59,564 nucleotides of DNA from Clostridia bacterium (GTDB taxonomy: Bacteria; Bacillota; Clostridia; Oscillospirales; CAG-272), in assembly GCA_017532425.1 (NCBI GenBank), contig JAFXJH010000047.1, positions 1 through 59,564 on the forward strand, in the 5' to 3' direction. The notes beneath the pieces were generated by a model that saw only the letters and a list, made by a program, of their open reading frames with translations, made no database searches and was not told where the DNA came from. Position 1 is the first letter of the stretch. Every line of letters begins with the position of its first letter. Positions 1-59,564 of the stretch are shown in pieces. The position numbers and the translations under genes were made by a program.

Positions 1-357
1 CCGCTCTACAAGAATTTTGACAATGAAGGCGTAAATATATCGGGCGGCGAAGCACAAAAAATTGCTCTTGCACGCGCACTCTATAAGGACGCACCTTTCA
101 TTATTCTTGATGAGCCTACTGCCGCCCTCGATCCCATTGCCGAGGCAGAGATCTATGCTAAGTTTGATGAAATAGTCGGTGATAAGACAGCTATCTACAT
201 TAGCCACCGTCTGTCCTCCTGCCGCTTCTGTGACAAGATCGCCGTATTTGATAACGGTGAGATCGTCCAAGTCGGTTCTCACGAGGAACTGTTAGCCGAT
301 GAAAACGGCAAATACTACGAGCTTTGGACAGCTCAAGCACAATATTATACGAAATAA
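1..357 (+). CDS. ABC transporter ATP-binding protein, C-terminal part (truncated by window edge)
   Basis: Frame 1 reads ...ISGGEAQKIALARALYKDAPFIILDEPTAALD...ISHRLS...YYTK*: signature, Walker B/D-loop and H-switch; stop TAA at 355-357. Confidence 0.92.
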   Translation, partial: PLYKNFDNEGVNISGGEAQKIALARALYKDAPFIILDEPTAALDPIAEAEIYAKFDEIVGDKTAIYISHRLSSCRFCDKIAVFDNGEIVQVGSHEELLADENGKYYELWTAQAQYYTK

Positions 358-359
358 GA

Positions 360-405
360 AAACCGCCGAGAGTAACCGTTTGGTCGCTCTCGGCGGTTTC
401 TCTTT
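360..405 (+). terminator. Rho-independent terminator
   Basis: AAACCGCCGAGAG...CTCTCGGCGGTTT stem followed by TCTCTTT, right after the ABC stop. Confidence 0.8.
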
Positions 406-498
406 GACTTAACCACTCTATGGCGGTTGAAAAATAACGCTTTTTATGCTATAATAAATTATAAGCTGTGCAGATAAACAACGGAGGTGGACTTTGAA

Positions 499-1413
499 AT
501 GAATTTTCCTGCATTTACAGATGACGCATATTGGACAGAAGTCATTGAGCAGTATATTCGGAATAACAATACGCATCCAGGCTGGTATAACATCGAATAC
601 TATATGTGGGAGTATTTTAAGGACTGCTTGAAAAGAAATAATCGTTTTTTCTTTGAGCATCCGCTCCTGCCAGTGCTGGAGTCTGAGTTTAATCGCAACG
701 CATGTACCTTACTACAGGATACAGCGATTTACCGTGCAAGGATAGATTGCGATAGTAAATTGTGGAACGAATGGAATGCTTATTGCAGAATTGATTCAGA
801 ACCCAGGCAAATAAAAGCTCTTGAAAAAAGAGATGTTCCCGCGGCTAAACTTGCAGAACTTTGGAAAAAATATGAGGGTTTCGTTAATTCCGAACAGACC
901 AAGGAAATAAAACAACGTATCGAATCTGGTTTTCAAGGGTTTGATGCGATCGGGAGTTCTGCTCCCCCAAAAGGGAAAGCAAGCGCAGGCCGATGTAACC
1001 CTGAAGGGGTTTCTTATTTGTATGCTGCACTGGAAGAGCATACTGCTATCGCGGAAATAAGACCTTTTATCCGTGACTCCATCAGTGTTGCTGTACTGAA
1101 GCCCGCTCGGGATCTGCGATTGGTAAATTTCGATTTCGAACCAACTGCAGTAGTCAACGGTAGGGACTTTTTGTTTGATGATATCAGAAGAGATTTCGCC
1201 AAAATAAATAAAACGCAAAATTCCGATTACTTTATAACTCAGTTTATTGCATCATTGATCGAGCATATTGGCTATGACGGTCTTTGCTTTAGGAGTTCTC
1301 TCGTCAAGGATGGCACTAACTATGTTATCTTCAATCCATCTGATTGCCCCGCGACAACTTCCAAATTAGTTTATTTATCTGAGGTGAGCTATGTATACGG
1401 GCAATGCAAATGA
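499..1413 (+). CDS. RES-domain protein (NAD+ phosphorylase/ART-like fold)
   Basis: IYRAR, GRCNPEGVSYLYAA...TAIAEIRP, GYDGLCFRSSL..GTNYVIFNP carry the R/E/S motifs; ATG at 499 follows GGAGG (ORF track starts at 487). Confidence 0.85.
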   Translation: MNFPAFTDDAYWTEVIEQYIRNNNTHPGWYNIEYYMWEYFKDCLKRNNRFFFEHPLLPVLESEFNRNACTLLQDTAIYRARIDCDSKLWNEWNAYCRIDSEPRQIKALEKRDVPAAKLAELWKKYEGFVNSEQTKEIKQRIESGFQGFDAIGSSAPPKGKASAGRCNPEGVSYLYAALEEHTAIAEIRPFIRDSISVAVLKPARDLRLVNFDFEPTAVVNGRDFLFDDIRRDFAKINKTQNSDYFITQFIASLIEHIGYDGLCFRSSLVKDGTNYVIFNPSDCPATTSKLVYLSEVSYVYGQCK

Positions 1414-1450
1414 TTGTTTCGAAAACTTACGGTGAGAAAGGATTGATCCA

Positions 1451-2461
1451 ATGAAAACTTCCGATGTGGCGAATGACAATTATATGGAAATGGGGGAGGA
1501 CTGGAAAGCAGAGTTCTTAGAGCTATATATGTCCGGCGATGCGGGGGACTTTGATAAAGCACTGTCTTTGAAACGACTACATATACCTAAAAGGTTATAT
1601 CGTTACCGGACATTAAGCGATGATAGCATAGCTAAATACCGTTTTGGGGAAATAGTTCGAGGCGAATTGTACATGTCGCATCCAAGTGAACTAAACGATC
1701 CTTTCGAGGCAACTTCTAATTTAGCAGCTTTTAACCCCTCTGCATATATGAGGGATAAAGAGGATTTTACGAAATTATTCAAGGATAAAATGAGTGATGA
1801 GGATTACGCAAACGTGTTTGACAGCGATTTTTGGTACGATAATCTTCTCACTTATGTGGCTGAAAAAAGCGTACCCCAGGATAAGGTTGACTCGACAAAA
1901 GAAGCATTATCAAGGGTCATTATGGGAGAATTTGAAAAGATAAATTCTAACGTAAGTGATATGACAAGAAAAATGGTACGACTGGCTTGTTTTACAACCA
2001 CTCCAAATAATCTGCCGATGTGGAATCACTACACCAATGGACACACAGGAGTATGCTTGGAATATAATACAGAGGACATAAAAAATATTTATCAAATAAA
2101 CAAGTTGTTTCCGGTATACTATGTCGATAAAATGCCGGATATGACTGATAGGCTACTACAAAAAATGCGTGCGGAATTTGGGTTTATGGATTATCTTGCT
2201 ATACACAAACTCAAAGACTGGAGGTATGAAAACGAATGGCGACTGATTTATGATGCTGGTTCTTGGTATTTTGGACCGGAGGATATTCCGCAAGATTTTT
2301 GGACACATGGGAAAAGTATCCCGTTCATTCGACCTGCGCGGATAATAATGGGTATGAAAATATCAGAAGAGCACGAAATAAAGATCCGTGAGTATGCAGA
2401 ACTTGCAGGAATTCCTGCAGTTAAAGCAATTCAAACAGAATATGGTTTGAAAATTGATTGA
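1451..2461 (+). CDS. DUF2971 domain-containing protein
   Basis: LYRYR, ELNDPFE, CFTTTPNNLPMWNHYTNGHTGVCLEY and KDWRYENEWRL are typical DUF2971 motifs. Confidence 0.82.
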   Translation: MKTSDVANDNYMEMGEDWKAEFLELYMSGDAGDFDKALSLKRLHIPKRLYRYRTLSDDSIAKYRFGEIVRGELYMSHPSELNDPFEATSNLAAFNPSAYMRDKEDFTKLFKDKMSDEDYANVFDSDFWYDNLLTYVAEKSVPQDKVDSTKEALSRVIMGEFEKINSNVSDMTRKMVRLACFTTTPNNLPMWNHYTNGHTGVCLEYNTEDIKNIYQINKLFPVYYVDKMPDMTDRLLQKMRAEFGFMDYLAIHKLKDWRYENEWRLIYDAGSWYFGPEDIPQDFWTHGKSIPFIRPARIIMGMKISEEHEIKIREYAELAGIPAVKAIQTEYGLKID

Positions 2462-2619
2462 AAATTGTAAAGTTGTTTTAGGCAGTCCCTAATACAACAA
2501 ATGACCTGCTTGGGAATGGCTCGAAAAACTTAAAATATCTAAACTGTGTCATTTCGTCAAGAAAACAATTTTCTTTGTTTACAGCGATGAATTATTTACG
2601 CCATGTGCACAATTGAAAA

Positions 2620-2656
2620 GCAAAACACCACGGATTTTTCTTCCGTGGTGTTTTGC
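2620..2656. terminator. Terminator hairpin between convergent genes
   Basis: GCAAAACACCACGGA / TCCGTGGTGTTTTGC perfect 15-bp stem. Confidence 0.75.
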
Positions 2657-2728
2657 CGTAAGAGCTGCTTATTCGGTTGTTATTATTTTCCCGCTAATTT
2701 TGCACGCCCTACGAGCTACTCTTTTTTA

Positions 2729-3976
2729 TTATATATTATCCTTAGCGATAAATCCGTAGCATTCGTATATCGCTTTTCCGTCGATATAATGCTTTTTCAG
2801 CTCACGCTCAAGCGTACTGTTTTCGGGGAGCGCGTTATAATCGACGTTATTTACGTCCGGCTGAAGGAAAACGAAAGAAAATACCGCTCTTCCCGCGCTT
2901 CTCTGCCCTATTTTCGAGAATCTTTCGCAGAATTTTGATATATTTTTGTTTTCTCCGATCATATCGGAAAGCATATCGTCCATAAGCCAGCTGCTGCAAA
3001 CGAAGGCTTTATAATCAAAATCGGGAAAATATTTCGCGAGAAATTCCTTTGAATCGGCAAAGCATTTATCTATCGCTTCGTCTGTAAAGCCGCCTCCTGC
3101 GGGGATATGAAGAGAAACCACGGGGTCGCCCGGCTCTATTATCCTTCTCCACTCGTCCTTTGCAAGTCTTATTTTGCCCTTGCTGACCACTCCGCGGCGG
3201 ATATAAGGATATCCCGCACAGAAAAGCTCGTCCTCCGTGACAGATGCCTCCCACGCGCCCTCTTCGTCCTTATAGTGTGCCGAACCGAGGATATATCCTT
3301 CTCTGTGGACACGCACATTATTTGCAAGAGCGATGACCTCTCCTTTGCTGTTTTCATAAACTATCGCATTTTGAGTGAATTTTGCAAATATTTCTATCTC
3401 AAGTCTGCCTATTCTATAAATTTTTGCATCTATACCGAGCTGATACCACTCCCACGACATCGCGCCCGATCGTCCGTTATTTCTCGACTTGAAATTGCGC
3501 ACCATTCCTTCGAGATGCCTCATACCGTAATCAATATGCTCCTGCGGAAGAGAGCGCGCTGTATAAAGAGAATGCTGATACTGTGCAGCAGAAGCCATTG
3601 CAAGCGCGGTGAGCATATCGTATTTTATCGAGTATCCGCCGTCTTGGCTGTGCGGAAGCTCAAGCTCTCTTATATCGCTCGCTATATTTTTTCTATCCTT
3701 CAGCGACTCGCATATAAGCATCAGTACGCGGCAAAGAGAATCGTCCTCTTTAACAGCCGCCGCTCCTGCCTTGTAGTCCTCAAGAAAATTCGGGAGCATA
3801 TTATATTTTTCCGCAAGGCCATCGTAATAGCTCGGTTCTGCAAACGGACAGCCGTTTTTCTCGTATTCATCCATTACCCTATCGTAAAAGCTTTCCCAGC
3901 GTGCCGGCCATCTTTTCGAGTTGACCGAGTGCATAAGCGCTTCGAGCGTAGGTCTTGTGTTATTCAAATTTGTCAC
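2729..3976 (-). CDS. Acyltransferase-domain protein (GNAT-like; DUF5596/GNAT_C type)
   Basis: YRIGRLEIE, LHIPAGGGF, FVCSSWLMD and ENSTLERELK resemble this family. Confidence 0.7.
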   Translation of the reverse strand: MTNLNNTRPTLEALMHSVNSKRWPARWESFYDRVMDEYEKNGCPFAEPSYYDGLAEKYNMLPNFLEDYKAGAAAVKEDDSLCRVLMLICESLKDRKNIASDIRELELPHSQDGGYSIKYDMLTALAMASAAQYQHSLYTARSLPQEHIDYGMRHLEGMVRNFKSRNNGRSGAMSWEWYQLGIDAKIYRIGRLEIEIFAKFTQNAIVYENSKGEVIALANNVRVHREGYILGSAHYKDEEGAWEASVTEDELFCAGYPYIRRGVVSKGKIRLAKDEWRRIIEPGDPVVSLHIPAGGGFTDEAIDKCFADSKEFLAKYFPDFDYKAFVCSSWLMDDMLSDMIGENKNISKFCERFSKIGQRSAGRAVFSFVFLQPDVNNVDYNALPENSTLERELKKHYIDGKAIYECYGFIAKDNI

Positions 3977-4007
3977 CGTCCTTTTAAATTCAAGTGCCGT
4001 TAGGTTG

Positions 4008-4035
4008 ATTATATCAAATAAAATGTATTTGTCAA
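4008..4035 (-). promoter_or_regulatory. Sigma-A promoter of the acyltransferase gene
   Basis: TTGACA-N16-TATAAT on the minus strand. Confidence 0.6.
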
Positions 4036-4059
4036 TAAAATATTAATTGTTTTCTTTAA

Positions 4060-4450
4060 GAAAAGTTTTTGGAAAGGTGTCGGAAAACCTTTTTAAAAGT
4101 TTCTTGGAACTTCAAAAACTTTACTAAAAATAAGTTTCTTCTTTTCTCTTTTAAGCAAAGTTTTTGGGAAGGTGTCGGAAACCCTTTTTTCAAAAAGGGC
4201 ACAAAAACGTTAATTCAGCAGTAATAAAAAAACGAATCACAAAACAAAAAATTATATTTTACCCTTTTAGTAAAGTTTTTGGAAAGGTGTCGGAAACCCT
4301 TTTTTAAAAGTTTCTTGGAACTTCAAAAACCTTACTAAAAATAAGTTTCTTCTTTTCTCTTTTAAGCAAAGTTTTTGGGAAGGTGTCGGAAACCCTTTTT
4401 TCAAAAAGGGTTTCTGACGAAAGGTTTTCTGACGAAAGGTTTCTGACGAA
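4060..4450. repeat. Cluster of AAAGTTTTTG-tagged palindromic repeats; ~138-bp unit duplicated; (TTTCTGACGAAAGG)x3
   Basis: 4062-4199 is nearly identical to 4272-4410; AACCCTTTTTTCAAAAAGGGTT hairpins. Confidence 0.9.
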
Positions 4451-4502
4451 AAAAGCGTGACACCCTAAAATAAGAGTATCACGCCAAAATAATGTTTTTT
4501 GA

Positions 4503-5468
4503 TTATCTTTCTTCTCTGAAGTAGGAAAGTCCGAGAGCCGCAGGCGGCTGATTTTCCTTCTTATCACGTATGCTCGTAACTATAAGCACGATTATCGTTA
4601 CCACATAGGGAAGCATCTTGAGAAGGGGTACCGTTTCCATCTTCTGAAGGAAGGAAAGCGGTATAATGATCGGAATAAACGCACCTGCTATGAAGAGCGC
4701 ACCGAATACTATCGAGCCAAAAATACTGATATGAGGTCTCCAGAGCGCGAATATAACGAGCGCGATAGCAAGCCATCCGAGCGCCTCTACGCTGAGATAA
4801 GCTTCCTGCGAGCCGGCATAGTCCATAACGTAGCAGAGTCCGCCGAGACCTGCGATTCCGCTTCCTATGCAGGTTGCCACGTACTTATATGCCGTAACGT
4901 TTATACCAACCGCGTCCGCTGTAGCGGGGTTTTCTCCAACTGCGCGGAGATTAAGTCCTACCTTTGTGCGGAAGAGCACCCATGACGCTATAAGAGCTAT
5001 TATAATAGCAAGGAATACCATAACGCCGCAATATTTAAGTGCATTGTCCTGCGATGCAAAGGGAAAACGGAAGGCTTTGAGCGCTCTGAGGTAAGGAATA
5101 GCGTTTCCGTCTCTGAGGTCAAATATTATGAACTTCATAACGCCTACGCCGAACGTAGTAAGAGCAAGTCCTGTAACGTTCTGATTTGCGTGCAGAGTTA
5201 CTGCAAGGAAGCTGTATATAAGTCCCATAAGAGCCGCGCCCACAAACGACGCGAGTATGCCTATCACAACGAGGAAAAATCCGTTCGTCATACCTGCCAT
5301 TATCGTGTGATGGAGAGCAAAGCATCCGCTTGCCGCGCCTACGCACATAATTCCGGGTATACCGAGGTTGAGGTGTCCTGCTTTTTCAGTGATTATTTCA
5401 CCTGTAGAACCGTAAAGAAAGGTCATTCCAAGTGCCAATGCACTCAGCAAATATTCAAAAATTATCAT
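4503..5468 (-). CDS. Nucleoside/purine ABC transporter permease
   Basis: Hydrophobic; EKAGHLNLGIPG and GLNLRAVGENPATADAVGINV; follows BMP lipoprotein and ATPase. Confidence 0.9.
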   Translation of the reverse strand: MIIFEYLLSALALGMTFLYGSTGEIITEKAGHLNLGIPGIMCVGAASGCFALHHTIMAGMTNGFFLVVIGILASFVGAALMGLIYSFLAVTLHANQNVTGLALTTFGVGVMKFIIFDLRDGNAIPYLRALKAFRFPFASQDNALKYCGVMVFLAIIIALIASWVLFRTKVGLNLRAVGENPATADAVGINVTAYKYVATCIGSGIAGLGGLCYVMDYAGSQEAYLSVEALGWLAIALVIFALWRPHISIFGSIVFGALFIAGAFIPIIIPLSFLQKMETVPLLKMLPYVVTIIVLIVTSIRDKKENQPPAALGLSYFREER

Positions 5469-6556
5469 TATTTTACCTCCCTTTTACGGAATATTATCTT
5501 GTAGTTGATGAAGAATTCGCATCCTATAATGAAGAAAAGAACGATACCCGTAACGATACTCGGGAAAGCATCGTTGATGTTGAATACTGTTACTATTCTG
5601 TCTGCACCGTTTTCAAGGAAAACGATAAGAAGAGATGTGAGTATCATAGTAAACGGATTGAACTTTCCGAGCCAGGATACCATAATAGCTGTAAATCCGA
5701 GACCGCCCGCACTTGCTGTCGTTACCGAGTGGTCAAGCGCGCCAACTATCAGAAATCCCGCAAGTCCGCAAAGCGCACCCGAAACTATCATTGTTCTGAT
5801 AATAACCTTTTTTACGTTGATTCCGATATATTTTGCCGTATTTTCACTTTCACCGACGACTGCTATCTCGTAGCCGTGCTTGCTGTACTTAAGATAAATA
5901 TACATAGCAACCGTAAGAAGAAGCACGATGATTATGAGAAGAAGGTATTCGTTATTCATCAGCTTGGGCAGATGACCTTCGTTGAGCATACCGAGTGTGC
6001 TCGAACCGCTCGGAGTCCATTTGAGAAGATAGTATGCAACGAGATTTGTCGCAACGTAGTTCATCATAAGGGTGAAAAGTGTTTCGTTTGTATTCCACTT
6101 TGCCTTGAAGAGCGCGGGAATCAGAGCCCAGAGCGCACTTGCAACCAAAGCCGCAACGAGCATAATGATCAAAAGCAGCCAGTTCGGAAGCCCTTTTCCG
6201 AGGTAGTATATACAAGCAACACTTGCAAGACATCCGATAAGTGTCTGTCCCTCTGCACCGATATTCCAAAAGCGCATCTTAAACGCAGGAGTAACAGCAA
6301 GTGAGATACAAAGAAGAAGCGCAAGGTCTTTAGCAAGCTTCCATATTCTTCTCTGTGTACCGAACGCACCCTCGAAGAGAGTGAGGTAAAGCTTCAGCGG
6401 ATTTGCTCCGATAAGAAGATATGACATAAGTCCGCTGAAAAGAAGGGCTGCAACGATCGCAATAACACGGACAAGAATTGCTTTCTGCCATGACATTGAG
6501 TCGCGTCTGATAACACGAGCAAAAGGCTCTTTGATATGCTTTTCCGCCTTATTCAT
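5468..6556 (-). CDS. Nucleoside/purine ABC transporter permease
   Basis: FWNIGAEGQ and GYEIAVVGESENTAKYIGIN motifs. Confidence 0.9.
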   Translation of the reverse strand: MNKAEKHIKEPFARVIRRDSMSWQKAILVRVIAIVAALLFSGLMSYLLIGANPLKLYLTLFEGAFGTQRRIWKLAKDLALLLCISLAVTPAFKMRFWNIGAEGQTLIGCLASVACIYYLGKGLPNWLLLIIMLVAALVASALWALIPALFKAKWNTNETLFTLMMNYVATNLVAYYLLKWTPSGSSTLGMLNEGHLPKLMNNEYLLLIIIVLLLTVAMYIYLKYSKHGYEIAVVGESENTAKYIGINVKKVIIRTMIVSGALCGLAGFLIVGALDHSVTTASAGGLGFTAIMVSWLGKFNPFTMILTSLLIVFLENGADRIVTVFNINDAFPSIVTGIVLFFIIGCEFFINYKIIFRKREVK

Positions 6557-8126
6557 TGCTTTCTCCCTCCGTTTCCTTGTTTTTCTCTGTTTTATCCTCG
6601 GAAACCGACGTATCCTTTGTCATCATAATACCGATCTCCTCACGCTTAGCGAGACGTCCTTCGACCTCACCCGTGATCTTACCCGAGTTCATAACGATAA
6701 TCCTGTCGCAAAGCTCGATAAGAACGTCAAGGTCTTCTCCGACGAATATTACCGCAACCCCGTTTTCCTTCTGCTTGTTGAGCAGATTATATATCGTATA
6801 CGAGGAGTTTATATCAAGTCCTCTTACGGGATATGCCGCCATAAGAACTGTGGGAGCCGTCGATATTTCACGTCCTACGAGCACCTTCTGAACGTTACCT
6901 CCCGAAAGGCGTCTTACCGGAGTATCAACGCCCGGAGTTACGACCTCAAGGTCCTCAATTATATGCTTTGCAAGGTCTCTCGGCTTCTTTCTGTCAACGA
7001 ATGCCGAATGTCCCTTTCCGTAGCTGCGGAGCATCATATTGTCGGTAATATCCATATTTCCGACAAGTCCCATTCCGAGTCTGTCCTCAGGCACGAAGGA
7101 AAGACGAACGCCGAGATCTCTTATCTGAAGGGGATTCTTATCGCGGAGATTCTCTTCATTTCCGTTCTTCGGGTCGTGATAAACGATCTCACCGCTATCG
7201 AGATGGTAAAGTCCCGCAATAGACTCGAGAAGTTCACGCTGACCGCTTCCCGCGATACCCGCTATACCGAGTATCTCGCCTGCACGCGCGGTAAAGGAAA
7301 TATCGTCTATCACCTTGACGCCGTCGGCATTTGTACTGTTTATATGTGAAACGCAAAGACGGTCGCATACGTTCTGCGGCTCTGAGCGTTTTATATTCAA
7401 GGTTACCTTTTTACCTATCATCATTTCGGTAAGCTCGGACTCGTTTGTCTCTGCTGTATTTACCGTAGCGATATGCTCACCCTTTCGAAGGACGGCAACT
7501 CTATCCGAAATAGAGAGCACTTCATTCATCTTATGGGTGATAATAATGATAGATTTTCCGCTGTCTCTCATACGTCTGAGAACGCTGAAGAGTCTATCCG
7601 TTTCCTGAGGAGCAAGCACTGCTGTGGGCTCGTCAAGGATAAGGATATCTGCTCCGCGGTAGAGCACCTTTATTATTTCAACGGTCTGCTTTTCGGAGAC
7701 CGCCATTTCGTGTATCTTCTTTTTGGGATCGAGATGAAATCCGTAAAGCTCGGTTATCTCGGACACCTTCTTATGGACGTCGGCAAGCTTATATTTCCCT
7801 CTGTCCTTCATACCGAGTATGATATTTTCACTTGCAGAGAAAACGTCAACAAGTTTGAAATGCTGATGTATCATTCCGATACCGTACTTAAATGCGTCCT
7901 TAGGAGATCTTATATTTGCCACTTCTCCGTTCACACGTATTTCTCCCTCGTCGGGATAGTATATACCGGATATCATATTCATAAGAGTGGTTTTTCCACT
8001 TCCGTTTTCGCCGAGCAGCGCAAGAATCTCCCCTTTTCTCAGTGAAAGATCGACATCCTTATTTGCAACGACGCTTCCAAAGGTCTTCGTGACCTTATGC
8101 AGTTCAAGTGCAAGCTGTGTATTCAC
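6549..8126 (-). CDS. Nucleoside ABC transporter ATP-binding protein (two NBDs)
   Basis: GENGSGKTT, ILILDEPT, LSGGNVQK. Confidence 0.93.
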   Translation of the reverse strand: MNTQLALELHKVTKTFGSVVANKDVDLSLRKGEILALLGENGSGKTTLMNMISGIYYPDEGEIRVNGEVANIRSPKDAFKYGIGMIHQHFKLVDVFSASENIILGMKDRGKYKLADVHKKVSEITELYGFHLDPKKKIHEMAVSEKQTVEIIKVLYRGADILILDEPTAVLAPQETDRLFSVLRRMRDSGKSIIIITHKMNEVLSISDRVAVLRKGEHIATVNTAETNESELTEMMIGKKVTLNIKRSEPQNVCDRLCVSHINSTNADGVKVIDDISFTARAGEILGIAGIAGSGQRELLESIAGLYHLDSGEIVYHDPKNGNEENLRDKNPLQIRDLGVRLSFVPEDRLGMGLVGNMDITDNMMLRSYGKGHSAFVDRKKPRDLAKHIIEDLEVVTPGVDTPVRRLSGGNVQKVLVGREISTAPTVLMAAYPVRGLDINSSYTIYNLLNKQKENGVAVIFVGEDLDVLIELCDRIIVMNSGKITGEVEGRLAKREEIGIMMTKDTSVSEDKTEKNKETEGESNE

Positions 8127-8177
8127 AGTGTTTCCTCCGATTGTTTTATTTCCGGGACCATTACCCTAAAAGAGCCA

Positions 8178-8203
8178 TTGGGCGGAGCGATGCTCCGCCC
8201 AAA
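8178..8203 (-). terminator. Intra-operon hairpin after the BMP gene
   Basis: TTGGGCGGAGC-GAT-GCTCCGCCCAA. Confidence 0.55.
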
Positions 8204-8230
8204 AGCGTAGAATTTACAAACTGATTATAA

Positions 8231-9436
8231 TTAATATTCCTCGTTTAAGAGCTTGATACCGTCGATTCTGAGATCGAAGTAAGGAGCGCTACGGTATTCG
8301 GATTCGTGGAAGTAGCCATCCTTAATAACTTCTGTATCAGCTGTGTAGTCCTTATCTGTATCAACGTCAGCCTTGTAGGAATCGAGCTTTTTGCCGCCTA
8401 CTGTGAATGTATCTGTGTCGAATACGTGAAGAGTACCGTCAAGAAGCTTACCCTTAACTTCAGCGATCTTTTCAACTGTTCCTTCAGCTGCAGCCTTTGT
8501 ATTTACGTCTGTAAGTACAACAGAGCCTGTGCTGATTGTACCTGTCCAGTCAACGTCGATAGCTTCGCCGTTCATTGTCTGCTCGCAGATATACTTGATA
8601 TAAGGAGCCCAGTCGATTCTGGAAGAAACGATGAATGTGTTGGGGCAAGTGGAAACTGTGCTTCCGTTGTAGGAAACGTTGGGAATACCCTTTTCTTCAC
8701 ATACTGTGGGAGCACCCATAGAGTCAGCGTGCTGGCTGATGAGGTGGCAACCGTTGTTGATAAGAGCGAGAGCTGTTGTCTTTTCAGCTGTTTCGTCATA
8801 CCAAGAGCCTGTGAACTGAACTTCCATAATTACGTCAGGGCAAACAGACTTTGCGCCGAGGTAGAAGGATGTATAACCGGAGATAACTTCTGCGTATGTG
8901 AACGCACCAACGTAACCCATCTTAGGTGTTGTGCCTTCGGGAATTGTTCCGTTAGCGATGAGCTCGTTGAGCTTCATTCCTGCTGCAACGCCTGCAAGGA
9001 ATCTACCTTCGTAGATAGAAGCGAAAGCGTTGTGGAAGTTGTCAAGACCTTCTGTGTGAGCCTTAGTACCTGTTGCGTGGCAGAACTGAACATCCTTGAA
9101 TTCCTTAGCTGCCTTGATAAGGAAATCTTCGTGGCCGAAGGAGTCAGCGAAGATAACGTCGCAGCCTTCGTCAACGAGGTCGCATGCTGCTTCATAGCAT
9201 TCGTTGGATTCGGGGATACCCTTCTTGTAGATAACCTGGCTTTCCTCGAGACCGAGAGCTTCAGCAGCGGCATTGATACCGTTCATGAAGTTGAGGTCGT
9301 AGGTGGAGAATTCATCGTGAAGAAGAATTACACCGAGCTTGAATTCGTCTTCGCCTTCAGAGCAGGATGTGAAAGCAAGTCCGAGAGAAAGGACCATAAC
9401 TGCTGCGAGAACGAGAGATAAAACTTTCTTGAACAT
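8231..9436 (-). CDS. BMP-family ABC substrate-binding lipoprotein
   Basis: Lipobox FTSC; FADSFGH, YEGRFLAGVAAG, SQHADS. Confidence 0.9.
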   Translation of the reverse strand: MFKKVLSLVLAAVMVLSLGLAFTSCSEGEDEFKLGVILLHDEFSTYDLNFMNGINAAAEALGLEESQVIYKKGIPESNECYEAACDLVDEGCDVIFADSFGHEDFLIKAAKEFKDVQFCHATGTKAHTEGLDNFHNAFASIYEGRFLAGVAAGMKLNELIANGTIPEGTTPKMGYVGAFTYAEVISGYTSFYLGAKSVCPDVIMEVQFTGSWYDETAEKTTALALINNGCHLISQHADSMGAPTVCEEKGIPNVSYNGSTVSTCPNTFIVSSRIDWAPYIKYICEQTMNGEAIDVDWTGTISTGSVVLTDVNTKAAAEGTVEKIAEVKGKLLDGTLHVFDTDTFTVGGKKLDSYKADVDTDKDYTADTEVIKDGYFHESEYRSAPYFDLRIDGIKLLNEEY

Positions 9437-9511
9437 TTTTTTAGTTCCTCCAAAAAATATTTTTTATAAATCAGCGGATCTATTCCGTTAATTTCATTTT
9501 ACAGGCAGATA

Positions 9512-10093
9512 TTATCTGCAAAAGGTGATGCCGTTTTCGTCAAGAGATGCGATCTTTGCAAGAGATTCAACTCTGATGCCGCGCTCTCTTATTATATTTC
9601 CGCCACCCTGATATTCCTTTTCAATAAGGATACCGGCACCTACAAGGGTCGCCCCCGCCTGGTTAACAATATCGATAAGTCCCTCAAGCGCGCTTCCCTT
9701 TGCAAGGAAATCGTCTATTATAAGGACTCGATCTGTCGGGAGAAGATAATCCTGCGAAACGAAAACGTTACTGTCGTTGCCGTGCGTATATGAATGCACC
9801 TTAGAAGAATAAACACGCCCGGTAACATTAGCCGACTTCGCTTTTTTTGCAAAAAGAACCGGCACTCCGAATCCGAGCGCAGTAATACAGGCGATACCGA
9901 TACCGGACGCCTCTATAGTTAATATTTTCGTTACGTTACAGTCTCCGAAAAGACGGTAAAACTCCTTACCGCATTCGTTTATAAATTCAACATCAATAAG
10001 ATGATTTACAAAATTATCTACCTTTAAAATGTCACCCGGCGCGGTCTTTCCGTCGGTAAGAATTCTTTTTTCGAGAAGCTCCAAAAAAGTCAC
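9512..10093 (-). CDS. xpt: Xanthine phosphoribosyltransferase
   Basis: ILKVDNFVNH, TIEASGI, VLIIDDFLAKG PRPP loop. Confidence 0.92.
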   Translation of the reverse strand: MTFLELLEKRILTDGKTAPGDILKVDNFVNHLIDVEFINECGKEFYRLFGDCNVTKILTIEASGIGIACITALGFGVPVLFAKKAKSANVTGRVYSSKVHSYTHGNDSNVFVSQDYLLPTDRVLIIDDFLAKGSALEGLIDIVNQAGATLVGAGILIEKEYQGGGNIIRERGIRVESLAKIASLDENGITFCR

Positions 10094-10116
10094 ACACCTT
10101 TCAAAAACATATAGTT

Positions 10117-10145
10117 ATTATACAAGATACCGTCGAAAAAATCAA
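10117..10145 (-). promoter_or_regulatory. Sigma-A promoter of the xpt-ABC operon
   Basis: TTGATT-N17-TATAAT with TG extension; short leader. Confidence 0.6.
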
Positions 10146-10387
10146 GATATTTTTTAAAATTACAACTTTTTGTCTGAAAAAACGGCAATTTATACAGCAA
10201 ATCACCTAAAAAATGAATTTAATAGGTGATTTTGTAACATTTCATACATATATTTTTCATTCAAAGTGCCGCTTAATGCGCTATTTATATTCCTTTTACT
10301 GTTGACTTTTAGGCAATAAAGTGGTAATATACTCTTACCTGATATTTAAAAGTCAATTTTTTCCCTAGAAAGGACACCTGCAAATAT

Positions 10388-11176
10388 ATGAAAAGAATCA
10401 TTTCTCTTCTGCTCGCTTCTCTTATGATCTTAGGACTCGTTTCCTGTAAAAAAGAGAGCGCAGATATTATCTACGAACGAATCCGCGAAAACACTCTCGC
10501 TCTCGAGTATATAAAGCTCAGTCTTTCTGTTGATTCAACGGTCAAGACGGGAGATTCCACGCTGACCATTCCCACCGATTCAGACGTCAAGATCATAAGA
10601 CAAAACGGAGAGCTTTCCTATCTTTCTACGTCCATAGTCCGCTTTATGGTCGAAGACAAAATGGCGCGAGTAACTCTTCAGCATTATTATGACGGCGGTA
10701 TTTTATATCAGTCGGCGGGCGACGTGAAGATGAAGCATGAGATTTCCGAAGAAAAATTCTGGGAAGGCAACGTAAGTGCAGAGACTATCATTTTGAAGCT
10801 TCCGTCCGACCTTCTCGCTAATGCCGAAGTCGAGACCAAAAAGAAGGTAAGCACGTTTGAGGTCATTATTCCCTCCGAAAAGATAAGCAGCGACCTCAAA
10901 GCACAGCTCGACCGGATAGCAAAGCTTTACAGCGAAGCAAAATACGACGACGGAAAATACAGCTACGGTGATCTTGAGGTTGCCGTTACAACTACGTCAG
11001 ACGGCTTCATCGCAGCATGTGCAATGCTCTTTACCACAAGCGGAAGCGTTTCGGGCGTGGCTACAACCGAAAACATCCTTCTTTCATACGAGGTAGTAAA
11101 TCCCGGCTCGTACTTCGGTATGCAGCCTCCCTTCCCCGCAGGTCAGTACGAGGACGGCGAATTCTCTATTAAATAA
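10388..11176 (+). CDS. Hypothetical lipoprotein
   Basis: Signal peptide with lipobox LVSC; RBS AAGGA. Confidence 0.75.
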   Translation: MKRIISLLLASLMILGLVSCKKESADIIYERIRENTLALEYIKLSLSVDSTVKTGDSTLTIPTDSDVKIIRQNGELSYLSTSIVRFMVEDKMARVTLQHYYDGGILYQSAGDVKMKHEISEEKFWEGNVSAETIILKLPSDLLANAEVETKKKVSTFEVIIPSEKISSDLKAQLDRIAKLYSEAKYDDGKYSYGDLEVAVTTTSDGFIAACAMLFTTSGSVSGVATTENILLSYEVVNPGSYFGMQPPFPAGQYEDGEFSIK

Positions 11177-11185
11177 TCGGATACA

Positions 11186-11229
11186 AAAAGCGTATCGGCA
11201 GAAATTCTTACCGATACGCTTTATTTTTT
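11186..11229. terminator. Bidirectional terminator
   Basis: AAAGCGTATCGG...CCGATACGCTTT with A/T tails between convergent genes. Confidence 0.8.
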
Positions 11230-11250
11230 ACTCAAAGCAGTGATTTTAAA

Positions 11251-12030
11251 TCAGAAAACAAACTTTTTAACGAAATCACGTGTAAATTCTATTCCGAAGT
11301 TGCCAAGCTCGCCCATCCACGTTCTTGAATGAGGCTCTATACTAAGATCGCCGTCATATTTTCTCGCATACAGAATCGAGAATACCGAGCCCCACTGAAT
11401 ATCGTCCATACCTGCAGGCGGATCATCGACCGGTCTTCTTCCTGCGCGTGTCGTTCCCTTAACGTGGAAATGCGCTATTCTGTCGCCCCAATCGGAGAGT
11501 TCCGCGAGATAGTTTGCATTTCTGTTATACGCGTGCGACGGGTCGTACTTGATATACAGCTCGGGAATTTCACCGAGAACGATATCCCAGTTTTCGGGAG
11601 AAACAACGAAATTGTTCCAGTTACAGTTCTGCACAGCCACCTTTATTCTTCGATCTGCGTGATCAACGAGCTTTCCCAAAAACTCAACCGCGTTTACGTA
11701 GTTTCTGTAAAGGCTGATGCTGTCATCCTTATTTATTCCGCAAACAAAGGTCTTTGCGCCAAGCTCTATCGCCGCATCCATAAGGGCGATATACTGCGCT
11801 TCCTTATCTGCGTTTATCTTGCCATTTTCGTTAAGATCGTGATTCCATCTTCCTACGCTCGAAACGTCTATTCCTGTGCGCACGATCTGCTTTTTCACGT
11901 CTTCCTTTGCGTTTATCAGATTGTCAGCCTCCGCCGCGTTATTACAGCATATTTCGATAAAGCTGAGTCCGCTTTCCTTCGTACGGTCAAAATGCTCTGC
12001 CGAGTATTTGTTTATTCTTCCGATTCTCAT
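11251..12030 (-). CDS. Sugar phosphate isomerase/epimerase (TIM barrel)
   Basis: YDPSH, HFHVKG, YDGDLSIEPH. Confidence 0.8.
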   Translation of the reverse strand: MRIGRINKYSAEHFDRTKESGLSFIEICCNNAAEADNLINAKEDVKKQIVRTGIDVSSVGRWNHDLNENGKINADKEAQYIALMDAAIELGAKTFVCGINKDDSISLYRNYVNAVEFLGKLVDHADRRIKVAVQNCNWNNFVVSPENWDIVLGEIPELYIKYDPSHAYNRNANYLAELSDWGDRIAHFHVKGTTRAGRRPVDDPPAGMDDIQWGSVFSILYARKYDGDLSIEPHSRTWMGELGNFGIEFTRDFVKKFVF

Positions 12031-12112
12031 AATTTCCTCCTATGTTTAAATAAAATTTATATCGAAAAGCCGATATATTTCGTGCTATCGGCATTTCAGC
12101 TTCAAAATTCTC

Positions 12113-14200
12113 TTAAAGACCCTCTTTTTCAAAGAGCTTCTTTGCCGCGTCAAACGCCTTATAGAGCAGCTCGATATCATCGCAAAGATCAGCCATTCTG
12201 AACTCGAGCGCGCCGTGCTGACGCAGATCCCGTCCGCTTGACGAGAAGAAATCGCCCGGACCTCTGATAGCAAGATCTGCTTCGGCAATTCGGTAGCCGT
12301 CGGTAGTCGCGCAAAGTGAGTCGAGGCGTTTTTTCGACTGCTCGCCCGGATTATCGCTCACAAATATGCACCACGATTTATCCTTACCTCTTCCGACTCT
12401 TCCGCGCAGCTGATGAAGCTGTGAAAGACCGAAGCGCTCGGCGTTTTCTATCACCATCAGAGTTGCCGTCGGAACGTTTACTCCGACCTCTATTACCGTA
12501 GTCGAAACGAGTATTTTTATCTTTCCCGACACAAAATCCGACATCACCGCATCCTTTTCTGCGGGCGGCATCCTTCCGTGCAGGCATCCTATCTCTATAT
12601 CACTGAATTCGGCGGACAGCTTTTCCGCATATTCGGTAGCGTTTTTAAGGCGCGACGACGGTGCTTCAAGCTTGTTTCCGAAAAAGTCGACAAGACCGCT
12701 CGTGCTTGTCTCTCCGTCCTCTATATCTGAAGCGCTTCCCTCTATGGATGGGCAAACGACGTAGACCTGATGACCCTCAAGAGCCTGCTTGTGCATAAAT
12801 CCCTTGAGTCTTTCTCTGTAGCCCTCGTCGACAAGGAAGGTAGACACCTTTTGTCTTCCCGGTGGCAGCATATCGACCGCAGAATGGTCGAGGTCACCGT
12901 ATATAGACATCGCAAGCGTACGTGGAATAGGGGTTGCACTCATTACAAGGACGTGCATATCTTTACCCTTAGCCGCGAGAAGCTCTCTCTGGCCGACTCC
13001 GAATCTATGCTGTTCATCGGTCACGGCAAGCACGAGGTCACTGAACTTTACGTTGTCCGAGATAAGCGCGTGTGTTCCTATTACAATATCCGTTTCACCC
13101 GAGGATATATCGGCAAGCGCCTTTGTCCTTGCCGCTCTCGTCATATTTCCGACAAGAAGCGTACATTTCAGACCAAGGTTATCGAAAAGCTCGGACAGGT
13201 CGCGATAATGCTGAAGTGCAAGTATTTCCGTAGGTGCCATAAAGGCGCTCTGATGCCCGTTTTTAGCGGCGAGATAGAGTGCCGCCGCCGCGCAGACCGT
13301 TTTTCCGCTTCCAACGTCGCCCGAAACGAGTCTGTTCATCGCATTTCCCGACGCCATATCCGAGTATATTTCCTTTATTACTCGCGACTGAGCCTCGGTA
13401 AGAGTAAAAGGAAGCGCTTTCAGGAAGCTCCGCTTATCGCTATCCGAAAGCGACAGCGGTATTCCCGGGACACCCACGCGTTTTTGTGCATTTTTGGCGA
13501 TCTTAAGCGCGAAATTAAAGAGCTCCTCAAAAACGAAATATCTTCTCGCTTCGCCAAGATGCTTCAGATTCTGCGGGCTGTGTATTATCTGCACAGCCTG
13601 TGCAAAGCTTATAAGCGAATTTTCTTTTCTTATATATTCGGGGATCGGCTCATATTCGATATCCACGCTTGCAAGCGCGAGAGCGACCGTATTTCTTATT
13701 ATTTTTTGCGAAAGTCCTGCCGTAAGAGGATATATCGCATAAAAATCGGGAAGCGCGCGTGAGGTTGCCATCGATTCAAAGTCGGGCGACGACAGTGACC
13801 ACATATTTTTGCTTCTTCCGACCTTGCCGTAAAAGCGATAGACCTCCCCTTGATGGAAGAGCTGTTTTACGTACGGCTGATTGAAAAACACTACCTCACA
13901 CTTACCGCTTTCGTCAAACGCGGTGAATTTTGTAAGGTTCATTCTTCTTTTTACGGTAACCGATTTAGGCTCGCATCCTACCGTCAGTATCATGGAAGAG
14001 ACCTCTCCCGACATTGCTGCCTCGCAAAGTGAGGTTATATCTCCTCTGTTCTGATAAGCTCGGGGAAAGTATCTCAGCAGGTCTCCTACAGTATAAACGC
14101 CGAGGTTTCCGAAAAGCTCCGCCCTTTTTTCGCCGACTCCTGCAATTACCGTTATCGGAGATGAGACAGTTATTCTTTTTTCTCTTTTAACGTCGGGCAT
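12113..14200 (-). CDS. recG: ATP-dependent DNA helicase RecG
   Basis: GDVGSGKT, DEQHRFG, SATPIPRT, QLRGRVGRG; ATG at 14200 follows AGGAGG. Confidence 0.96.
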   Translation of the reverse strand: MPDVKREKRITVSSPITVIAGVGEKRAELFGNLGVYTVGDLLRYFPRAYQNRGDITSLCEAAMSGEVSSMILTVGCEPKSVTVKRRMNLTKFTAFDESGKCEVVFFNQPYVKQLFHQGEVYRFYGKVGRSKNMWSLSSPDFESMATSRALPDFYAIYPLTAGLSQKIIRNTVALALASVDIEYEPIPEYIRKENSLISFAQAVQIIHSPQNLKHLGEARRYFVFEELFNFALKIAKNAQKRVGVPGIPLSLSDSDKRSFLKALPFTLTEAQSRVIKEIYSDMASGNAMNRLVSGDVGSGKTVCAAAALYLAAKNGHQSAFMAPTEILALQHYRDLSELFDNLGLKCTLLVGNMTRAARTKALADISSGETDIVIGTHALISDNVKFSDLVLAVTDEQHRFGVGQRELLAAKGKDMHVLVMSATPIPRTLAMSIYGDLDHSAVDMLPPGRQKVSTFLVDEGYRERLKGFMHKQALEGHQVYVVCPSIEGSASDIEDGETSTSGLVDFFGNKLEAPSSRLKNATEYAEKLSAEFSDIEIGCLHGRMPPAEKDAVMSDFVSGKIKILVSTTVIEVGVNVPTATLMVIENAERFGLSQLHQLRGRVGRGKDKSWCIFVSDNPGEQSKKRLDSLCATTDGYRIAEADLAIRGPGDFFSSSGRDLRQHGALEFRMADLCDDIELLYKAFDAAKKLFEKEGL

Positions 14201-14245
14201 ACTTTTTCCTCCTTCCGCGCTCATATACTTCTTTATTACAAAAAA

Positions 14246-14308
14246 ATAATATCACAAGATAATATATTTGTCAAGACTCTTGCATAAGTGAAAAGTATTT
14301 GATATAAT
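14246..14308. promoter_or_regulatory. Back-to-back divergent sigma-A promoters
   Basis: Minus: TTGACA-N17-TATTAT (14274-14246); plus: TTGCAT-N17-TATAAT (14280-14308). Confidence 0.6.
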
Positions 14309-14380
14309 AGGTGTAATAACGTTCTGAAATACAGTAAAATAATTTTAAGTTGCACGCTTTGTGCCATACGGAGTACAGTT

Positions 14381-14623
14381 ATGAACTTTATCGAAAAAAT
14401 CGAATCTGCTCTTTCGTCTCTTGCCGACGTTGTATCCTCTATCGATTTTCCGCGTCTTTCCTGCGATATTCGCTGCAAGGCAAAGGCCTTTAAGCACAAA
14501 GAAGACGAGAAGCCTCTTGCCGAGGGTGAATACGAAAAGAAGGTCTCCTTCTCGCTTATGTGGGTGGTCGTCGGAATTACCGCCTTTATTTCCTTTATTA
14601 TGGGTGCATTAAGTGACGACTGA
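14381..14623 (+). CDS. Small hypothetical protein with C-terminal TM helix
   Basis: RBS GGAG; hydrophobic C-terminus; overlaps the next start. Confidence 0.6.
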   Translation: MNFIEKIESALSSLADVVSSIDFPRLSCDIRCKAKAFKHKEDEKPLAEGEYEKKVSFSLMWVVVGITAFISFIMGALSDD

Positions 14624-15152
14624 TAATATTAATTGTGCAAGAGCGCAGACCTGCTGCTTTACCGGGCACAGGGATATGTCCGATACGGAAAAAAGCAGAG
14701 CGTCGGAATGCATACGCTCTGCCGTAAGGTCGCTTGTCAAAAAGGGTGTCCGACATTTTATCACAGGCGGTGCTCTCGGATTTGACACCGTTGCCGCCGC
14801 AACGATAATAAATATGCGTGACAACGAGGCTCTGACCGATGCTGACGGCTCTCCCGTGCGCATCACACTTTCGCTTGCCATCCCCTGTCCGACTCAGAGC
14901 AGCAGATGGTCGTTTGCAGACAAAACACTCTATAACAGTATTATGCGCTCTGCCGACGAGGTCACGCTCGTATCCGAAAGATACACTCCCGACTGTATGT
15001 TTCGCAGAAACAGATATATGGTAGACCGCAGCGCATACTGCATCTGCTACGTAACAAAAGAGAGCGGCGGATCATATTATACTATGAACTATGCAAAGGC
15101 GGGCGGTCTCGGCATAATAAATATTGCGACCGACGTTATAAACGAGCTATGA
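14613..15152 (+). CDS. SLOG family protein (DUF1273/YpsA-like)
   Basis: CCFTGHR, FITGGALGFD, RNRYMVD, GGSYYT. Confidence 0.85.
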   Translation: MTTDNINCARAQTCCFTGHRDMSDTEKSRASECIRSAVRSLVKKGVRHFITGGALGFDTVAAATIINMRDNEALTDADGSPVRITLSLAIPCPTQSSRWSFADKTLYNSIMRSADEVTLVSERYTPDCMFRRNRYMVDRSAYCICYVTKESGGSYYTMNYAKAGGLGIINIATDVINEL

Positions 15153-15877
15153 ACGACAGAGATATTATAAAAGATTTTTACGAGGATCATCCCGACCGCG
15201 AGACCCTTATAGCCGAAGCTATGAAGCGTCTTGACTCAGGTGAGCCTGCCGCTTACATAATAGGCGAGTGGTATTTTTGGAGATACACCTTCAAATTAAA
15301 CAAGGATTGTCTTATCCCGCGTCCCGATACCGAGATAATAGTCGAGGAGGCTATCCGCGAGATACCGAAAAATTCGGTTTTCGCAGATCTCTGTACTGGA
15401 AGCGGTTGTATTGCGCTCTCGATCCTCGGTGAGCGTCCCGACCTTCGTGCGATCGCGTACGATATATCAGACGGAGCACTTGAAGCCGCTTCGGAAAATG
15501 CGCGTCTTATCGGAGTTTCCGATCGAATAAGCTTTGTAAAAGCCGATCTTTTGAGCAAAGGATCGCTCGGCGACAGTATTTTCGGTGCGATAATTTCAAA
15601 TCCGCCTTATATACGCACAGAGGTCATTGCCGACTATCCCGACCTCGCATACGAACCGCATATCGCGCTTGACGGCGGCGACGACGGTCTTATCTTCTAT
15701 CGGCATTTCGTATCCGAGTTTTCAAAAAACCTTGCAGACGGTTCAAAATTCATCTTTGAGATCGGATTCGATCAGGCTCTTGACCTTGCCGCGCTTGCGG
15801 ACAAATACGGCTTTATTTGCAAAACAGTAAAGGATTACGGCGGAAACGACCGTGCGGCTATCCTTTCGCGAAAATAA
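15149..15877 (+). CDS. prmC: Release factor N5-glutamine methyltransferase
   Basis: LIPRPDTE, DLCTGSGCIA, SNPPYI, EPHIALDGGDDGL. Confidence 0.92.
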   Translation: MNDRDIIKDFYEDHPDRETLIAEAMKRLDSGEPAAYIIGEWYFWRYTFKLNKDCLIPRPDTEIIVEEAIREIPKNSVFADLCTGSGCIALSILGERPDLRAIAYDISDGALEAASENARLIGVSDRISFVKADLLSKGSLGDSIFGAIISNPPYIRTEVIADYPDLAYEPHIALDGGDDGLIFYRHFVSEFSKNLADGSKFIFEIGFDQALDLAALADKYGFICKTVKDYGGNDRAAILSRK

Positions 15878-15882
15878 TATAC

Positions 15883-15995
15883 AAGTAAATTACCTTAAAA
15901 GGAGATAAGCGTGAAAGTTTATTTTGAGCGCTTCAAAATTCAAACCTGTTTCACGCTTAATTTACTTAAAAGGCTGAACGCCTTTTAAGTAAATT
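15883..15995. repeat. Nested inverted repeats between prmC and ddl
   Basis: Perfect 16-bp stem 15959-15974/15980-15995; 11-bp stem 15906-15916/15949-15959. Confidence 0.75.
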
Positions 15996-16044
15996 CATCC
16001 ACTATTTATGCAGCTGTCCATAGGACAGCGGAATGGAGATTAAT

Positions 16045-17085
16045 ATGAAAAAAGTTTGTCTTATTTTCGGAGGAAGATCCTCTGAGCACGAGGTTTCGCT
16101 TATGAGTGCAAGTGCAATACTCAGCGGAATAGACTCTTCAAAATACGAAACCGTCTTTCTTGGAATAACTAAAGATGGTAAATGGTACTTCTACGAGGGA
16201 GAAAGCTCAAAGATAAAGGACGGAAGCTGGATAAATGACAGCGAAAATCTCACAAAGGCTTGTCTTTCCACATCGTTTGGAGAAAAGGCTCTTCTTCTCG
16301 CTGACGGAAGAAAGATCCCGGTAGACGTTATGTACCCCGCAGTACACGGCGAAAACTGCGAGGACGGAAGACTTCAGGGGCTCTTCGAGCTTGCCGGAAT
16401 ACCTTTCGTCGGTCCCGGCAGCCTTGCTTCCGCGGTCTGTATGGACAAGAGCGTTACAAAATCTATACTTAACGAGATAAATATCCCGCAGGCAAAGGCT
16501 ATCGTTGTAAACGATTATGACAAAGCAGGCGGATATGCCGATGCTTTTGCATGGGCGGAAAAGATGGGATATCCTCTCTTTGTAAAGCCTACCTCGGCGG
16601 GCTCATCCGTCGGAAGCTCGAAGGTATCATCCAAAGACGAGCTTGCAGGTGCGCTTGACAACGCTCTTATCTACGGTGGAAAGGCTCTTATCGAGGAGTA
16701 TATCAAGGGTAGAGAGATCGAGGTAGCAGTGCGCGGAAACGACGAGCTGACCGTATCCGTCTGCGGCGAGATAGACCCCGGCTTTGAATTCTACGATTAC
16801 GACACCAAATACAAAAACGATACCGCGTCCTACTACATTCCCGCCCGACTTTCCGAGGAGACCTCGAAAAAGGTGCGCGAATACGCCAAAAAGATATACA
16901 AGGCGCTCGGATGCAGAGGTCTTTCGCGCGTCGACTTCTTCGTTACCGAAAGCGAAGACATCTTCTTCAACGAGATCAACACCCTTCCCGGCTTCACCTC
17001 GATAAGCATGTATCCCAAGCTTATGATGAACGAGGGAATGTCATTCACAGAGCTTATAAGCTCTCTTATCGAGCTCGCAAAATAA
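16045..17085 (+). CDS. ddl: D-alanine--D-alanine ligase
   Basis: FGGRSSEHEVS, HGENCEDG, GSSVG, FYDYDTKY, NEINTLPGFT. Confidence 0.95.
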   Translation: MKKVCLIFGGRSSEHEVSLMSASAILSGIDSSKYETVFLGITKDGKWYFYEGESSKIKDGSWINDSENLTKACLSTSFGEKALLLADGRKIPVDVMYPAVHGENCEDGRLQGLFELAGIPFVGPGSLASAVCMDKSVTKSILNEINIPQAKAIVVNDYDKAGGYADAFAWAEKMGYPLFVKPTSAGSSVGSSKVSSKDELAGALDNALIYGGKALIEEYIKGREIEVAVRGNDELTVSVCGEIDPGFEFYDYDTKYKNDTASYYIPARLSEETSKKVREYAKKIYKALGCRGLSRVDFFVTESEDIFFNEINTLPGFTSISMYPKLMMNEGMSFTELISSLIELAK

Positions 17086-17112
17086 TTATCCGTTCAAGCT
17101 TCAAGACCTACT

Positions 17113-18372
17113 ATGAAAAATCTACGCTATACAGAAATCGCCTGCTATCTCAGTTATGTAACGCAGGCGATAAATTTGAACCTTATTCCGCTGTTTTTCG
17201 TTATTTTTCAAACCGATTACGGAATTTCAACGGCAAAGCTTTCTATTACCGTCTTTCTTACATTTTTTCTTCAGATAGCCATAGACGCGCTCCTTGCTTT
17301 TATAGGCGAGCGTGTGAATCTGCGACTTCTGATAATACTCTCACACGTCACATCCGCCGCAGGACTTACAGCTCTTGCAATCCTCCCCGGAGTCATCGAC
17401 CCTTTTTGCGGAATAATAATTGCGGTAGTGCTCTATTCTCTCGGCAGTGCTCTTCTCGAGGTCGTTATCAATCCTATTTTCGACCGCCTGCCCAAAAAAG
17501 AGGGCGTGGGATTCACGTTTGCTCACTCATTCTACTGTTGGGGGCAGATGGGAGTTATTCTGATAAGCGCGCTTGTTCTTGCTATCTCGGACGGAAAATG
17601 GAGATTTATCCCGATATTTTGGGCGCTCCTCCCAACCTTTCTCGCAGTTTGCTGCTTTTTTCTCCCAATACCCGAAAGAGGATCGGAAGACAAGGCAAGT
17701 GACAGCCAAAATCATAAGAACGTAAAGCTCGGAAAAGGCTTTATTCTCTTTATTCTGCTTATGATATTCGCGGGTGCCGCCGAGCAGGGCGTTGCGCAGT
17801 GGGCTTCATATTTGGCCGAAAAGGGTCTCGGCTCGAGCAAGCTTCTCGGAGACCTGCTCGGACCCTGCACGTTTGCCCTCTTTATGGCGATAGGACGTAC
17901 CCTTCTCGGAGTTTCGGGAAGCAAGCTGAATCTGCGCAAGGCTCTTATAATATGCGCCCTTTCATCAAGCGTTTGCTATCTTGCGATCGCATTTCTGCCC
18001 TCTCCGATACTCTCTCTTGCCGCGTGTGCGCTATCCGGATTTGCCGTGAGCATAATGTGGCCCGCATCTCTCGACCTCGCTTCATCGGCATTCGTCTGCG
18101 GCACTACTGCATTTTCTCTGCTTTCACTTGCAGGTGACATCGGATGCACTGTCGGTCCGAGCGTAAACGGATTCGTTTCTGATATGCTTGCCGATTTCTC
18201 TCTTACAAAGAGCTTTGCCGAAATTATGAACGTCTCCTGCGATCAGGCGGCAATACGTCTCGGATTTGCCGTTACCTCTGTATTTTCGATAGCAATGGTC
18301 ATAACTCTTTTGAAAATATCGCGCAAATTCTTTTCAAAAGAGCGCTCTGACTCTACTGCGGATGGGAAATAA
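17113..18372 (+). CDS. MFS transporter
   Basis: About 12 hydrophobic segments; HSFYCWG and AGAAEQGVAQWAS. Confidence 0.85.
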   Translation: MKNLRYTEIACYLSYVTQAINLNLIPLFFVIFQTDYGISTAKLSITVFLTFFLQIAIDALLAFIGERVNLRLLIILSHVTSAAGLTALAILPGVIDPFCGIIIAVVLYSLGSALLEVVINPIFDRLPKKEGVGFTFAHSFYCWGQMGVILISALVLAISDGKWRFIPIFWALLPTFLAVCCFFLPIPERGSEDKASDSQNHKNVKLGKGFILFILLMIFAGAAEQGVAQWASYLAEKGLGSSKLLGDLLGPCTFALFMAIGRTLLGVSGSKLNLRKALIICALSSSVCYLAIAFLPSPILSLAACALSGFAVSIMWPASLDLASSAFVCGTTAFSLLSLAGDIGCTVGPSVNGFVSDMLADFSLTKSFAEIMNVSCDQAAIRLGFAVTSVFSIAMVITLLKISRKFFSKERSDSTADGK

Positions 18373-18832
18373 TATCGACCGTCATATTCCCGTATTCAAG
18401 GCGCAGCGGTGCTCCGCTTTTTGAATCTGTATACACAAGCGCGCCGTCTGTCAGTTTGAGAATGCTTACGTCGACACCGCTTATCTTATCCTGCGAAACG
18501 CTCGCTATATTATCAAAATCGGCAAGAATAAATCTGAAAATATATTTTACGTTTTCGCTTTTCTCTTCACTCGCCTCTCCGAGTGAAGAGAATTTTTTTA
18601 TCTTTTTATCTGCAGATGAGTAGAAATAATACCAATCTGACATCGCGCACTCCTCAGAAAAGCAGAGCTTTCCCGAGAGATCGTCCTCTATTTCTATTGT
18701 AAGCAAATATTCTATCCCCGATATTTTGCAAACAGCCGTATACTTTCCTGCAAGCGGCATGTATTCCGACTTTTTTTCGCACGACGTGAAAAGAAGTCCA
18801 AGCATCAGAAAGCAGATCAAAAATCTTTTCAT
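18353..18832 (-). CDS. Hypothetical lipoprotein
   Basis: Lipobox FTSC; RBS AGGAG. Confidence 0.7.
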   Translation of the reverse strand: MKRFLICFLMLGLLFTSCEKKSEYMPLAGKYTAVCKISGIEYLLTIEIEDDLSGKLCFSEECAMSDWYYFYSSADKKIKKFSSLGEASEEKSENVKYIFRFILADFDNIASVSQDKISGVDVSILKLTDGALVYTDSKSGAPLRLEYGNMTVDIISHPQ

Positions 18833-18901
18833 ATTTTACTCCTATATAATATTATATAATAAATATACTGCTCGATTTTTTGATTTATTACGCCGAAAAA
18901 C

Positions 18902-18931
18902 AAAAAACGCAGGACGTTAAAAATCCTGCGT
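18902..18931 (-). terminator. Terminator downstream of the his operon
   Basis: ACGCAGGA/TCCTGCGT stem followed by a T-run on the minus strand. Confidence 0.7.
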
Positions 18932-18960
18932 AAGCTTCACAGCAAAATATATTCGTAAAA

Positions 18961-18990
18961 TTGACATCCATTGACATCCATTGACATCCA
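18961..18990. repeat. Tandem decamer (TTGACATCCA)x3
   Basis: Direct reading. Confidence 0.9.
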
Positions 18991-19018
18991 AGGAAACATA
19001 ATTCTTTTTCCGAGTATT

Positions 19019-19804
19019 TTATTCCGCCGCCAAAATATTTTCCTTTGAGTGTGCGTCGCTTGATCTGATAAAATATCCGCCGTTTTCACTTATAAAATCG
19101 AGAAGCGTTTTTTCGGGATAAGGCAGAGTGCGGTATCCGCGCGTTATCGCGCCGTAATTTATCTCGAACGGTATTCCAAAGGGTATAAGAGCCTTTGCCG
19201 CACTGCGCGAGGACTCCATATATCTCGGGTCTGATGTGTCAAAAAACTCGTCTATCTCGATGAATTTCGTTATAAGATCGATATGTCCGATCACGTCGGG
19301 GTCAAGCTTTCTTACAACGTCGGCGACCGTCTTATAATAATCGTCTATCATAGCGTAAACGTCACCGCCCCAAAGACGCTCTGCGGCTTCCTTCAGAATA
19401 TCCGCCGTCTTATCTACCGTTACGTATTCGCCGTCCTTATAGATATAGTGCACCGAGCCTATTATGTAATCGGCTCTTTTTAAATATTCTTCGGGAACGC
19501 TCGAATAATAATCGACCTCAAGTCCGCAGAGAACCTTTATCTTATCGGCATATTTTTCTTTGAGTCCTTCTACCTGTGAAAAATAACCCGAAAGCTTTTC
19601 GTTACTCATGCAATAGCCTTTGTCAAAGAATGTAAGCGCATGCCCGGATATCCCGACCGTTTTAAGCCCTTTATCTATAGCAGAAAGCACCATTTCCTCA
19701 GGCGTATTCTTGCCGTCGCAAAAGGTGGTGTGCATATGAAGGTCAAAATCCTGTTTTCCGCTCTCCTCAAGTCGGTCAAGAAGCTTCCTCATCTCGTTTC
19801 TCAT
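19019..19804 (-). CDS. hisK: Histidinol-phosphatase, PHP (HisJ/HisK) family
   Basis: DLHMHTTFCDG, IGSVH, GHIDL, SSDAH; last gene of the his operon. Confidence 0.82.
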   Translation of the reverse strand: MRNEMRKLLDRLEESGKQDFDLHMHTTFCDGKNTPEEMVLSAIDKGLKTVGISGHALTFFDKGYCMSNEKLSGYFSQVEGLKEKYADKIKVLCGLEVDYYSSVPEEYLKRADYIIGSVHYIYKDGEYVTVDKTADILKEAAERLWGGDVYAMIDDYYKTVADVVRKLDPDVIGHIDLITKFIEIDEFFDTSDPRYMESSRSAAKALIPFGIPFEINYGAITRGYRTLPYPEKTLLDFISENGGYFIRSSDAHSKENILAAE

Positions 19805-19827
19805 GGAATATTCCTTTCAGATCTCTC

Positions 19828-20493
19828 TTATTTTGTCATTTTTTCCTGCTTTACCTTTTTGTCTATAACGTGACGCGAAGCAAGCTCGTCGTGAATATCG
19901 TCAAGCGAGATTCCCATTTCTATCATCATAACCATAACGTGGTAAACGAGATCGGAAATTTCGTATATCGTTTCCTTCTTATCGTTTGCCTTACCTGCGA
20001 TAATGACCTCTGTGCATTCCTCTCCGACCTTCTTGAGTATCTTATCGATTCCCTTTTCAAAGAGGTATGTGGTATAAGAGCCTTCCTTTTTCTCGATCTT
20101 TCTGCCCTCGATAAGCTTCATAAGACCTGCGTAAGAGAATTTGCTTTCAAGCTCTGCACGGTTTTCTTCGTTTACGTACACCTTATCGTTGAAGCAGGAC
20201 TCGCTTCCCGTATGGCATGCAGGTCCGTCCTTGAGCACGAGCACCTCGAGCGCATCTCCGTCGCAATCTGCGGTAATGCTCACGATATGCTGATAATTTC
20301 CCGAGGTTTCACCCTTGAGCCACAGCTCCTGACGCGAGCGGCTATAGAAGCAGGTAAGTCCCTTTTCCATCGAGATCTCAAGGCTTTCCTTTGACATATA
20401 TGCAAGTGTGAGCAGTTTTTTTGTTTCGGCATCTATAACGACCGCGGGAATAAGTCCCTTTTCATCAAATTTGAGTTTGTTTATATCAAGCAT
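19828..20493 (-). CDS. hisIE: Bifunctional PR-AMP cyclohydrolase/PR-ATP diphosphatase
   Basis: [32 protein letters not shown]. Confidence 0.95.
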
Positions 20494-20520
20494 TTTATTT
20501 TCACCTTTCATTTTCAAGTT

Positions 20521-21279
20521 TTAAAGTCTCATACTTATTCCCTTGTCCGCGAGATATTTCTTCAGCTCGGGAATTTTTATCTGTCCGAAGTGGAAAACAG
20601 ACGCTGCAAGCCCTGCATCGACCTTCGGAAGCGTTTCAAAGAGTGTCGCAAAGTCCTCTTTCGAGCCTGCTCCGCCCGATGCGATAACCGGCACGCTGAC
20701 AGCCTCGCAGACTGCGTTCAGCATTTCGATATCAAATCCGCCCTTGACGCCGTCTGTATCTATCGAATTTACTACGATCTCGCCCGCGCCGAGCTCAACT
20801 CCGCGCTTTATCCAGGAGATCGCCTCGATTCCCGTGTTTTCCCTTCCGCCTTTAGCAAAAACGCGGAAGACTCCGTCCACTCTTTTTATATCGACCGAAA
20901 GCACCACGCACTGGCTTCCGTATTTCTCTGCGCCCTCTTTTATGAGCATCGGGTTTCTTATCGCGCCCGAATTCACGCTGACCTTATCCGCTCCGCATTT
21001 GAGCACGCGGTCGAAGTCTGCAAGTGTATTTATTCCTCCGCCGACTGTCAGCGGTATGAATACCTTTCTCGCCGTTTCGCAGAGAATATCCGTGAAAAGT
21101 GCGCGTCCCTCCGCTGATGCCGTTATATCGTAGAAAACGAGCTCATCCGCTCCGTTTTCACTATAAAACTGCGCGAGCTCAACCGGCGAAGACACGTCCG
21201 AAAGTCCGAGAAAATTTACTCCCTTTACCACTCTTCCGTCCCTTACGTCAAGGCACGGTATTATTCTTTTTGTTATCAT
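20521..21279 (-). CDS. hisF: IGP synthase cyclase subunit
   Basis: [28 protein letters not shown]. Confidence 0.96.
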
Positions 21280-21304
21280 AATTATATATTATATTCCTTT
21301 CTCA

Positions 21305-21471
21305 GAACCCTTTTTGAAAAAAGGGTTCCGAACCTCCCAAAAACTTTTCTAAAAGGGGAATAATAATTTATTAGCAAAGTTTTTGAAGGAGTGCAGAGGA
21401 AACTTTTTTCAAAAAGTTTCCTTTGCGCAGGCAGAGCCCTTGGTGGGGTTCTCAGGGGCAAAGCCCCTGAG
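21305..21471. repeat. Inverted doublet of the palindromic repeat family plus triloop hairpin overlapping the hisA stop
   Basis: GAACCCTTTTTGAAAAAAGGGTTC..CAAAAACTTTT / AAAGTTTTTG..GGAAACTTTTTTCAAAAAGTTTCC; CTCAGGGGC-AAA-GCCCCTGAG. Confidence 0.9.
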
Positions 21472-22171
21472 CAATAGCTTCCGAGAGCTTGATAGCGCCT
21501 GTGTAATAAGCCTTGCCGATTATTGCGCCATAGACGTCCATTTTGCGAAGCGCGATAACGTCGTCAAGCGAGGAAACGCCGCCCGAAGCGATTATGTTCA
21601 TATCGTATTTTTGTGAAAGCGATCTGTAAAGCTCGAGATTTGTGCCGCGCATAGCACCGTCGCGTGAGATATCGGTGCAAATAATTGTTTTTACTCCGAT
21701 ATTCTGCATTTTTTCAAAAAAATCGTCGCTTTTGACACCGCTCTTTTCGACCCAACCCTTGACGGCGATCTCACCGTCCTTGATGTCTGCGCCGACCGCG
21801 ATCTTGTCGCCGTATTTTTCTACTGCACGCTCAACAAAGCCTTCGCTTGAAACCGCCGCCGTGCCGAGAATAACTCGTCCGACACCGACGGAGAGATATT
21901 TCTCAATAGTCTCCATATCGCGTATTCCGCCGCCGATCTCAACGAAAAGATCGGTCGCATTCACTATCTGCTTTACCGTTTCGAAATTCGGAGTATTTCC
22001 GTCGCGCGCGCCCTCAAGATCGACCATATGGATATGAGTCGCGCCCTCCTCTACAAATTTTTTTGCCGTATTTATGGGATTTTCATCATAAACCGTGAGC
22101 TTTGCGTAGTCACCCTTATAAAGGCGCACAGCCTTGCCCTCGTACAGATCTATTGCGGGAAAAATTATCAT
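21452..22171 (-). CDS. hisA: ProFAR isomerase
   Basis: IFPAIDL, HMVDLEGA, GGGIR, TDISRDG. Confidence 0.96.
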   Translation of the reverse strand: MIIFPAIDLYEGKAVRLYKGDYAKLTVYDENPINTAKKFVEEGATHIHMVDLEGARDGNTPNFETVKQIVNATDLFVEIGGGIRDMETIEKYLSVGVGRVILGTAAVSSEGFVERAVEKYGDKIAVGADIKDGEIAVKGWVEKSGVKSDDFFEKMQNIGVKTIICTDISRDGAMRGTNLELYRSLSQKYDMNIIASGGVSSLDDVIALRKMDVYGAIIGKAYYTGAIKLSEAIAQGLCP

Positions 22172-22192
22172 AGCTTAGTCCTTATATACTTA

Positions 22193-22810
22193 TTAAAGCT
22201 CGGCAAACGCCTTGATTATCGAAAGTCCGACGTTACCGCTTTTTTCGGGGTGGAACTGACAGCCGTAAACGTTGCCCGATGCCACAGCGGCTGTGAGAGG
22301 TGCGCCGTACGACGTGCTTGCGATCACCGCATCCTCGCAGTCACTTGCGTAATACGAATGAACGAAATATACGCAGTCGCCCTCGTTAATATACTTAAAT
22401 ATCTCATTCTTCTCTTTATTTTCGGGGAAGATCAGCCCATTCCAGCCGATATGCGGAATCTTAAGGTCGGACGGGATCACGTCTGCTATAGGCTTAACGC
22501 TTCCTTTTATAAGTCCGAGACCCTTGTATCTGCCGAATTCGTAGCTTTCATCAAAAAGAAGCTGCATACCGAGGCAGATTCCCATAATCGGTTTGCCGTC
22601 TGCCGCGAGCTCCTTGAGAAGCTTATCAAATCCGCGCTCTGCGAGCTTTTCGGACGCATCTCTGAACGCGCCCACGCCCGGCAGAATTATTTTATCGGCG
22701 TTTCTTATTATCTTTTCGTCGTCCGTTACCACAGATTCTATACCGAGTGCGGCAAGCGAAGACCCAAGCGAAAAAAGATTTCCTACGCCGTAGTCAATTA
22801 TTGCTATCAT
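22193..22810 (-). CDS. hisH: IGP synthase glutaminase subunit
   Basis: IIDYGVGN, GICLGMQLL, QFHPEKS. Confidence 0.96.
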   Translation of the reverse strand: MIAIIDYGVGNLFSLGSSLAALGIESVVTDDEKIIRNADKIILPGVGAFRDASEKLAERGFDKLLKELAADGKPIMGICLGMQLLFDESYEFGRYKGLGLIKGSVKPIADVIPSDLKIPHIGWNGLIFPENKEKNEIFKYINEGDCVYFVHSYYASDCEDAVIASTSYGAPLTAAVASGNVYGCQFHPEKSGNVGLSIIKAFAEL

Positions 22811-23397
22811 TAAAGTACTCCCTTTGTTGAAGGTATTTCGCCCGCTCTTGCCGAGTCGATCGACACCGCCGCGCGAAGTGCCGCCGCAAATGCCTTGAAT
22901 ATTCCTTCAATAATATGGTGCGTATTCTTGCCTGCAAGCTGTCTTATATGGAGCGTCATTTCCGATCTTCTTACAAGTGCCGCAAAGAATTCCTCTACAA
23001 GCTCTGTATCAAAGTCGCCCACCTTTTCTGCAAGACCTTCTGTATTATACGCAAGTGTTGCTCTGCCCGAAAGGTCTATCGACACAAGCAGGAGCGCTTC
23101 ATCCATCGGAATTATCGCGTTTCCGTAGCGCGCGATTCCCATTTTGTTGCCCAAAGCTTCCTTTATCGCGTCGCCAAGGCAGATTCCGATATCCTCTACC
23201 GTGTGATGATAGTCGACCTCTATATCGCCCTTACATCTGACGTAAAGCGAGCATCTCGAATGCTTTGCGAAAAGTGTCAGCATATGATCGAGAAACGCGC
23301 ACGACGTCTTGACGTCGCTCTCGCCCTTACCGTCAAGATCGATCTTCAGTTCAATATCTGTTTCCGCAGTCTTACGTAAAATCTCACTATTTCTCAT
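22810..23397 (-). CDS. hisB: Imidazoleglycerol-phosphate dehydratase
   Basis: FLDHML, DYHHTVED, NTHHIIE, PSTKGVL; start moved to the ATG after AAGGA. Confidence 0.96.
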   Translation of the reverse strand: MRNSEILRKTAETDIELKIDLDGKGESDVKTSCAFLDHMLTLFAKHSRCSLYVRCKGDIEVDYHHTVEDIGICLGDAIKEALGNKMGIARYGNAIIPMDEALLLVSIDLSGRATLAYNTEGLAEKVGDFDTELVEEFFAALVRRSEMTLHIRQLAGKNTHHIIEGIFKAFAAALRAAVSIDSARAGEIPSTKGVL

Positions 23398-23415
23398 TTT
23401 TATATCCTTTCTTTT

Positions 23416-23658
23416 TTTGGGGAAACTTTTTGAAAAAAGTTTCCCCAAACCCTTTCAAAAACTTTTCTGAAAAGGATTTGGATTATTTTTATAAAAAGGC
23501 TGTTTCCTCTGAATTTCTGCCAAAATTAAATTCGATTTCTTTTTGAAAAAAGTTTCCAAACCTTCCCAAAAACTTTTCTTAAAAAGAGAATAAACAAATT
23601 ATTTAGTAAAGTTTTTGAAGGAGTGCAGAGGAAACTTTTTTCAAAAAGTTTCCTTTGC
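23416..23658. repeat. Three copies of the palindromic repeat family between hisC and hisB
   Basis: Two reverse copies and one forward copy; 23608-23658 is identical to 21376-21426. Confidence 0.9.
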
Positions 23659-23666
23659 TATTACGT

Positions 23667-24725
23667 TTATTTTTTTATTATCTTCTCGGTGGCGAAGAGG
23701 AATGCATCCATTTCGGCGCGAGTGCCTATGGTTATGCGGTTGTATTTTTCAAGGCGTCCGCCCGAAAAATGTCTTATAAGAATGCCGCGCTTTTTCATTT
23801 CGCTTGCAAAATCCGAGCCCGAGATCGCCTCGTGACCTGCGAGAACGAAATTTGCCGCGGATTCAATTACCTCAAAGCCCATTTCGCGAAGCTTTGCCGT
23901 AACGTAGGTACGCGTTTCGATGATCTTCTGAGCATTGTCATCGTAATATTTGCCGTTGCGGAGTGCCGCTTCGCCCGCGATCAGAGTGAGACGGTTGATG
24001 CTGTACGGATTGGTCGAAAATTTCAGCTTGTTAAGGTCTGCGATGATCTCCTTGTCCGCAAATGCGAATCCGAGTCTCGCGCCCGCAAGGCTTCTCGATT
24101 TGGAATAGGTGCGTACAACAAGCAGATTTTTATAGCTGTTGAGCAGCTTCAGCGCGCTCTCTCCGCCGAAATCTATATACGCTTCGTCAACAAGCACCAC
24201 GCTGTCGGGATTTGCCTTCAGTATGCGCTCGATCTCGCAGAGCGGCTTGAAAATTCCGGTCGGTGCGTTCGGATTGGCGATAACTATAAGCTTGCCGTTC
24301 TCTTCGAGATAATCCTCGGTTTTTATGGTAAAATCATCACAAAGCGGCTTCTTTTCGTAATTTGCGCCGTGAAGCTTTGCATAGACCTCGTAAAACCCGT
24401 AGGTTATATCGGGGAAAACAACTCCCTTTTCGGAAAACGCCATAAAGGCGAAATTCAGTATATCGTCCGAGCCGTTTGAAACGAAGACCTCGTCGGTCTC
24501 GCGTGAATAAAACTCGCCGAGCGCCTTACGGAGTCCGCGGCAGTCGGGGTCGGAATAGAGTCGCAGGTCGGAAAGCTCTCCGTAGCCTATCGACACAAGC
24601 ACATCGGGTGACGGCGGATAGGGCGACTCGTTTGTATTAAGCTTTATGTATTTGACACCAAGAGGCTGTTCGCCCGGTGTGTACGCCGTAAGCTCGGCGT
24701 ATTTTTGGTTCATATATTTACTCAT
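23667..24725 (-). CDS. hisC: Histidinol-phosphate aminotransferase
   Basis: KLNTNESPY, NPNAPTG, DEAY, RTYSKSRSLAGARLG. Confidence 0.95.
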   Translation of the reverse strand: MSKYMNQKYAELTAYTPGEQPLGVKYIKLNTNESPYPPSPDVLVSIGYGELSDLRLYSDPDCRGLRKALGEFYSRETDEVFVSNGSDDILNFAFMAFSEKGVVFPDITYGFYEVYAKLHGANYEKKPLCDDFTIKTEDYLEENGKLIVIANPNAPTGIFKPLCEIERILKANPDSVVLVDEAYIDFGGESALKLLNSYKNLLVVRTYSKSRSLAGARLGFAFADKEIIADLNKLKFSTNPYSINRLTLIAGEAALRNGKYYDDNAQKIIETRTYVTAKLREMGFEVIESAANFVLAGHEAISGSDFASEMKKRGILIRHFSGGRLEKYNRITIGTRAEMDAFLFATEKIIKK

Positions 24726-24757
24726 AGCTATGTTTTACCTTATTCAAAACATTCATA

Positions 24758-24930
24758 CGAGAAAACTTTTTGAAAAAAGTTTTCTCGAGCTCTTTCAAAA
24801 ACCTTTCTAAAAAGTTAATTTTCCTTTTCAGTAAAGTTTTTGGAGATCCAAGAACCTTTTTTCAAAAAGGTTCTTGGTGGGTTCCAAGGGCAAAGCCCTT
24901 GGCAGGGTTCAAAGGGACGGAGTCCCTTTG
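24758..24930. repeat. Inverted doublet of the repeat family plus two triloop hairpins overlapping the hisD stop
   Basis: 24833-24903 is the reverse complement of about 49579-49648. Confidence 0.9.
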
Positions 24931-26192
24931 CGTACTCCTACGCTGCGGGCGTGGGCGGAGAGGCCTTCTTTTTCGGCGAAAGCCATAACGTCGTCCGCAA
25001 CATCAGCGAGAGCATCTTTGGTGAAGTAGGTGTACTGCATTTTCTTAACGAAGTCGTCAACAGAGAGAGGGCTCGAGAATCGTGCAGTTCCGCTTGTCGG
25101 GAGAGTGTGGTTGGGTCCGGCGAAATAGTCACCGAGAGCCTCGGGGCAATATCTGCCCATAAATACAGAGCCTGCATTCTTAACTCGGTCAAGTACGGCG
25201 AAGGGATCGTCAAGACAAAGCTCGAGATGCTCGGGGGCGATGTCGTTTGAAAGCTCGATTGCTTCGATAAGATCGTCGGTGACTATGATCTTGCCGTTGT
25301 TGTCAACAGAAGCGCGGGCAATTTCTGCTCTCGGGAGAAGAGGAATCATACGCTCAAGCTCGGCTGAAACCTTATTTGCAAGATCTATGCTGTCGGTAAT
25401 GAGAACGGCAGTCGAATTTTTGTCGTGCTCTGCCTGCGAAAGCATATCAGCGGCAACGTAAGAGGGGTTCGAGTTCTTGTCTGCGATTACGAGAATTTCG
25501 CTCGGCCCTGCGATCATATCTATCGCGACCTGACCGTAAACCTGACGCTTTGCCTCAGCAACAAACGCGTTGCCCGGTCCGACTATCTTGTCAACCATAG
25601 GAACACTCCTCGTGCCGTATGCAAGTGCTGCAACAGCCTGCGCTCCGCCGAGCGCGAAAACGCGGTCAACTCCCGCAACGTGAGCCGCAGCGAGAATTGC
25701 GGGCGCGATCTTTCCTCCGCTTGCAGGGGAAACCATAACGATCTCGCCGACTCCCGCAAGCTTTGCTGGAATTGCGTTCATAAGCACGGACGAAGGATAA
25801 GCCGCCGTGCCACCCGGAACGTAAATGCCTACCTTGGCAAGAGGAATCACCTTTTGTCCGGTAACTACGCCGTTTTTCTCATTTATAATAAAGCTGTTTC
25901 TTACCTGTCTTTTGTGGAATGCTTCGATATTTTCGGCGGCGCGGCGTAAAACTCCCATAAATTCTTCGCCGATCTCATCAACCGCCTTCTCGATTTCTTC
26001 CATTGATACCTCAAGAGAGGTGAGCTTTGCTCTGTCAAAGCGCTCGGTGTATTCAAAAAGTGCTTCGTCGCCGCGAGCGCGCACGTTTGCGATTATGTCG
26101 CTTACAATATCCTCAACGCCCGATGCCGAAAGCGAACGGTTGAAAAGGAGCGTTTTATCTATATTTTTTATATCTTCAAATATCTTTATCAT
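24909..26192 (-). CDS. hisD: Histidinol dehydrogenase
   Basis: YVPGGTAAYPSS, GGAQAVAALAYG, AGPSE, QAEHD, APEHLEL. Confidence 0.97.
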   Translation of the reverse strand: MIKIFEDIKNIDKTLLFNRSLSASGVEDIVSDIIANVRARGDEALFEYTERFDRAKLTSLEVSMEEIEKAVDEIGEEFMGVLRRAAENIEAFHKRQVRNSFIINEKNGVVTGQKVIPLAKVGIYVPGGTAAYPSSVLMNAIPAKLAGVGEIVMVSPASGGKIAPAILAAAHVAGVDRVFALGGAQAVAALAYGTRSVPMVDKIVGPGNAFVAEAKRQVYGQVAIDMIAGPSEILVIADKNSNPSYVAADMLSQAEHDKNSTAVLITDSIDLANKVSAELERMIPLLPRAEIARASVDNNGKIIVTDDLIEAIELSNDIAPEHLELCLDDPFAVLDRVKNAGSVFMGRYCPEALGDYFAGPNHTLPTSGTARFSSPLSVDDFVKKMQYTYFTKDALADVADDVMAFAEKEGLSAHARSVGVRKGTPSL

Positions 26193-26319
26193 TTATATGA
26201 CCATTCCTTTCTTGAAGTTATGAAGTTTTGCGCGTTTTGCCTTGGTAATTTCGCAGCTTTGATGCGAAAGGCTCAAAACTTCAGTCTGAAAAATGACACA
26301 TTTTTTCAAACTTTTTCTC

Positions 26320-26949
26320 TTACTCAACTATCTTTGCAAGCGAAGAATATATATTTTCTATCGCCTCGTTCTTGAATTTGAAGCTTGCCTTGTTTGCGAT
26401 AAGTCGTGCGCTTATGTCTACTACCTTCTCAAACGGTGCAAGATGGTTTTCGTAGAGAGTTTTGCCCGTCTCGACTATATCTACGATAACGTCCGAAAGT
26501 CCGAGAATGGGGGCAAGCTCTATCGAGCCGTTAAGTGTAATTATATCTATTTCCCTGCGCTGTCTGTCATAATAGTTGCGCGCAATATTCGGGAATTTCG
26601 TTGCTACGCGGAGCGTTTTGTCGGGGTCGCTTCGGTAGTCCTCCATAGCGGCGACCATCATTCGGCAGACTCCCGTTTTGAGGTCGAGAAGCTCGTAAAC
26701 GTCGGGGGAATATTCAAGCAGAATGTCCTTTCCCGCAACACCGATGTCAGCCGCGCCTCTTTCTACGTATATCGATACGTCGGACGGCTTTACCCAGAAG
26801 TATCTGACGCCGACCTCGGGATTTTCGTATATGAGCTTTCGGTTGTTTTCCTTGATCGAAGGGCAAGGATAGCCTGCCGCCTCAAACATAGAATAGACCT
26901 TTTCGCCAAGTCTTCCCTTGGGAAGCGCTATATTTACAAATTCAGCCAT
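26320..26949 (-). CDS. hisG: ATP phosphoribosyltransferase, short form
   Basis: IALPKGRL, ATKFPN, GSIELAP, DIVETGKTL. Confidence 0.95.
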   Translation of the reverse strand: MAEFVNIALPKGRLGEKVYSMFEAAGYPCPSIKENNRKLIYENPEVGVRYFWVKPSDVSIYVERGAADIGVAGKDILLEYSPDVYELLDLKTGVCRMMVAAMEDYRSDPDKTLRVATKFPNIARNYYDRQRREIDIITLNGSIELAPILGLSDVIVDIVETGKTLYENHLAPFEKVVDISARLIANKASFKFKNEAIENIYSSLAKIVE

Positions 26950-26951
26950 GA

Positions 26952-28079
26952 TCAGACCTCACCGCCCTTTCTCATATCGACGATCCTATTGAATGTCATA
27001 TTTTCGGGCACTTCTCTTCCCGACATCAGACTTTCTCCGTTTGCCGTGAGCTTTTCCACGTTTGCAAATATGTCTGCGGGAGAATCGTTTTCGCCGTAAA
27101 CAAGGAAAATATCGGCATCATAGTCGGCAGAAGTCCTGTCAAGGCGCTCGAGCAGATCAAGATATACCGCAAAGCCGATAGCTCCGCCCTCGCGACCCAT
27201 TTTTGAAAGAAGATTGTCATATCTTCCGCCCGAAAGAACGCCTGTCGGGACGTTGTTTATAAATCCTCTGAAAACTATTCCGCTGTAGTAACGCATATCG
27301 TTTACTACAGAAAAATCTATCCATACGTGCTCTGCTTCTCCGCTCTTTTTGAGCATATCGCAAACCGTATTAAGCTCGCCGAGAGCCTCGCGTGCCTTCT
27401 CTGTGCGGCATATTTCGGGAAGTATCAGAATAACGTCCTCTATCTTTCCGTATGCGGAAACGAGCTTTGCAAAGCAGTTCTTCATATCTTCAGAAAGAGA
27501 TGCCTCCTCGCAAACCGATGCCACGCCCGAGCGATTCTTCTCGCCTATACAGAGAAGCATCTTATGTCTGAGCTCGCCAGAAAGCTTTGCCTCGTCAAGA
27601 AGGGCTGAAAGTATACCCATATGCGAAATATCGAGTATATACTTATCGCTTATCGTAGCAAGACTGCGGAGTGCGAGCATAATTACCTCGCACACGCTGT
27701 AGCTGTCAAGCCTTCCGAAGCATTCAAGACCGGTCTGCATTATTTCGGAAAAATCCTTTGATGCAGAAGCACCCGATGAACGGTATACCGTTTCGTTATA
27801 ATATACTTTATTTATTCCCGAAGGAGCTTCGGGTGTGTTTTTTATTATCGAAAGAGTTACGTCGGGCTTCAGGGCAAGAAGCTTGCCGCTCTCTCCCGTA
27901 AAGGTGATAACTCTGTCGCTAACAAGAAAATCCTTGTTGCGCACGTAGAGATCATACTCCTCGAATTTACTCATTTTATACGGTTTATATCCAAAAGCAC
28001 GGTAAAGACCGCGGAGAGAGAACATTACTCTCTCCTCTGTCTTGAATATATTTTTATCTGTACGGAAAGTACCGTTCAT
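26952..28079 (-). CDS. hisZ: ATP phosphoribosyltransferase regulatory subunit
   Basis: LALKPDVT, YYSGIVF, SGGRYD, AIGFA; HisRS-like and upstream of short hisG. Confidence 0.9.
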   Translation of the reverse strand: MNGTFRTDKNIFKTEERVMFSLRGLYRAFGYKPYKMSKFEEYDLYVRNKDFLVSDRVITFTGESGKLLALKPDVTLSIIKNTPEAPSGINKVYYNETVYRSSGASASKDFSEIMQTGLECFGRLDSYSVCEVIMLALRSLATISDKYILDISHMGILSALLDEAKLSGELRHKMLLCIGEKNRSGVASVCEEASLSEDMKNCFAKLVSAYGKIEDVILILPEICRTEKAREALGELNTVCDMLKKSGEAEHVWIDFSVVNDMRYYSGIVFRGFINNVPTGVLSGGRYDNLLSKMGREGGAIGFAVYLDLLERLDRTSADYDADIFLVYGENDSPADIFANVEKLTANGESLMSGREVPENMTFNRIVDMRKGGEV

Positions 28080-28116
28080 ATTTGTTTCTGCCTTTCGCCG
28101 GGATTAATTACGTATG

Positions 28117-28145
28117 ATTTTATCACTTTAAAGCACTAAAGTCAA
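28117..28145 (-). promoter_or_regulatory. his operon promoter with HisR-type operator
   Basis: TTGACT-N17-TAAAAT; palindrome CACTTTA-AAGCAC-TAAAGTC (28124-28143) covers the spacer. Confidence 0.72.
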
Positions 28146-28210
28146 TATATATCTTGTACAAAATTTCAATCGTTTATATAGTAAACTGTAATAAAACGCC
28201 AAAGCCTTTG

Positions 28211-28639
28211 TCAAGCGTTTTCTATCTGAGCCGCGTGCTCGCAGTATACACAGCGATAAATTCGCTTTTCGCGGTCGCTGAGCTTGAACTCCTGTCTGAG
28301 CTCGGGCTCTACCGATGTGATACAGCGGGGATTCTTGCATCTTATAACGCCCGAAATTCTTTCGGGGAGAGTGATCCTTGCTCTCTTTGCAAGCTTGCCG
28401 TCTTCGATTCTATTGACCGTAATACCCGGATCGATAAATCCGAGCAGGTCGAAATCAAGGTCAATTATTTCGCCTATCTTGATGATATCCTTTTTGCCCA
28501 TTTTTGTGCTGTCTGCGTTTTTTATCATAGCAACAGTACAGTCAAGCTTATCAAGACCGAGAACGTTATATATATACATTCCCTTTCCTGCGCTTATGTG
28601 GTCTATAACTATTCCGTTTTTGATCTGTCCTATAATCAT
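28211..28639 (-). CDS. pyrI: Aspartate carbamoyltransferase regulatory chain
   Basis: [17 protein letters not shown], Zn ligands CKNPRC and CVYCE. Confidence 0.93.
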
Positions 28640-29559
28640 TTGCCTTCAGCCTCCTTCAGCAGCATAAGAATGAGAGCCATTCTGATATATACGCTGTATT
28701 TTACCTGCTTGAAATAGCAAGCGCGGGGATCGTCGTCCACAGCGACCGAAATTTCATTGACTCTCGGAAGCGGATGGAGTATCGCGAGATCCTTCTTTGC
28801 ATTTGCAAGCTTATCGGGTGTGAGAATATATATGTCCTTGAGTCTTATATAGTCTGCCTCGTTGAAGAAACGCTCCTTCTGAACTCTCGTCATATAGAGT
28901 ATATCGAGCTTATCTATCGATCCGACAAGATCGGTTGTTTCCTCAAACTCTGCGCCCGACGGGATGATGACCTCGTCTCTGATATAATCGGGGACCTTTA
29001 GCTCCTCTGGCGAGATGAGAACGAATTTCACGTTTTTATATCTTGCCATAGCCGAAATGAGCGAATGTACGGTGCGTCCGAATTTAAGGTCGCCGCAAAG
29101 ACCGACGGTAAGTCCGTCGAAGCCTCCCTTTTCAAGCTTTATCGTAATAAGGTCGGTAAGAGTCTGAGTCGGGTGGTTATGTCCGCCGTCGCCCGCGTTG
29201 ATGATCGGAACCTCAGAGCGCATAGTAGCGGCAAGCGCTGCACCCTCCTTGGGATGTCTCATTGCGATTATATTTACGTAATTGGAAACTGTTCTTATGG
29301 TATCCGAAAGGCTCTCGCCCTTTGCTGTCGAGCTGCTCTGCGCCTCCGAAAAGCCGAGAACGTTACCTCCGAGCTGATACATCGCAGACTCAAAGCTCAG
29401 TCTTGTTCTTGTAGACGGCTCGAAGAAGAGGGTAGCAAGTCTTTTGCCCTTGCACGCCTCTGCGTATTTTTCGGGATTTGCCATTATATCCTCTGCCGTT
29501 TCGATAAGCGAATCGATCTCGGCAAGTGACAAATCTTTTATATCGATAAGACTTCTCAT
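28636..29559 (-). CDS. pyrB: Aspartate carbamoyltransferase catalytic chain
   Basis: [27 protein letters not shown]. Confidence 0.97.
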
Positions 29560-29598
29560 TTTCGTACCTCACCTTTCTTGTTTTGTTGTAAATGTTTT

Positions 29599-30015
29599 TT
29601 ATCCTATCTCGCGTATTGGACGGTGTGAAATAATCTTCTTTATTGCTTTCTGCGCGTTTTCATCTTTCAATCGGAATTGAATACTTTTTCCGTCATCGAA
29701 AGTTATTCTTATATAAAAACGCTCCGTATATGAATATCCTCTAACCACATCTCTTATTTGAGCATAGCTGTATTCTTTTCTTTTGAAAAACAAAGAAACC
29801 ACACATATTTTGTTAGGAAAAAAAGAAATTTTCCAAACCTCGTAATATATCAACATGGTTATTATAGGAAAACCGAGACCTACTCCCAAACACAAAACAA
29901 TTATATAATTAAATTTAGAATACACAAATAGCATCAACGCCGTAATAATAAAAATCGATGCAAAAAAGCGAACTGCATATATGTGATTTTTATTTTTCTT
30001 AACATTTACCACCAT
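29599..30015 (-). CDS. AT-rich hypothetical membrane protein (2 TM plus soluble C-terminal domain)
   Basis: RBS AAGGAG; two hydrophobic helices; composition differs from neighbours. Confidence 0.65.
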   Translation of the reverse strand: MVVNVKKNKNHIYAVRFFASIFIITALMLFVYSKFNYIIVLCLGVGLGFPIITMLIYYEVWKISFFPNKICVVSLFFKRKEYSYAQIRDVVRGYSYTERFYIRITFDDGKSIQFRLKDENAQKAIKKIISHRPIREIG

Positions 30016-30124
30016 TTGTTCTCCTTTTTCCGTGGGAAACTAAGATTTTTCATTTCCTTATATATACGCCTTTTGCACCTCCGCTAAAAATGCAAAAAGG
30101 TGCAAAAATGTCGTGTATTCTTAT

Positions 30125-30248
30125 TTTGATATTTTGGCTTTGCCAAAATTGTGGATAAGCACCTTCTATGTTTGTACTTATTCAGCAATAGCTTTGAGAT
30201 TTTGGATTTGCCAAAATCGTGGATAAGCGCCTTCTTTGTTAGTTCTTA
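30125..30248. repeat. Imperfect 56-bp direct repeat x2 (68-bp period)
   Basis: 30125-30180 vs 30193-30248; each has an ATTTTGG..CCAAAAT palindrome and GTGGATAA. Confidence 0.8.
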
Positions 30249-30258
30249 CTTTATGCGC

Positions 30259-30912
30259 TTATCTCGCGCCATTTACAGCAAGATAGTTCTTGATGCGCTC
30301 AACGTTTTCTCTGTTTGCCTCGTCCTCTTCGAGATACTCGATAATATCGTAAACGTCAACTATCGAATATACGGGGAATCCGAACTGCTCTTCGATCTCC
30401 TGCATTGCGCCCTTTTCGGTCTGACCCTTTTCCTTACGGTCAACCATTATGAAGGTAGCCGCAACCTTTACGTTTTCAAGGTGAGAAAGGATCTCCATAC
30501 TCTCACGGATAGCCGTTCCTGCCGTGATAACGTCCTCGATAATAACTACCTCTTCGCCTGCTGTCGGAACGTATCCTACGAAAACTCCGCCTTCGCCGTG
30601 GTCCTTTACTTCCTTACGGTTGAAGAAGAAGGGAACGTTAAGATCCTTCTTGGAGAGTGCAACCGCAGCAGATACCGCAAGCGAAATTCCCTTGTATGCA
30701 GGTCCGTAAAGAACTGCCTTCTTTGCGCCGAGCTTTTCAAAATACGCCTTCGCATAGAACTCACCGAGTCTTGCGATATCGTCGCCTGTCTTTATCATTC
30801 CCGCATTGATGAAATAGGGAATCTTTCTTCCGCTCTTCGCGGTAAAATCACCAAACTTAAGTACGCCTGCGCCCTGCAGGAACTGTATAAACTCTCTCTT
30901 GTAGCTTTCCAT
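30259..30912 (-). CDS. pyrE: Orotate phosphoribosyltransferase
   Basis: KSGRKIPYF, GPAYKGI, NRKEVKDHGEGG, IIEDVITAGT. Confidence 0.96.
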   Translation of the reverse strand: MESYKREFIQFLQGAGVLKFGDFTAKSGRKIPYFINAGMIKTGDDIARLGEFYAKAYFEKLGAKKAVLYGPAYKGISLAVSAAVALSKKDLNVPFFFNRKEVKDHGEGGVFVGYVPTAGEEVVIIEDVITAGTAIRESMEILSHLENVKVAATFIMVDRKEKGQTEKGAMQEIEEQFGFPVYSIVDVYDIIEYLEEDEANRENVERIKNYLAVNGAR

Positions 30913-30928
30913 ATCTATATACCTTTCT

Positions 30929-31732
30929 TTATCTTTCTATATAAAATTTATCTGTTTCTTTGAGCTCGAGATAGTCGATCGCGCGCTCGAAAATGCCTTT
31001 TGCACGGTCAAGATCTGCTGGATGATGCGCGTCGCTTCCCATATAGAACTTGCATCCGCACTTCTTCGCTATTTCAAACATACGCAGAACGGTCTGTGCT
31101 TCTGCTTCCTTAAAGTTCATATCGCTCGAGTTGAGCTCAACTCCGATTCCGACCTCTGCCGCTCTTGTAAAGCTCTTTACAAGCTCTTTTTCGGGAAGAA
31201 GGTCAAGAACTGCAAGGTAATCGCTTCTCTTGCCGGGTGCTATAAGACCGCACGCAAGATGTGCAACTCCCATTTTACGGAAAGGAAGATCCTTTGCAAG
31301 CAGAGCGTTAAACTTTTCAAGCCATACCTTTGCTCTACCCTCTACGCTTGCGGCATCCTCGTCGGAAAGTCCGAAGCCCTTATTATTGAGATGCGTTGTG
31401 GGTACTATAACAAAGTCGAGCTTATCGTAGGTTGCTCTTTCCATTCCGATGGTGAAATCCTTCGCCATTTCGGTTTCCGCTCCGAACATAAAATCTACGT
31501 TTTCATTCTTCGGAAGAGGAAGTATCTGCGATATCCACTCAAAATCCTGCGGCTTATACCAGTCTATAGCACCGGGGATCGTTCTGTCCCAGAAGTGGTC
31601 TGTAACGCATATTCTGCGAAGTCCGTTATCAAGCGCGTACTTAAGAATACGCTCTGCGTTTTGTGCCTCATCCCTTGAGCAGGTCGAAAGCTTCGAGTGA
31701 ATATGATAATCGTGATCGAACGTATATCTCAT
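30929..31732 (-). CDS. PHP-domain metallohydrolase
   Basis: DYHIHS, TDHF, GAE, VAH, GSDAH. Confidence 0.82.
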   Translation of the reverse strand: MRYTFDHDYHIHSKLSTCSRDEAQNAERILKYALDNGLRRICVTDHFWDRTIPGAIDWYKPQDFEWISQILPLPKNENVDFMFGAETEMAKDFTIGMERATYDKLDFVIVPTTHLNNKGFGLSDEDAASVEGRAKVWLEKFNALLAKDLPFRKMGVAHLACGLIAPGKRSDYLAVLDLLPEKELVKSFTRAAEVGIGVELNSSDMNFKEAEAQTVLRMFEIAKKCGCKFYMGSDAHHPADLDRAKGIFERAIDYLELKETDKFYIER

Positions 31733-31751
31733 ATAAACCTCACATTAAATT

Positions 31752-32450
31752 TCAGTCAACAAATTCGGCAATACATCTTTCGTATGCGGCAACGGGGTCT
31801 GCAGCCGCTGTTATCGGACGGCCTACAACGATGTAGTCGGATCCGATCTTCTTAGCCTCTGCGGGAGTCATAACTCTCTTCTGGTCGCCGATATCTCCGT
31901 CAGCGAATCTTACGCCGGGAGTAACCGTAACGAAATCCTTACCGCAGGTCTCGTGTACCTTACCTGCTTCAAGAGGCGAGCATACAACGCCGTCGAGTCC
32001 TGCGACTTTTGCGTTATGGGCATAGTGCATAACTACCTTATCGATCGGCTCGTGGATCATAAGATCGTTTTCCATACTCTCCTGGTCTGTGGAGGTAAGC
32101 TGTGTTACAGCGATAAGGATCGGTCTTGTGCCGTCTTCTCTTGTAAGTCCCTCAAGAGCACCCTCCATCATACGGATAGTACCGCTTGCGTGAAGGTTTG
32201 TCATATCAACGTCGAGTCTTGAGAGAACAGCCATCGCCTTTTTGACCGTATTTGGGATATCGTGAAGCTTCAGATCGAGGAATATCTTATGTCCTCTCTT
32301 CTTTATTTCTCTTACTATCGAAGGTCCTTCTGCATAGTAAAGCTCCATTCCTATCTTAACAAAGGGCTTTCTGCCTGTAAACTTATCAAGAAATGCAAAT
32401 GTTTTTTCTGCGCTGTCAAAATCGCAAGCAATGATTACGTCCTTTCCCAT
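31752..32450 (-). CDS. pyrF: Orotidine-5'-phosphate decarboxylase
   Basis: [34 protein letters not shown]. Confidence 0.97.
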
Positions 32451-33370
32451 TAGTGTGCTCCTCCTATAATTTCATTTAATTTTTTTATACCGTATTTTTC
32501 CATAACTCTCGGCAGATCGTTTATAATATCTCGGCAAGCGTAAGGATTTACAAGGTTTGCCGCACCGACTTCTACCGCCGTTGCTCCTGCGAGCATCATT
32601 TCTATAACATCCTCCGCGCTCGAAACGCCGCCCATTCCGACAACCGGAATCTTAACTGCGCCCGCCACCTGATAAACCATTCTTACAGCCACGGGGAATA
32701 TAGCGCTACCCGAAAATCCACCCATTTTATTGGCGATTACCGGCTTTTTGGTGCGAAGGTCTATTCTCATTCCGAGCAGGGTGTTTATAAGGCTGATGCC
32801 GTCTGCGCCCGCTTCCTCGCACGCCTTTGCTATCGAAACGATATCCGTAACGTTAGGCGAAAGCTTAATTATGACCGGCTTTGTCGTAACTGCCTTTACC
32901 GCGCGAGTTACCTCTGCCGCCGCCTCGGGTGAAGTACCGAATGACATTCCGCCGCCGTGTACGTTAGGACAGCTTACGTTGACCTCGAGCCAGCCTACCT
33001 GCTCGCATTTATCGAGCTTTTCGCAGGTATAAACGTATTCTTCGACCGAAAATCCCGAAACGTTCGCCATTACCGGCTTATTAAAGCACTTTTTAAGCTT
33101 CGGAAGCTCCTCTGAAATAACCTTTTCGACTCCGGGATTCTGCAGACACACCGAGTTTATCATTCCCATCGGGCATTCTGCTATTCTCGGGGTAGGATTT
33201 CCGAATCTCGGCTCCTTCGTCGTACCCTTGAACGAGAAGGTACCGAGCATATTTATATCGTAAAGCTCTGCGAATTCATATCCGAAGCCGTACGTTCCGC
33301 TTGCGGGGATCACGGGATTATCGAGCTCTATACCGCAAAGAGTTACTTTAGTTTCTACTGCTTGTCCCAT
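32450..33370 (-). CDS. pyrD: Dihydroorotate dehydrogenase B, catalytic subunit
   Basis: ASGT, GNPTPRI, NVSCPNV, KLSPNVT, INTL; ATG at 33370 follows AGGAG. Confidence 0.95.
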
Positions 33371-34098
33371 AATATCTCCTCTCTGCAAAGAACGGGGCCG
33401 TCCTTGCATATGCGTTTATATCCTGTTACCGTCTTGCACGAGCATCCCATACAAGCGCCGAAGCCGCATCCCATACGCTCCTCGAAGCTGAACTGTGCCG
33501 GAGCATCTGTCGCATTATAGAGTGCCTTGAGCATTGGCTCGGGTCCGCACGAGCATATCGACGAATACTCACCGACCGTATCAAGTGCGTTTGTTACAAA
33601 TCCCTTGATTCCGCAGCTTCCGTCCACCGTCGTAACTGTAAAGCTTGCGCCTATCTTTTCAAATTCTTCTTTATAAAAGACCTCGTCTTCGCTTCCGAAT
33701 CCTGCAATGACCTTGACATTTTTACCCGCTTTTATTAGCTCCTTTGCGAGCAGGAACATCGGAGGAAGTCCTACACCGCCGCCCACAAGCAGAGGTGTAT
33801 CTCCGCATTTTGAGAGGTCATAGCCGTTTCCAAGACCTGTGAGTACATCAAGCTCCTCGCCGCCCGTCATCTCAGCCATCTTCTCCGTTCCCCTACCGAC
33901 GACCTTATATACAAGTGTCAGCGCACCGTTTTCGGCGTCGCAAACCGATATCGGTCTACGAAGATAGAAGCCGTCAAGCTGAACATTTACGAACTGACCG
34001 GGCGCTGTAATATCCGATATATCGCCCGAAAGCTTCATTTCAAACGTGTTCTTCGCGATCTTTCGATTGGAGATCACAGTAAAAATCGATTGCTTCAT
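33355..34098 (-). CDS. pyrK: Dihydroorotate dehydrogenase electron-transfer subunit
   Basis: LRRPIS, GGGVGLPP, CGPEPM, MGCGFGACMGC, CKDGPV. Confidence 0.95.
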   Translation of the reverse strand: MKQSIFTVISNRKIAKNTFEMKLSGDISDITAPGQFVNVQLDGFYLRRPISVCDAENGALTLVYKVVGRGTEKMAEMTGGEELDVLTGLGNGYDLSKCGDTPLLVGGGVGLPPMFLLAKELIKAGKNVKVIAGFGSEDEVFYKEEFEKIGASFTVTTVDGSCGIKGFVTNALDTVGEYSSICSCGPEPMLKALYNATDAPAQFSFEERMGCGFGACMGCSCKTVTGYKRICKDGPVLCREEILWDKQ

Positions 34099-34122
34099 TT
34101 TCCAAGCCTTTCTTTTTTTCGC

Positions 34123-34775
34123 GGAAACCCTTTTTGAAAAAAGGGTTTCCACACCTTCCCAAAAACTTTTCTGAAATGGAAAGGAATTTATTTTAGTTTA
34201 GATGGTTTTCTTTTTGTTCTATTTTTCCGTTTGTTCGGTTGCCCCTTTTTGTAAAAAGGGTTTCCACACCTTTCCAAAAACTTTTCTGAACTTGGAAAGA
34301 AAATTATATTTTTTATGAAGTTTTTGAAGTTATTAGAAACTTTTTTCAAAAAGTTTCTAATTGGGTTTTAGGGCAACGCCCTAAGAAAACGGTGGAGACG
34401 GTACCGTTCGTTCCACAAGATTTTTGTGCCGTTCGAACCCTGTAGAACGGACCGTCGTGGACGCCGGTCCCTACAGTTGTAATTATCTTTTCTTTTCAGT
34501 TAAGTTTTGAGATTCCAAAACGTTTTGCGTGCAAATCGTTTTAAACTTCTTTTCAAAAAGTTTCTAATTGGGTTTTAGGGCAACGCCCTAAGGAAACGTC
34601 GGATACGGTGCCGTTCGTTCCACAAGATTTTTGTGCCGTTCGAACACTGTAGAACGGACCGTCGAGGACGCCGGTCCCTACAGTTGTAATTATCTTTTCT
34701 TTACAGTTAAGTTTTTGAGATTCCAAAGAACTTTTTGAAAAAAGTTCTTTGGTGGGGTTCGGGGCAAAACCCCGA
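34123..34775. repeat. Mosaic repeat cluster: five tag+hairpin copies, a 207-bp-period duplication and two GTAG-type REPs
   Basis: About 34344-34518 matches about 34551-34726; GTAG-GGACCG..CGGTCC on the minus strand at 34474-34448 and 34681-34655. Confidence 0.9.
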
Positions 34776-37700
34776 TTACGAATCTATTGTAGAGACCTTG
34801 AAGGTGATCTCGTCGAGGACGTCGAGGAGAGCCTTAACGGTATCGAGAGCGGTGAACATAGTCACGTTGTTTTCTACAGCGAGGCGGCGGATCTGATAGC
34901 CGTCCTGCATCTGATCCATAGAACCGGGCTCACGGGTATTGATAACGTAAGCGATATAACCCTTGCGAATAGCGTTGGGGATATCGTCGCTGCTCTCGTT
35001 GCCGTCGGTGATCTTGGACATGACCTTGGTACGGATGCCGTGCTCTTTAAGGAAAGCGGCAGTGCCTGCGGTTGCCTGGATGTTGAATCCGAGGTTGTAG
35101 AAGCGTCTGATAAGAGGAAGTGCTTCTTCCTTGTCCTTGTCTGCGATGGTTGCGAGAACTGTTCCGTAGTTCTGTATCTGCATTCCCGATGCCTGAAGAG
35201 CCTTGTAGAGCGCGCGGTTAAGAGTTGTGTCGTAGCCGATCGCTTCGCCTGTGGACTTCATTTCGGGCGAGAGGTAGGTATCCATTCCGCGGAGCTTTGC
35301 GAAGGAGAATACGGGTGCTTTTACGTAGTACTTCTTCTTTTCTGCGGGATAGAACTCGGTAATACCCTGATCTCTGAGCGACTCGCCGAGGATGACCTTC
35401 GTCGCTATGTCAGCAAGAGGATATCCGGTAGCCTTTGAGAGGAAGGGCACGGTTCTTGAAGAACGCGGGTTAACTTCTATGATAAATACCTCGTCGTTTT
35501 TGTCAACGATGAACTGAATGTTGTAAAGTCCGACGATTCCGAGTCCGATACCGAGCTTCTTTGCATAGTCGAGTATCTTTGCCTTTACCTCGTCAGAAAT
35601 GCTGAAGGAGGGGTATACGCTGATACTGTCGCCGCTGTGTACGCCGGTACGCTCAACGAGCTCCATAATACCGGGAACGAATACGTCCTTTCCGTCGCAT
35701 ACGGCGTCGATCTCGACCTCTTTACCCATAATGTATCTGTCAACGAGAACGGGCTTGTCTGCATCGATCTCAACTGCGTTCTTGAGGTAATGGCGAAGCT
35801 GTGACTCGTTTGCGATTATCTGCATCGCACGTCCGCCGAGAACGAAGCTCGGACGAACGAGAACGGGATATCCGATCCTTGCCGCAGTTGCAACTCCCTC
35901 TTCGATGTCGGTAACTGCCGCACCCGTCGGCTGAGGAATGTGAAGCTGTGAAAGAATATGCTCGAAGGATTTGCGGTTTTCCGCACGGTCGATAGCTTCA
36001 ACGTCTGTACCGATTATCTTTACTCCGCGCTCGAGAAGAGGTGCGGCAAGATTTATAGCGGTCTGTCCGCCGAGCGATGCGATGACCTCGTCAGAGCCCT
36101 CAAACGCCACGATATTCATAACGTCTTCGACTGTAAGAGGCTCGAAATAGAGCTTGTCTGCCGTCGTATAGTCTGTCGAAACCGTTTCGGGGTTGTTGTT
36201 TATTATAATTGCCTCATAGCCTGCGCTGCGTATCGTCTGAACTGCGTGAACCGACGAATAGTCGAATTCTACACCCTGACCGATACGGATGGGACCTGCA
36301 CCGAGAACCATTTTCTTTTCTTTATCCGTAACTATCGACTTGTTTTCGCCCGTGTAGCTCGAATAGAAGTAAGGAATATAGTGTCCCGTGTGCGCGGTAT
36401 CAACCATCTTGTAGATAGGATAAATATTTTTGCCCGTACGGAATTTCCATACGTCGAGCTCGCTCATGCTCCAGAGCTTTGCGATATATTTATCCGAGAA
36501 GCCGAGCTTCTTTGCTTCCTTGAGCACATCCTCGCTCATAACGTTGTTTTTAAGAAGCTCTTCGCAGTCTGTAATACGCTTGAGCGCTTCGAGGAAGAGC
36601 TCTGTTATCATTGTGATCTCGTGGAGCTTTTCGATAGAAACTCCACGGCGGAGAAGCTCGCATACCGCAAAGAGAGTGTCATCTCTGAAATCAGCCATAT
36701 ATTCGATTATCTCGTCTGTCGTCATATTATCGAACTTAGGCATATAGAAGTGGCAAACACCGATCTCAAGCGAGCGCACCGATTTAAGAAGACATTCTTC
36801 AAGGCTTGAGCCGATACCCATAACCTCGCCGGTTGCCTTCATCTGTGTGCCGAGCTTGTTCGTAGCGTCTGCGAATTTATCAAACGGGAATCTCGGAAGC
36901 TTTGCGATTATATAGTCGAGCGAAGGCTCGTAAGCCGCAGTAGTATTTCCGAGCTTAATATCTTCAAGTGTCATACCGACAGCGATCTTTGCGGTAACTC
37001 TTGCAATCGGGTATCCGCTTGCCTTGGATGCAAGTGCCGAAGAGCGCGAAACTCTCGGGTTTACCTCGATGAGGTAATACTGCGACGTCGTGGGATGGAG
37101 TGCAAACTGCACGTTGCATCCGCCCTCTATCTTAAGCTCCTTGATAAGCTTGATAGCGCTATCGTTGAGCATCTTTTCGTCTTCTTTAGAAAGGCTCATA
37201 ATGGGAGCAACGACCACAGAGTCGCCTGTATGAACGCCGACGGGGTCTACGTTTTCCATACCGCAGATAGTGATAGCGTGTCCTGTGCCGTCGCGCATAA
37301 CCTCGAATTCGATCTCTTTATAGCCCTTAACGCTCTTTTCGATAAGAACCTGATGAACGGGAGAGAGTCTGAACGCATTGATGGCAACATCTTCAAGCTC
37401 CTTTTCGTCGCCTGCAAATCCGCCGCCCGTACCGCCGAGTGTAAATGCGGGACGAAGAACTACCGGGTATCCTATTCTTTCGGCTGCTTCCTTTGCTTCT
37501 TCAACCGAGTAGGTTATTTCGGAAGGAATTACGGGCTCGCCGATAGACGTGCAAAGCTCCTTGAAAAGCTCTCTGTCCTCTGCTCTTTCGATACTTTCGC
37601 CCGAGGTTCCGAGAAGCTCTACTCCGCATTCTGCGAGTATGCCCTTCTTTTCGAGCTGCATAGCGAGGTTAAGACCTGTCTGTCCGCCGATACCGGGGAT

Positions 37701-37958
37701 AATTGCGTCGGGACGCTCATATCTGATGATCCGTGACACGTATTCAAGTGTAAGCGGCTCCATATATACCTTGTCGGCAATGGACGTATCTGTCATTATC
37801 GTAGCAGGGTTAGAGTTTGCAAGCACGACCTCGTAGCCCTCTTCCTTAAGAGCTATACAAGCCTGCGTACCTGCGTAGTCGAATTCGGCAGCCTGACCGA
37901 TAACTATCGGACCCGATCCTATTATCATTATCTTGTGAATGTCTGTTCTCTTCGGCAT
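34776..37958 (-). CDS. carB: Carbamoyl-phosphate synthase large subunit
   Basis: GSGPIVIGQAAEFDYAG, GVHTGDS, EVNPRVSRSSALASKA, duplicated ATP-grasp and MGS domain. Confidence 0.97.
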   Translation of the reverse strand: MPKRTDIHKIMIIGSGPIVIGQAAEFDYAGTQACIALKEEGYEVVLANSNPATIMTDTSIADKVYMEPLTLEYVSRIIRYERPDAIIPGIGGQTGLNLAMQLEKKGILAECGVELLGTSGESIERAEDRELFKELCTSIGEPVIPSEITYSVEEAKEAAERIGYPVVLRPAFTLGGTGGGFAGDEKELEDVAINAFRLSPVHQVLIEKSVKGYKEIEFEVMRDGTGHAITICGMENVDPVGVHTGDSVVVAPIMSLSKEDEKMLNDSAIKLIKELKIEGGCNVQFALHPTTSQYYLIEVNPRVSRSSALASKASGYPIARVTAKIAVGMTLEDIKLGNTTAAYEPSLDYIIAKLPRFPFDKFADATNKLGTQMKATGEVMGIGSSLEECLLKSVRSLEIGVCHFYMPKFDNMTTDEIIEYMADFRDDTLFAVCELLRRGVSIEKLHEITMITELFLEALKRITDCEELLKNNVMSEDVLKEAKKLGFSDKYIAKLWSMSELDVWKFRTGKNIYPIYKMVDTAHTGHYIPYFYSSYTGENKSIVTDKEKKMVLGAGPIRIGQGVEFDYSSVHAVQTIRSAGYEAIIINNNPETVSTDYTTADKLYFEPLTVEDVMNIVAFEGSDEVIASLGGQTAINLAAPLLERGVKIIGTDVEAIDRAENRKSFEHILSQLHIPQPTGAAVTDIEEGVATAARIGYPVLVRPSFVLGGRAMQIIANESQLRHYLKNAVEIDADKPVLVDRYIMGKEVEIDAVCDGKDVFVPGIMELVERTGVHSGDSISVYPSFSISDEVKAKILDYAKKLGIGLGIVGLYNIQFIVDKNDEVFIIEVNPRSSRTVPFLSKATGYPLADIATKVILGESLRDQGITEFYPAEKKKYYVKAPVFSFAKLRGMDTYLSPEMKSTGEAIGYDTTLNRALYKALQASGMQIQNYGTVLATIADKDKEEALPLIRRFYNLGFNIQATAGTAAFLKEHGIRTKVMSKITDGNESSDDIPNAIRKGYIAYVINTREPGSMDQMQDGYQIRRLAVENNVTMFTALDTVKALLDVLDEITFKVSTIDS

Positions 37959-37990
37959 ATTATGCACGTTCCTTTCTATTGTAAAGCGAT

Positions 37991-38070
37991 TGTTTTACCT
38001 TGTTTTACCTTGTTTTACCTTGTTTTACCTTGTTTTATCTATCTTATCTATCTTATCTATCTTTTATCTT
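37991..38070. repeat. Simple tandem repeats (TGTTTTACCT)x4-5 and (ATCT/ATCTT)n
   Basis: Direct reading between the pyrC stop and the carB RBS. Confidence 0.85.
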
Positions 38071-38071
38071 C

Positions 38072-39343
38072 TTACAGAGCGTTATAAACGATCTTTCCGT
38101 CGCAAACTGTCATAAGGCACTTTCCGAACACCTTTTTGCCGCCAAACGGAGTATTTCTTCCCTTTGAGAGGAACTTTTCGGGGTCTATTTCGTACTCCGT
38201 GTCAAGCGAAAATACCGTGAAGCTTCCCTTCTCACCGAATATCTCGCCTCTGCTTAGCGAAAATCTCTCACTCGGTACAGTGCTCATCATATCGATAAGA
38301 CGCTCGAGCGTGATAACGCCCTTTTTAACCAGCTCCGTGTAGAGTATCGGGAAGGCGGTTTCAAGACCGACGATACCCATAAGGCTCTTTTCAAGCCCCT
38401 TGGACTTTTCTTCCTCGCTGTGAGGCGCGTGATCTGTCGCTATCATATCGATAGTACCGTCGCGCACGCCCTCTACAAGCGCTTCTCTGTCCTCTTTTGA
38501 TCGAAGCGGGGGATTCATCTTATAGTTTCCGTGGTCGACAAGGTCGTTTTCATCCATAACGAGATAGTGCGGTCCGGTTTCGCAGGTGATATTAACGCCG
38601 TTTGCCTTTGCCTCGCGTATAAGCTGTACGCTTTCCTTTGTGGATATATGGCAAACGTGATATGCACATCCTGTTTCCTTTGCGAGCTTTATATCTCTTT
38701 CTATCTGTTTCCACTCTGATTCGGAAGAAATTCCGGGGATATTATGCTCTTTTGCATACTTTCCCGCGTGTATCGCTCCGCCTGCGCGCAGAACGTCATC
38801 CTCGCAGTGTGCGGCGATTATCTTGCCGAGTCTTGCCGACTCTGTCATAGCCCTTCGCATGACCTCTTCGGTCTGAACGCCTATACCGTCGTCCGAGAAA
38901 GCAACAACGAAGTCTGCCATCTCTTCCATATCGGCGAGATCTTCTCCGTTTTTCGTTATTCTTCCGTAGGGTATTACCTTTATTTTTGCATCGCGCTCTA
39001 TTATCTCGAGCTGTCTGTCAAGATTTTCTTTGCTGAACGGTGACGGACTGAGGTTAGGCATCGAGCAAATTACCGTACATCCGCCTGCCGCCGCTGCCGC
39101 CGTACCGCTCTCTACCGTTTCTTTATAAGAAAAACCCGGCTCTCGGAGATGCGTATGCACATCGACGAAACCGGGGAAGACGGCGCAATTTTTAAAAACG
39201 GAAAATGCTTCTCCGTCCACGGAGAAGTCAGCAGAAGAATCGGAAATACGCGCCTTATTGATCCCGTCATCGGAAATGAGAATTTCTATATCTTTGTTTT
39301 CGTTAAGTCCGTATACGTATGCGTTTTCAAGTATGCAGCGCAT
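38072..39343 (-). CDS. pyrC: Dihydroorotase
   Basis: DVHTHLREPG, MPN, AHCED, KMNPPLRS, ATDHAPH. Confidence 0.96.
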   Translation of the reverse strand: MRCILENAYVYGLNENKDIEILISDDGINKARISDSSADFSVDGEAFSVFKNCAVFPGFVDVHTHLREPGFSYKETVESGTAAAAAGGCTVICSMPNLSPSPFSKENLDRQLEIIERDAKIKVIPYGRITKNGEDLADMEEMADFVVAFSDDGIGVQTEEVMRRAMTESARLGKIIAAHCEDDVLRAGGAIHAGKYAKEHNIPGISSESEWKQIERDIKLAKETGCAYHVCHISTKESVQLIREAKANGVNITCETGPHYLVMDENDLVDHGNYKMNPPLRSKEDREALVEGVRDGTIDMIATDHAPHSEEEKSKGLEKSLMGIVGLETAFPILYTELVKKGVITLERLIDMMSTVPSERFSLSRGEIFGEKGSFTVFSLDTEYEIDPEKFLSKGRNTPFGGKKVFGKCLMTVCDGKIVYNAL

Positions 39344-39393
39344 TTTTCTCACTCCTTTGGCACATATTATTTTCTGTTTTTTTCTTTCCAAAA

Positions 39394-39422
39394 ATTATAC
39401 CACTTTTTTTTTAATATGTCAA
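39394..39422 (-). promoter_or_regulatory. Consensus sigma-A promoter of the pyr operon
   Basis: TTGACA-N17-TATAAT with TG extension. Confidence 0.75.
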
Positions 39423-39556
39423 TGCTAATTATGTACTATCGTGAAATTTCTTTTCTCTTCTTTTTGTATCTTATTTCCCAAAATTCGTATAACGGCAATT
39501 TCTTGCGGTAAAAATATATCCGTAAACAAAAAACACCAATCGAAAGGAAACACAAA

Positions 39557-39784
39557 ATGATAAAAATGATCAAACAATATTCACGCTGCTTATTTGCATT
39601 TATTATCGCCGCGCTTATAATTATCGCCTCTCTTTGCTTTCTCGCGCACAGCGAGAGAAGCGCCTCGAAAAACTCGTTTTCAGCCTCTCAGATATACGAA
39701 ATGACCGAAGGCGATGAGGAAGGCACGGAAAGCGAAATATCAAGCAGGATAGGCGAGGAGCTTTTTGATATTTTTCAGAACTGA
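39557..39784 (+). CDS. Small hypothetical membrane-anchored/secreted protein
   Basis: RBS AAAGGA; N-terminal hydrophobic helix; acidic tail. Confidence 0.55.
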   Translation: MIKMIKQYSRCLFAFIIAALIIIASLCFLAHSERSASKNSFSASQIYEMTEGDEEGTESEISSRIGEELFDIFQN

Positions 39785-39803
39785 TCTATAATTTTACAGA
39801 AAG

Positions 39804-40073
39804 GTGGTGCATATAGTGTACAAGGGTTACAAACGCAAGGTAGTCGTCGTCCGAAACACGGAAAGCTCGCTCTTTGAAAGCGCTTATTTCGTTCTTCGGG
39901 AGGGTGCAGACAAGCACGCCATACGCGATATGCTGAAGGAGGCCTCGCGCATAATAAAGGAAAAGACGGCTGAAGACGAATGTCCGACGGTGCTGAAGCG
40001 CTTTTTCTCATTTTCGCTCGGATGTGCGATATGCTCTGTAATATTTACTGTTATCGTGATTTTTCTCGCTTGA
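39804..40073 (+). CDS. Small hypothetical protein with C-terminal TM helix
   Basis: KG..RKVVVV...LFESAYFVLRE...DMLKEASRII resembles a clostridial hypothetical family; start uncertain. Confidence 0.6.
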   Translation: MVHIVYKGYKRKVVVVRNTESSLFESAYFVLREGADKHAIRDMLKEASRIIKEKTAEDECPTVLKRFFSFSLGCAICSVIFTVIVIFLA

Positions 40074-40154
40074 CTTCGGGAAAATATTTACAGTTAGGCA
40101 AAAATCAATTTTTTTCCTGTTCATTAATGCGTGATATTATAAAGTGATTTATTT

Positions 40155-40379
40155 TGTGCGTGTACAAAAGACGGGCACCGACATACACGGGACGTGTTGT
40201 GTATGGTCACCGTGCCTGTCAAATACATAATTCTTCGGAACTGCTTTTTTACGTATTGGTCAAGACAAAAGCTGGGGTTTTGTCTGCAAATTCGTTTAAC
40301 TTAGGCGTGTTCCGCTCTTTTTCCGTGTATAACTGTGTCTGCACGGTCTTTTCTCCTGCCCTGATACTTGTTATGCACA
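40155..40379 (+). promoter_or_regulatory. Candidate structured 5' leader RNA of rnj
   Basis: Four internal stems, a cUUCGg tetraloop and an enclosing stem. Confidence 0.5.
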
Positions 40380-40418
40380 CCCTATATTTTTATTTTAAAA
40401 TTAAAGAAAGGACAATTT

Positions 40419-42092
40419 ATGGCAAAAAAAGCTGCAAAAAAACTCAAAGTAGCCTGCCTCGGCGGTCTCGGTGAGATCGGAAAGAATCTTACCGTGCTCG
40501 AGTATGGCGATGACATGATCATAATAGACTGCGGAATGGGCTTCCCCGACGACGATATGCTCGGTGTTGACCTCGTTATTCCCGATTTTTCATATCTCAA
40601 AAAGAATGCCGACCGCATCCGCGGTGTCTTTCTCACTCACGGACATGAGGACCACATCGGCTCTATCCCCTATCTTCTCAGCGAGATCGACGTTCCGATA
40701 TACGGCACAAGACTCACGATAGGAATAATAAAATACAAGCTCGAGGAGCACAAGATCCCCTTCAAGCCCCGTCTTTTCTGCGTAGAAGCGGGCGACGTTA
40801 TCGAAGCGGGCGAAATGTTCGTTGAATTTATACATGTAAACCACTCTATTGCCGACGCCTGCGCGCTCGCAATATTCACCCCTCTCGGAACTGTTATCCA
40901 TACAGGCGACTTCAAGCTCGACCTCACTCCCATTGACGGCGAGGTAATGGACCTCACGCGCTTCGGAGAGCTCGGAAAAGAGGGAGTCCTCCTTCTTATG
41001 TGCGAGTCGACTAACGCCGAGCGACCGGGATTCACCCCCTCCGAGAAGACCGTCGGCGAATCTCTCAAGTCTATATTTATGCGCCACCCGAAAAAACGCA
41101 TAGTTATCACCACTTTTTCGTCAAACGTTCACCGCGTACAGCAGATAATCGATATCAGCGTCGCTCACAAGCGCAAGGTGGCCGTTATCGGAAGAAGTAT
41201 GCAGAACATAGTCAGTGCCGCCATCGAGCTCGGATATATGCACGTTCCCGAAGGCGCTATAATCGATATCGGTGACATCAAAAACTACAATCCCGAGAAC
41301 GTGACCGTTATCACCACGGGAAGCCAGGGCGAGCCTATGTCCGCTCTCTACCGTATGGCATTTTCCGACCACGCGAAGTTAAATCTCGGAAACGACGATC
41401 TTGTCGTTATCAGCGCAAATCCGATTCCCGGAAACGAAAAGCTCGTTGACAGACTCATAAATGAGTTTACTAAGAACAACGTCACCGTTTTCCGCGATTC
41501 TTCTGTTGAGATCCACGTTTCGGGTCACGCTTGCCAGGGCGAGCTGAAGCTTCTTCAAGCTCTTGTCAAGCCGAAATATTTTATGCCCGTACACGGCGAG
41601 CACAAGCATCTTGCCGCCAACCGCGACCTTGCAAAATCCATGGGCCAGGATGCCTCCACAATATTTATCGGAGAAAACGGCAAGGTTCTCGAAATATCGT
41701 CGAAAAGCGCAAAATTCAACGGAACAGTCCCCGGCGGAGTGCTCTTCGTTGACGGCTCGGGAGTCGGCGACGTCGGAAACATCGTTCTCCGCGACAGAAA
41801 GCATCTTTCCGAGGAAGGAATCATCGTGGTCGTTGCTTCCGTTTCTCTTGACGAAGGGCTTCTTATGTCCGGACCCGAGATCATCACCCGCGGATTTGTC
41901 TATATGCGCGAATCGGAAGAGCTTATAGCCGAGCTTCGCCGCATTGCATACGAATCGATATACGACGGACTCGACAGCGATTACATCGATTGGGCACAGC
42001 TCAAAAATATGATCAAGGACGATCTTGCGCGTTATATTTATTCCAAGACCAAGCGCCGCCCTATGATCCTTCCTATAATTTTAGATGTTTAA
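40419..42092 (+). CDS. rnj: Ribonuclease J
   Basis: LGGLGEIGKN, THGHEDHIG, HTGDFK, TGSQGEP, HVSGHA, PVHGE. Confidence 0.97.
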   Translation: MAKKAAKKLKVACLGGLGEIGKNLTVLEYGDDMIIIDCGMGFPDDDMLGVDLVIPDFSYLKKNADRIRGVFLTHGHEDHIGSIPYLLSEIDVPIYGTRLTIGIIKYKLEEHKIPFKPRLFCVEAGDVIEAGEMFVEFIHVNHSIADACALAIFTPLGTVIHTGDFKLDLTPIDGEVMDLTRFGELGKEGVLLLMCESTNAERPGFTPSEKTVGESLKSIFMRHPKKRIVITTFSSNVHRVQQIIDISVAHKRKVAVIGRSMQNIVSAAIELGYMHVPEGAIIDIGDIKNYNPENVTVITTGSQGEPMSALYRMAFSDHAKLNLGNDDLVVISANPIPGNEKLVDRLINEFTKNNVTVFRDSSVEIHVSGHACQGELKLLQALVKPKYFMPVHGEHKHLAANRDLAKSMGQDASTIFIGENGKVLEISSKSAKFNGTVPGGVLFVDGSGVGDVGNIVLRDRKHLSEEGIIVVVASVSLDEGLLMSGPEIITRGFVYMRESEELIAELRRIAYESIYDGLDSDYIDWAQLKNMIKDDLARYIYSKTKRRPMILPIILDV

Positions 42093-42099
42093 AAAACAC

Positions 42100-42131
42100 A
42101 AAATCGGCAGAGAAATCTCTGCCGATTTTTG
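42100..42131 (+). terminator. Rho-independent terminator of rnj
   Basis: AAAATCGGCAGAG-AAAT-CTCTGCCGATTTTT. Confidence 0.85.
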
Positions 42132-42139
42132 ATTTTGTT

Positions 42140-42652
42140 TCTTTTCAGTAAAGTTTTTGGGATTCCAAAACGATTTGCAAGCAAATCGTTTTACCCTTCT
42201 TTTCAAAAAGGGTTTAAGCAGGATCCAAGGACAGCGTCCTTGGCAGGGTTTCCAAAGGGACAGAGTCCCTTTAACGAGTTTCGCGCTTTAAGGCACGCGC
42301 GACTCAAGGGCTCCGCCCTTAAGAATCCCGCGAGCTTTTGAAAAAGCTCGACCAAAACTTTTCTAAAACAAGTTTTCCTTTTTCAGTAAAGTTTTTGGGA
42401 TTCCAAAACGATTTGCAAGCAAATCGTTTTACCCTTCTTTTCAAAAAGGGTTTAAGCAGGATCCAAGGACAAAACCGACACTTCGTGTCGTTTAGCAGTT
42501 TCGCTTGCACACAGCCGTGTGCATTTTGCTGACGCAAAACCGCAAACTGTACCCTTCGACTGTTATTTTTTTCTTTTCAGTAAAGTTTTTGAAGTTCTTA
42601 GAAACTTTTTACAAAAAGTTTCTAAGCGGGATCCAAGGGCAGAGTCCTTGGC
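42140..42652. repeat. Mosaic repeat cluster with a 238-bp-period composite unit
   Basis: Copies start at 42150 and 42388; largely the reverse complement of 49650-50010. Confidence 0.9.
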
Positions 42653-42660
42653 AAACCTTC

Positions 42661-43659
42661 TTATCTGTTCTTAACGATAAAGTTCCAGTTGTCGCGGCAC
42701 ATTTCGTCGAGGTTGAGCTTTGCTTCCCAGCCGAGGACTTCCTTTGCCTTGTCGGTGGAAGCATAGCAGGTAGCGATGTCGCCGGGGCGGCGCTCGCCGA
42801 TCTTGTGGTTGACCTTAACGCCGTTTACGCGCTCGAATGCGTTTACAACGTCAAGAACGCTGCTTCCCTTGCCTGTTCCGAGGTTAACGGTGAGAACACC
42901 CTTGTTTGCTTCAAGATACTTGAGCGCGGAGATGTGTCCCTCTGCGAGGTCAACTACGTGGATGTAGTCGCGTACGCCCGTTCCATCGGGAGTATCGTAG
43001 TCGTTACCGTAAACCGTGAGGCAAGCGAGACGTCCGTCTGCAACGCGGCAGATGTAGGGCATAAGGTTGTTCGGGATTCCGTTGGGGTCTTCGCCGAGAA
43101 GTCCGCTTTCGTGCGCACCGATCGGGTTGAAGTAACGGAGAAGAGCTACAGACATTTCGGGATTTGCATATGCGATATCCTTGAGCATAATTTCCTGCAT
43201 AAACTTGGTCTGACCGTAGGGGTTTGTTGCAGAAGTGGGCATTTCCTCTGTGTAAGGAGCTGTGTTGTTCATTCCGTAAACGGTTGCAGAGGAGGAGAAT
43301 ACGATCCTGTTGCATCCGTACTTCTTCATAACCTTGCAGAGAACGAGAGTTCCGAAGATGTTGTTGGAGTAATATTCGAGAGGCTTTGCAACGCTTTCGC
43401 CTACTGCCTTGAGTCCGGCAAAGTGGATAACTGCTTCGATCTCGTTTTCGCTGAAGATCTTTTCGAGTGCTTCCTCGTCGCAAACGTCTGCATTGTAGAA
43501 CTTGGGATATACGCCGCAGATCTGCTCGATCTTTCCGAGTACGCTTTCCTTGGAGTTAATAAGGTTGTCGACGATGATAGGCTCGTATCCGTTCTTTACA
43601 AGCTCTACGACTGTGTGCGAACCGATATATCCGGTTCCGCCTGTTACAAGAATTTTCAT
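42661..43659 (-). CDS. galE: UDP-glucose 4-epimerase
   Basis: TGGTGYIGSH, FSSSATVYG, YGQTK, LRYFNPIGAH, RDYIHV. Confidence 0.97.
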   Translation of the reverse strand: MKILVTGGTGYIGSHTVVELVKNGYEPIIVDNLINSKESVLGKIEQICGVYPKFYNADVCDEEALEKIFSENEIEAVIHFAGLKAVGESVAKPLEYYSNNIFGTLVLCKVMKKYGCNRIVFSSSATVYGMNNTAPYTEEMPTSATNPYGQTKFMQEIMLKDIAYANPEMSVALLRYFNPIGAHESGLLGEDPNGIPNNLMPYICRVADGRLACLTVYGNDYDTPDGTGVRDYIHVVDLAEGHISALKYLEANKGVLTVNLGTGKGSSVLDVVNAFERVNGVKVNHKIGERRPGDIATCYASTDKAKEVLGWEAKLNLDEMCRDNWNFIVKNR

Positions 43660-43692
43660 TTTGGTAATTCCTTTCGTTTCAGATAATTATTT

Positions 43693-44538
43693 TCAAATAT
43701 TATTAATTACTTCTTTAAGTGCGCTTACAGCGGCAGAAAATGCGGTGCGGTTGTCCGGATAGCCGTACTCGTAATGCTCGGAAAGACCCGACTCTTTTCC
43801 TTCAAGTCCCGCAAGACCGGAGAAGACCTTGAGGTGAGGCTCCAGTGTGAGCACCTTCGTTTCGTTCTCGCTTGCAAACATACCGAGTATTTCGGGAATA
43901 TGTCCCGTTCCCTTGCCTGCGGGCACGATACTTCCGTTTTCAAGCGCGTCCTTTATGTGCATATACTTAACGTACTTTCCGAGCATTTCCCAGGCTTCAA
44001 GGGTATTCTGACCGACCTGAACAAAGTTTGCGGGGTCGAATATTGCGGGCAGCTCGGGAAGAGCCTTGTGTATTTTAAGGCAGCGGGGAGCGGTATCGCC
44101 GAATATTCCCTTTTCGTTTTCGTGGCAGATAGTCACGCCCGAGCCCTTTGCGTATTCGCAGAATTTTCCGAGGCGCTCGATAGCTTCGTTTTCCTTCTCC
44201 TCGGTATCGACCTCGAAGAAGCTGAAGAGTCTGAAGGATTTTGCCTCAAGAATATCCGCGTATTCCATAGTTTTCTTGAATTTATCGAAATGCTTATCGA
44301 AATCGTCGGTGATCTTTACCTTTCCTATCGGAGAGCCTATCGACCAGACCTTGATCCCGCCGTTGTCGAGCAAATATTTAGCGGCTTTTACCTCGCCCTT
44401 CGTCATATCGGAAATATTTCTTCCGTTGACTCCTCTGATCTCAAGCATTTCAACGCCGTTTTCCTTCATTGCGTCGATCTGCTCGTGAAGAAGCTCGCTC
44501 GCTTCATCGGCAAATGCACTGAGTACAAATTTTTTCAT
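43693..44538 (-). CDS. Sugar phosphate isomerase/epimerase (TIM barrel)
   Basis: SAFADE, GSPIGK, HENEKGI, FDPANF, HIKDA, LEPHL. Confidence 0.82.
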   Translation of the reverse strand: MKKFVLSAFADEASELLHEQIDAMKENGVEMLEIRGVNGRNISDMTKGEVKAAKYLLDNGGIKVWSIGSPIGKVKITDDFDKHFDKFKKTMEYADILEAKSFRLFSFFEVDTEEKENEAIERLGKFCEYAKGSGVTICHENEKGIFGDTAPRCLKIHKALPELPAIFDPANFVQVGQNTLEAWEMLGKYVKYMHIKDALENGSIVPAGKGTGHIPEILGMFASENETKVLTLEPHLKVFSGLAGLEGKESGLSEHYEYGYPDNRTAFSAAVSALKEVINNI

Positions 44539-44574
44539 CTTATTTATTCCTTTCAAAAGCTCCGAAACGAAGCG

Positions 44575-46632
44575 TTAAATAGATTTCAGCTCAATATATA
44601 CCGCGCTGTTATCCTCGGGAAGAGTAACCTTTATACCGCTGTCCGTCATTTTCACAGTCGCCTTTGTGTTTGACGGATAAAGCACTTTCGCGCTCATATT
44701 CTTCACGTTTTCGATCGGTATATCAAGCTCTGACAGATCCGATCCGAGACGCCATACGGCAAGTCTTATATCATTACCTATACGGTATGCGCTACAGAAA
44801 TTCTTGTCCGAATACTGCGGTACTCCGAGCGGATAGAAGGGTATCGCTTCGGATATACCGTCGCGTGTTGCCTTATAGCAATCTATCGCCTCTTTTACGA
44901 GAGCCTTTTTATCATCCTGCCATCCGAATATCTCTCCCGAAAGGTGGATACGCAGAGGAAGTGCGTTTACCATATTGACTACAAAAGCATTTTCGTCATC
45001 TGCTATGATCGGATACGCCCAGACAGCCGCCTGCTCGGGGAGCACAGCCGTAGCCGCTGCCGCCGCAACGTGCGAGGTGATCTTATAATCCTGCTGGTCG
45101 CTCGTAGACTGCACGTCTGCGATCGAAAGCTGACAGTAATCCATTCTCATACCGCCGCTCGCACAGTTTTCCCATACGAGAGACGGGTGACGAAGCTTCA
45201 TTTCCTCGATCCACGCTCTATACGCGCGGTTATGACCGAGAAGTCCGTCGCCGACGCTGTCCGAATCGACTTGCGTGCCCAGACCCGCTTCTATATTATA
45301 GTCATTCTTTATATACTGCACGCCGTAATCTTTTACAACGCGGTCAAGCGTCCTTGTTGCGTGTTCTCTTACCTTGGGACTTCTGAAATCAAGCTGATAT
45401 CTTCCGCTGTCGATAACTCTTCTGCCGTGACGCATAAAGAAGCAGTCGTCGTCAAATTCCTTGACAAGCGGACAGTTTATACCCATAACCTCAATTTCAA
45501 GCCATATTCCGGGGATCATTCCCTTTTCTCTGATATAATCGAAGATCTTTTTCAGACCGTTCGGGAAGCGCTTTTTGCTTTCCTGCCACTCTCCGACAGA
45601 ATCCCACCACGCGCCGTCTGCATACCAGCCCGCGTCCATACAGTAATATTCCGCGCCCATCTCGGCGGCAAGGTCTATTATCGGAAGCTCGTTTTCTTCG
45701 GTAGGCTCAGCCATAAGGCAGTTCATATAGTCGTTGAATATTACGGGGAGCTTTTTGTCCGTTTCGCTCTTGTTTATTATTTTTCTGCGGTATTTCGTAA
45801 GTTCTTCAAGCGCTTTGTCGAAATTCTCGCCAAGCGAAACACAGACCTTTACGCTCTCAAAGCACTCTCCCTTGCCAAGCTCCTTATGCCACTGATTCTC
45901 CTGTTCGGTAGGGCCGCTTAGGCAGAAATACATCATATTTGCCGCATCGCTTATTTCCCATTGCCACGAGCCGTTATTTTCTATCTGCCAGAGGAAGGTG
46001 TTTTCTGTCTGAGTATTCAGTACCGCGCCCATCGGAAGGAAATCCTTTGCCGACCAGGTACCCGAGTTCGATACCGATATCTTTTTCCAGGATATAGCAC
46101 CGCATCTCTCGTATCCGAGATCGGACAGCGTATGCGTTTTCCAGTTTGCCTCCTTACACCACGCGTTATGCGCTATCATTACGCGGATCTTCTCGTCAAG
46201 AGGCTTGTCTCCGCCGTCAAATCCGTTATAAACGAAGGATGAAACGTACTCAAGACCGACGCTCTCATCCGAAATATTCTGAACACTCGTCCAAGCGCGC
46301 ACGCACGCGATACCGTTATAAAACTGATAATGAAGTGTTACGTTGACCCTTCCGTCGGAAAGAAGCATTTCGAGCTTATTTCCCTCTTTATTTTCAAAAT
46401 ATTTATGAGAAACATATTTCAGATCACGGCTTCCCGACGTTCCGTTATGCTTTCCGAAGCTATGGTCACAATTATTGACTCCGGTAAGCTGAAGCTGAAC
46501 GGGAGAAAAATGCGGGCCACTCTTTTCGGCAGTATTTTTCGGAGCGTTTTTGGAAAACTCCAGGAAAACGACCGACTTATCTTCTTTTACGTCAAATATT
46601 AAATTTATACCGTTTTGTGAGAAGTCAAGCAT
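44575..46632 (-). CDS. Alpha-galactosidase, GH36
   Basis: FNDYMNCL, MDAGWY, YIKNDYN, ENCASGG.R.D, STSDQ; ATG at 46632 follows GAGGT (ORF track starts at 46647). Confidence 0.88.
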   Translation of the reverse strand: MLDFSQNGINLIFDVKEDKSVVFLEFSKNAPKNTAEKSGPHFSPVQLQLTGVNNCDHSFGKHNGTSGSRDLKYVSHKYFENKEGNKLEMLLSDGRVNVTLHYQFYNGIACVRAWTSVQNISDESVGLEYVSSFVYNGFDGGDKPLDEKIRVMIAHNAWCKEANWKTHTLSDLGYERCGAISWKKISVSNSGTWSAKDFLPMGAVLNTQTENTFLWQIENNGSWQWEISDAANMMYFCLSGPTEQENQWHKELGKGECFESVKVCVSLGENFDKALEELTKYRRKIINKSETDKKLPVIFNDYMNCLMAEPTEENELPIIDLAAEMGAEYYCMDAGWYADGAWWDSVGEWQESKKRFPNGLKKIFDYIREKGMIPGIWLEIEVMGINCPLVKEFDDDCFFMRHGRRVIDSGRYQLDFRSPKVREHATRTLDRVVKDYGVQYIKNDYNIEAGLGTQVDSDSVGDGLLGHNRAYRAWIEEMKLRHPSLVWENCASGGMRMDYCQLSIADVQSTSDQQDYKITSHVAAAAATAVLPEQAAVWAYPIIADDENAFVVNMVNALPLRIHLSGEIFGWQDDKKALVKEAIDCYKATRDGISEAIPFYPLGVPQYSDKNFCSAYRIGNDIRLAVWRLGSDLSELDIPIENVKNMSAKVLYPSNTKATVKMTDSGIKVTLPEDNSAVYIELKSI

Positions 46633-46663
46633 AGTATTATACCTCATAAAAATATAAATATCC

Positions 46664-47053
46664 GAAACCGAGCCTGTAAGCCGGGTTCTGTCCGGGTCGG
46701 CGGAAATTTTGCCGACCTCGAGCTGTCATCTATCTTGTCCGTACGTTGCCGTACGGCTCTGTGCCACCTGACAAAGCATATGCCGTGCAGACATCGGCAT
46801 TTCTGCCGGTTTGCGCAGGTGTTGCACCGGATAGGGTTTACAGTGACGCACAAAGTTACCAATGTGCCGGTGAGCTCTTACCTCGCCTTTCCATCCTTAC
46901 CTTCCCGAAAACGGGCGGGCGGTTTATTTCTGTTGCACTTTCCCTGAGGTCACCCTCGGCGGACGTTATCCGTTATCCTGCACTGCGGTGCCCGGACTTT
47001 CCTCACGGTAATACCTTTCGGCGACATACCGCGCGACAGCACAGCTCGGTTCC
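46664..47053 (-). ncRNA. rnpB: RNase P RNA, bacterial type A
   Basis: GAGGAAAGUCCGGGC, GAAAGUGCAACAGAAA, GGUAAGAGCUCACC, ACAGAACCCGGCUUAC; P1 GAACCGAGC/GCUCGGUUUC. Confidence 0.95.
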
Positions 47054-47060
47054 ACCCTAC

Positions 47061-47089
47061 ATTATAACGCACGTTAGCCCTTTTGTCAA
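47061..47089 (-). promoter_or_regulatory. rnpB promoter
   Basis: Perfect TTGACA-N17-TATAAT about 7 nt upstream of the RNA 5' end. Confidence 0.85.
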
Positions 47090-47257
47090 ATACAAATTTA
47101 ACAAAAGCTCTCTTTTTTTCGTTTATTTTCCCACGTCACGGACATTTAGCAGAAAATTTGCGAAAAATACTTAAAATTGTTAATACGTTGTTCATAAGCA
47201 AGAGATAATATACGTATATAATTATATTTAATATTTATCATTCAACACGGAGACCAT

Positions 47258-48142
47258 ATGTTAAACAACGAAATAAAAATAAACAAAAATTACTATCCGA
47301 GAGCGCCCCTCATTTCCGCGCTTTTATATGCGGTGCTGTATTTTCTCTTCTACTATATAGCAAGAGTTATCATCTTCAACGCCGCGTACATTTACTTTGT
47401 TTCAGCCTGCGGCGGCGACCTTGAAGCGGGCGAAAAAATGTATTTCGACAATGCGAATATGCTCTCGCTCATTTCGGGAATAGTCATACTCGCCCTTCTT
47501 GCCGTTTTCTTTGCTTTTCGCAAAAAGAAGCTCTCTACCGCCTTTTATCTTAACAAAAGCCGCGCCTCTGTGATACTCATCTGCTTCTTTGCGGGTATAG
47601 CGCTGAATTTTATGACTACTCTGATAATTTCGTATCTTCCCCCGAGTCTGCTCGAATCCTATGAAGATGCAAGCTCTGTAACTATGCAGGGCGAGTCTCT
47701 CTGGTATATACTTGCCGCCGTCGTTATGGCGCCCATACTCGAAGAGGTCATATTCCGCGCAATGATGCTGTCAAGGATCTCTACCGCCACCGGAAACGTC
47801 CTTGCCATAATACTCTCATCCGCAGTTTTCGGAGCCGTCCACGGACATATCGTATGGTCGACCTACGCCTTTATTTTAGGTTGCTTCCTCGGAACTGTTT
47901 TCGTACGCACGCGCTCTGTCAAAGCAAGCATAGCGACTCATTTCGGATTCAATATCGTATCGCTTATCTCCTATATAAACATAGAATCTGCGTCGCAGAT
48001 CATGCAGACCCTATTCAACACGGCGATGTCGCTCTGCTACAGTCTGTCCGTACCCCTGTCAATAACCTTTGTGATCGTTCTTTTCCATGAAACCGCCGAC
48101 ACAGCAAGTCCCATGCCCGTCGGATTCGAGGGACAATTATAA
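47258..48142 (+). CDS. CPBP (CAAX/Abi) family intramembrane metalloprotease
   Basis: APILEEVIFR, FGAVH, THFGFN; multiple TM helices. Confidence 0.88.
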   Translation: MLNNEIKINKNYYPRAPLISALLYAVLYFLFYYIARVIIFNAAYIYFVSACGGDLEAGEKMYFDNANMLSLISGIVILALLAVFFAFRKKKLSTAFYLNKSRASVILICFFAGIALNFMTTLIISYLPPSLLESYEDASSVTMQGESLWYILAAVVMAPILEEVIFRAMMLSRISTATGNVLAIILSSAVFGAVHGHIVWSTYAFILGCFLGTVFVRTRSVKASIATHFGFNIVSLISYINIESASQIMQTLFNTAMSLCYSLSVPLSITFVIVLFHETADTASPMPVGFEGQL

Positions 48143-48169
48143 TACTAAAAAACAAAACGGAGCATTCAA

Positions 48170-48682
48170 ATGAAAACCGAGCTTATCGCGCAAAGACGTC
48201 AATTACTCAAAAAACGATTTATTTCGAGTATGATACAGCTATACGCAGTTTTAGCCGTCACAGCCTACAACTGTGTTGCTGAGATCGTGCTTCCCGGATT
48301 TGTTCTCCCCGTTTCCTTTTATATTCCGCAGTTTATAGCATCTTACGCAAAATTTTTATCAAAATCGGGCGAAAGCCGCGCACTTTTTAGTTTACTTGTA
48401 ATACTTTCCTTTGTTCTTGTTCTTTTTATTGCATTCTGTCTTATTTTTGCACGCCGAAACTACAAGCTTCTTAAATTTATAAACGTTCTCGCCTCCGTGG
48501 ACATTGTAATGCTCATATATTTCGGAATATCCACCCTCTTTACCACCGGATGGCAACCCTTTTTTGTCATAAATATTTTTCTCCACATATGGATACTCTT
48601 CACCTCGGCGACTGCCTGCCGCGCTTCCGAAGGACTCGAGGTTCTTCCCGAATCGGACGAAGAGTCTGACAGCGACGATTAA
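48170..48682 (+). CDS. Hypothetical membrane protein
   Basis: RBS GGAG; about 4 hydrophobic helices. Confidence 0.7.
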   Translation: MKTELIAQRRQLLKKRFISSMIQLYAVLAVTAYNCVAEIVLPGFVLPVSFYIPQFIASYAKFLSKSGESRALFSLLVILSFVLVLFIAFCLIFARRNYKLLKFINVLASVDIVMLIYFGISTLFTTGWQPFFVINIFLHIWILFTSATACRASEGLEVLPESDEESDSDD

Positions 48683-48732
48683 TTTTTTATTTCATACAGT
48701 CCAAACGAACTACAAGAATTCAAACGAAAAGG

Positions 48733-49572
48733 ATGGCAAAAGCTATGACTAATCGCAAACTTGCACTCGGAATCGGAGTCGGATATCAGGATTCCTTTGA
48801 AAACACGGTAAAGTTCACAAAATCCGCCGGATTTGACGGTTGCTTCACCGGTTGCAACCGCGACGGCTCTGATATCGCAGAAATGGCAGAGACAATCGCC
48901 AAAAACGGTCTTATCTATCAGTCTGTGCACTCTCCCTTTACAAATGTTCATCATCTTTGGGAGGAAGGCGAAGAGGGTGAGCATCAGACCGATCTTCTTA
49001 TCAGCTGTCTGAACGCCTGTCAGCGCTCCGACGTCCCGATAATGATCGTTCATCCCATAATCGGAATGGACCGACACACTCCTAACGATCTCGGCATCAA
49101 GCGTTTTGCTCGCCTTGTCGAAGCCGCAGAAAAAACAAACGTTATGCTCGCTTTTGAGAACGTAGAAAATCTCGAATATCTCGATAAGATCTTCGCCGAT
49201 CTCGGAAATTCCTCTTCTGTCGGACTCTGCTGGGACACCGGACACGAAATGTGCTACAACTTCCACACCGACATTCCCGGACGCTTTCCCGGCAAGCTTA
49301 TTGCCACTCACTTCAACGACAATCTCGGTATTACCGATCCCGCAAACGTGACCTGGCACGATGACGCGCATCTTCTCCCCACCGACGGTATCGCCGACTG
49401 GGCAGGCATTATGCGCCGCATTGAGCGCGAAAACTACAGTGGCATCATCACCTTCGAGATCACCCGCAACAACAAGCCCGACCGTCACACACACGACATC
49501 TACGACGGTCTCGATCACGAAGCCTTCATCGCCCTCGCCTACGAAAAAGCCTGCAAGGTTGTAAGTATGTAA
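48733..49572 (+). CDS. Sugar phosphate isomerase/epimerase (TIM barrel)
   Basis: VHSPF, AFEN, CWDTGH, THFNDN, DAHLLP.DG, TFE; start may be 48745. Confidence 0.82.
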   Translation: MAKAMTNRKLALGIGVGYQDSFENTVKFTKSAGFDGCFTGCNRDGSDIAEMAETIAKNGLIYQSVHSPFTNVHHLWEEGEEGEHQTDLLISCLNACQRSDVPIMIVHPIIGMDRHTPNDLGIKRFARLVEAAEKTNVMLAFENVENLEYLDKIFADLGNSSSVGLCWDTGHEMCYNFHTDIPGRFPGKLIATHFNDNLGITDPANVTWHDDAHLLPTDGIADWAGIMRRIERENYSGIITFEITRNNKPDRHTHDIYDGLDHEAFIALAYEKACKVVSM

Positions 49573-49578
49573 GGGAAC

Positions 49579-50378
49579 GCCAAGGGCTTTGCCCTTGGAA
49601 CCCACCAAGAACCTTTTTGAAAAAAGGTTCTTGGATCTCCAAAAACTTACTGAAAAGGGAAAACTTGTTTTAGAAAAGTTTTGGTCGAGCTTTTTTAAAA
49701 GCTCGCGGGATCCTTAAGGGCGGAGCCCTTGAGTCGCGCGTGCCTTAAAGCGCGAAACTTGTCAAAGGGACTCTGTCCCTTTGGAAACCCTGCCAAGGAC
49801 GCTGTCCTTGGAACCTGGTTAAAACCTTTTTGAAAAAAGGGTTTAAGAATCCCAAAAACTTTACTGAAAAAGGGAAAACTTGTTTTAGAAAAGTTTTGGT
49901 CGAGCTTTTTCAAAAGCTCGCGGGTTTCTTAAGGGCGGAGCCCTTGAGTCGCGCGTGCCCTAAAGCGCGAAACTCGCCAAAGGGACTCTGTCCTTGGATT
50001 CCCAAAAACTTACTGAAAGGAAAAAAGAATTTCATTTTCTCTGTGTTAGCGCAGCACAAAATTTCACCCATAAAACTAACGATACTGCCCGCCGCGTTTC
50101 GCCGCGGCGCGAGCAAAACCGACCTGCCTCTTGGGAGGTTTTGCGGAAAGAGGGTTGGGTGCTCTTAGGGAAGGGATACTTCCCTTCCCAGAAGCCGTTC
50201 TTTGCTTCATTTCTGTCGGCACAGAAATGAAGAGAAAACCTTATAAACGCGTCTTCTGTGTGTTCGCACAGAACAAAACCCTTCGTGCATCAGGGACTTA
50301 CTTTTCTTAGGGCTTTGCCCTAAAACCCATTTAAGAAACTTTTTGAAAAAAGTTTCTTAAAAATCTTCAAAAACTTCG
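49579..50378. repeat. Mosaic repeat cluster: tandem ~215-bp composites, extra hairpins and a terminal tag+hairpin copy
   Basis: Units start near 49651 and 49865; reverse complement of the 42.2-kb and 24.8-kb copies. Confidence 0.9.
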
Positions 50379-50380
50379 CT

Positions 50381-50420
50381 AAAAAAGCCAACGGACTTTA
50401 AAAATCCGTTGGCTTTTTTT
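50381..50420. terminator. Bidirectional terminator after oadA
   Basis: AAAAAAGCCAACGGA...TCCGTTGGCTTTTTTT. Confidence 0.85.
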
Positions 50421-50427
50421 ATTATAC

Positions 50428-51825
50428 TTATACGCTGTGGATCTTTGCGTCGGGATCAGCGTTCTCGGAATCGAGAGCAAGCTGTGTCTCGCGGCGCTTT
50501 TCGAAGAACTTCTCTGCAACCTGTTCAACGAGTGCATAAGAAAGAACGTCTTCGTCCTGCTGAATGTAGTCAGCAGCCTTCTTCTTGAGGTTTTCAAGCT
50601 CGGGAGCAATATTATCTGCGGGGCGGCAGGTGATCGGCTCTTCGTTTCCGATGATCTGCTTTCTGAATTCGGGATCGATCTCCATAGGAGCCTGACCGTA
50701 TTCGCCCTTGATAAGTCCCTTGAATTCCTTTGTTACCGTCTTGTAACGTCCGTTGATCACGTTAAACACAGCCTGTGTACCAACGATCTGCGAGGAGGGT
50801 GTTACGAGCGGAGGATAACCTGCGTCTGCACGAACTCTCGGTACTTCTTCAAGAACTTCTGTGAGCTTATCGCTCTTACCGAGGTTCTTAAGCTGAGAAA
50901 TAAGGTTGGAGAGCATTCCGCCGGGAACCTGATAAAGGAGAGCGTTAACGTCAACCTTGAGTACCTTAGGACTCAGAAGTCCGTTTTCTAGATACTTCTC
51001 GCGGAGGGCTTCGAAATACTTTCCTACTACGTTGAGCTTTTCGAGGTCAAGACCCGTATCGTAAGGAGTACCCTGAAGTGCCGCTACGATAGGCTCTGTA
51101 GGAGGCTGAGATGTTCCGAGTGCGAGAGGAGAAATTGCTGTGTCGATGATATCGCATCCTGCTTCGATAGCCTTGAGAGCTGTCATAGATGCAAGACCTG
51201 CTGTGTAGTGTGTGTGAAGCTCTACGGGAAGGTTGGGGATCTCTGTCTTGAGAGCCTTAACGAGTTCTTCTGCCGCATAGGGCTTGAGGAGACCTGCCAT
51301 ATCCTTGATACAGATAGAGTCAACACCCATATCAACGAGGCGCTTTGTGTAGTTTACAAAGTATTCTGTTGTGTAGCAAGGACCTGTTGTATAGGAGAAT
51401 GCTACCTGAACGTGTCCGTTTTCCTTCTTTGTGGCGTTTATAGCTGTACGAAGGTTTCTTTCGTCGTTAAGAGCGTCGAAAATACGGATGATGTCGATAC
51501 CGTTTGCTATCGACTTCTGTACGAAGTATTCAACAACGTCGTCAGCATAGTGACGGTATCCGAGGATGTTCTGTCCTCTGAAAAGCATCTGAAGCTTTGT
51601 GTTCTTTACGTTATCGCGAATGGTGCGAAGTCTCTGCCAAGGGTCTTCGTTAAGGAAGCGGAGGCAGGAGTCGAAGGTTGCGCCGCCCCATGCTTCGAGA
51701 GAGTGATATCCAACCTCATCAAGAGCCTTGAGTATGGGGAGCATTTCTTCTGTGGTCATACGAGTCGCAACAAGAGACTGGTGTGAGTCACGGAGAACTG
51801 TTTCACAAATTTTTACTTTTGCCAT
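50428..51825 (-). CDS. oadA: Oxaloacetate decarboxylase alpha (pyruvate carboxyltransferase), no biotinyl domain
   Basis: LRDSHQSL, WGGATFD, RGQNILGY, IKDMAG, HTH, PLVTPSSQIVG. Confidence 0.92.
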   Translation of the reverse strand: MAKVKICETVLRDSHQSLVATRMTTEEMLPILKALDEVGYHSLEAWGGATFDSCLRFLNEDPWQRLRTIRDNVKNTKLQMLFRGQNILGYRHYADDVVEYFVQKSIANGIDIIRIFDALNDERNLRTAINATKKENGHVQVAFSYTTGPCYTTEYFVNYTKRLVDMGVDSICIKDMAGLLKPYAAEELVKALKTEIPNLPVELHTHYTAGLASMTALKAIEAGCDIIDTAISPLALGTSQPPTEPIVAALQGTPYDTGLDLEKLNVVGKYFEALREKYLENGLLSPKVLKVDVNALLYQVPGGMLSNLISQLKNLGKSDKLTEVLEEVPRVRADAGYPPLVTPSSQIVGTQAVFNVINGRYKTVTKEFKGLIKGEYGQAPMEIDPEFRKQIIGNEEPITCRPADNIAPELENLKKKAADYIQQDEDVLSYALVEQVAEKFFEKRRETQLALDSENADPDAKIHSV

Positions 51826-51867
51826 TTTTTATCTCACTTTCCGATTCTGAATTACGAATCTGACTAA

Positions 51868-53067
51868 TTATCGAACGAACATGGAGAGGAATACACCCGC
51901 TGCGACCGCTGAGCCGATAACTCCGGCAACGTTAGGTCCCATTGCGTGCATAAGTAAGAAGTTAGAGGGGTCTGCCTTCTGTCCTTCAAGCTGAGCAACA
52001 CGTGCCGCCATAGGAACAGCCGAAACGCCTGCAGAACCGATAAGGGGGTTGATCTTTCCGCCCGAAATCCAGTTCATTATCTTTGCGGTAATAAGTCCGC
52101 CGCAGGTAGAAATAGAGAACGCTACAAGTCCGAGACCGATTATAAGAAGAGTCTCGAGTCTGAGGAAGTTTTCCGCACTCGCGGTAGCACCAACGCTGAT
52201 GCCGAGGAATATCGTAACGATATTCATAAGCTCGTTCTGCACCGTCTTGGAAAGACGCTCTGTTACTCCGCAAACGTTAAGAAGGTTACCGAACATAAGG
52301 CATCCGATAAGTGCAAGTGCGTCGGGAATGATAAGTCCTACGACTGCTGTTACGATTATCGGGAAGAGTATCTTCTCTGTCTTCGATACCTGACGGAGAG
52401 TAGACATCTTTATCATTCGTTCCTTCTTTGTGGTAAGGAGCTTCATAAACGGCGGCTGTATCATCGGGATAAGCGCCATATAGCTGTATGCTGCTATCGC
52501 TATAGCTCCGAGTAGCGAGGGAGCGAGTGTTTTTGTTACGAGAATTGCGGTAGGACCGTCTGCACCGCCTATGATACCGATAGAAGCCGCTTCTGCGAGA
52601 GAGAAAACACCCGAAATAAGTGCTCCCGAAAAAGCAACGAATACGCCGAGCTGTGCGCCCGCACCGATAAGAAGGCTCTTAGGGTTCGAGATAAGGGGTG
52701 AAAAGTCGGTCATAGCGCCGATACCCACAAAGATTATACAGGGATAGATACCAAGCTTAACGCCCACGTAAAGCAGATCAAGGAATCCGCCCTTATTGAG
52801 AACCATTTTTATGGATTCTGCAACCGTCATTGTTCCGGTCTCATCTATCCACATTTCGAGGTGGAAAAGGCCTGCACCGGGGAGGTTTGTAAGAAGCATT
52901 CCGATCGCTATCGGAAGCAGGAGGAGAGGCTCATATTTTTTGACTATTGCAAAATATATGAGCACAAAGGAAAGGCCGATCATTACAAGAGCTTTCCACC
53001 AGTCATCGGTTTCAAAAAGCCGTGCAATGCCCGTAGTTTCCAAAAAATTTAAGATACTTTGAAGCAT
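51868..53067 (-). CDS. oadB: Na+-translocating decarboxylase beta subunit
   Basis: EPLLLLPI, IGIIGGADGPT, SAVPMAAR, HAMGPNVAG. Confidence 0.94.
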   Translation of the reverse strand: MLQSILNFLETTGIARLFETDDWWKALVMIGLSFVLIYFAIVKKYEPLLLLPIAIGMLLTNLPGAGLFHLEMWIDETGTMTVAESIKMVLNKGGFLDLLYVGVKLGIYPCIIFVGIGAMTDFSPLISNPKSLLIGAGAQLGVFVAFSGALISGVFSLAEAASIGIIGGADGPTAILVTKTLAPSLLGAIAIAAYSYMALIPMIQPPFMKLLTTKKERMIKMSTLRQVSKTEKILFPIIVTAVVGLIIPDALALIGCLMFGNLLNVCGVTERLSKTVQNELMNIVTIFLGISVGATASAENFLRLETLLIIGLGLVAFSISTCGGLITAKIMNWISGGKINPLIGSAGVSAVPMAARVAQLEGQKADPSNFLLMHAMGPNVAGVIGSAVAAGVFLSMFVR

Positions 53068-53109
53068 TTTTACAAAGTCCTTTCGTTAAATTTAAGGATG
53101 TGCTCTGAT

Positions 53110-53514
53110 TTAAGCAATAGTGAGAAGAAGATCGTCTGTATTAACCGATGCACCGCTCTTTGTAACGATAGAACCAACTGTTCCGTCGCAGGGAGCACAA
53201 ATGTCGCTTTCCATCTTCATAGCCTCGATAACGCAAACAACGTCGCCGTTCTTAACAGCCTGACCCTCGGATACCTTTACCTTAACGATAGTACCGGGCA
53301 TCGGAGCCTTAACGGGTGTTCCCGACGTGGGAACTGCTGCCTTAGGTGCTGCGGGTGCTGCTGCAGGAGCGGGAGCTGCCTTAGGTGCTGCGGGTGCCGC
53401 TGCGGGAGCGGGAGCTGCTGCAGGAGCTGCTACGGGAGCAGATGCGTATGCGCCGATCTCTTCAACTTCAACTTCATATACTGTACCGTTTACTGTAACG
53501 CTGAATTTTCTCAT
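53110..53514 (-). CDS. Biotin carboxyl carrier protein
   Basis: [12 protein letters not shown], Ala/Pro linker, EAMKME. Confidence 0.93.
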
Positions 53515-53554
53515 TGTATAAAACCTTCTCTTTCTTAGTTTAATTTAACTCAGG

Positions 53555-53959
53555 TTAATTTCTGTTAATATTGTTTCTGCGGAAAGCCTCGCGCGAGGTC
53601 TGTCTGAAGGAGACTACGCGGAAAGCGGTCTGCGGTTTATCAAGCATAAGAGAGATAGCTGCTGTTATAGCGGCAACGATCTCTTCGTCGTTTGACACGG
53701 GAGCGGGCGCTTCTACAGGAGCGGGTGCTGTCTCGGTCTGCACGGGAGCTTCCTTCTTTTCCTCTTCCTTCTTGGGCGCGGGAGCTGTGAAGAACTTACC
53801 CACAATAGCAAGCACGAGCCAGAGTATTGCAAGAACTGCAAATATTGCACACATTCCGAGAACGACTGTCTGTCCTGCCGCCGAAAGACGGTCTGCCATA
53901 TTTTCAATAGGCTTTGTAACGTCTGCCGATGTCAGATCTACGAGTACGGGAATATTCAT
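53555..53959 (-). CDS. oadG: OadG-family decarboxylase gamma/delta subunit
   Basis: Single TM (LGMCAIFAVL), Ala/Pro linker, EEIVAAITAAI. Confidence 0.85.
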   Translation of the reverse strand: MNIPVLVDLTSADVTKPIENMADRLSAAGQTVVLGMCAIFAVLAILWLVLAIVGKFFTAPAPKKEEEKKEAPVQTETAPAPVEAPAPVSNDEEIVAAITAAISLMLDKPQTAFRVVSFRQTSREAFRRNNINRN

Positions 53960-54015
53960 ATCGTAAAATTTTCCCCTTTCATCATTAGTTTAGTTTAAAT
54001 TTCCGAGCTTTAAAC

Positions 54016-55380
54016 TCAGAAAGGAAGCTTGGAATGCTTCTTTGCGGGGTTGCCCGAGATCTTAGCGAAAAGCATTTCGACAGCCGAGATGATTCTTGCT
54101 CTTGTTTCTGCGTAAGCAACTACGTCATCGATCGAGCCGTTTGCCGCTGCCTTTTCGGGAGCAGCCTCTTCGCTCTTCCAGCTCTTAAGAAGCTCTGCGC
54201 GCTTTGCCGCGCTGTCTTCTGCGTTCTTTATCTCATCAGCGAACATAAACTGTACCGAAGCCTCGGGAGAAAGCACGCTGATCTCGGATTTGGGAGCTGC
54301 ATAAACCATATCTGCGCCAAGAGCCTTTGCGCCAACGAGAGTGAATGCCGCGCCGTAAGCCTTGCCGAGAATATACGTGATCTTGGGGCAGGTAGCTCCT
54401 GCGTATGCCGAAGCGAGCTTTGCAAATTCGCCGGGAAGTATCTCGTCGGGAGACTCGTGATCTGCGCCGCAGCTGTCAACTACCGTGATAACCGGCATAG
54501 AGAAGTTATCGCAGAAGGAAATGAAGGAAGAAAGCTTCTTTGCCTCGGAAGCGCCGAGTGCTCCGCCGAGACCGCAGATACCTACTGTGATCTGACCGAG
54601 AGAAGCGATAGCGGTAAGAGCGTTCGGGGCAAAATCAGCCTTAAGCTCGGTATAATGACCGTTATCTGCTATAACAGCTGCCGCCTCGCGGATATCCTTT
54701 ACATTTTCAAGCTCTGCCGTTACTCTGCAGGAATCGTCATCGGCTTCTGCGTATGCGTAACCCTGAACAGAGTTCTGAGGAAGAACGGACACGATATCGC
54801 GTGCCTTTGCAAGTGCATCTTCCTTAGTATCGCAAATTATATCGATATTTCCCTTTTCAAAGGCGTAAGCCGCGCTTCCCGCCTCGGAAACACCGTTAGC
54901 CTTTGCCACACTCGGGGGTGTGATGTAGAATTTAGAATCCTTATCCGCAATTACGAGATCGAACATTGCAGCGGCTGTTGCGGAAAGACCCGAACAAACC
55001 TCGTCTACAACCGCGATCTGCGGAATAACACCGGAAGCCGCGTTTATCTTCGCGAGAAGCTTACCGTAGGCTGTAAGAACCGCGCTTCCTTCCTTTACTC
55101 TTGCGCCCGCACTGCTGAAAACTCCGATGACGGGAGCTCCGTTTTTAAGTGCCATATCGTAAAGTGCGCAAACTTTTTCTGCCTGTGCTCTTCCGAGCGC
55201 ACCCTTTTCGACAGAAAAGTCCTGTGCAAACGCAAAGACCAGCGCTCCGTTTACAGCACCGTAGCCGCAAGTAGCGCCCGACATTTTAGCATCGTCGTTT
55301 CCTACTGTGATATAGGCTCCGGTCTCAACAAACGTTCCTTCGTCGAAGAGCAGGGATATGCTTTTGTTTGTGTTGCTCAT
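54016..55380 (-). CDS. Acyl-CoA carboxyltransferase-like subunit (MmdA/12S-like, divergent)
   Basis: LFDEGTFVE, FAQDF, GARVKEG, ASGVIPQI, FCDNFSMPV, KAYG, KKHSKLP. Confidence 0.85.
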   Translation of the reverse strand: MSNTNKSISLLFDEGTFVETGAYITVGNDDAKMSGATCGYGAVNGALVFAFAQDFSVEKGALGRAQAEKVCALYDMALKNGAPVIGVFSSAGARVKEGSAVLTAYGKLLAKINAASGVIPQIAVVDEVCSGLSATAAAMFDLVIADKDSKFYITPPSVAKANGVSEAGSAAYAFEKGNIDIICDTKEDALAKARDIVSVLPQNSVQGYAYAEADDDSCRVTAELENVKDIREAAAVIADNGHYTELKADFAPNALTAIASLGQITVGICGLGGALGASEAKKLSSFISFCDNFSMPVITVVDSCGADHESPDEILPGEFAKLASAYAGATCPKITYILGKAYGAAFTLVGAKALGADMVYAAPKSEISVLSPEASVQFMFADEIKNAEDSAAKRAELLKSWKSEEAAPEKAAANGSIDDVVAYAETRARIISAVEMLFAKISGNPAKKHSKLPF

Positions 55381-55581
55381 AGAACTGACTTACCTTGCTG
55401 TTCACATAAGTGAACAAAACCCTTTCTCACTTTTTATTTGTTTCAGCTTTAAGCTGATATATTCTTTTTTGCATACGGGAATCGGTTTGCATCGCCTTTT
55501 CCGTACACATTCCGAACGGTGGAAGCAGGTTTGCAAAGCTACGGCTTATCGCAAACCAACATCCTACCCCATTCTAAAATG

Positions 55582-55610
55582 ATTATACCATACTTTCAAA
55601 AAAATACAAG
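55582..55610 (-). promoter_or_regulatory. Promoter of the decarboxylase operon (~195-nt leader)
   Basis: TTGTAT-like -35 and TG-extended TATAAT. Confidence 0.6.
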
Positions 55611-55696
55611 TGGGATTTAGAAATTTATTTTATTTTTTGTCATTTTTTTATCAAATTGTCTTTGACGTATCAAATCAGCAGGCTTTGGCGCTTCTA

Positions 55697-55725
55697 TTGA
55701 CAAACAAAGTCAAATAAGCTATAAT
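55697..55725 (+). promoter_or_regulatory. Consensus sigma-A promoter of the GH2 gene
   Basis: TTGACA-N17-TATAAT. Confidence 0.75.
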
Positions 55726-55756
55726 TATGTAAAGCAAGATGAAAGGATAGTTACAT

Positions 55757-58537
55757 ATGAGAACCTTATTTAATGTTGAACGAAACTGGAAATTCAAGGT
55801 CGCGGACGATATTTCATCATCTGGCGGACTAAGCCATACAGAAACCTACACAAGTGTCAAGACTGGATATCTGTCGGGCGAGGCGGGACTCAGATACAAT
55901 GACGACGATTGGCGCACGGTAGACCTTCCTCACGACCGAAGAGTCGAGGTCGGATTTGACGAAAGCACTACCGCGGTACACGGCTCCAAGATAAGAGAAA
56001 ACGTCTGGTACAGAAAGACCTTCGAAATACCCGAAGAATTCAAAAACAAGCATTTCACTCTTGTTTTCGAAGGAATTTCGGTATTTGCAAACATATATTT
56101 CAACGGCTCCTTTGCAGGACGCTCGACAAGCGCATACAGCGAGACCGTGCTTGATCTGACTCCGAGAATGAAATTCGGCAAGCTTTCAAATACGTTAGCC
56201 GTTGAGGTCGACGGCAAATCGTGCGAGGGCTGGTGGTACGAGGGCACGGGCATATACAGACACGTACGTCTTTATGCCAAGGAGCTTCTCCACATCGCTC
56301 ACAACGGAGTATGGATCAACCCCGTAAAGGGCGATGACGGAAAATGGACGGTCTTCGCCGAGATCGAGGCTGAAAACAGCGCGTACACCGAAAGCGGAGA
56401 GTTTACCGTCGAGGTCGAGCTTATCGACAAAAACGGCAACACGGTAGCCAAGGCTTCCAAAACAGACTCTCTGGATTTCGACGAAGCAAAGGCTGTAAAG
56501 CTTGAAATACCCGCTAAAGACCCCGAGCTTTGGGACGTTGACTCTCCTACGCTTTACAAAGCCGTAACAAGGATCATCCGCGGCGGAGAACTCCTCGACG
56601 AGGAAGTCACGAGCTTCGGATTCAGAAGCTTTTATTTTGACAACGACAAAGGATTTTTCCTCAACGGCAGACGTCTGCTTCTTAAGGGAGTTTGCTGTCA
56701 TCAGGACCACGCGGGCGTCGGCGTTGCTCTTCCCGACTCTATACACGAGATGAGAATACAGACCTTAAAGGAATACGGAGTAAACGCATACAGATGCGCT
56801 CACAACATTCCCGCAAAGGAGATCCTCGATGCCTGCGACAAGTACGGACTTGTCGTAATGGACGAAAACAGACGCTTTGAGACCGACAGCGACACCATTC
56901 TCAACGTTCGTACGATGGTGAAGCGTGACCGAAATCATCCGAGCGTTATCCTTTGGTCGCTTTTCAACGAGGAAAAGATCCAGGGAAGCGACGAGTCGCG
57001 CACGATCTACGCCCGACTCAAGAGCATAGTCAAAAAGCTTGACCCCACACGCCCCGTAACCGCCGCACAGAACACAAATTTCTATACGGGCACGGGTGCG
57101 ATATACGAAATGGACGTTTTCGGCGTCAACTACAACTATCATTCGATCGACAAGATCCGCGCCGAGTATCCTAGTATTCCGACAACCGGTGCTGAAAATC
57201 TCTCCGCGCTTGCCATAAGAGGTCAGCACACGCGTGATCTTGAAAACAACCTCATCGAGGACTTCGACAGCTATCAGGTTCCTTGGGGATGCACGATGCA
57301 GGATGCTTGGAAGGTTATCTCCGAGCGCGAGTGGATAGCGGGACTCTTCATATGGACGGGATTTGATTACCGCGGAGAGCCCACGCCCTTCAAATATCCG
57401 ACCGTCGTTTCGCTCTTCGGAGTTTTCGACCTCTGCGGATTCCCCAAAGCCTCGGCTCACGTTATGCGCGCCTGCTTTATGCAGGATGAGCCTATGATGA
57501 AGATACTTCATCACTGGAATCACAGGGAGGGCGAAAATGTCAAGATAATGACGGTGACAAACGCTGACGAGGTAGAACTCTTCCTTAACGGAGAGTCACT
57601 CGGAAGACGTCCCTCAAAGCTTTGGGAGCAGTGCTACTGGGATCTCGTATTTACCCCCGGTGTACTTAACGCAGTAGGCTACAAGGATGGCGAGATAGTC
57701 TGCGAGGACACACTCAGAACTCCGTCCGCGCCTTCGAGAATTATAGCGACCGCTCACAAAACCACTCTTGACAACAGCGGAAGCGATGCCGCGGCGATAG
57801 ACGTTTATCTGACCGATGCTTCGGGAAGCGTTATTCACAACGCCACAAGCCTTATAAAATTCGAGGCTGTCGGTGACTGCGAAATAATCGGAGTCGGAAA
57901 CGGCGACCCGAACAGCCACGAGGAGGACAAGGCATGCGAAAGACTCCTCTTTGCGGGCAGATGTCAGGCTATCGTGCAGGCAAAGGACAGAGCAAGAAAG
58001 GCATCTGTCATAGTTTCCTGCGAAGGACTTGAAAGCGTGACCGTCGATTTTGACATTGAAAACGTAGAGCCCTACACATACGTTATCGACAGCGCAAACA
58101 GAAAGATCGACGAGCTTACGATGTCTGTCAAGACCTTCTCCGAAAAGCCCGACCCCAATATGGTGCTTGCGGACACCGATATGAACGATTACGTTTCATG
58201 GCCTATGGACATACGCGGATTCCAGGATTTCGACAGCGGATGGAAGTTCTACCGTACCAAGGTAAAGGCTCCTCATATCAGCGGCGAAAACAAAAAAGCT
58301 ATGCTGAATATCGACTCCTTCGTTTATCTTGAATACGAGGTCTGGGTAAACGGCAGATTCGTTGAAAATCAGACTTCAAGCTACACGGGAAGTCAGAATC
58401 CCTGGCCCACAAAACGCAAGATATATTTTGACACCTGCGGTGACGGCGAATTCGAAATAACCATTCTTATCCGCGCAAATGCAGGAAAAGCGGGCATAAG
58501 CGGCTCGGAAAACGATTTTTCATTTATTGTAGAGTAG
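55757..58537 (+). CDS. Glycoside hydrolase family 2 (beta-galactosidase-like)
   Basis: WWYEGTGIYR, HQDHAGVG, RDRNHPSVILWSLFNE, WTGFDYRGEP, GVGNGDP. Confidence 0.92.
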   Translation: MRTLFNVERNWKFKVADDISSSGGLSHTETYTSVKTGYLSGEAGLRYNDDDWRTVDLPHDRRVEVGFDESTTAVHGSKIRENVWYRKTFEIPEEFKNKHFTLVFEGISVFANIYFNGSFAGRSTSAYSETVLDLTPRMKFGKLSNTLAVEVDGKSCEGWWYEGTGIYRHVRLYAKELLHIAHNGVWINPVKGDDGKWTVFAEIEAENSAYTESGEFTVEVELIDKNGNTVAKASKTDSLDFDEAKAVKLEIPAKDPELWDVDSPTLYKAVTRIIRGGELLDEEVTSFGFRSFYFDNDKGFFLNGRRLLLKGVCCHQDHAGVGVALPDSIHEMRIQTLKEYGVNAYRCAHNIPAKEILDACDKYGLVVMDENRRFETDSDTILNVRTMVKRDRNHPSVILWSLFNEEKIQGSDESRTIYARLKSIVKKLDPTRPVTAAQNTNFYTGTGAIYEMDVFGVNYNYHSIDKIRAEYPSIPTTGAENLSALAIRGQHTRDLENNLIEDFDSYQVPWGCTMQDAWKVISEREWIAGLFIWTGFDYRGEPTPFKYPTVVSLFGVFDLCGFPKASAHVMRACFMQDEPMMKILHHWNHREGENVKIMTVTNADEVELFLNGESLGRRPSKLWEQCYWDLVFTPGVLNAVGYKDGEIVCEDTLRTPSAPSRIIATAHKTTLDNSGSDAAAIDVYLTDASGSVIHNATSLIKFEAVGDCEIIGVGNGDPNSHEEDKACERLLFAGRCQAIVQAKDRARKASVIVSCEGLESVTVDFDIENVEPYTYVIDSANRKIDELTMSVKTFSEKPDPNMVLADTDMNDYVSWPMDIRGFQDFDSGWKFYRTKVKAPHISGENKKAMLNIDSFVYLEYEVWVNGRFVENQTSSYTGSQNPWPTKRKIYFDTCGDGEFEITILIRANAGKAGISGSENDFSFIVE

Positions 58538-58540
58538 AAC

Positions 58541-58585
58541 AAAGCGCCCCGATCTCGTCAGTTTGACGGAATCGGGGCGCTTTTT
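58541..58585 (+). terminator. Rho-independent terminator
   Basis: AAAGCGCCCCGAT...ATCGGGGCGCTTTTT. Confidence 0.85.
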
Positions 58586-58702
58586 ACAAATAATAATATA
58601 TGCAATATTTATTATTGATTTTTTAACATCTATGTGCTAAAATAGGAGTTACTTTCTCTCAGCAAAGTATATTTACCGAGACACACTCTTCAGAGGACAA
58701 CA

Positions 58703-59503
58703 ATGTACAGGTTATTTCTAAAACACAAATTAGTTTCAATCATATCAATATTCGCAGTTTTATGTGCGCTGATCTCCCCTATGCTTTGGGAAATAAATTC
58801 GAACGCATGGATATACGCTATATTTTATACTTTTTTCGCGGTTTTGGCGTTTTGTCTTGTGGAATCAGCCTCGGACAAGCTTCTCAAAAAGCCGTCCAAA
58901 GCTCTGAATCTCGAATGTGATCCCGCGCCTCTGTTAAACGAAACGGGCGAGCATCTTAGGCACGTAAGATCGGGCATAAGCCATCAGCCTCTTCTTCTCA
59001 ATCACGCAGTGGCGCTCAGCTACACGGGAGATTACGAAAAGGCGCTTGAAATACTTAGCACTCTCGATATTGAAAAATACAGAATAATATCTCCCTACTA
59101 TGGATTTTTGAAGGTCATATACTACAACAATCTGTCCGATGTATACGACGAGCTCGGCGACCTCGAAAACGCATCTCTTTATCACGAGAAGACGATGCTT
59201 GCGGCAAAAAAGAACGGTGTGCTCAAATCAAAGGAAATGATCCTTGCACGGGCATCCGAGCATCTGAGAAAAAGCGAGCCCGAAAAGGCGCTCGAAGCAC
59301 TCGAGTGCTTCAAGGGAAGGACTCCGCTTGACAGCGTTTGCTCTGCTATGGTATACGCTAAAGCTTACATCGCGCTCAAGGAAACCGACCAAGCCAAAGA
59401 AAAGCTGAATTTTATTATCGAAAAGGGCAACAAGCTTTATATGGTCGAGCAGGCAAGAAAAATGCTTGCGGAAATTGAAAAAGCTCAAAAAAACGGCAAT
59501 TAA
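58703..59503 (+). CDS. Membrane-anchored TPR-like protein
   Basis: Two N-terminal TM helices; helical repeats GDYEKALEIL, YNNLSDVYDELGD, AKAYIAL. Confidence 0.75.
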   Translation: MYRLFLKHKLVSIISIFAVLCALISPMLWEINSNAWIYAIFYTFFAVLAFCLVESASDKLLKKPSKALNLECDPAPLLNETGEHLRHVRSGISHQPLLLNHAVALSYTGDYEKALEILSTLDIEKYRIISPYYGFLKVIYYNNLSDVYDELGDLENASLYHEKTMLAAKKNGVLKSKEMILARASEHLRKSEPEKALEALECFKGRTPLDSVCSAMVYAKAYIALKETDQAKEKLNFIIEKGNKLYMVEQARKMLAEIEKAQKNGN

Positions 59504-59509
59504 CAACAC

Positions 59510-59535
59510 AACCCCGACAGAATCTGTCGGGGTTA
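59510..59535 (+). terminator. Terminator-like hairpin
   Basis: AACCCCGACAG-AAT-CTGTCGGGGTT. Confidence 0.65.
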
Positions 59536-59564
59536 TTGCTTTCATTAAAGGCAAGGGCTCTCCG

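Follow-up and report, generated by a model that had tools for sequence, protein, structure and literature searches.

Is the hairpin repeat that recurs between the genes of this Clostridia contig a mobile element of the REP kind, and does a recognisable enzyme move it? The window, that is, the whole stretch of 59,564 nucleotides analysed, carries the repeat in seven intergenic clusters, for which the initial annotation had proposed a REP-like family with a different tag, mobilised in trans. The explanation that we favour overall, with moderate confidence, is that the repeat is non-coding, modular and palindromic, belongs to the REP/BIME type, with a behaviour like that of the REP repeats of E. 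coli, and is specific to a single family of gut Clostridia; with this goes a proposed spread at the DNA level. The first half of the annotation thus stood: the repeat is an abundant, extragenic, structure-conserved tag-plus-hairpin unit, and it is indeed differently tagged. It lacks a GTAG-type foot tag, and we call it REP/BIME-like and not REP in the strict sense. New here are its family-wide range, the complementarity of tag and hairpin tip, the excess of G.T over A.C on the tag strand, and the fixation of most sites within the genus.

Architecture and copy number of the repeat

The basic module is a non-coding sequence of about 60 nt, in which a head (yTTTTCAGw) is followed by the tag AAAGTTTTTG, a purine-rich linker of 4–8 nt and a variable stem of 9–12 bp round the core TTTTTTCAAAAA; the hairpin tip (T6-C-A5) is constant, and the stem varies between copies yet remains paired. 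The linker is shorter than the roughly 10 nt first annotated, and the conserved stretch begins, with the head, about 12 nt before the tag at which the unit had been taken to start. Where two different loci could be aligned at ≥90% (288 pairs), the left border of the module fell 6–15 nt 5′ of the tag in 215 pairs and the right border 40–59 nt past the tag start, approximately at the hairpin foot, in 201. The tag lay upstream of the core in 103 cases, the core was flipped in 11 and three were counted both ways; 62 distinct 10-nt arms were found among 113 hairpins. Modules occur singly, fused to others such as GC-rich hairpins, or, as for many units, as inverted head-to-head pairs with a three-hairpin fold, an example of which is the dimer at 24754–24881 (z −6.1/−8.1). 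No GT[AG]G, CGTC or CnGA tetranucleotide was found at the hairpin foot, and an alternative stem with the tag in its loop was unsupported (75.6% paired versus 73.7% in shuffles, 54/500).

The tag (≤1 mismatch) matched the window 38 times, against 9.3 ± 3.1 in shuffles, of which 0/100 reached 38, and the core (≤1 mismatch) 25 times, against 2.1 ± 1.8. Thirty-six of the tag matches fell inside the seven clusters (outliers at 14292 and 53041), as did 20 of the core matches, the other five being at 9844 (both strands), 21709/21710 and 27200. In the window, a covariance model trained on 68 units gave 45 matches at E≤1; the 22 that were full-length at E<1e-4 all lay inside the same clusters (Table 1), close to the 25 or so copies previously estimated, and all five arm pairs quoted earlier were present in the window. 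The genome-wide count by covariance model that had been suggested as a check gave at least 149 matches (150 of 2776 candidates scored) in the source genome (G000), a 2.4-Mb draft of 144 contigs that is 85% complete. This genome holds 198 exact tags and 157 exact cores, compared with at most 14 and 5 for permuted words, and 178 tag-plus-core units.

Table 1. Repeat units and adjoining signals in the window, with covariance-model (CM) scores
Position	Strand	Feature	Score and context
4008..4035	-	TTGACA-N16-TATAAT promoter-like site before gene 2729-3976(-)	outside repeat; one border of 4.06-4.45 kb cluster; flank conserved in G006
4046..4111	+	degenerate unit, core decayed to TTTTTAAAA	37.3 bits, E 1.9e-5; tag 4062-4071
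4077..4138	-	degenerate inverted unit overlapping 4046-4111	36 bits; two tags round one decayed hairpin
4141..4205	+	unit, 5′ arm GTCGGAAACCC, 3′ arm truncated	45.5 bits
4256..4320	+	degenerate unit, copy 2 of ~211-nt local duplication	39.3 bits
4352..4420	+	unit, stem GTCGGAAACCC/GGGTTTCTGAC, one G.T	70.9 bits
4449..4485	-	ordinary intrinsic terminator (hairpin + T6) of permease gene 4503-5468(-)	outside repeat; other border of 4.06-4.45 kb cluster
21298..21363	-	unit, stem TTCGGAACCC	74.4 bits; directly upstream of start of His_biosynth gene 20521-21279(-); stem identical at orthologous site in G002, G003, G004
21360..21428	+	unit pointing into 3′ end of gene 21452-22171(-)	66.8 bits; head-to-head partner of 21298..21363; followed by GC hairpin 21451-21471 containing the stop codon of that gene
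23414..23481	-	unit upstream of IGPD gene start (ATG 23397)	74.2 bits
23527..23592	-	unit, 3′ arm truncated	46.9 bits
23592..23660	+	unit, stem GCAGAGGAAAC/GTTTCCTTTGC	66.8 bits; adjoins stop of aminotransferase gene 23667-24725(-)
24754..24821	-	unit upstream of gene 23667-24725(-)	68.2 bits
24817..24881	+	unit, stem CCAAGAACC	75.8 bits; 3′ of it GC hairpin CCAAGGGCAAAGCCCTTGG, then stop of histidinol dehydrogenase gene 24909-26192(-)
34118..34185	-	unit upstream of gene 33355-34152(-)	70.4 bits
34235..34300	-	unit, local tandem copy	41 bits; 115 nt from 34118..34185
34301..34365	+	unit, stem TTAGAAAC	58.8 bits
34692..34756	+	unit, core flipped relative to tag (TTTTTGAAAAAA)	56.2 bits
42134..42198	+	long variant, extra hairpin CCAAAACGATTTGCAAGCAAATCGTTTT between tag and stem	33.7 bits
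42327..42377	-	short variant CGAGC TTTTGAAAAA GCTCG, tag AAAGTTTTGG	24.8-26.7 bits, E 0.0025-0.006
42372..42436	+	long variant, copy 2	33.9 bits
42566..42630	+	unit, stem CTTAGAAAC, core TTTTTACAAAAA	70.4 bits
49601..49665	-	unit, stem CCAAGAACC	65.4 bits
49659..49709	+	short variant resembling 42327..42377	24.8-26.7 bits for the three short variants
49814..49878	-	unit	59.9 bits
49874..49924	+	short variant resembling 42327..42377	as for 49659..49709
50327..50393	-	unit, stem CTTAAGAAAC	67.2 bits

Pairing of the stem and proposed pairing of tag with tip

Ten genomes supplied 68 distinct units, in which 96.2% of the cells of the 14-bp hairpin were paired, compared with 72.1% in shuffles (0/500) and at most 71% in slid controls, and the covariation score was 0.705 versus 0.215 in shuffles (0/500), with changes on both sides at 10 of the 14 stem pairs. 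Selection of the units had demanded at least six pairs adjoining the core; the outer pairs were unforced, and those of columns 40–42 were paired in 66–67 of the 68 rows. The compensating arm changes noticed earlier were thereby confirmed.

The T-run of the tag varies together with the A-run of the tip: 150 unique units included five T4/A4, 115 T5/A5 and ten T6/A6 combinations, and the discordant ones mostly had flipped or C-mutated cores. An independent scan of other species found the runs concordant in 22 of 23 units, and in the G016 lineage the tag GGTTTTTTCGGG is accompanied by the tip TTTTTCCCAAAAAA. Because the two runs have the same length, the tag complements the hairpin tip, and covariation of run length and centre alone suggests that the two pair. 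Single-base tag variants (AAAGTATTTG, AAAGCTTTTG) occur with no compensation, and templated correction among neighbouring quasi-repeats could give the same tag-tip pattern without function.

On the tag strand, G.T was found in 37 cells (27 arms) and A.C in 8 cells (8 arms), with a filter blind to either kind. Counted by distinct arms, G.T:A.C was 8:0 in sense units, 5:0 in convergent ones and 4:3 in those antisense to local genes; since the excess is clear in the first two contexts and not in the third, it does not distinguish single-stranded DNA from RNA. Taken with the tag-tip complementarity, it speaks for a single-stranded form specific to one strand, as in HUH systems, and this leaves room for a mechanism of the kind initially proposed.

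In the mechanism that we put forward, the active form would be the single-stranded tag strand with its hairpin folded, and T(n)G of the tag could base-pair with C A(n), the 3′ half of the tip, a guide/target-like contact as in IS200/IS605 and REP systems. The unit would be read by some enzyme or host machinery other than an identifiable Y1 transposase, and the DNA-level spread and homogenisation of modules would come about through duplication, rare insertion and conversion between copies, the last anchored on the fixed tag and tip. Hairpins inside operons and after stop codons would be transcribed, where they probably act as structures that protect or process mRNA ends; such a role would account for the retention of units.

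Distribution within the family and persistence within the genus

Within the family, the exact pattern (tag-N12–20-core) was found in 60 of 201 genomes and 38 of 97 genera; elsewhere in the class, 150 genomes representing over 60 families had none. The reversed pattern, as a control, was absent from every genome scanned. Exact matches numbered from 1 to 93 per genome, with lineage-specific stems and bursts in copy number. Across genera of 38–55% G+C only tag and tip were conserved, and the stems were genome-specific; G163, for example, has about a dozen identical copies spread over many contigs. Modular hairpin-forming intergenic repeats, often with no known enzyme, are familiar from Gram-positive bacteria (pneumococcal BOX, RUP and SPRITE, and bcr of Bacillus cereus). 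These are species- or genus-wide, whereas the present repeat, compared with them by description only, is family-wide with a fixed tag and tip.

Sites are long-lived within the genus, the unit being swapped or re-paired in place; G000, G006 and G007 carry different stems at the same site. In genus-level orthologous comparisons, the unit was kept in 22 of 28, against a unit in 1 of 118 unit-free comparisons. The search for empty sites in orthologous spacers thus yielded a mixed result: most comparisons keep the unit, and three species-level cases of gain or loss were found in the genus, without clean junctions or target duplications. The spacer 3977–4502 measures 526 nt with its units in the window and 121 nt without units in G006; a unit precedes the D-Ala-D-Ala ligase gene in G002/G005 and is absent in G003/G004. 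Fixation across relatives, which the initial annotation had itself named as evidence against its proposal, therefore largely holds in the genus, and the mostly fixed sites are at least as well explained by a conserved host element as by an active parasite.

Gene context, candidate enzymes and alternative readings

By our own crude gene calls (87% coding), 169 of the 178 units are extragenic and prefer gene 3′ ends, with 40 in convergent and 6 in divergent spacers, and with 39 sense and 36 antisense units in co-directional ones. Sixteen start codons have a unit 14–34 nt upstream, and some 55 stop codons have one within about 60 nt. Units trailed by a GC hairpin lay near stops in 22 cases and near starts in 4, those with an A-rich flank near starts in 8 and near stops in 1.

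This context would suit a conserved host cis-element acting in RNA as "operon punctuation", which we consider possible though doubtful. Cleavage in the AU-rich centre of a head-to-head pair between cistrons would leave the upstream mRNA with a 3′ hairpin and the downstream mRNA with one at its 5′ end, beside the ribosome site, as a shield from an RNase J-type 5′ exonuclease; the repeat would be kept by need of the cell and not by spread. The placing of units at starts and stops, the fit of module type to context and the tolerance of tag-strand G.T in sense units argue for it, as do the positions kept at gene identities of 70–90%, at which the AT-rich centre between the heads can no longer be aligned. 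An RNase J gene is present at 40368–42092, and before the ligase gene, which looks essential, the G002/G005 unit with its AAGAAAG flank replaces the GAGG ribosome site of G003/G004. A weak sign is that the RNA-library contig 21070–21333 ends at a hairpin foot, in one library and where contigs break at repeats anyway. However, neither orientation prevails in co-directional spacers, the exact pattern is absent from 59 of the 97 genera and from all other families sampled, and copy number ranges widely. Identical copies at many loci of single genomes indicate recent copying, no Rfam family matched, and the stem with the tag in its loop was unsupported. With a terminator on one side and a promoter on the other, the 4.06–4.45 kb cluster is probably not covered by any normal transcript.

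Mobilisation in trans by a RAYT/Y1 HUH transposase would make the repeat a true REP family, the gene having been missed through incompleteness or lying on an unbinned element. We regard this as unlikely. No Pfam transposase family matched any of the 53 predicted proteins of the window, as first stated, and neither PF01797 (Y1; 9 candidates scored) nor the TnpB and IS110 families were found in the source genome. Y1 genes showed no association with the repeat across the family (26 of 60 genomes with it, 57 of 141 without), and half of the ten genomes with at least 20 copies had no Y1 match, namely G000 and four that are 93–97% complete. Flanking by the repeat, which had been suggested as a mark of the enzyme, was seen at 0 of 12 Y1 genes in repeat-bearing genomes (within 1–2.5 kb). 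Divergent Y1-like genes of 137 to 166 aa with an HUH motif do occur in some family members and speak for this reading, but the one in G130 (L021:2034-2534), a genome with 41 exact-pattern copies, is squeezed between two genes with no space for repeats. The missing enzyme weighs little, because the draft of 144 contigs is only 85% complete and repeats and insertion sequences are often unassembled; as none was found, "mobile" rests on the copy patterns and the three gains or losses.

In its tag-plus-hairpin design, its strand asymmetry and the complementarity of tag and tip, the repeat does resemble the guide/target logic known from IS200/IS605 and REP systems (PMC6006769). The REP/BIME clusters of enterobacteria are described as substrates of TnpA-REP/RAYT and, like the present repeat, as short extragenic palindromes in hundreds of copies, with a short conserved motif 5′ of a variable-stem hairpin, found alone, in inverted pairs or in mosaics with further motifs, preferring gene 3′ ends and operon interiors, and partly kept in position between related species (PMC6006769). 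Unlike REPs, the present units have no GT[AG]G foot and no linked RAYT gene; their 10-nt, AT-rich tag stands 4–8 nt off the foot and complements the tip, the tip is fixed instead of the stem, and the host is a Clostridia family, not Proteobacteria. Pseudomonas REPINs are described as inverted REP doublets with a single-copy RAYT (PMC5581495), and share with our doublets the folding as one long structure, vertical persistence and lineage-specific sequence families; here the halves differ in stem and outer modules, and the doublet thus lacks the symmetry of a replicating pair; there is also no RAYT. At IS200/IS605 ends such as those of IS608, strand-specific hairpins have a short sequence at a set distance 5′ that base-contacts another sequence of the element as guide and target (PMC6006769), and such a contact would explain the co-variation of tag and tip. 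In contrast to IS608, with its guide at the hairpin foot and a tetranucleotide target, the partner here is the tip and the tag lies inside the repeated module; the source genome lacks TnpA and TnpB, and one site can hold both orientations. Class 3 Y1 genes are reported with atypical hairpin repeats of CnGA foot, about 600 copies in Solibacter usitatus (PMC6006769), which are likewise high-copy hairpins with non-GTAG tags outside Proteobacteria, but which flank their Y1 gene as our units do not.

It is improbable that the units are duplex DNA sites for a family-specific protein (nucleoid-associated, regulator or recombinase) reading TTTTTG half-sites, with the variable stem as passenger. Such half-sites are present as an inverted repeat, about 20 bp apart, in the tag and on the core's bottom strand. 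The conservation of tag and tip alone across genera would suit this, as would the identity of the tag with the core read on the bottom strand, which is the run-length covariation seen differently, and A/T tracts bend DNA. However, 96% pairing is not expected of a passenger stem, and the G.T over A.C asymmetry indicates a single strand. The head resembles a CodY box, but a CodY domain was not found in the genome, and just two tyrosine recombinase genes were found, neither near repeats as far as examined.

That the units are ordinary intrinsic terminators or sigma-70 promoters that look repeated is highly improbable: the preference for gene 3′ ends and convergent spacers would fit, and consensus scans pick up the unit 23625–23658 and the dimer centre 21387–21360, but the T-run lies inside and not 3′ of the hairpin, the scanned stretch has 24 terminator-like sites against 22.3 expected with one of about 11 full units flagged, a −35/−10 pair at fixed spacing fits, by reading, neither orientation, and a normal terminator and promoter stand directly beside one cluster.

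Copy number and genomic placement

Allowing at most one mismatch, we counted 38 matches to the tag AAAGTTTTTG in the window where 9.3 were expected, and 25 to the hairpin core TTTTTTCAAAAA where 2.1 were expected. The initial annotation had described an abundant repeat in seven intergenic clusters; 36 of the 38 tags and 20 of the cores lie inside these, and all the arm pairs it quoted were seen on reading them. A covariance model, R1, was built on an alignment (A1) of 68 distinct units, of which the window supplied 12 and nine other genomes 56, and recovered 22 full-length copies in the window at E<1e-4, all in the named clusters, together with weaker or partial ones. The draft genome of the window, G000 (2.38 Mb, 144 contigs, 85% complete), holds 198 exact tags and 157 exact cores, with permuted words reaching at most 14 and 5, respectively. 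It contains 178 units with both tag and core, and the genome-wide count with R1 gave at least 149 matches (150 of the 2776 candidates having been scored).

On our own crude gene calls (1986 genes, 87% coding), 169 of the 178 units in G000 are extragenic. Convergent spacers hold 40 units versus 6 in divergent ones, co-directional spacers hold 39 in sense and 36 in antisense orientation, and 48 units are flanked by a contig end on one side. Ninety-two units are directed at a gene's 3′ end (median distance 40 nt) and 55 at a start codon, 16 of them within 14–34 nt. Of the units followed by a GC-rich hairpin, 22 have a stop codon and 4 a start codon within 80 nt; of those with an A-rich 3′ flank, 8 are close to a start and one to a stop.

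In the window, units occupy three spacers of the his operon (hisD-hisC, hisC-hisB and hisA-hisF, genes assigned by Pfam) and the spacer between the pyrK-like and carB genes, and also follow several further genes. The GC-rich hairpin CTCAGGGGCAAAGCCCCTGAG of the repeat (21451-21471) overlaps the 3′ end of a His_biosynth gene (21452-22171, minus strand) and encodes its last codons and TGA stop. The cluster at 4.06-4.45 kb has a TTGACA-N16-TATAAT site on one side (4008-4035) and an ordinary terminator on the other (4449-4485), both on the minus strand; placed between a promoter-like site and a terminator, it probably lies outside normal transcripts.

The stretch is contained in 20 sequencing runs from 13 studies, and contigs from four runs (one RNA and three DNA) end at repeats. 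One RNA-library contig stops at 21333, at a hairpin foot, and the same contigs break at repeats generally. Joints at 34150>34266, 23473>23602 and 34553>34739 could reflect strains that differ in unit number, and they may also stem from other copies. Short-read assemblies are broken by the repeat, many units being located at contig ends.

Unit architecture and covariation

The initial annotation defined the unit as a tag, a linker and a hairpin. The tag and hairpin were confirmed, but the conserved module is longer and begins with a head before the tag: yTTTTCAG(T/A), the tag AAAGTTTTTG, a purine-rich linker of 4–8 nt, a stem of 9–12 bp, TTTTTTCAAAAA and the return arm. The T5/A5 runs lengthen the stem to 13–14 bp and leave a loop of 4 nt. 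Among 288 pairs of units from different loci with alignments of at least 90%, the left border of likeness falls 6–15 nt before the tag in 215, and the right border 40–59 nt past the tag start, about at the hairpin foot, in 201. Since these borders lie outside the tag, the tag is part of the repeated module and not a pre-existing target.

The compensation between arms proposed earlier is strongly supported. The 14-bp hairpin is paired in 96.2% of the cells of A1 versus 72.1% after shuffling, with a covariation score of 0.705 versus 0.215 (neither reached in 500 shuffles); slid controls gave at most 71% pairing, and both sides change in 10 of the 14 pairs. The units of A1 were preselected for at least six pairs adjoining the core, and the unforced outer pairs are still formed in 66–67 of the 68 rows, with 4–5 pair types each. 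Among 113 hairpins of G000, 62 different 10-nt arms were found, and stem positions 7–9 are paired in 97–99% versus 42–60% in shuffles. A further stem (P1), which would place the tag in a loop, was rejected (75.6% paired versus 73.7% shuffled, equalled or exceeded in 54 of 500).

The wobble pairs of the stems are asymmetric between strands. Under a count filter that treats G.T and A.C alike, the tag strand has 37 G.T cells (27 distinct arms) versus 8 A.C cells (8 arms), three of the latter arms being probably mis-registered. This excess of G.T over A.C points to folding of the tag strand as single-stranded DNA or RNA. By distinct arms, G.T:A.C is 8:0 for sense, 5:0 for convergent and 4:3 for antisense units, numbers too small to decide between RNA and single-stranded DNA.

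The T-run of the tag and the A-run of the tip also covary. In 150 unique units from G000 and the fetched loci, T4/A4 was found 5 times, T5/A5 115 times and T6/A6 10 times, every T6 tag (10 of 10) occurring with an A6 tip. T(n)G and C A(n) are exactly complementary. In 92 of these 150 units (80 of the 118 with A5), the T-run on the 5′ side of the tip is longer by one, and other lengths exist. Most discordant cells have the core flipped (9) or its C mutated (7). Other species, scanned independently, gave 22 concordant units out of 23 with a stem among the matches listed, which include T4/A4 in two further genomes and T6/A6 in three. In G016, a genome of another genus, the tip is TTTTT-CCC-AAAAAA and the tag GG-TTTTTT-C-GGG, the centre being altered on both sides too. 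No compensation was observed for single-base variants of the tag.

We read this as contact between the tag and the tip within a single strand. A protein that reads TTTTTG twice, or templated correction between neighbouring quasi-repeats, would be alternative explanations of the same covariation. A triple helix would fit the covariation in run length, but the covariation of the centre in G016 (CCC with GGG) fits Watson-Crick pairing better. As for the form of a contact between tag and tip, a complete pseudoknot is unlikely on steric grounds in units with a 4-nt linker.

The clusters combine units in both orientations with GC hairpins, inserted hairpins and modules of about 120 nt, as in BIME-like mosaics. 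Head-to-head units are common; in such doublets the two heads and tags pair with each other, and folding gives three hairpins (z −6 to −8). The core is flipped in about one in ten units (11 of 113 hairpins in G000), and 16 long variants, with the core at least 48 nt from the tag start, were found in G000. Of its 198 exact tags, 172 lead into the hairpin of the unit; the remaining 26 include five chance matches within genes, some cut by contig ends and about ten in which the head precedes a different module. Since head and tag also occur with a different module, the head is a junction piece that can be reused, and the repeat is a mosaic system. Examples and other features of the window are listed in the table.

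Coordinates of variant units and accompanying features. Positions refer to the window except for those on other G000 contigs (C-numbers), which are 0-based tag starts, minus-strand entries being counted from the reverse-complement end.
Feature	Location	Strand	Remarks
Long-variant unit	42134-42198		A further, perfect hairpin (CCAAAACGATTTGCAAGCAAATCGTTTT) separates tag and stem
Long-variant unit	42372-42436		A further, perfect hairpin (CCAAAACGATTTGCAAGCAAATCGTTTT) separates tag and stem
Head and tag on a different module	C5:22637; C70:11211; C72:7508; C77:33669		Module contains …CCCCTCTCACCTGCTTCGCAGGAGCT…
207-nt tandem duplication	34337-34727		1.9 copies, 94% matches; between pyrK-like and carB genes; each copy contains a unit together with a GC hairpin and a GC-rich, roughly 120-nt module
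RNase P RNA, bacterial class A	46661-47052	-	254.8 bits
RES-domain protein, then DUF2971 protein	487-2461		Possibly a toxin-type pair, unrelated to the repeat
39-nt tandem repeat	53336-53430		2.1-2.4 copies; inside biotin-carrier gene 53110-53514; probably encodes an Ala/Pro-rich linker

Class membership and search for a mobilising enzyme

In the passage of PMC6006769 that defines them, REPs carry GT[AG]G 0–2 nt from the hairpin foot. Neither GT[AG]G nor any other fixed tetranucleotide is present 0–2 nt 5′ of the foot in A1; the preceding bases are GAAGT, GGAGA, GGAAGGGT and others, and the fixed 10-nt tag ends 4–8 nt from the foot. As in REPs, the element is a short, extragenic palindrome of high copy number, with a 14-bp hairpin, 169 of 178 units extragenic and at least 149 model matches. 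A search of the genome gave no RAYT/Y1 gene flanked by the repeats at up to about 1 kb. The element is therefore REP-like in several respects and fails strict REP membership.

The initial annotation had inferred mobilisation in trans and named REPs as substrates of HUH enzymes of the RAYT/TnpA(REP) type. Its statement that the window has no transposase holds (0 of 53 predicted proteins); mobilisation by a RAYT/Y1 enzyme is not supported. PF01797 (Y1_Tnp) has no match in G000 (85% complete). Across 201 sampled genomes of the family, 83 of which have Y1, it is present in 26 of 60 with the repeat versus 57 of 141 without. None of 12 Y1 loci from repeat-bearing genomes is flanked by the repeat within the 1–2.5 kb around each. 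Five of the ten genomes with at least 20 exact copies have no PF01797 match (G000, G003, G037, G096 and G210), these being 93–97% complete apart from G000. The weak PF01797 matches are a class of HUH proteins of 137 to 166 aa. One of these, a single-copy 166-aa HUH/Y1-like protein (…MPNHVHAII…) in genome G130 (locus L021:2034-2534), has no spacer on either side and no adjoining repeats; it looks domesticated, and its neighbours are presumably a large ATPase-like gene and a hydrolase-like gene.

TnpB (PF07282) and IS110 (PF01548) also have no match in G000. A non-autonomous element derived from IS200/IS605 would match the ends of an element with TnpA/TnpB in its genome, and is not supported in this draft, where neither PF01797 nor PF07282 has a match. 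Two tyrosine recombinase genes are present in G000. Only two of its genes are flanked by units on both sides, the aminotransferase gene 23667-24725 and one on contig C75, which we take to be a purine-synthesis gene; both look like housekeeping genes and not candidate enzymes.

Further identities were compared. A REPIN was rejected because, although the heads pair, the two hairpins of a pair differ (GGAACCC vs GCAGAGGAAAC at 21.3 kb; CGAGAAAAC vs CCAAGAACC at 24.8 kb). For a MITE, neither target duplication nor a clean junction was seen at two filled/empty comparisons between species about 20% apart, and the sole inverted repeat of the unit is its own hairpin. Intrinsic terminators do not fit, as the T-run lies inside the stem and 24 sites were found against 22.3 expected, with one unit flagged; promoters showed no enrichment and no fit. 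The head TTTTCAGAAAA resembles the CodY consensus, and a CodY box was rejected as no CodY domain was found in G000. The repeat matched no Rfam family at gathering or E-value threshold; the window yielded RNase P only, and the 13 weak Rfam matches in 21200-25000 are all far under threshold. Literature matches to the strings AAAGTTTTTG and TTTTTTCAAAAA were all unrelated among the matches listed. Within the literature searched, which also took in work on REPs of Oscillospiraceae and on repeats of Oscillospiraceae/Ruminococcaceae, no published account of the repeat was found.

Site conservation, distribution and proposed account

Syntenic regions from six species of the genus, with gene identities of 66–93%, were compared. 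The earlier proposal of a mobilised family was borne out only in part: the units are mostly kept, being present in the relative in 22 of 28 comparisons over seven unit-bearing spacers, with a few gains or losses. In 39 unit-free spacers, only one of 118 comparisons has a unit in the relative. Unit number and stems differ among species at the same site. Upstream of the His_biosynth gene 20521-21279, the stem GGAACCC is common to G000 and the more distant G002-G004, and the closer G006 and G007 have GGGAAAAC and GAAAAACC, respectively, each fully compensated; fast re-pairing, or exchange for other members of the family, is suggested.

Two spacers differ in length from those of G006: 3977-4502 is 526 nt with units in the window and 121 nt without units in G006, and 49573-50427 is 855 nt in the window, against 448 nt in G006, where a single lone tag is present. 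Before the D-Ala-D-Ala ligase gene (window spacer 15878-16032), G003 and G004 have 13 nt with a GAGG ribosome site; in G002 and G005 a unit with an AAGAAAG flank precedes the gene, the GAGG site is gone and only CAAGAAAGAAAA stands before the start codon. Several further genes led by a unit are without a GGAGG-type site. At this divergence, no clean junction or target duplication was seen at the sites of gain or loss.

The exact pattern of tag, 12–20 nt and core was found in 60 of the 201 genomes of the family and 38 of 97 genera, the reversed-pattern control giving zero in all 201, and in 0 of 150 genomes representing over 60 further families of the class. The carriers range from 38 to 55% G + C (loci read), yet the AT-rich tag and tip are kept. 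Stems are specific to the genome: in G163 about a dozen identical copies are spread over many contigs, and G173 and G210 have stems of their own. The pattern-negative G016 (loci L046-L059) has 37 weaker model matches with the variant tag GGTTTTTTCGGG and tip TTTTTCCCAAAAAA; because the exact pattern misses this variant family, 60 of 201 is a lower bound.

We conclude that this is a real, abundant repeat of the REP/BIME kind, restricted to one family and conserved in structure, which has an architecture of its own and is distinct from a strict REP. The most likely account has three parts: the module, whose tag strand would fold on itself, would be copied and converted at the DNA level; it would be retained for long at gene ends and operon junctions; and the transcribed hairpins would have a secondary role at mRNA ends. 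A more specific proposal, which we consider improbable, is that the tag is an internal guide pairing T(n)G/C A(n) with its own tip, the fold being the substrate of a family-specific, non-Y1 copying or converting activity and the module being co-opted as a portable intercistronic cassette. Such a cassette would give a 3′ hairpin to the preceding gene, and a 5′ hairpin and an A-rich ribosome site to the next, and would represent a kind of operon punctuation, mobile and function-bearing, that forms a class of its own and is new.

A good understanding of small palindromic repeats exists only for those with an attached RAYT enzyme. The present repeat is a well-delimited case in abundant, uncultured gut Clostridia, and is unusual in that tag and tip are conserved over dozens of genera, covary, and are not tracked by a Y1 enzyme; given these three properties, what copies or keeps it can be tested by phylogenetic profiling within one family. 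This analysis newly contributes a census across the family, negative tests for Y1, the conservation of sites, the covariation of tag and tip, and the asymmetry between strands. The repeat also overlaps stop codons and replaces ribosome sites, and could mislead RNA-gene searches.

A scan of public collections found at least 127 matching stretches, many of them chance single matches in unrelated phyla; among the matches listed, most public contigs are MAGs titled 'Oscillospiraceae bacterium', 'Clostridia bacterium' or 'Ruminococcus sp.'. Viral contigs gave 20 matching stretches, with about ten matches being true units, and neither enrichment nor an enzyme lead. True units were also found in a record titled Acidocella facilis and in one Thermodesulfobacteriota MAG contig (L064, L133-L135), possibly through contamination or mis-binning.
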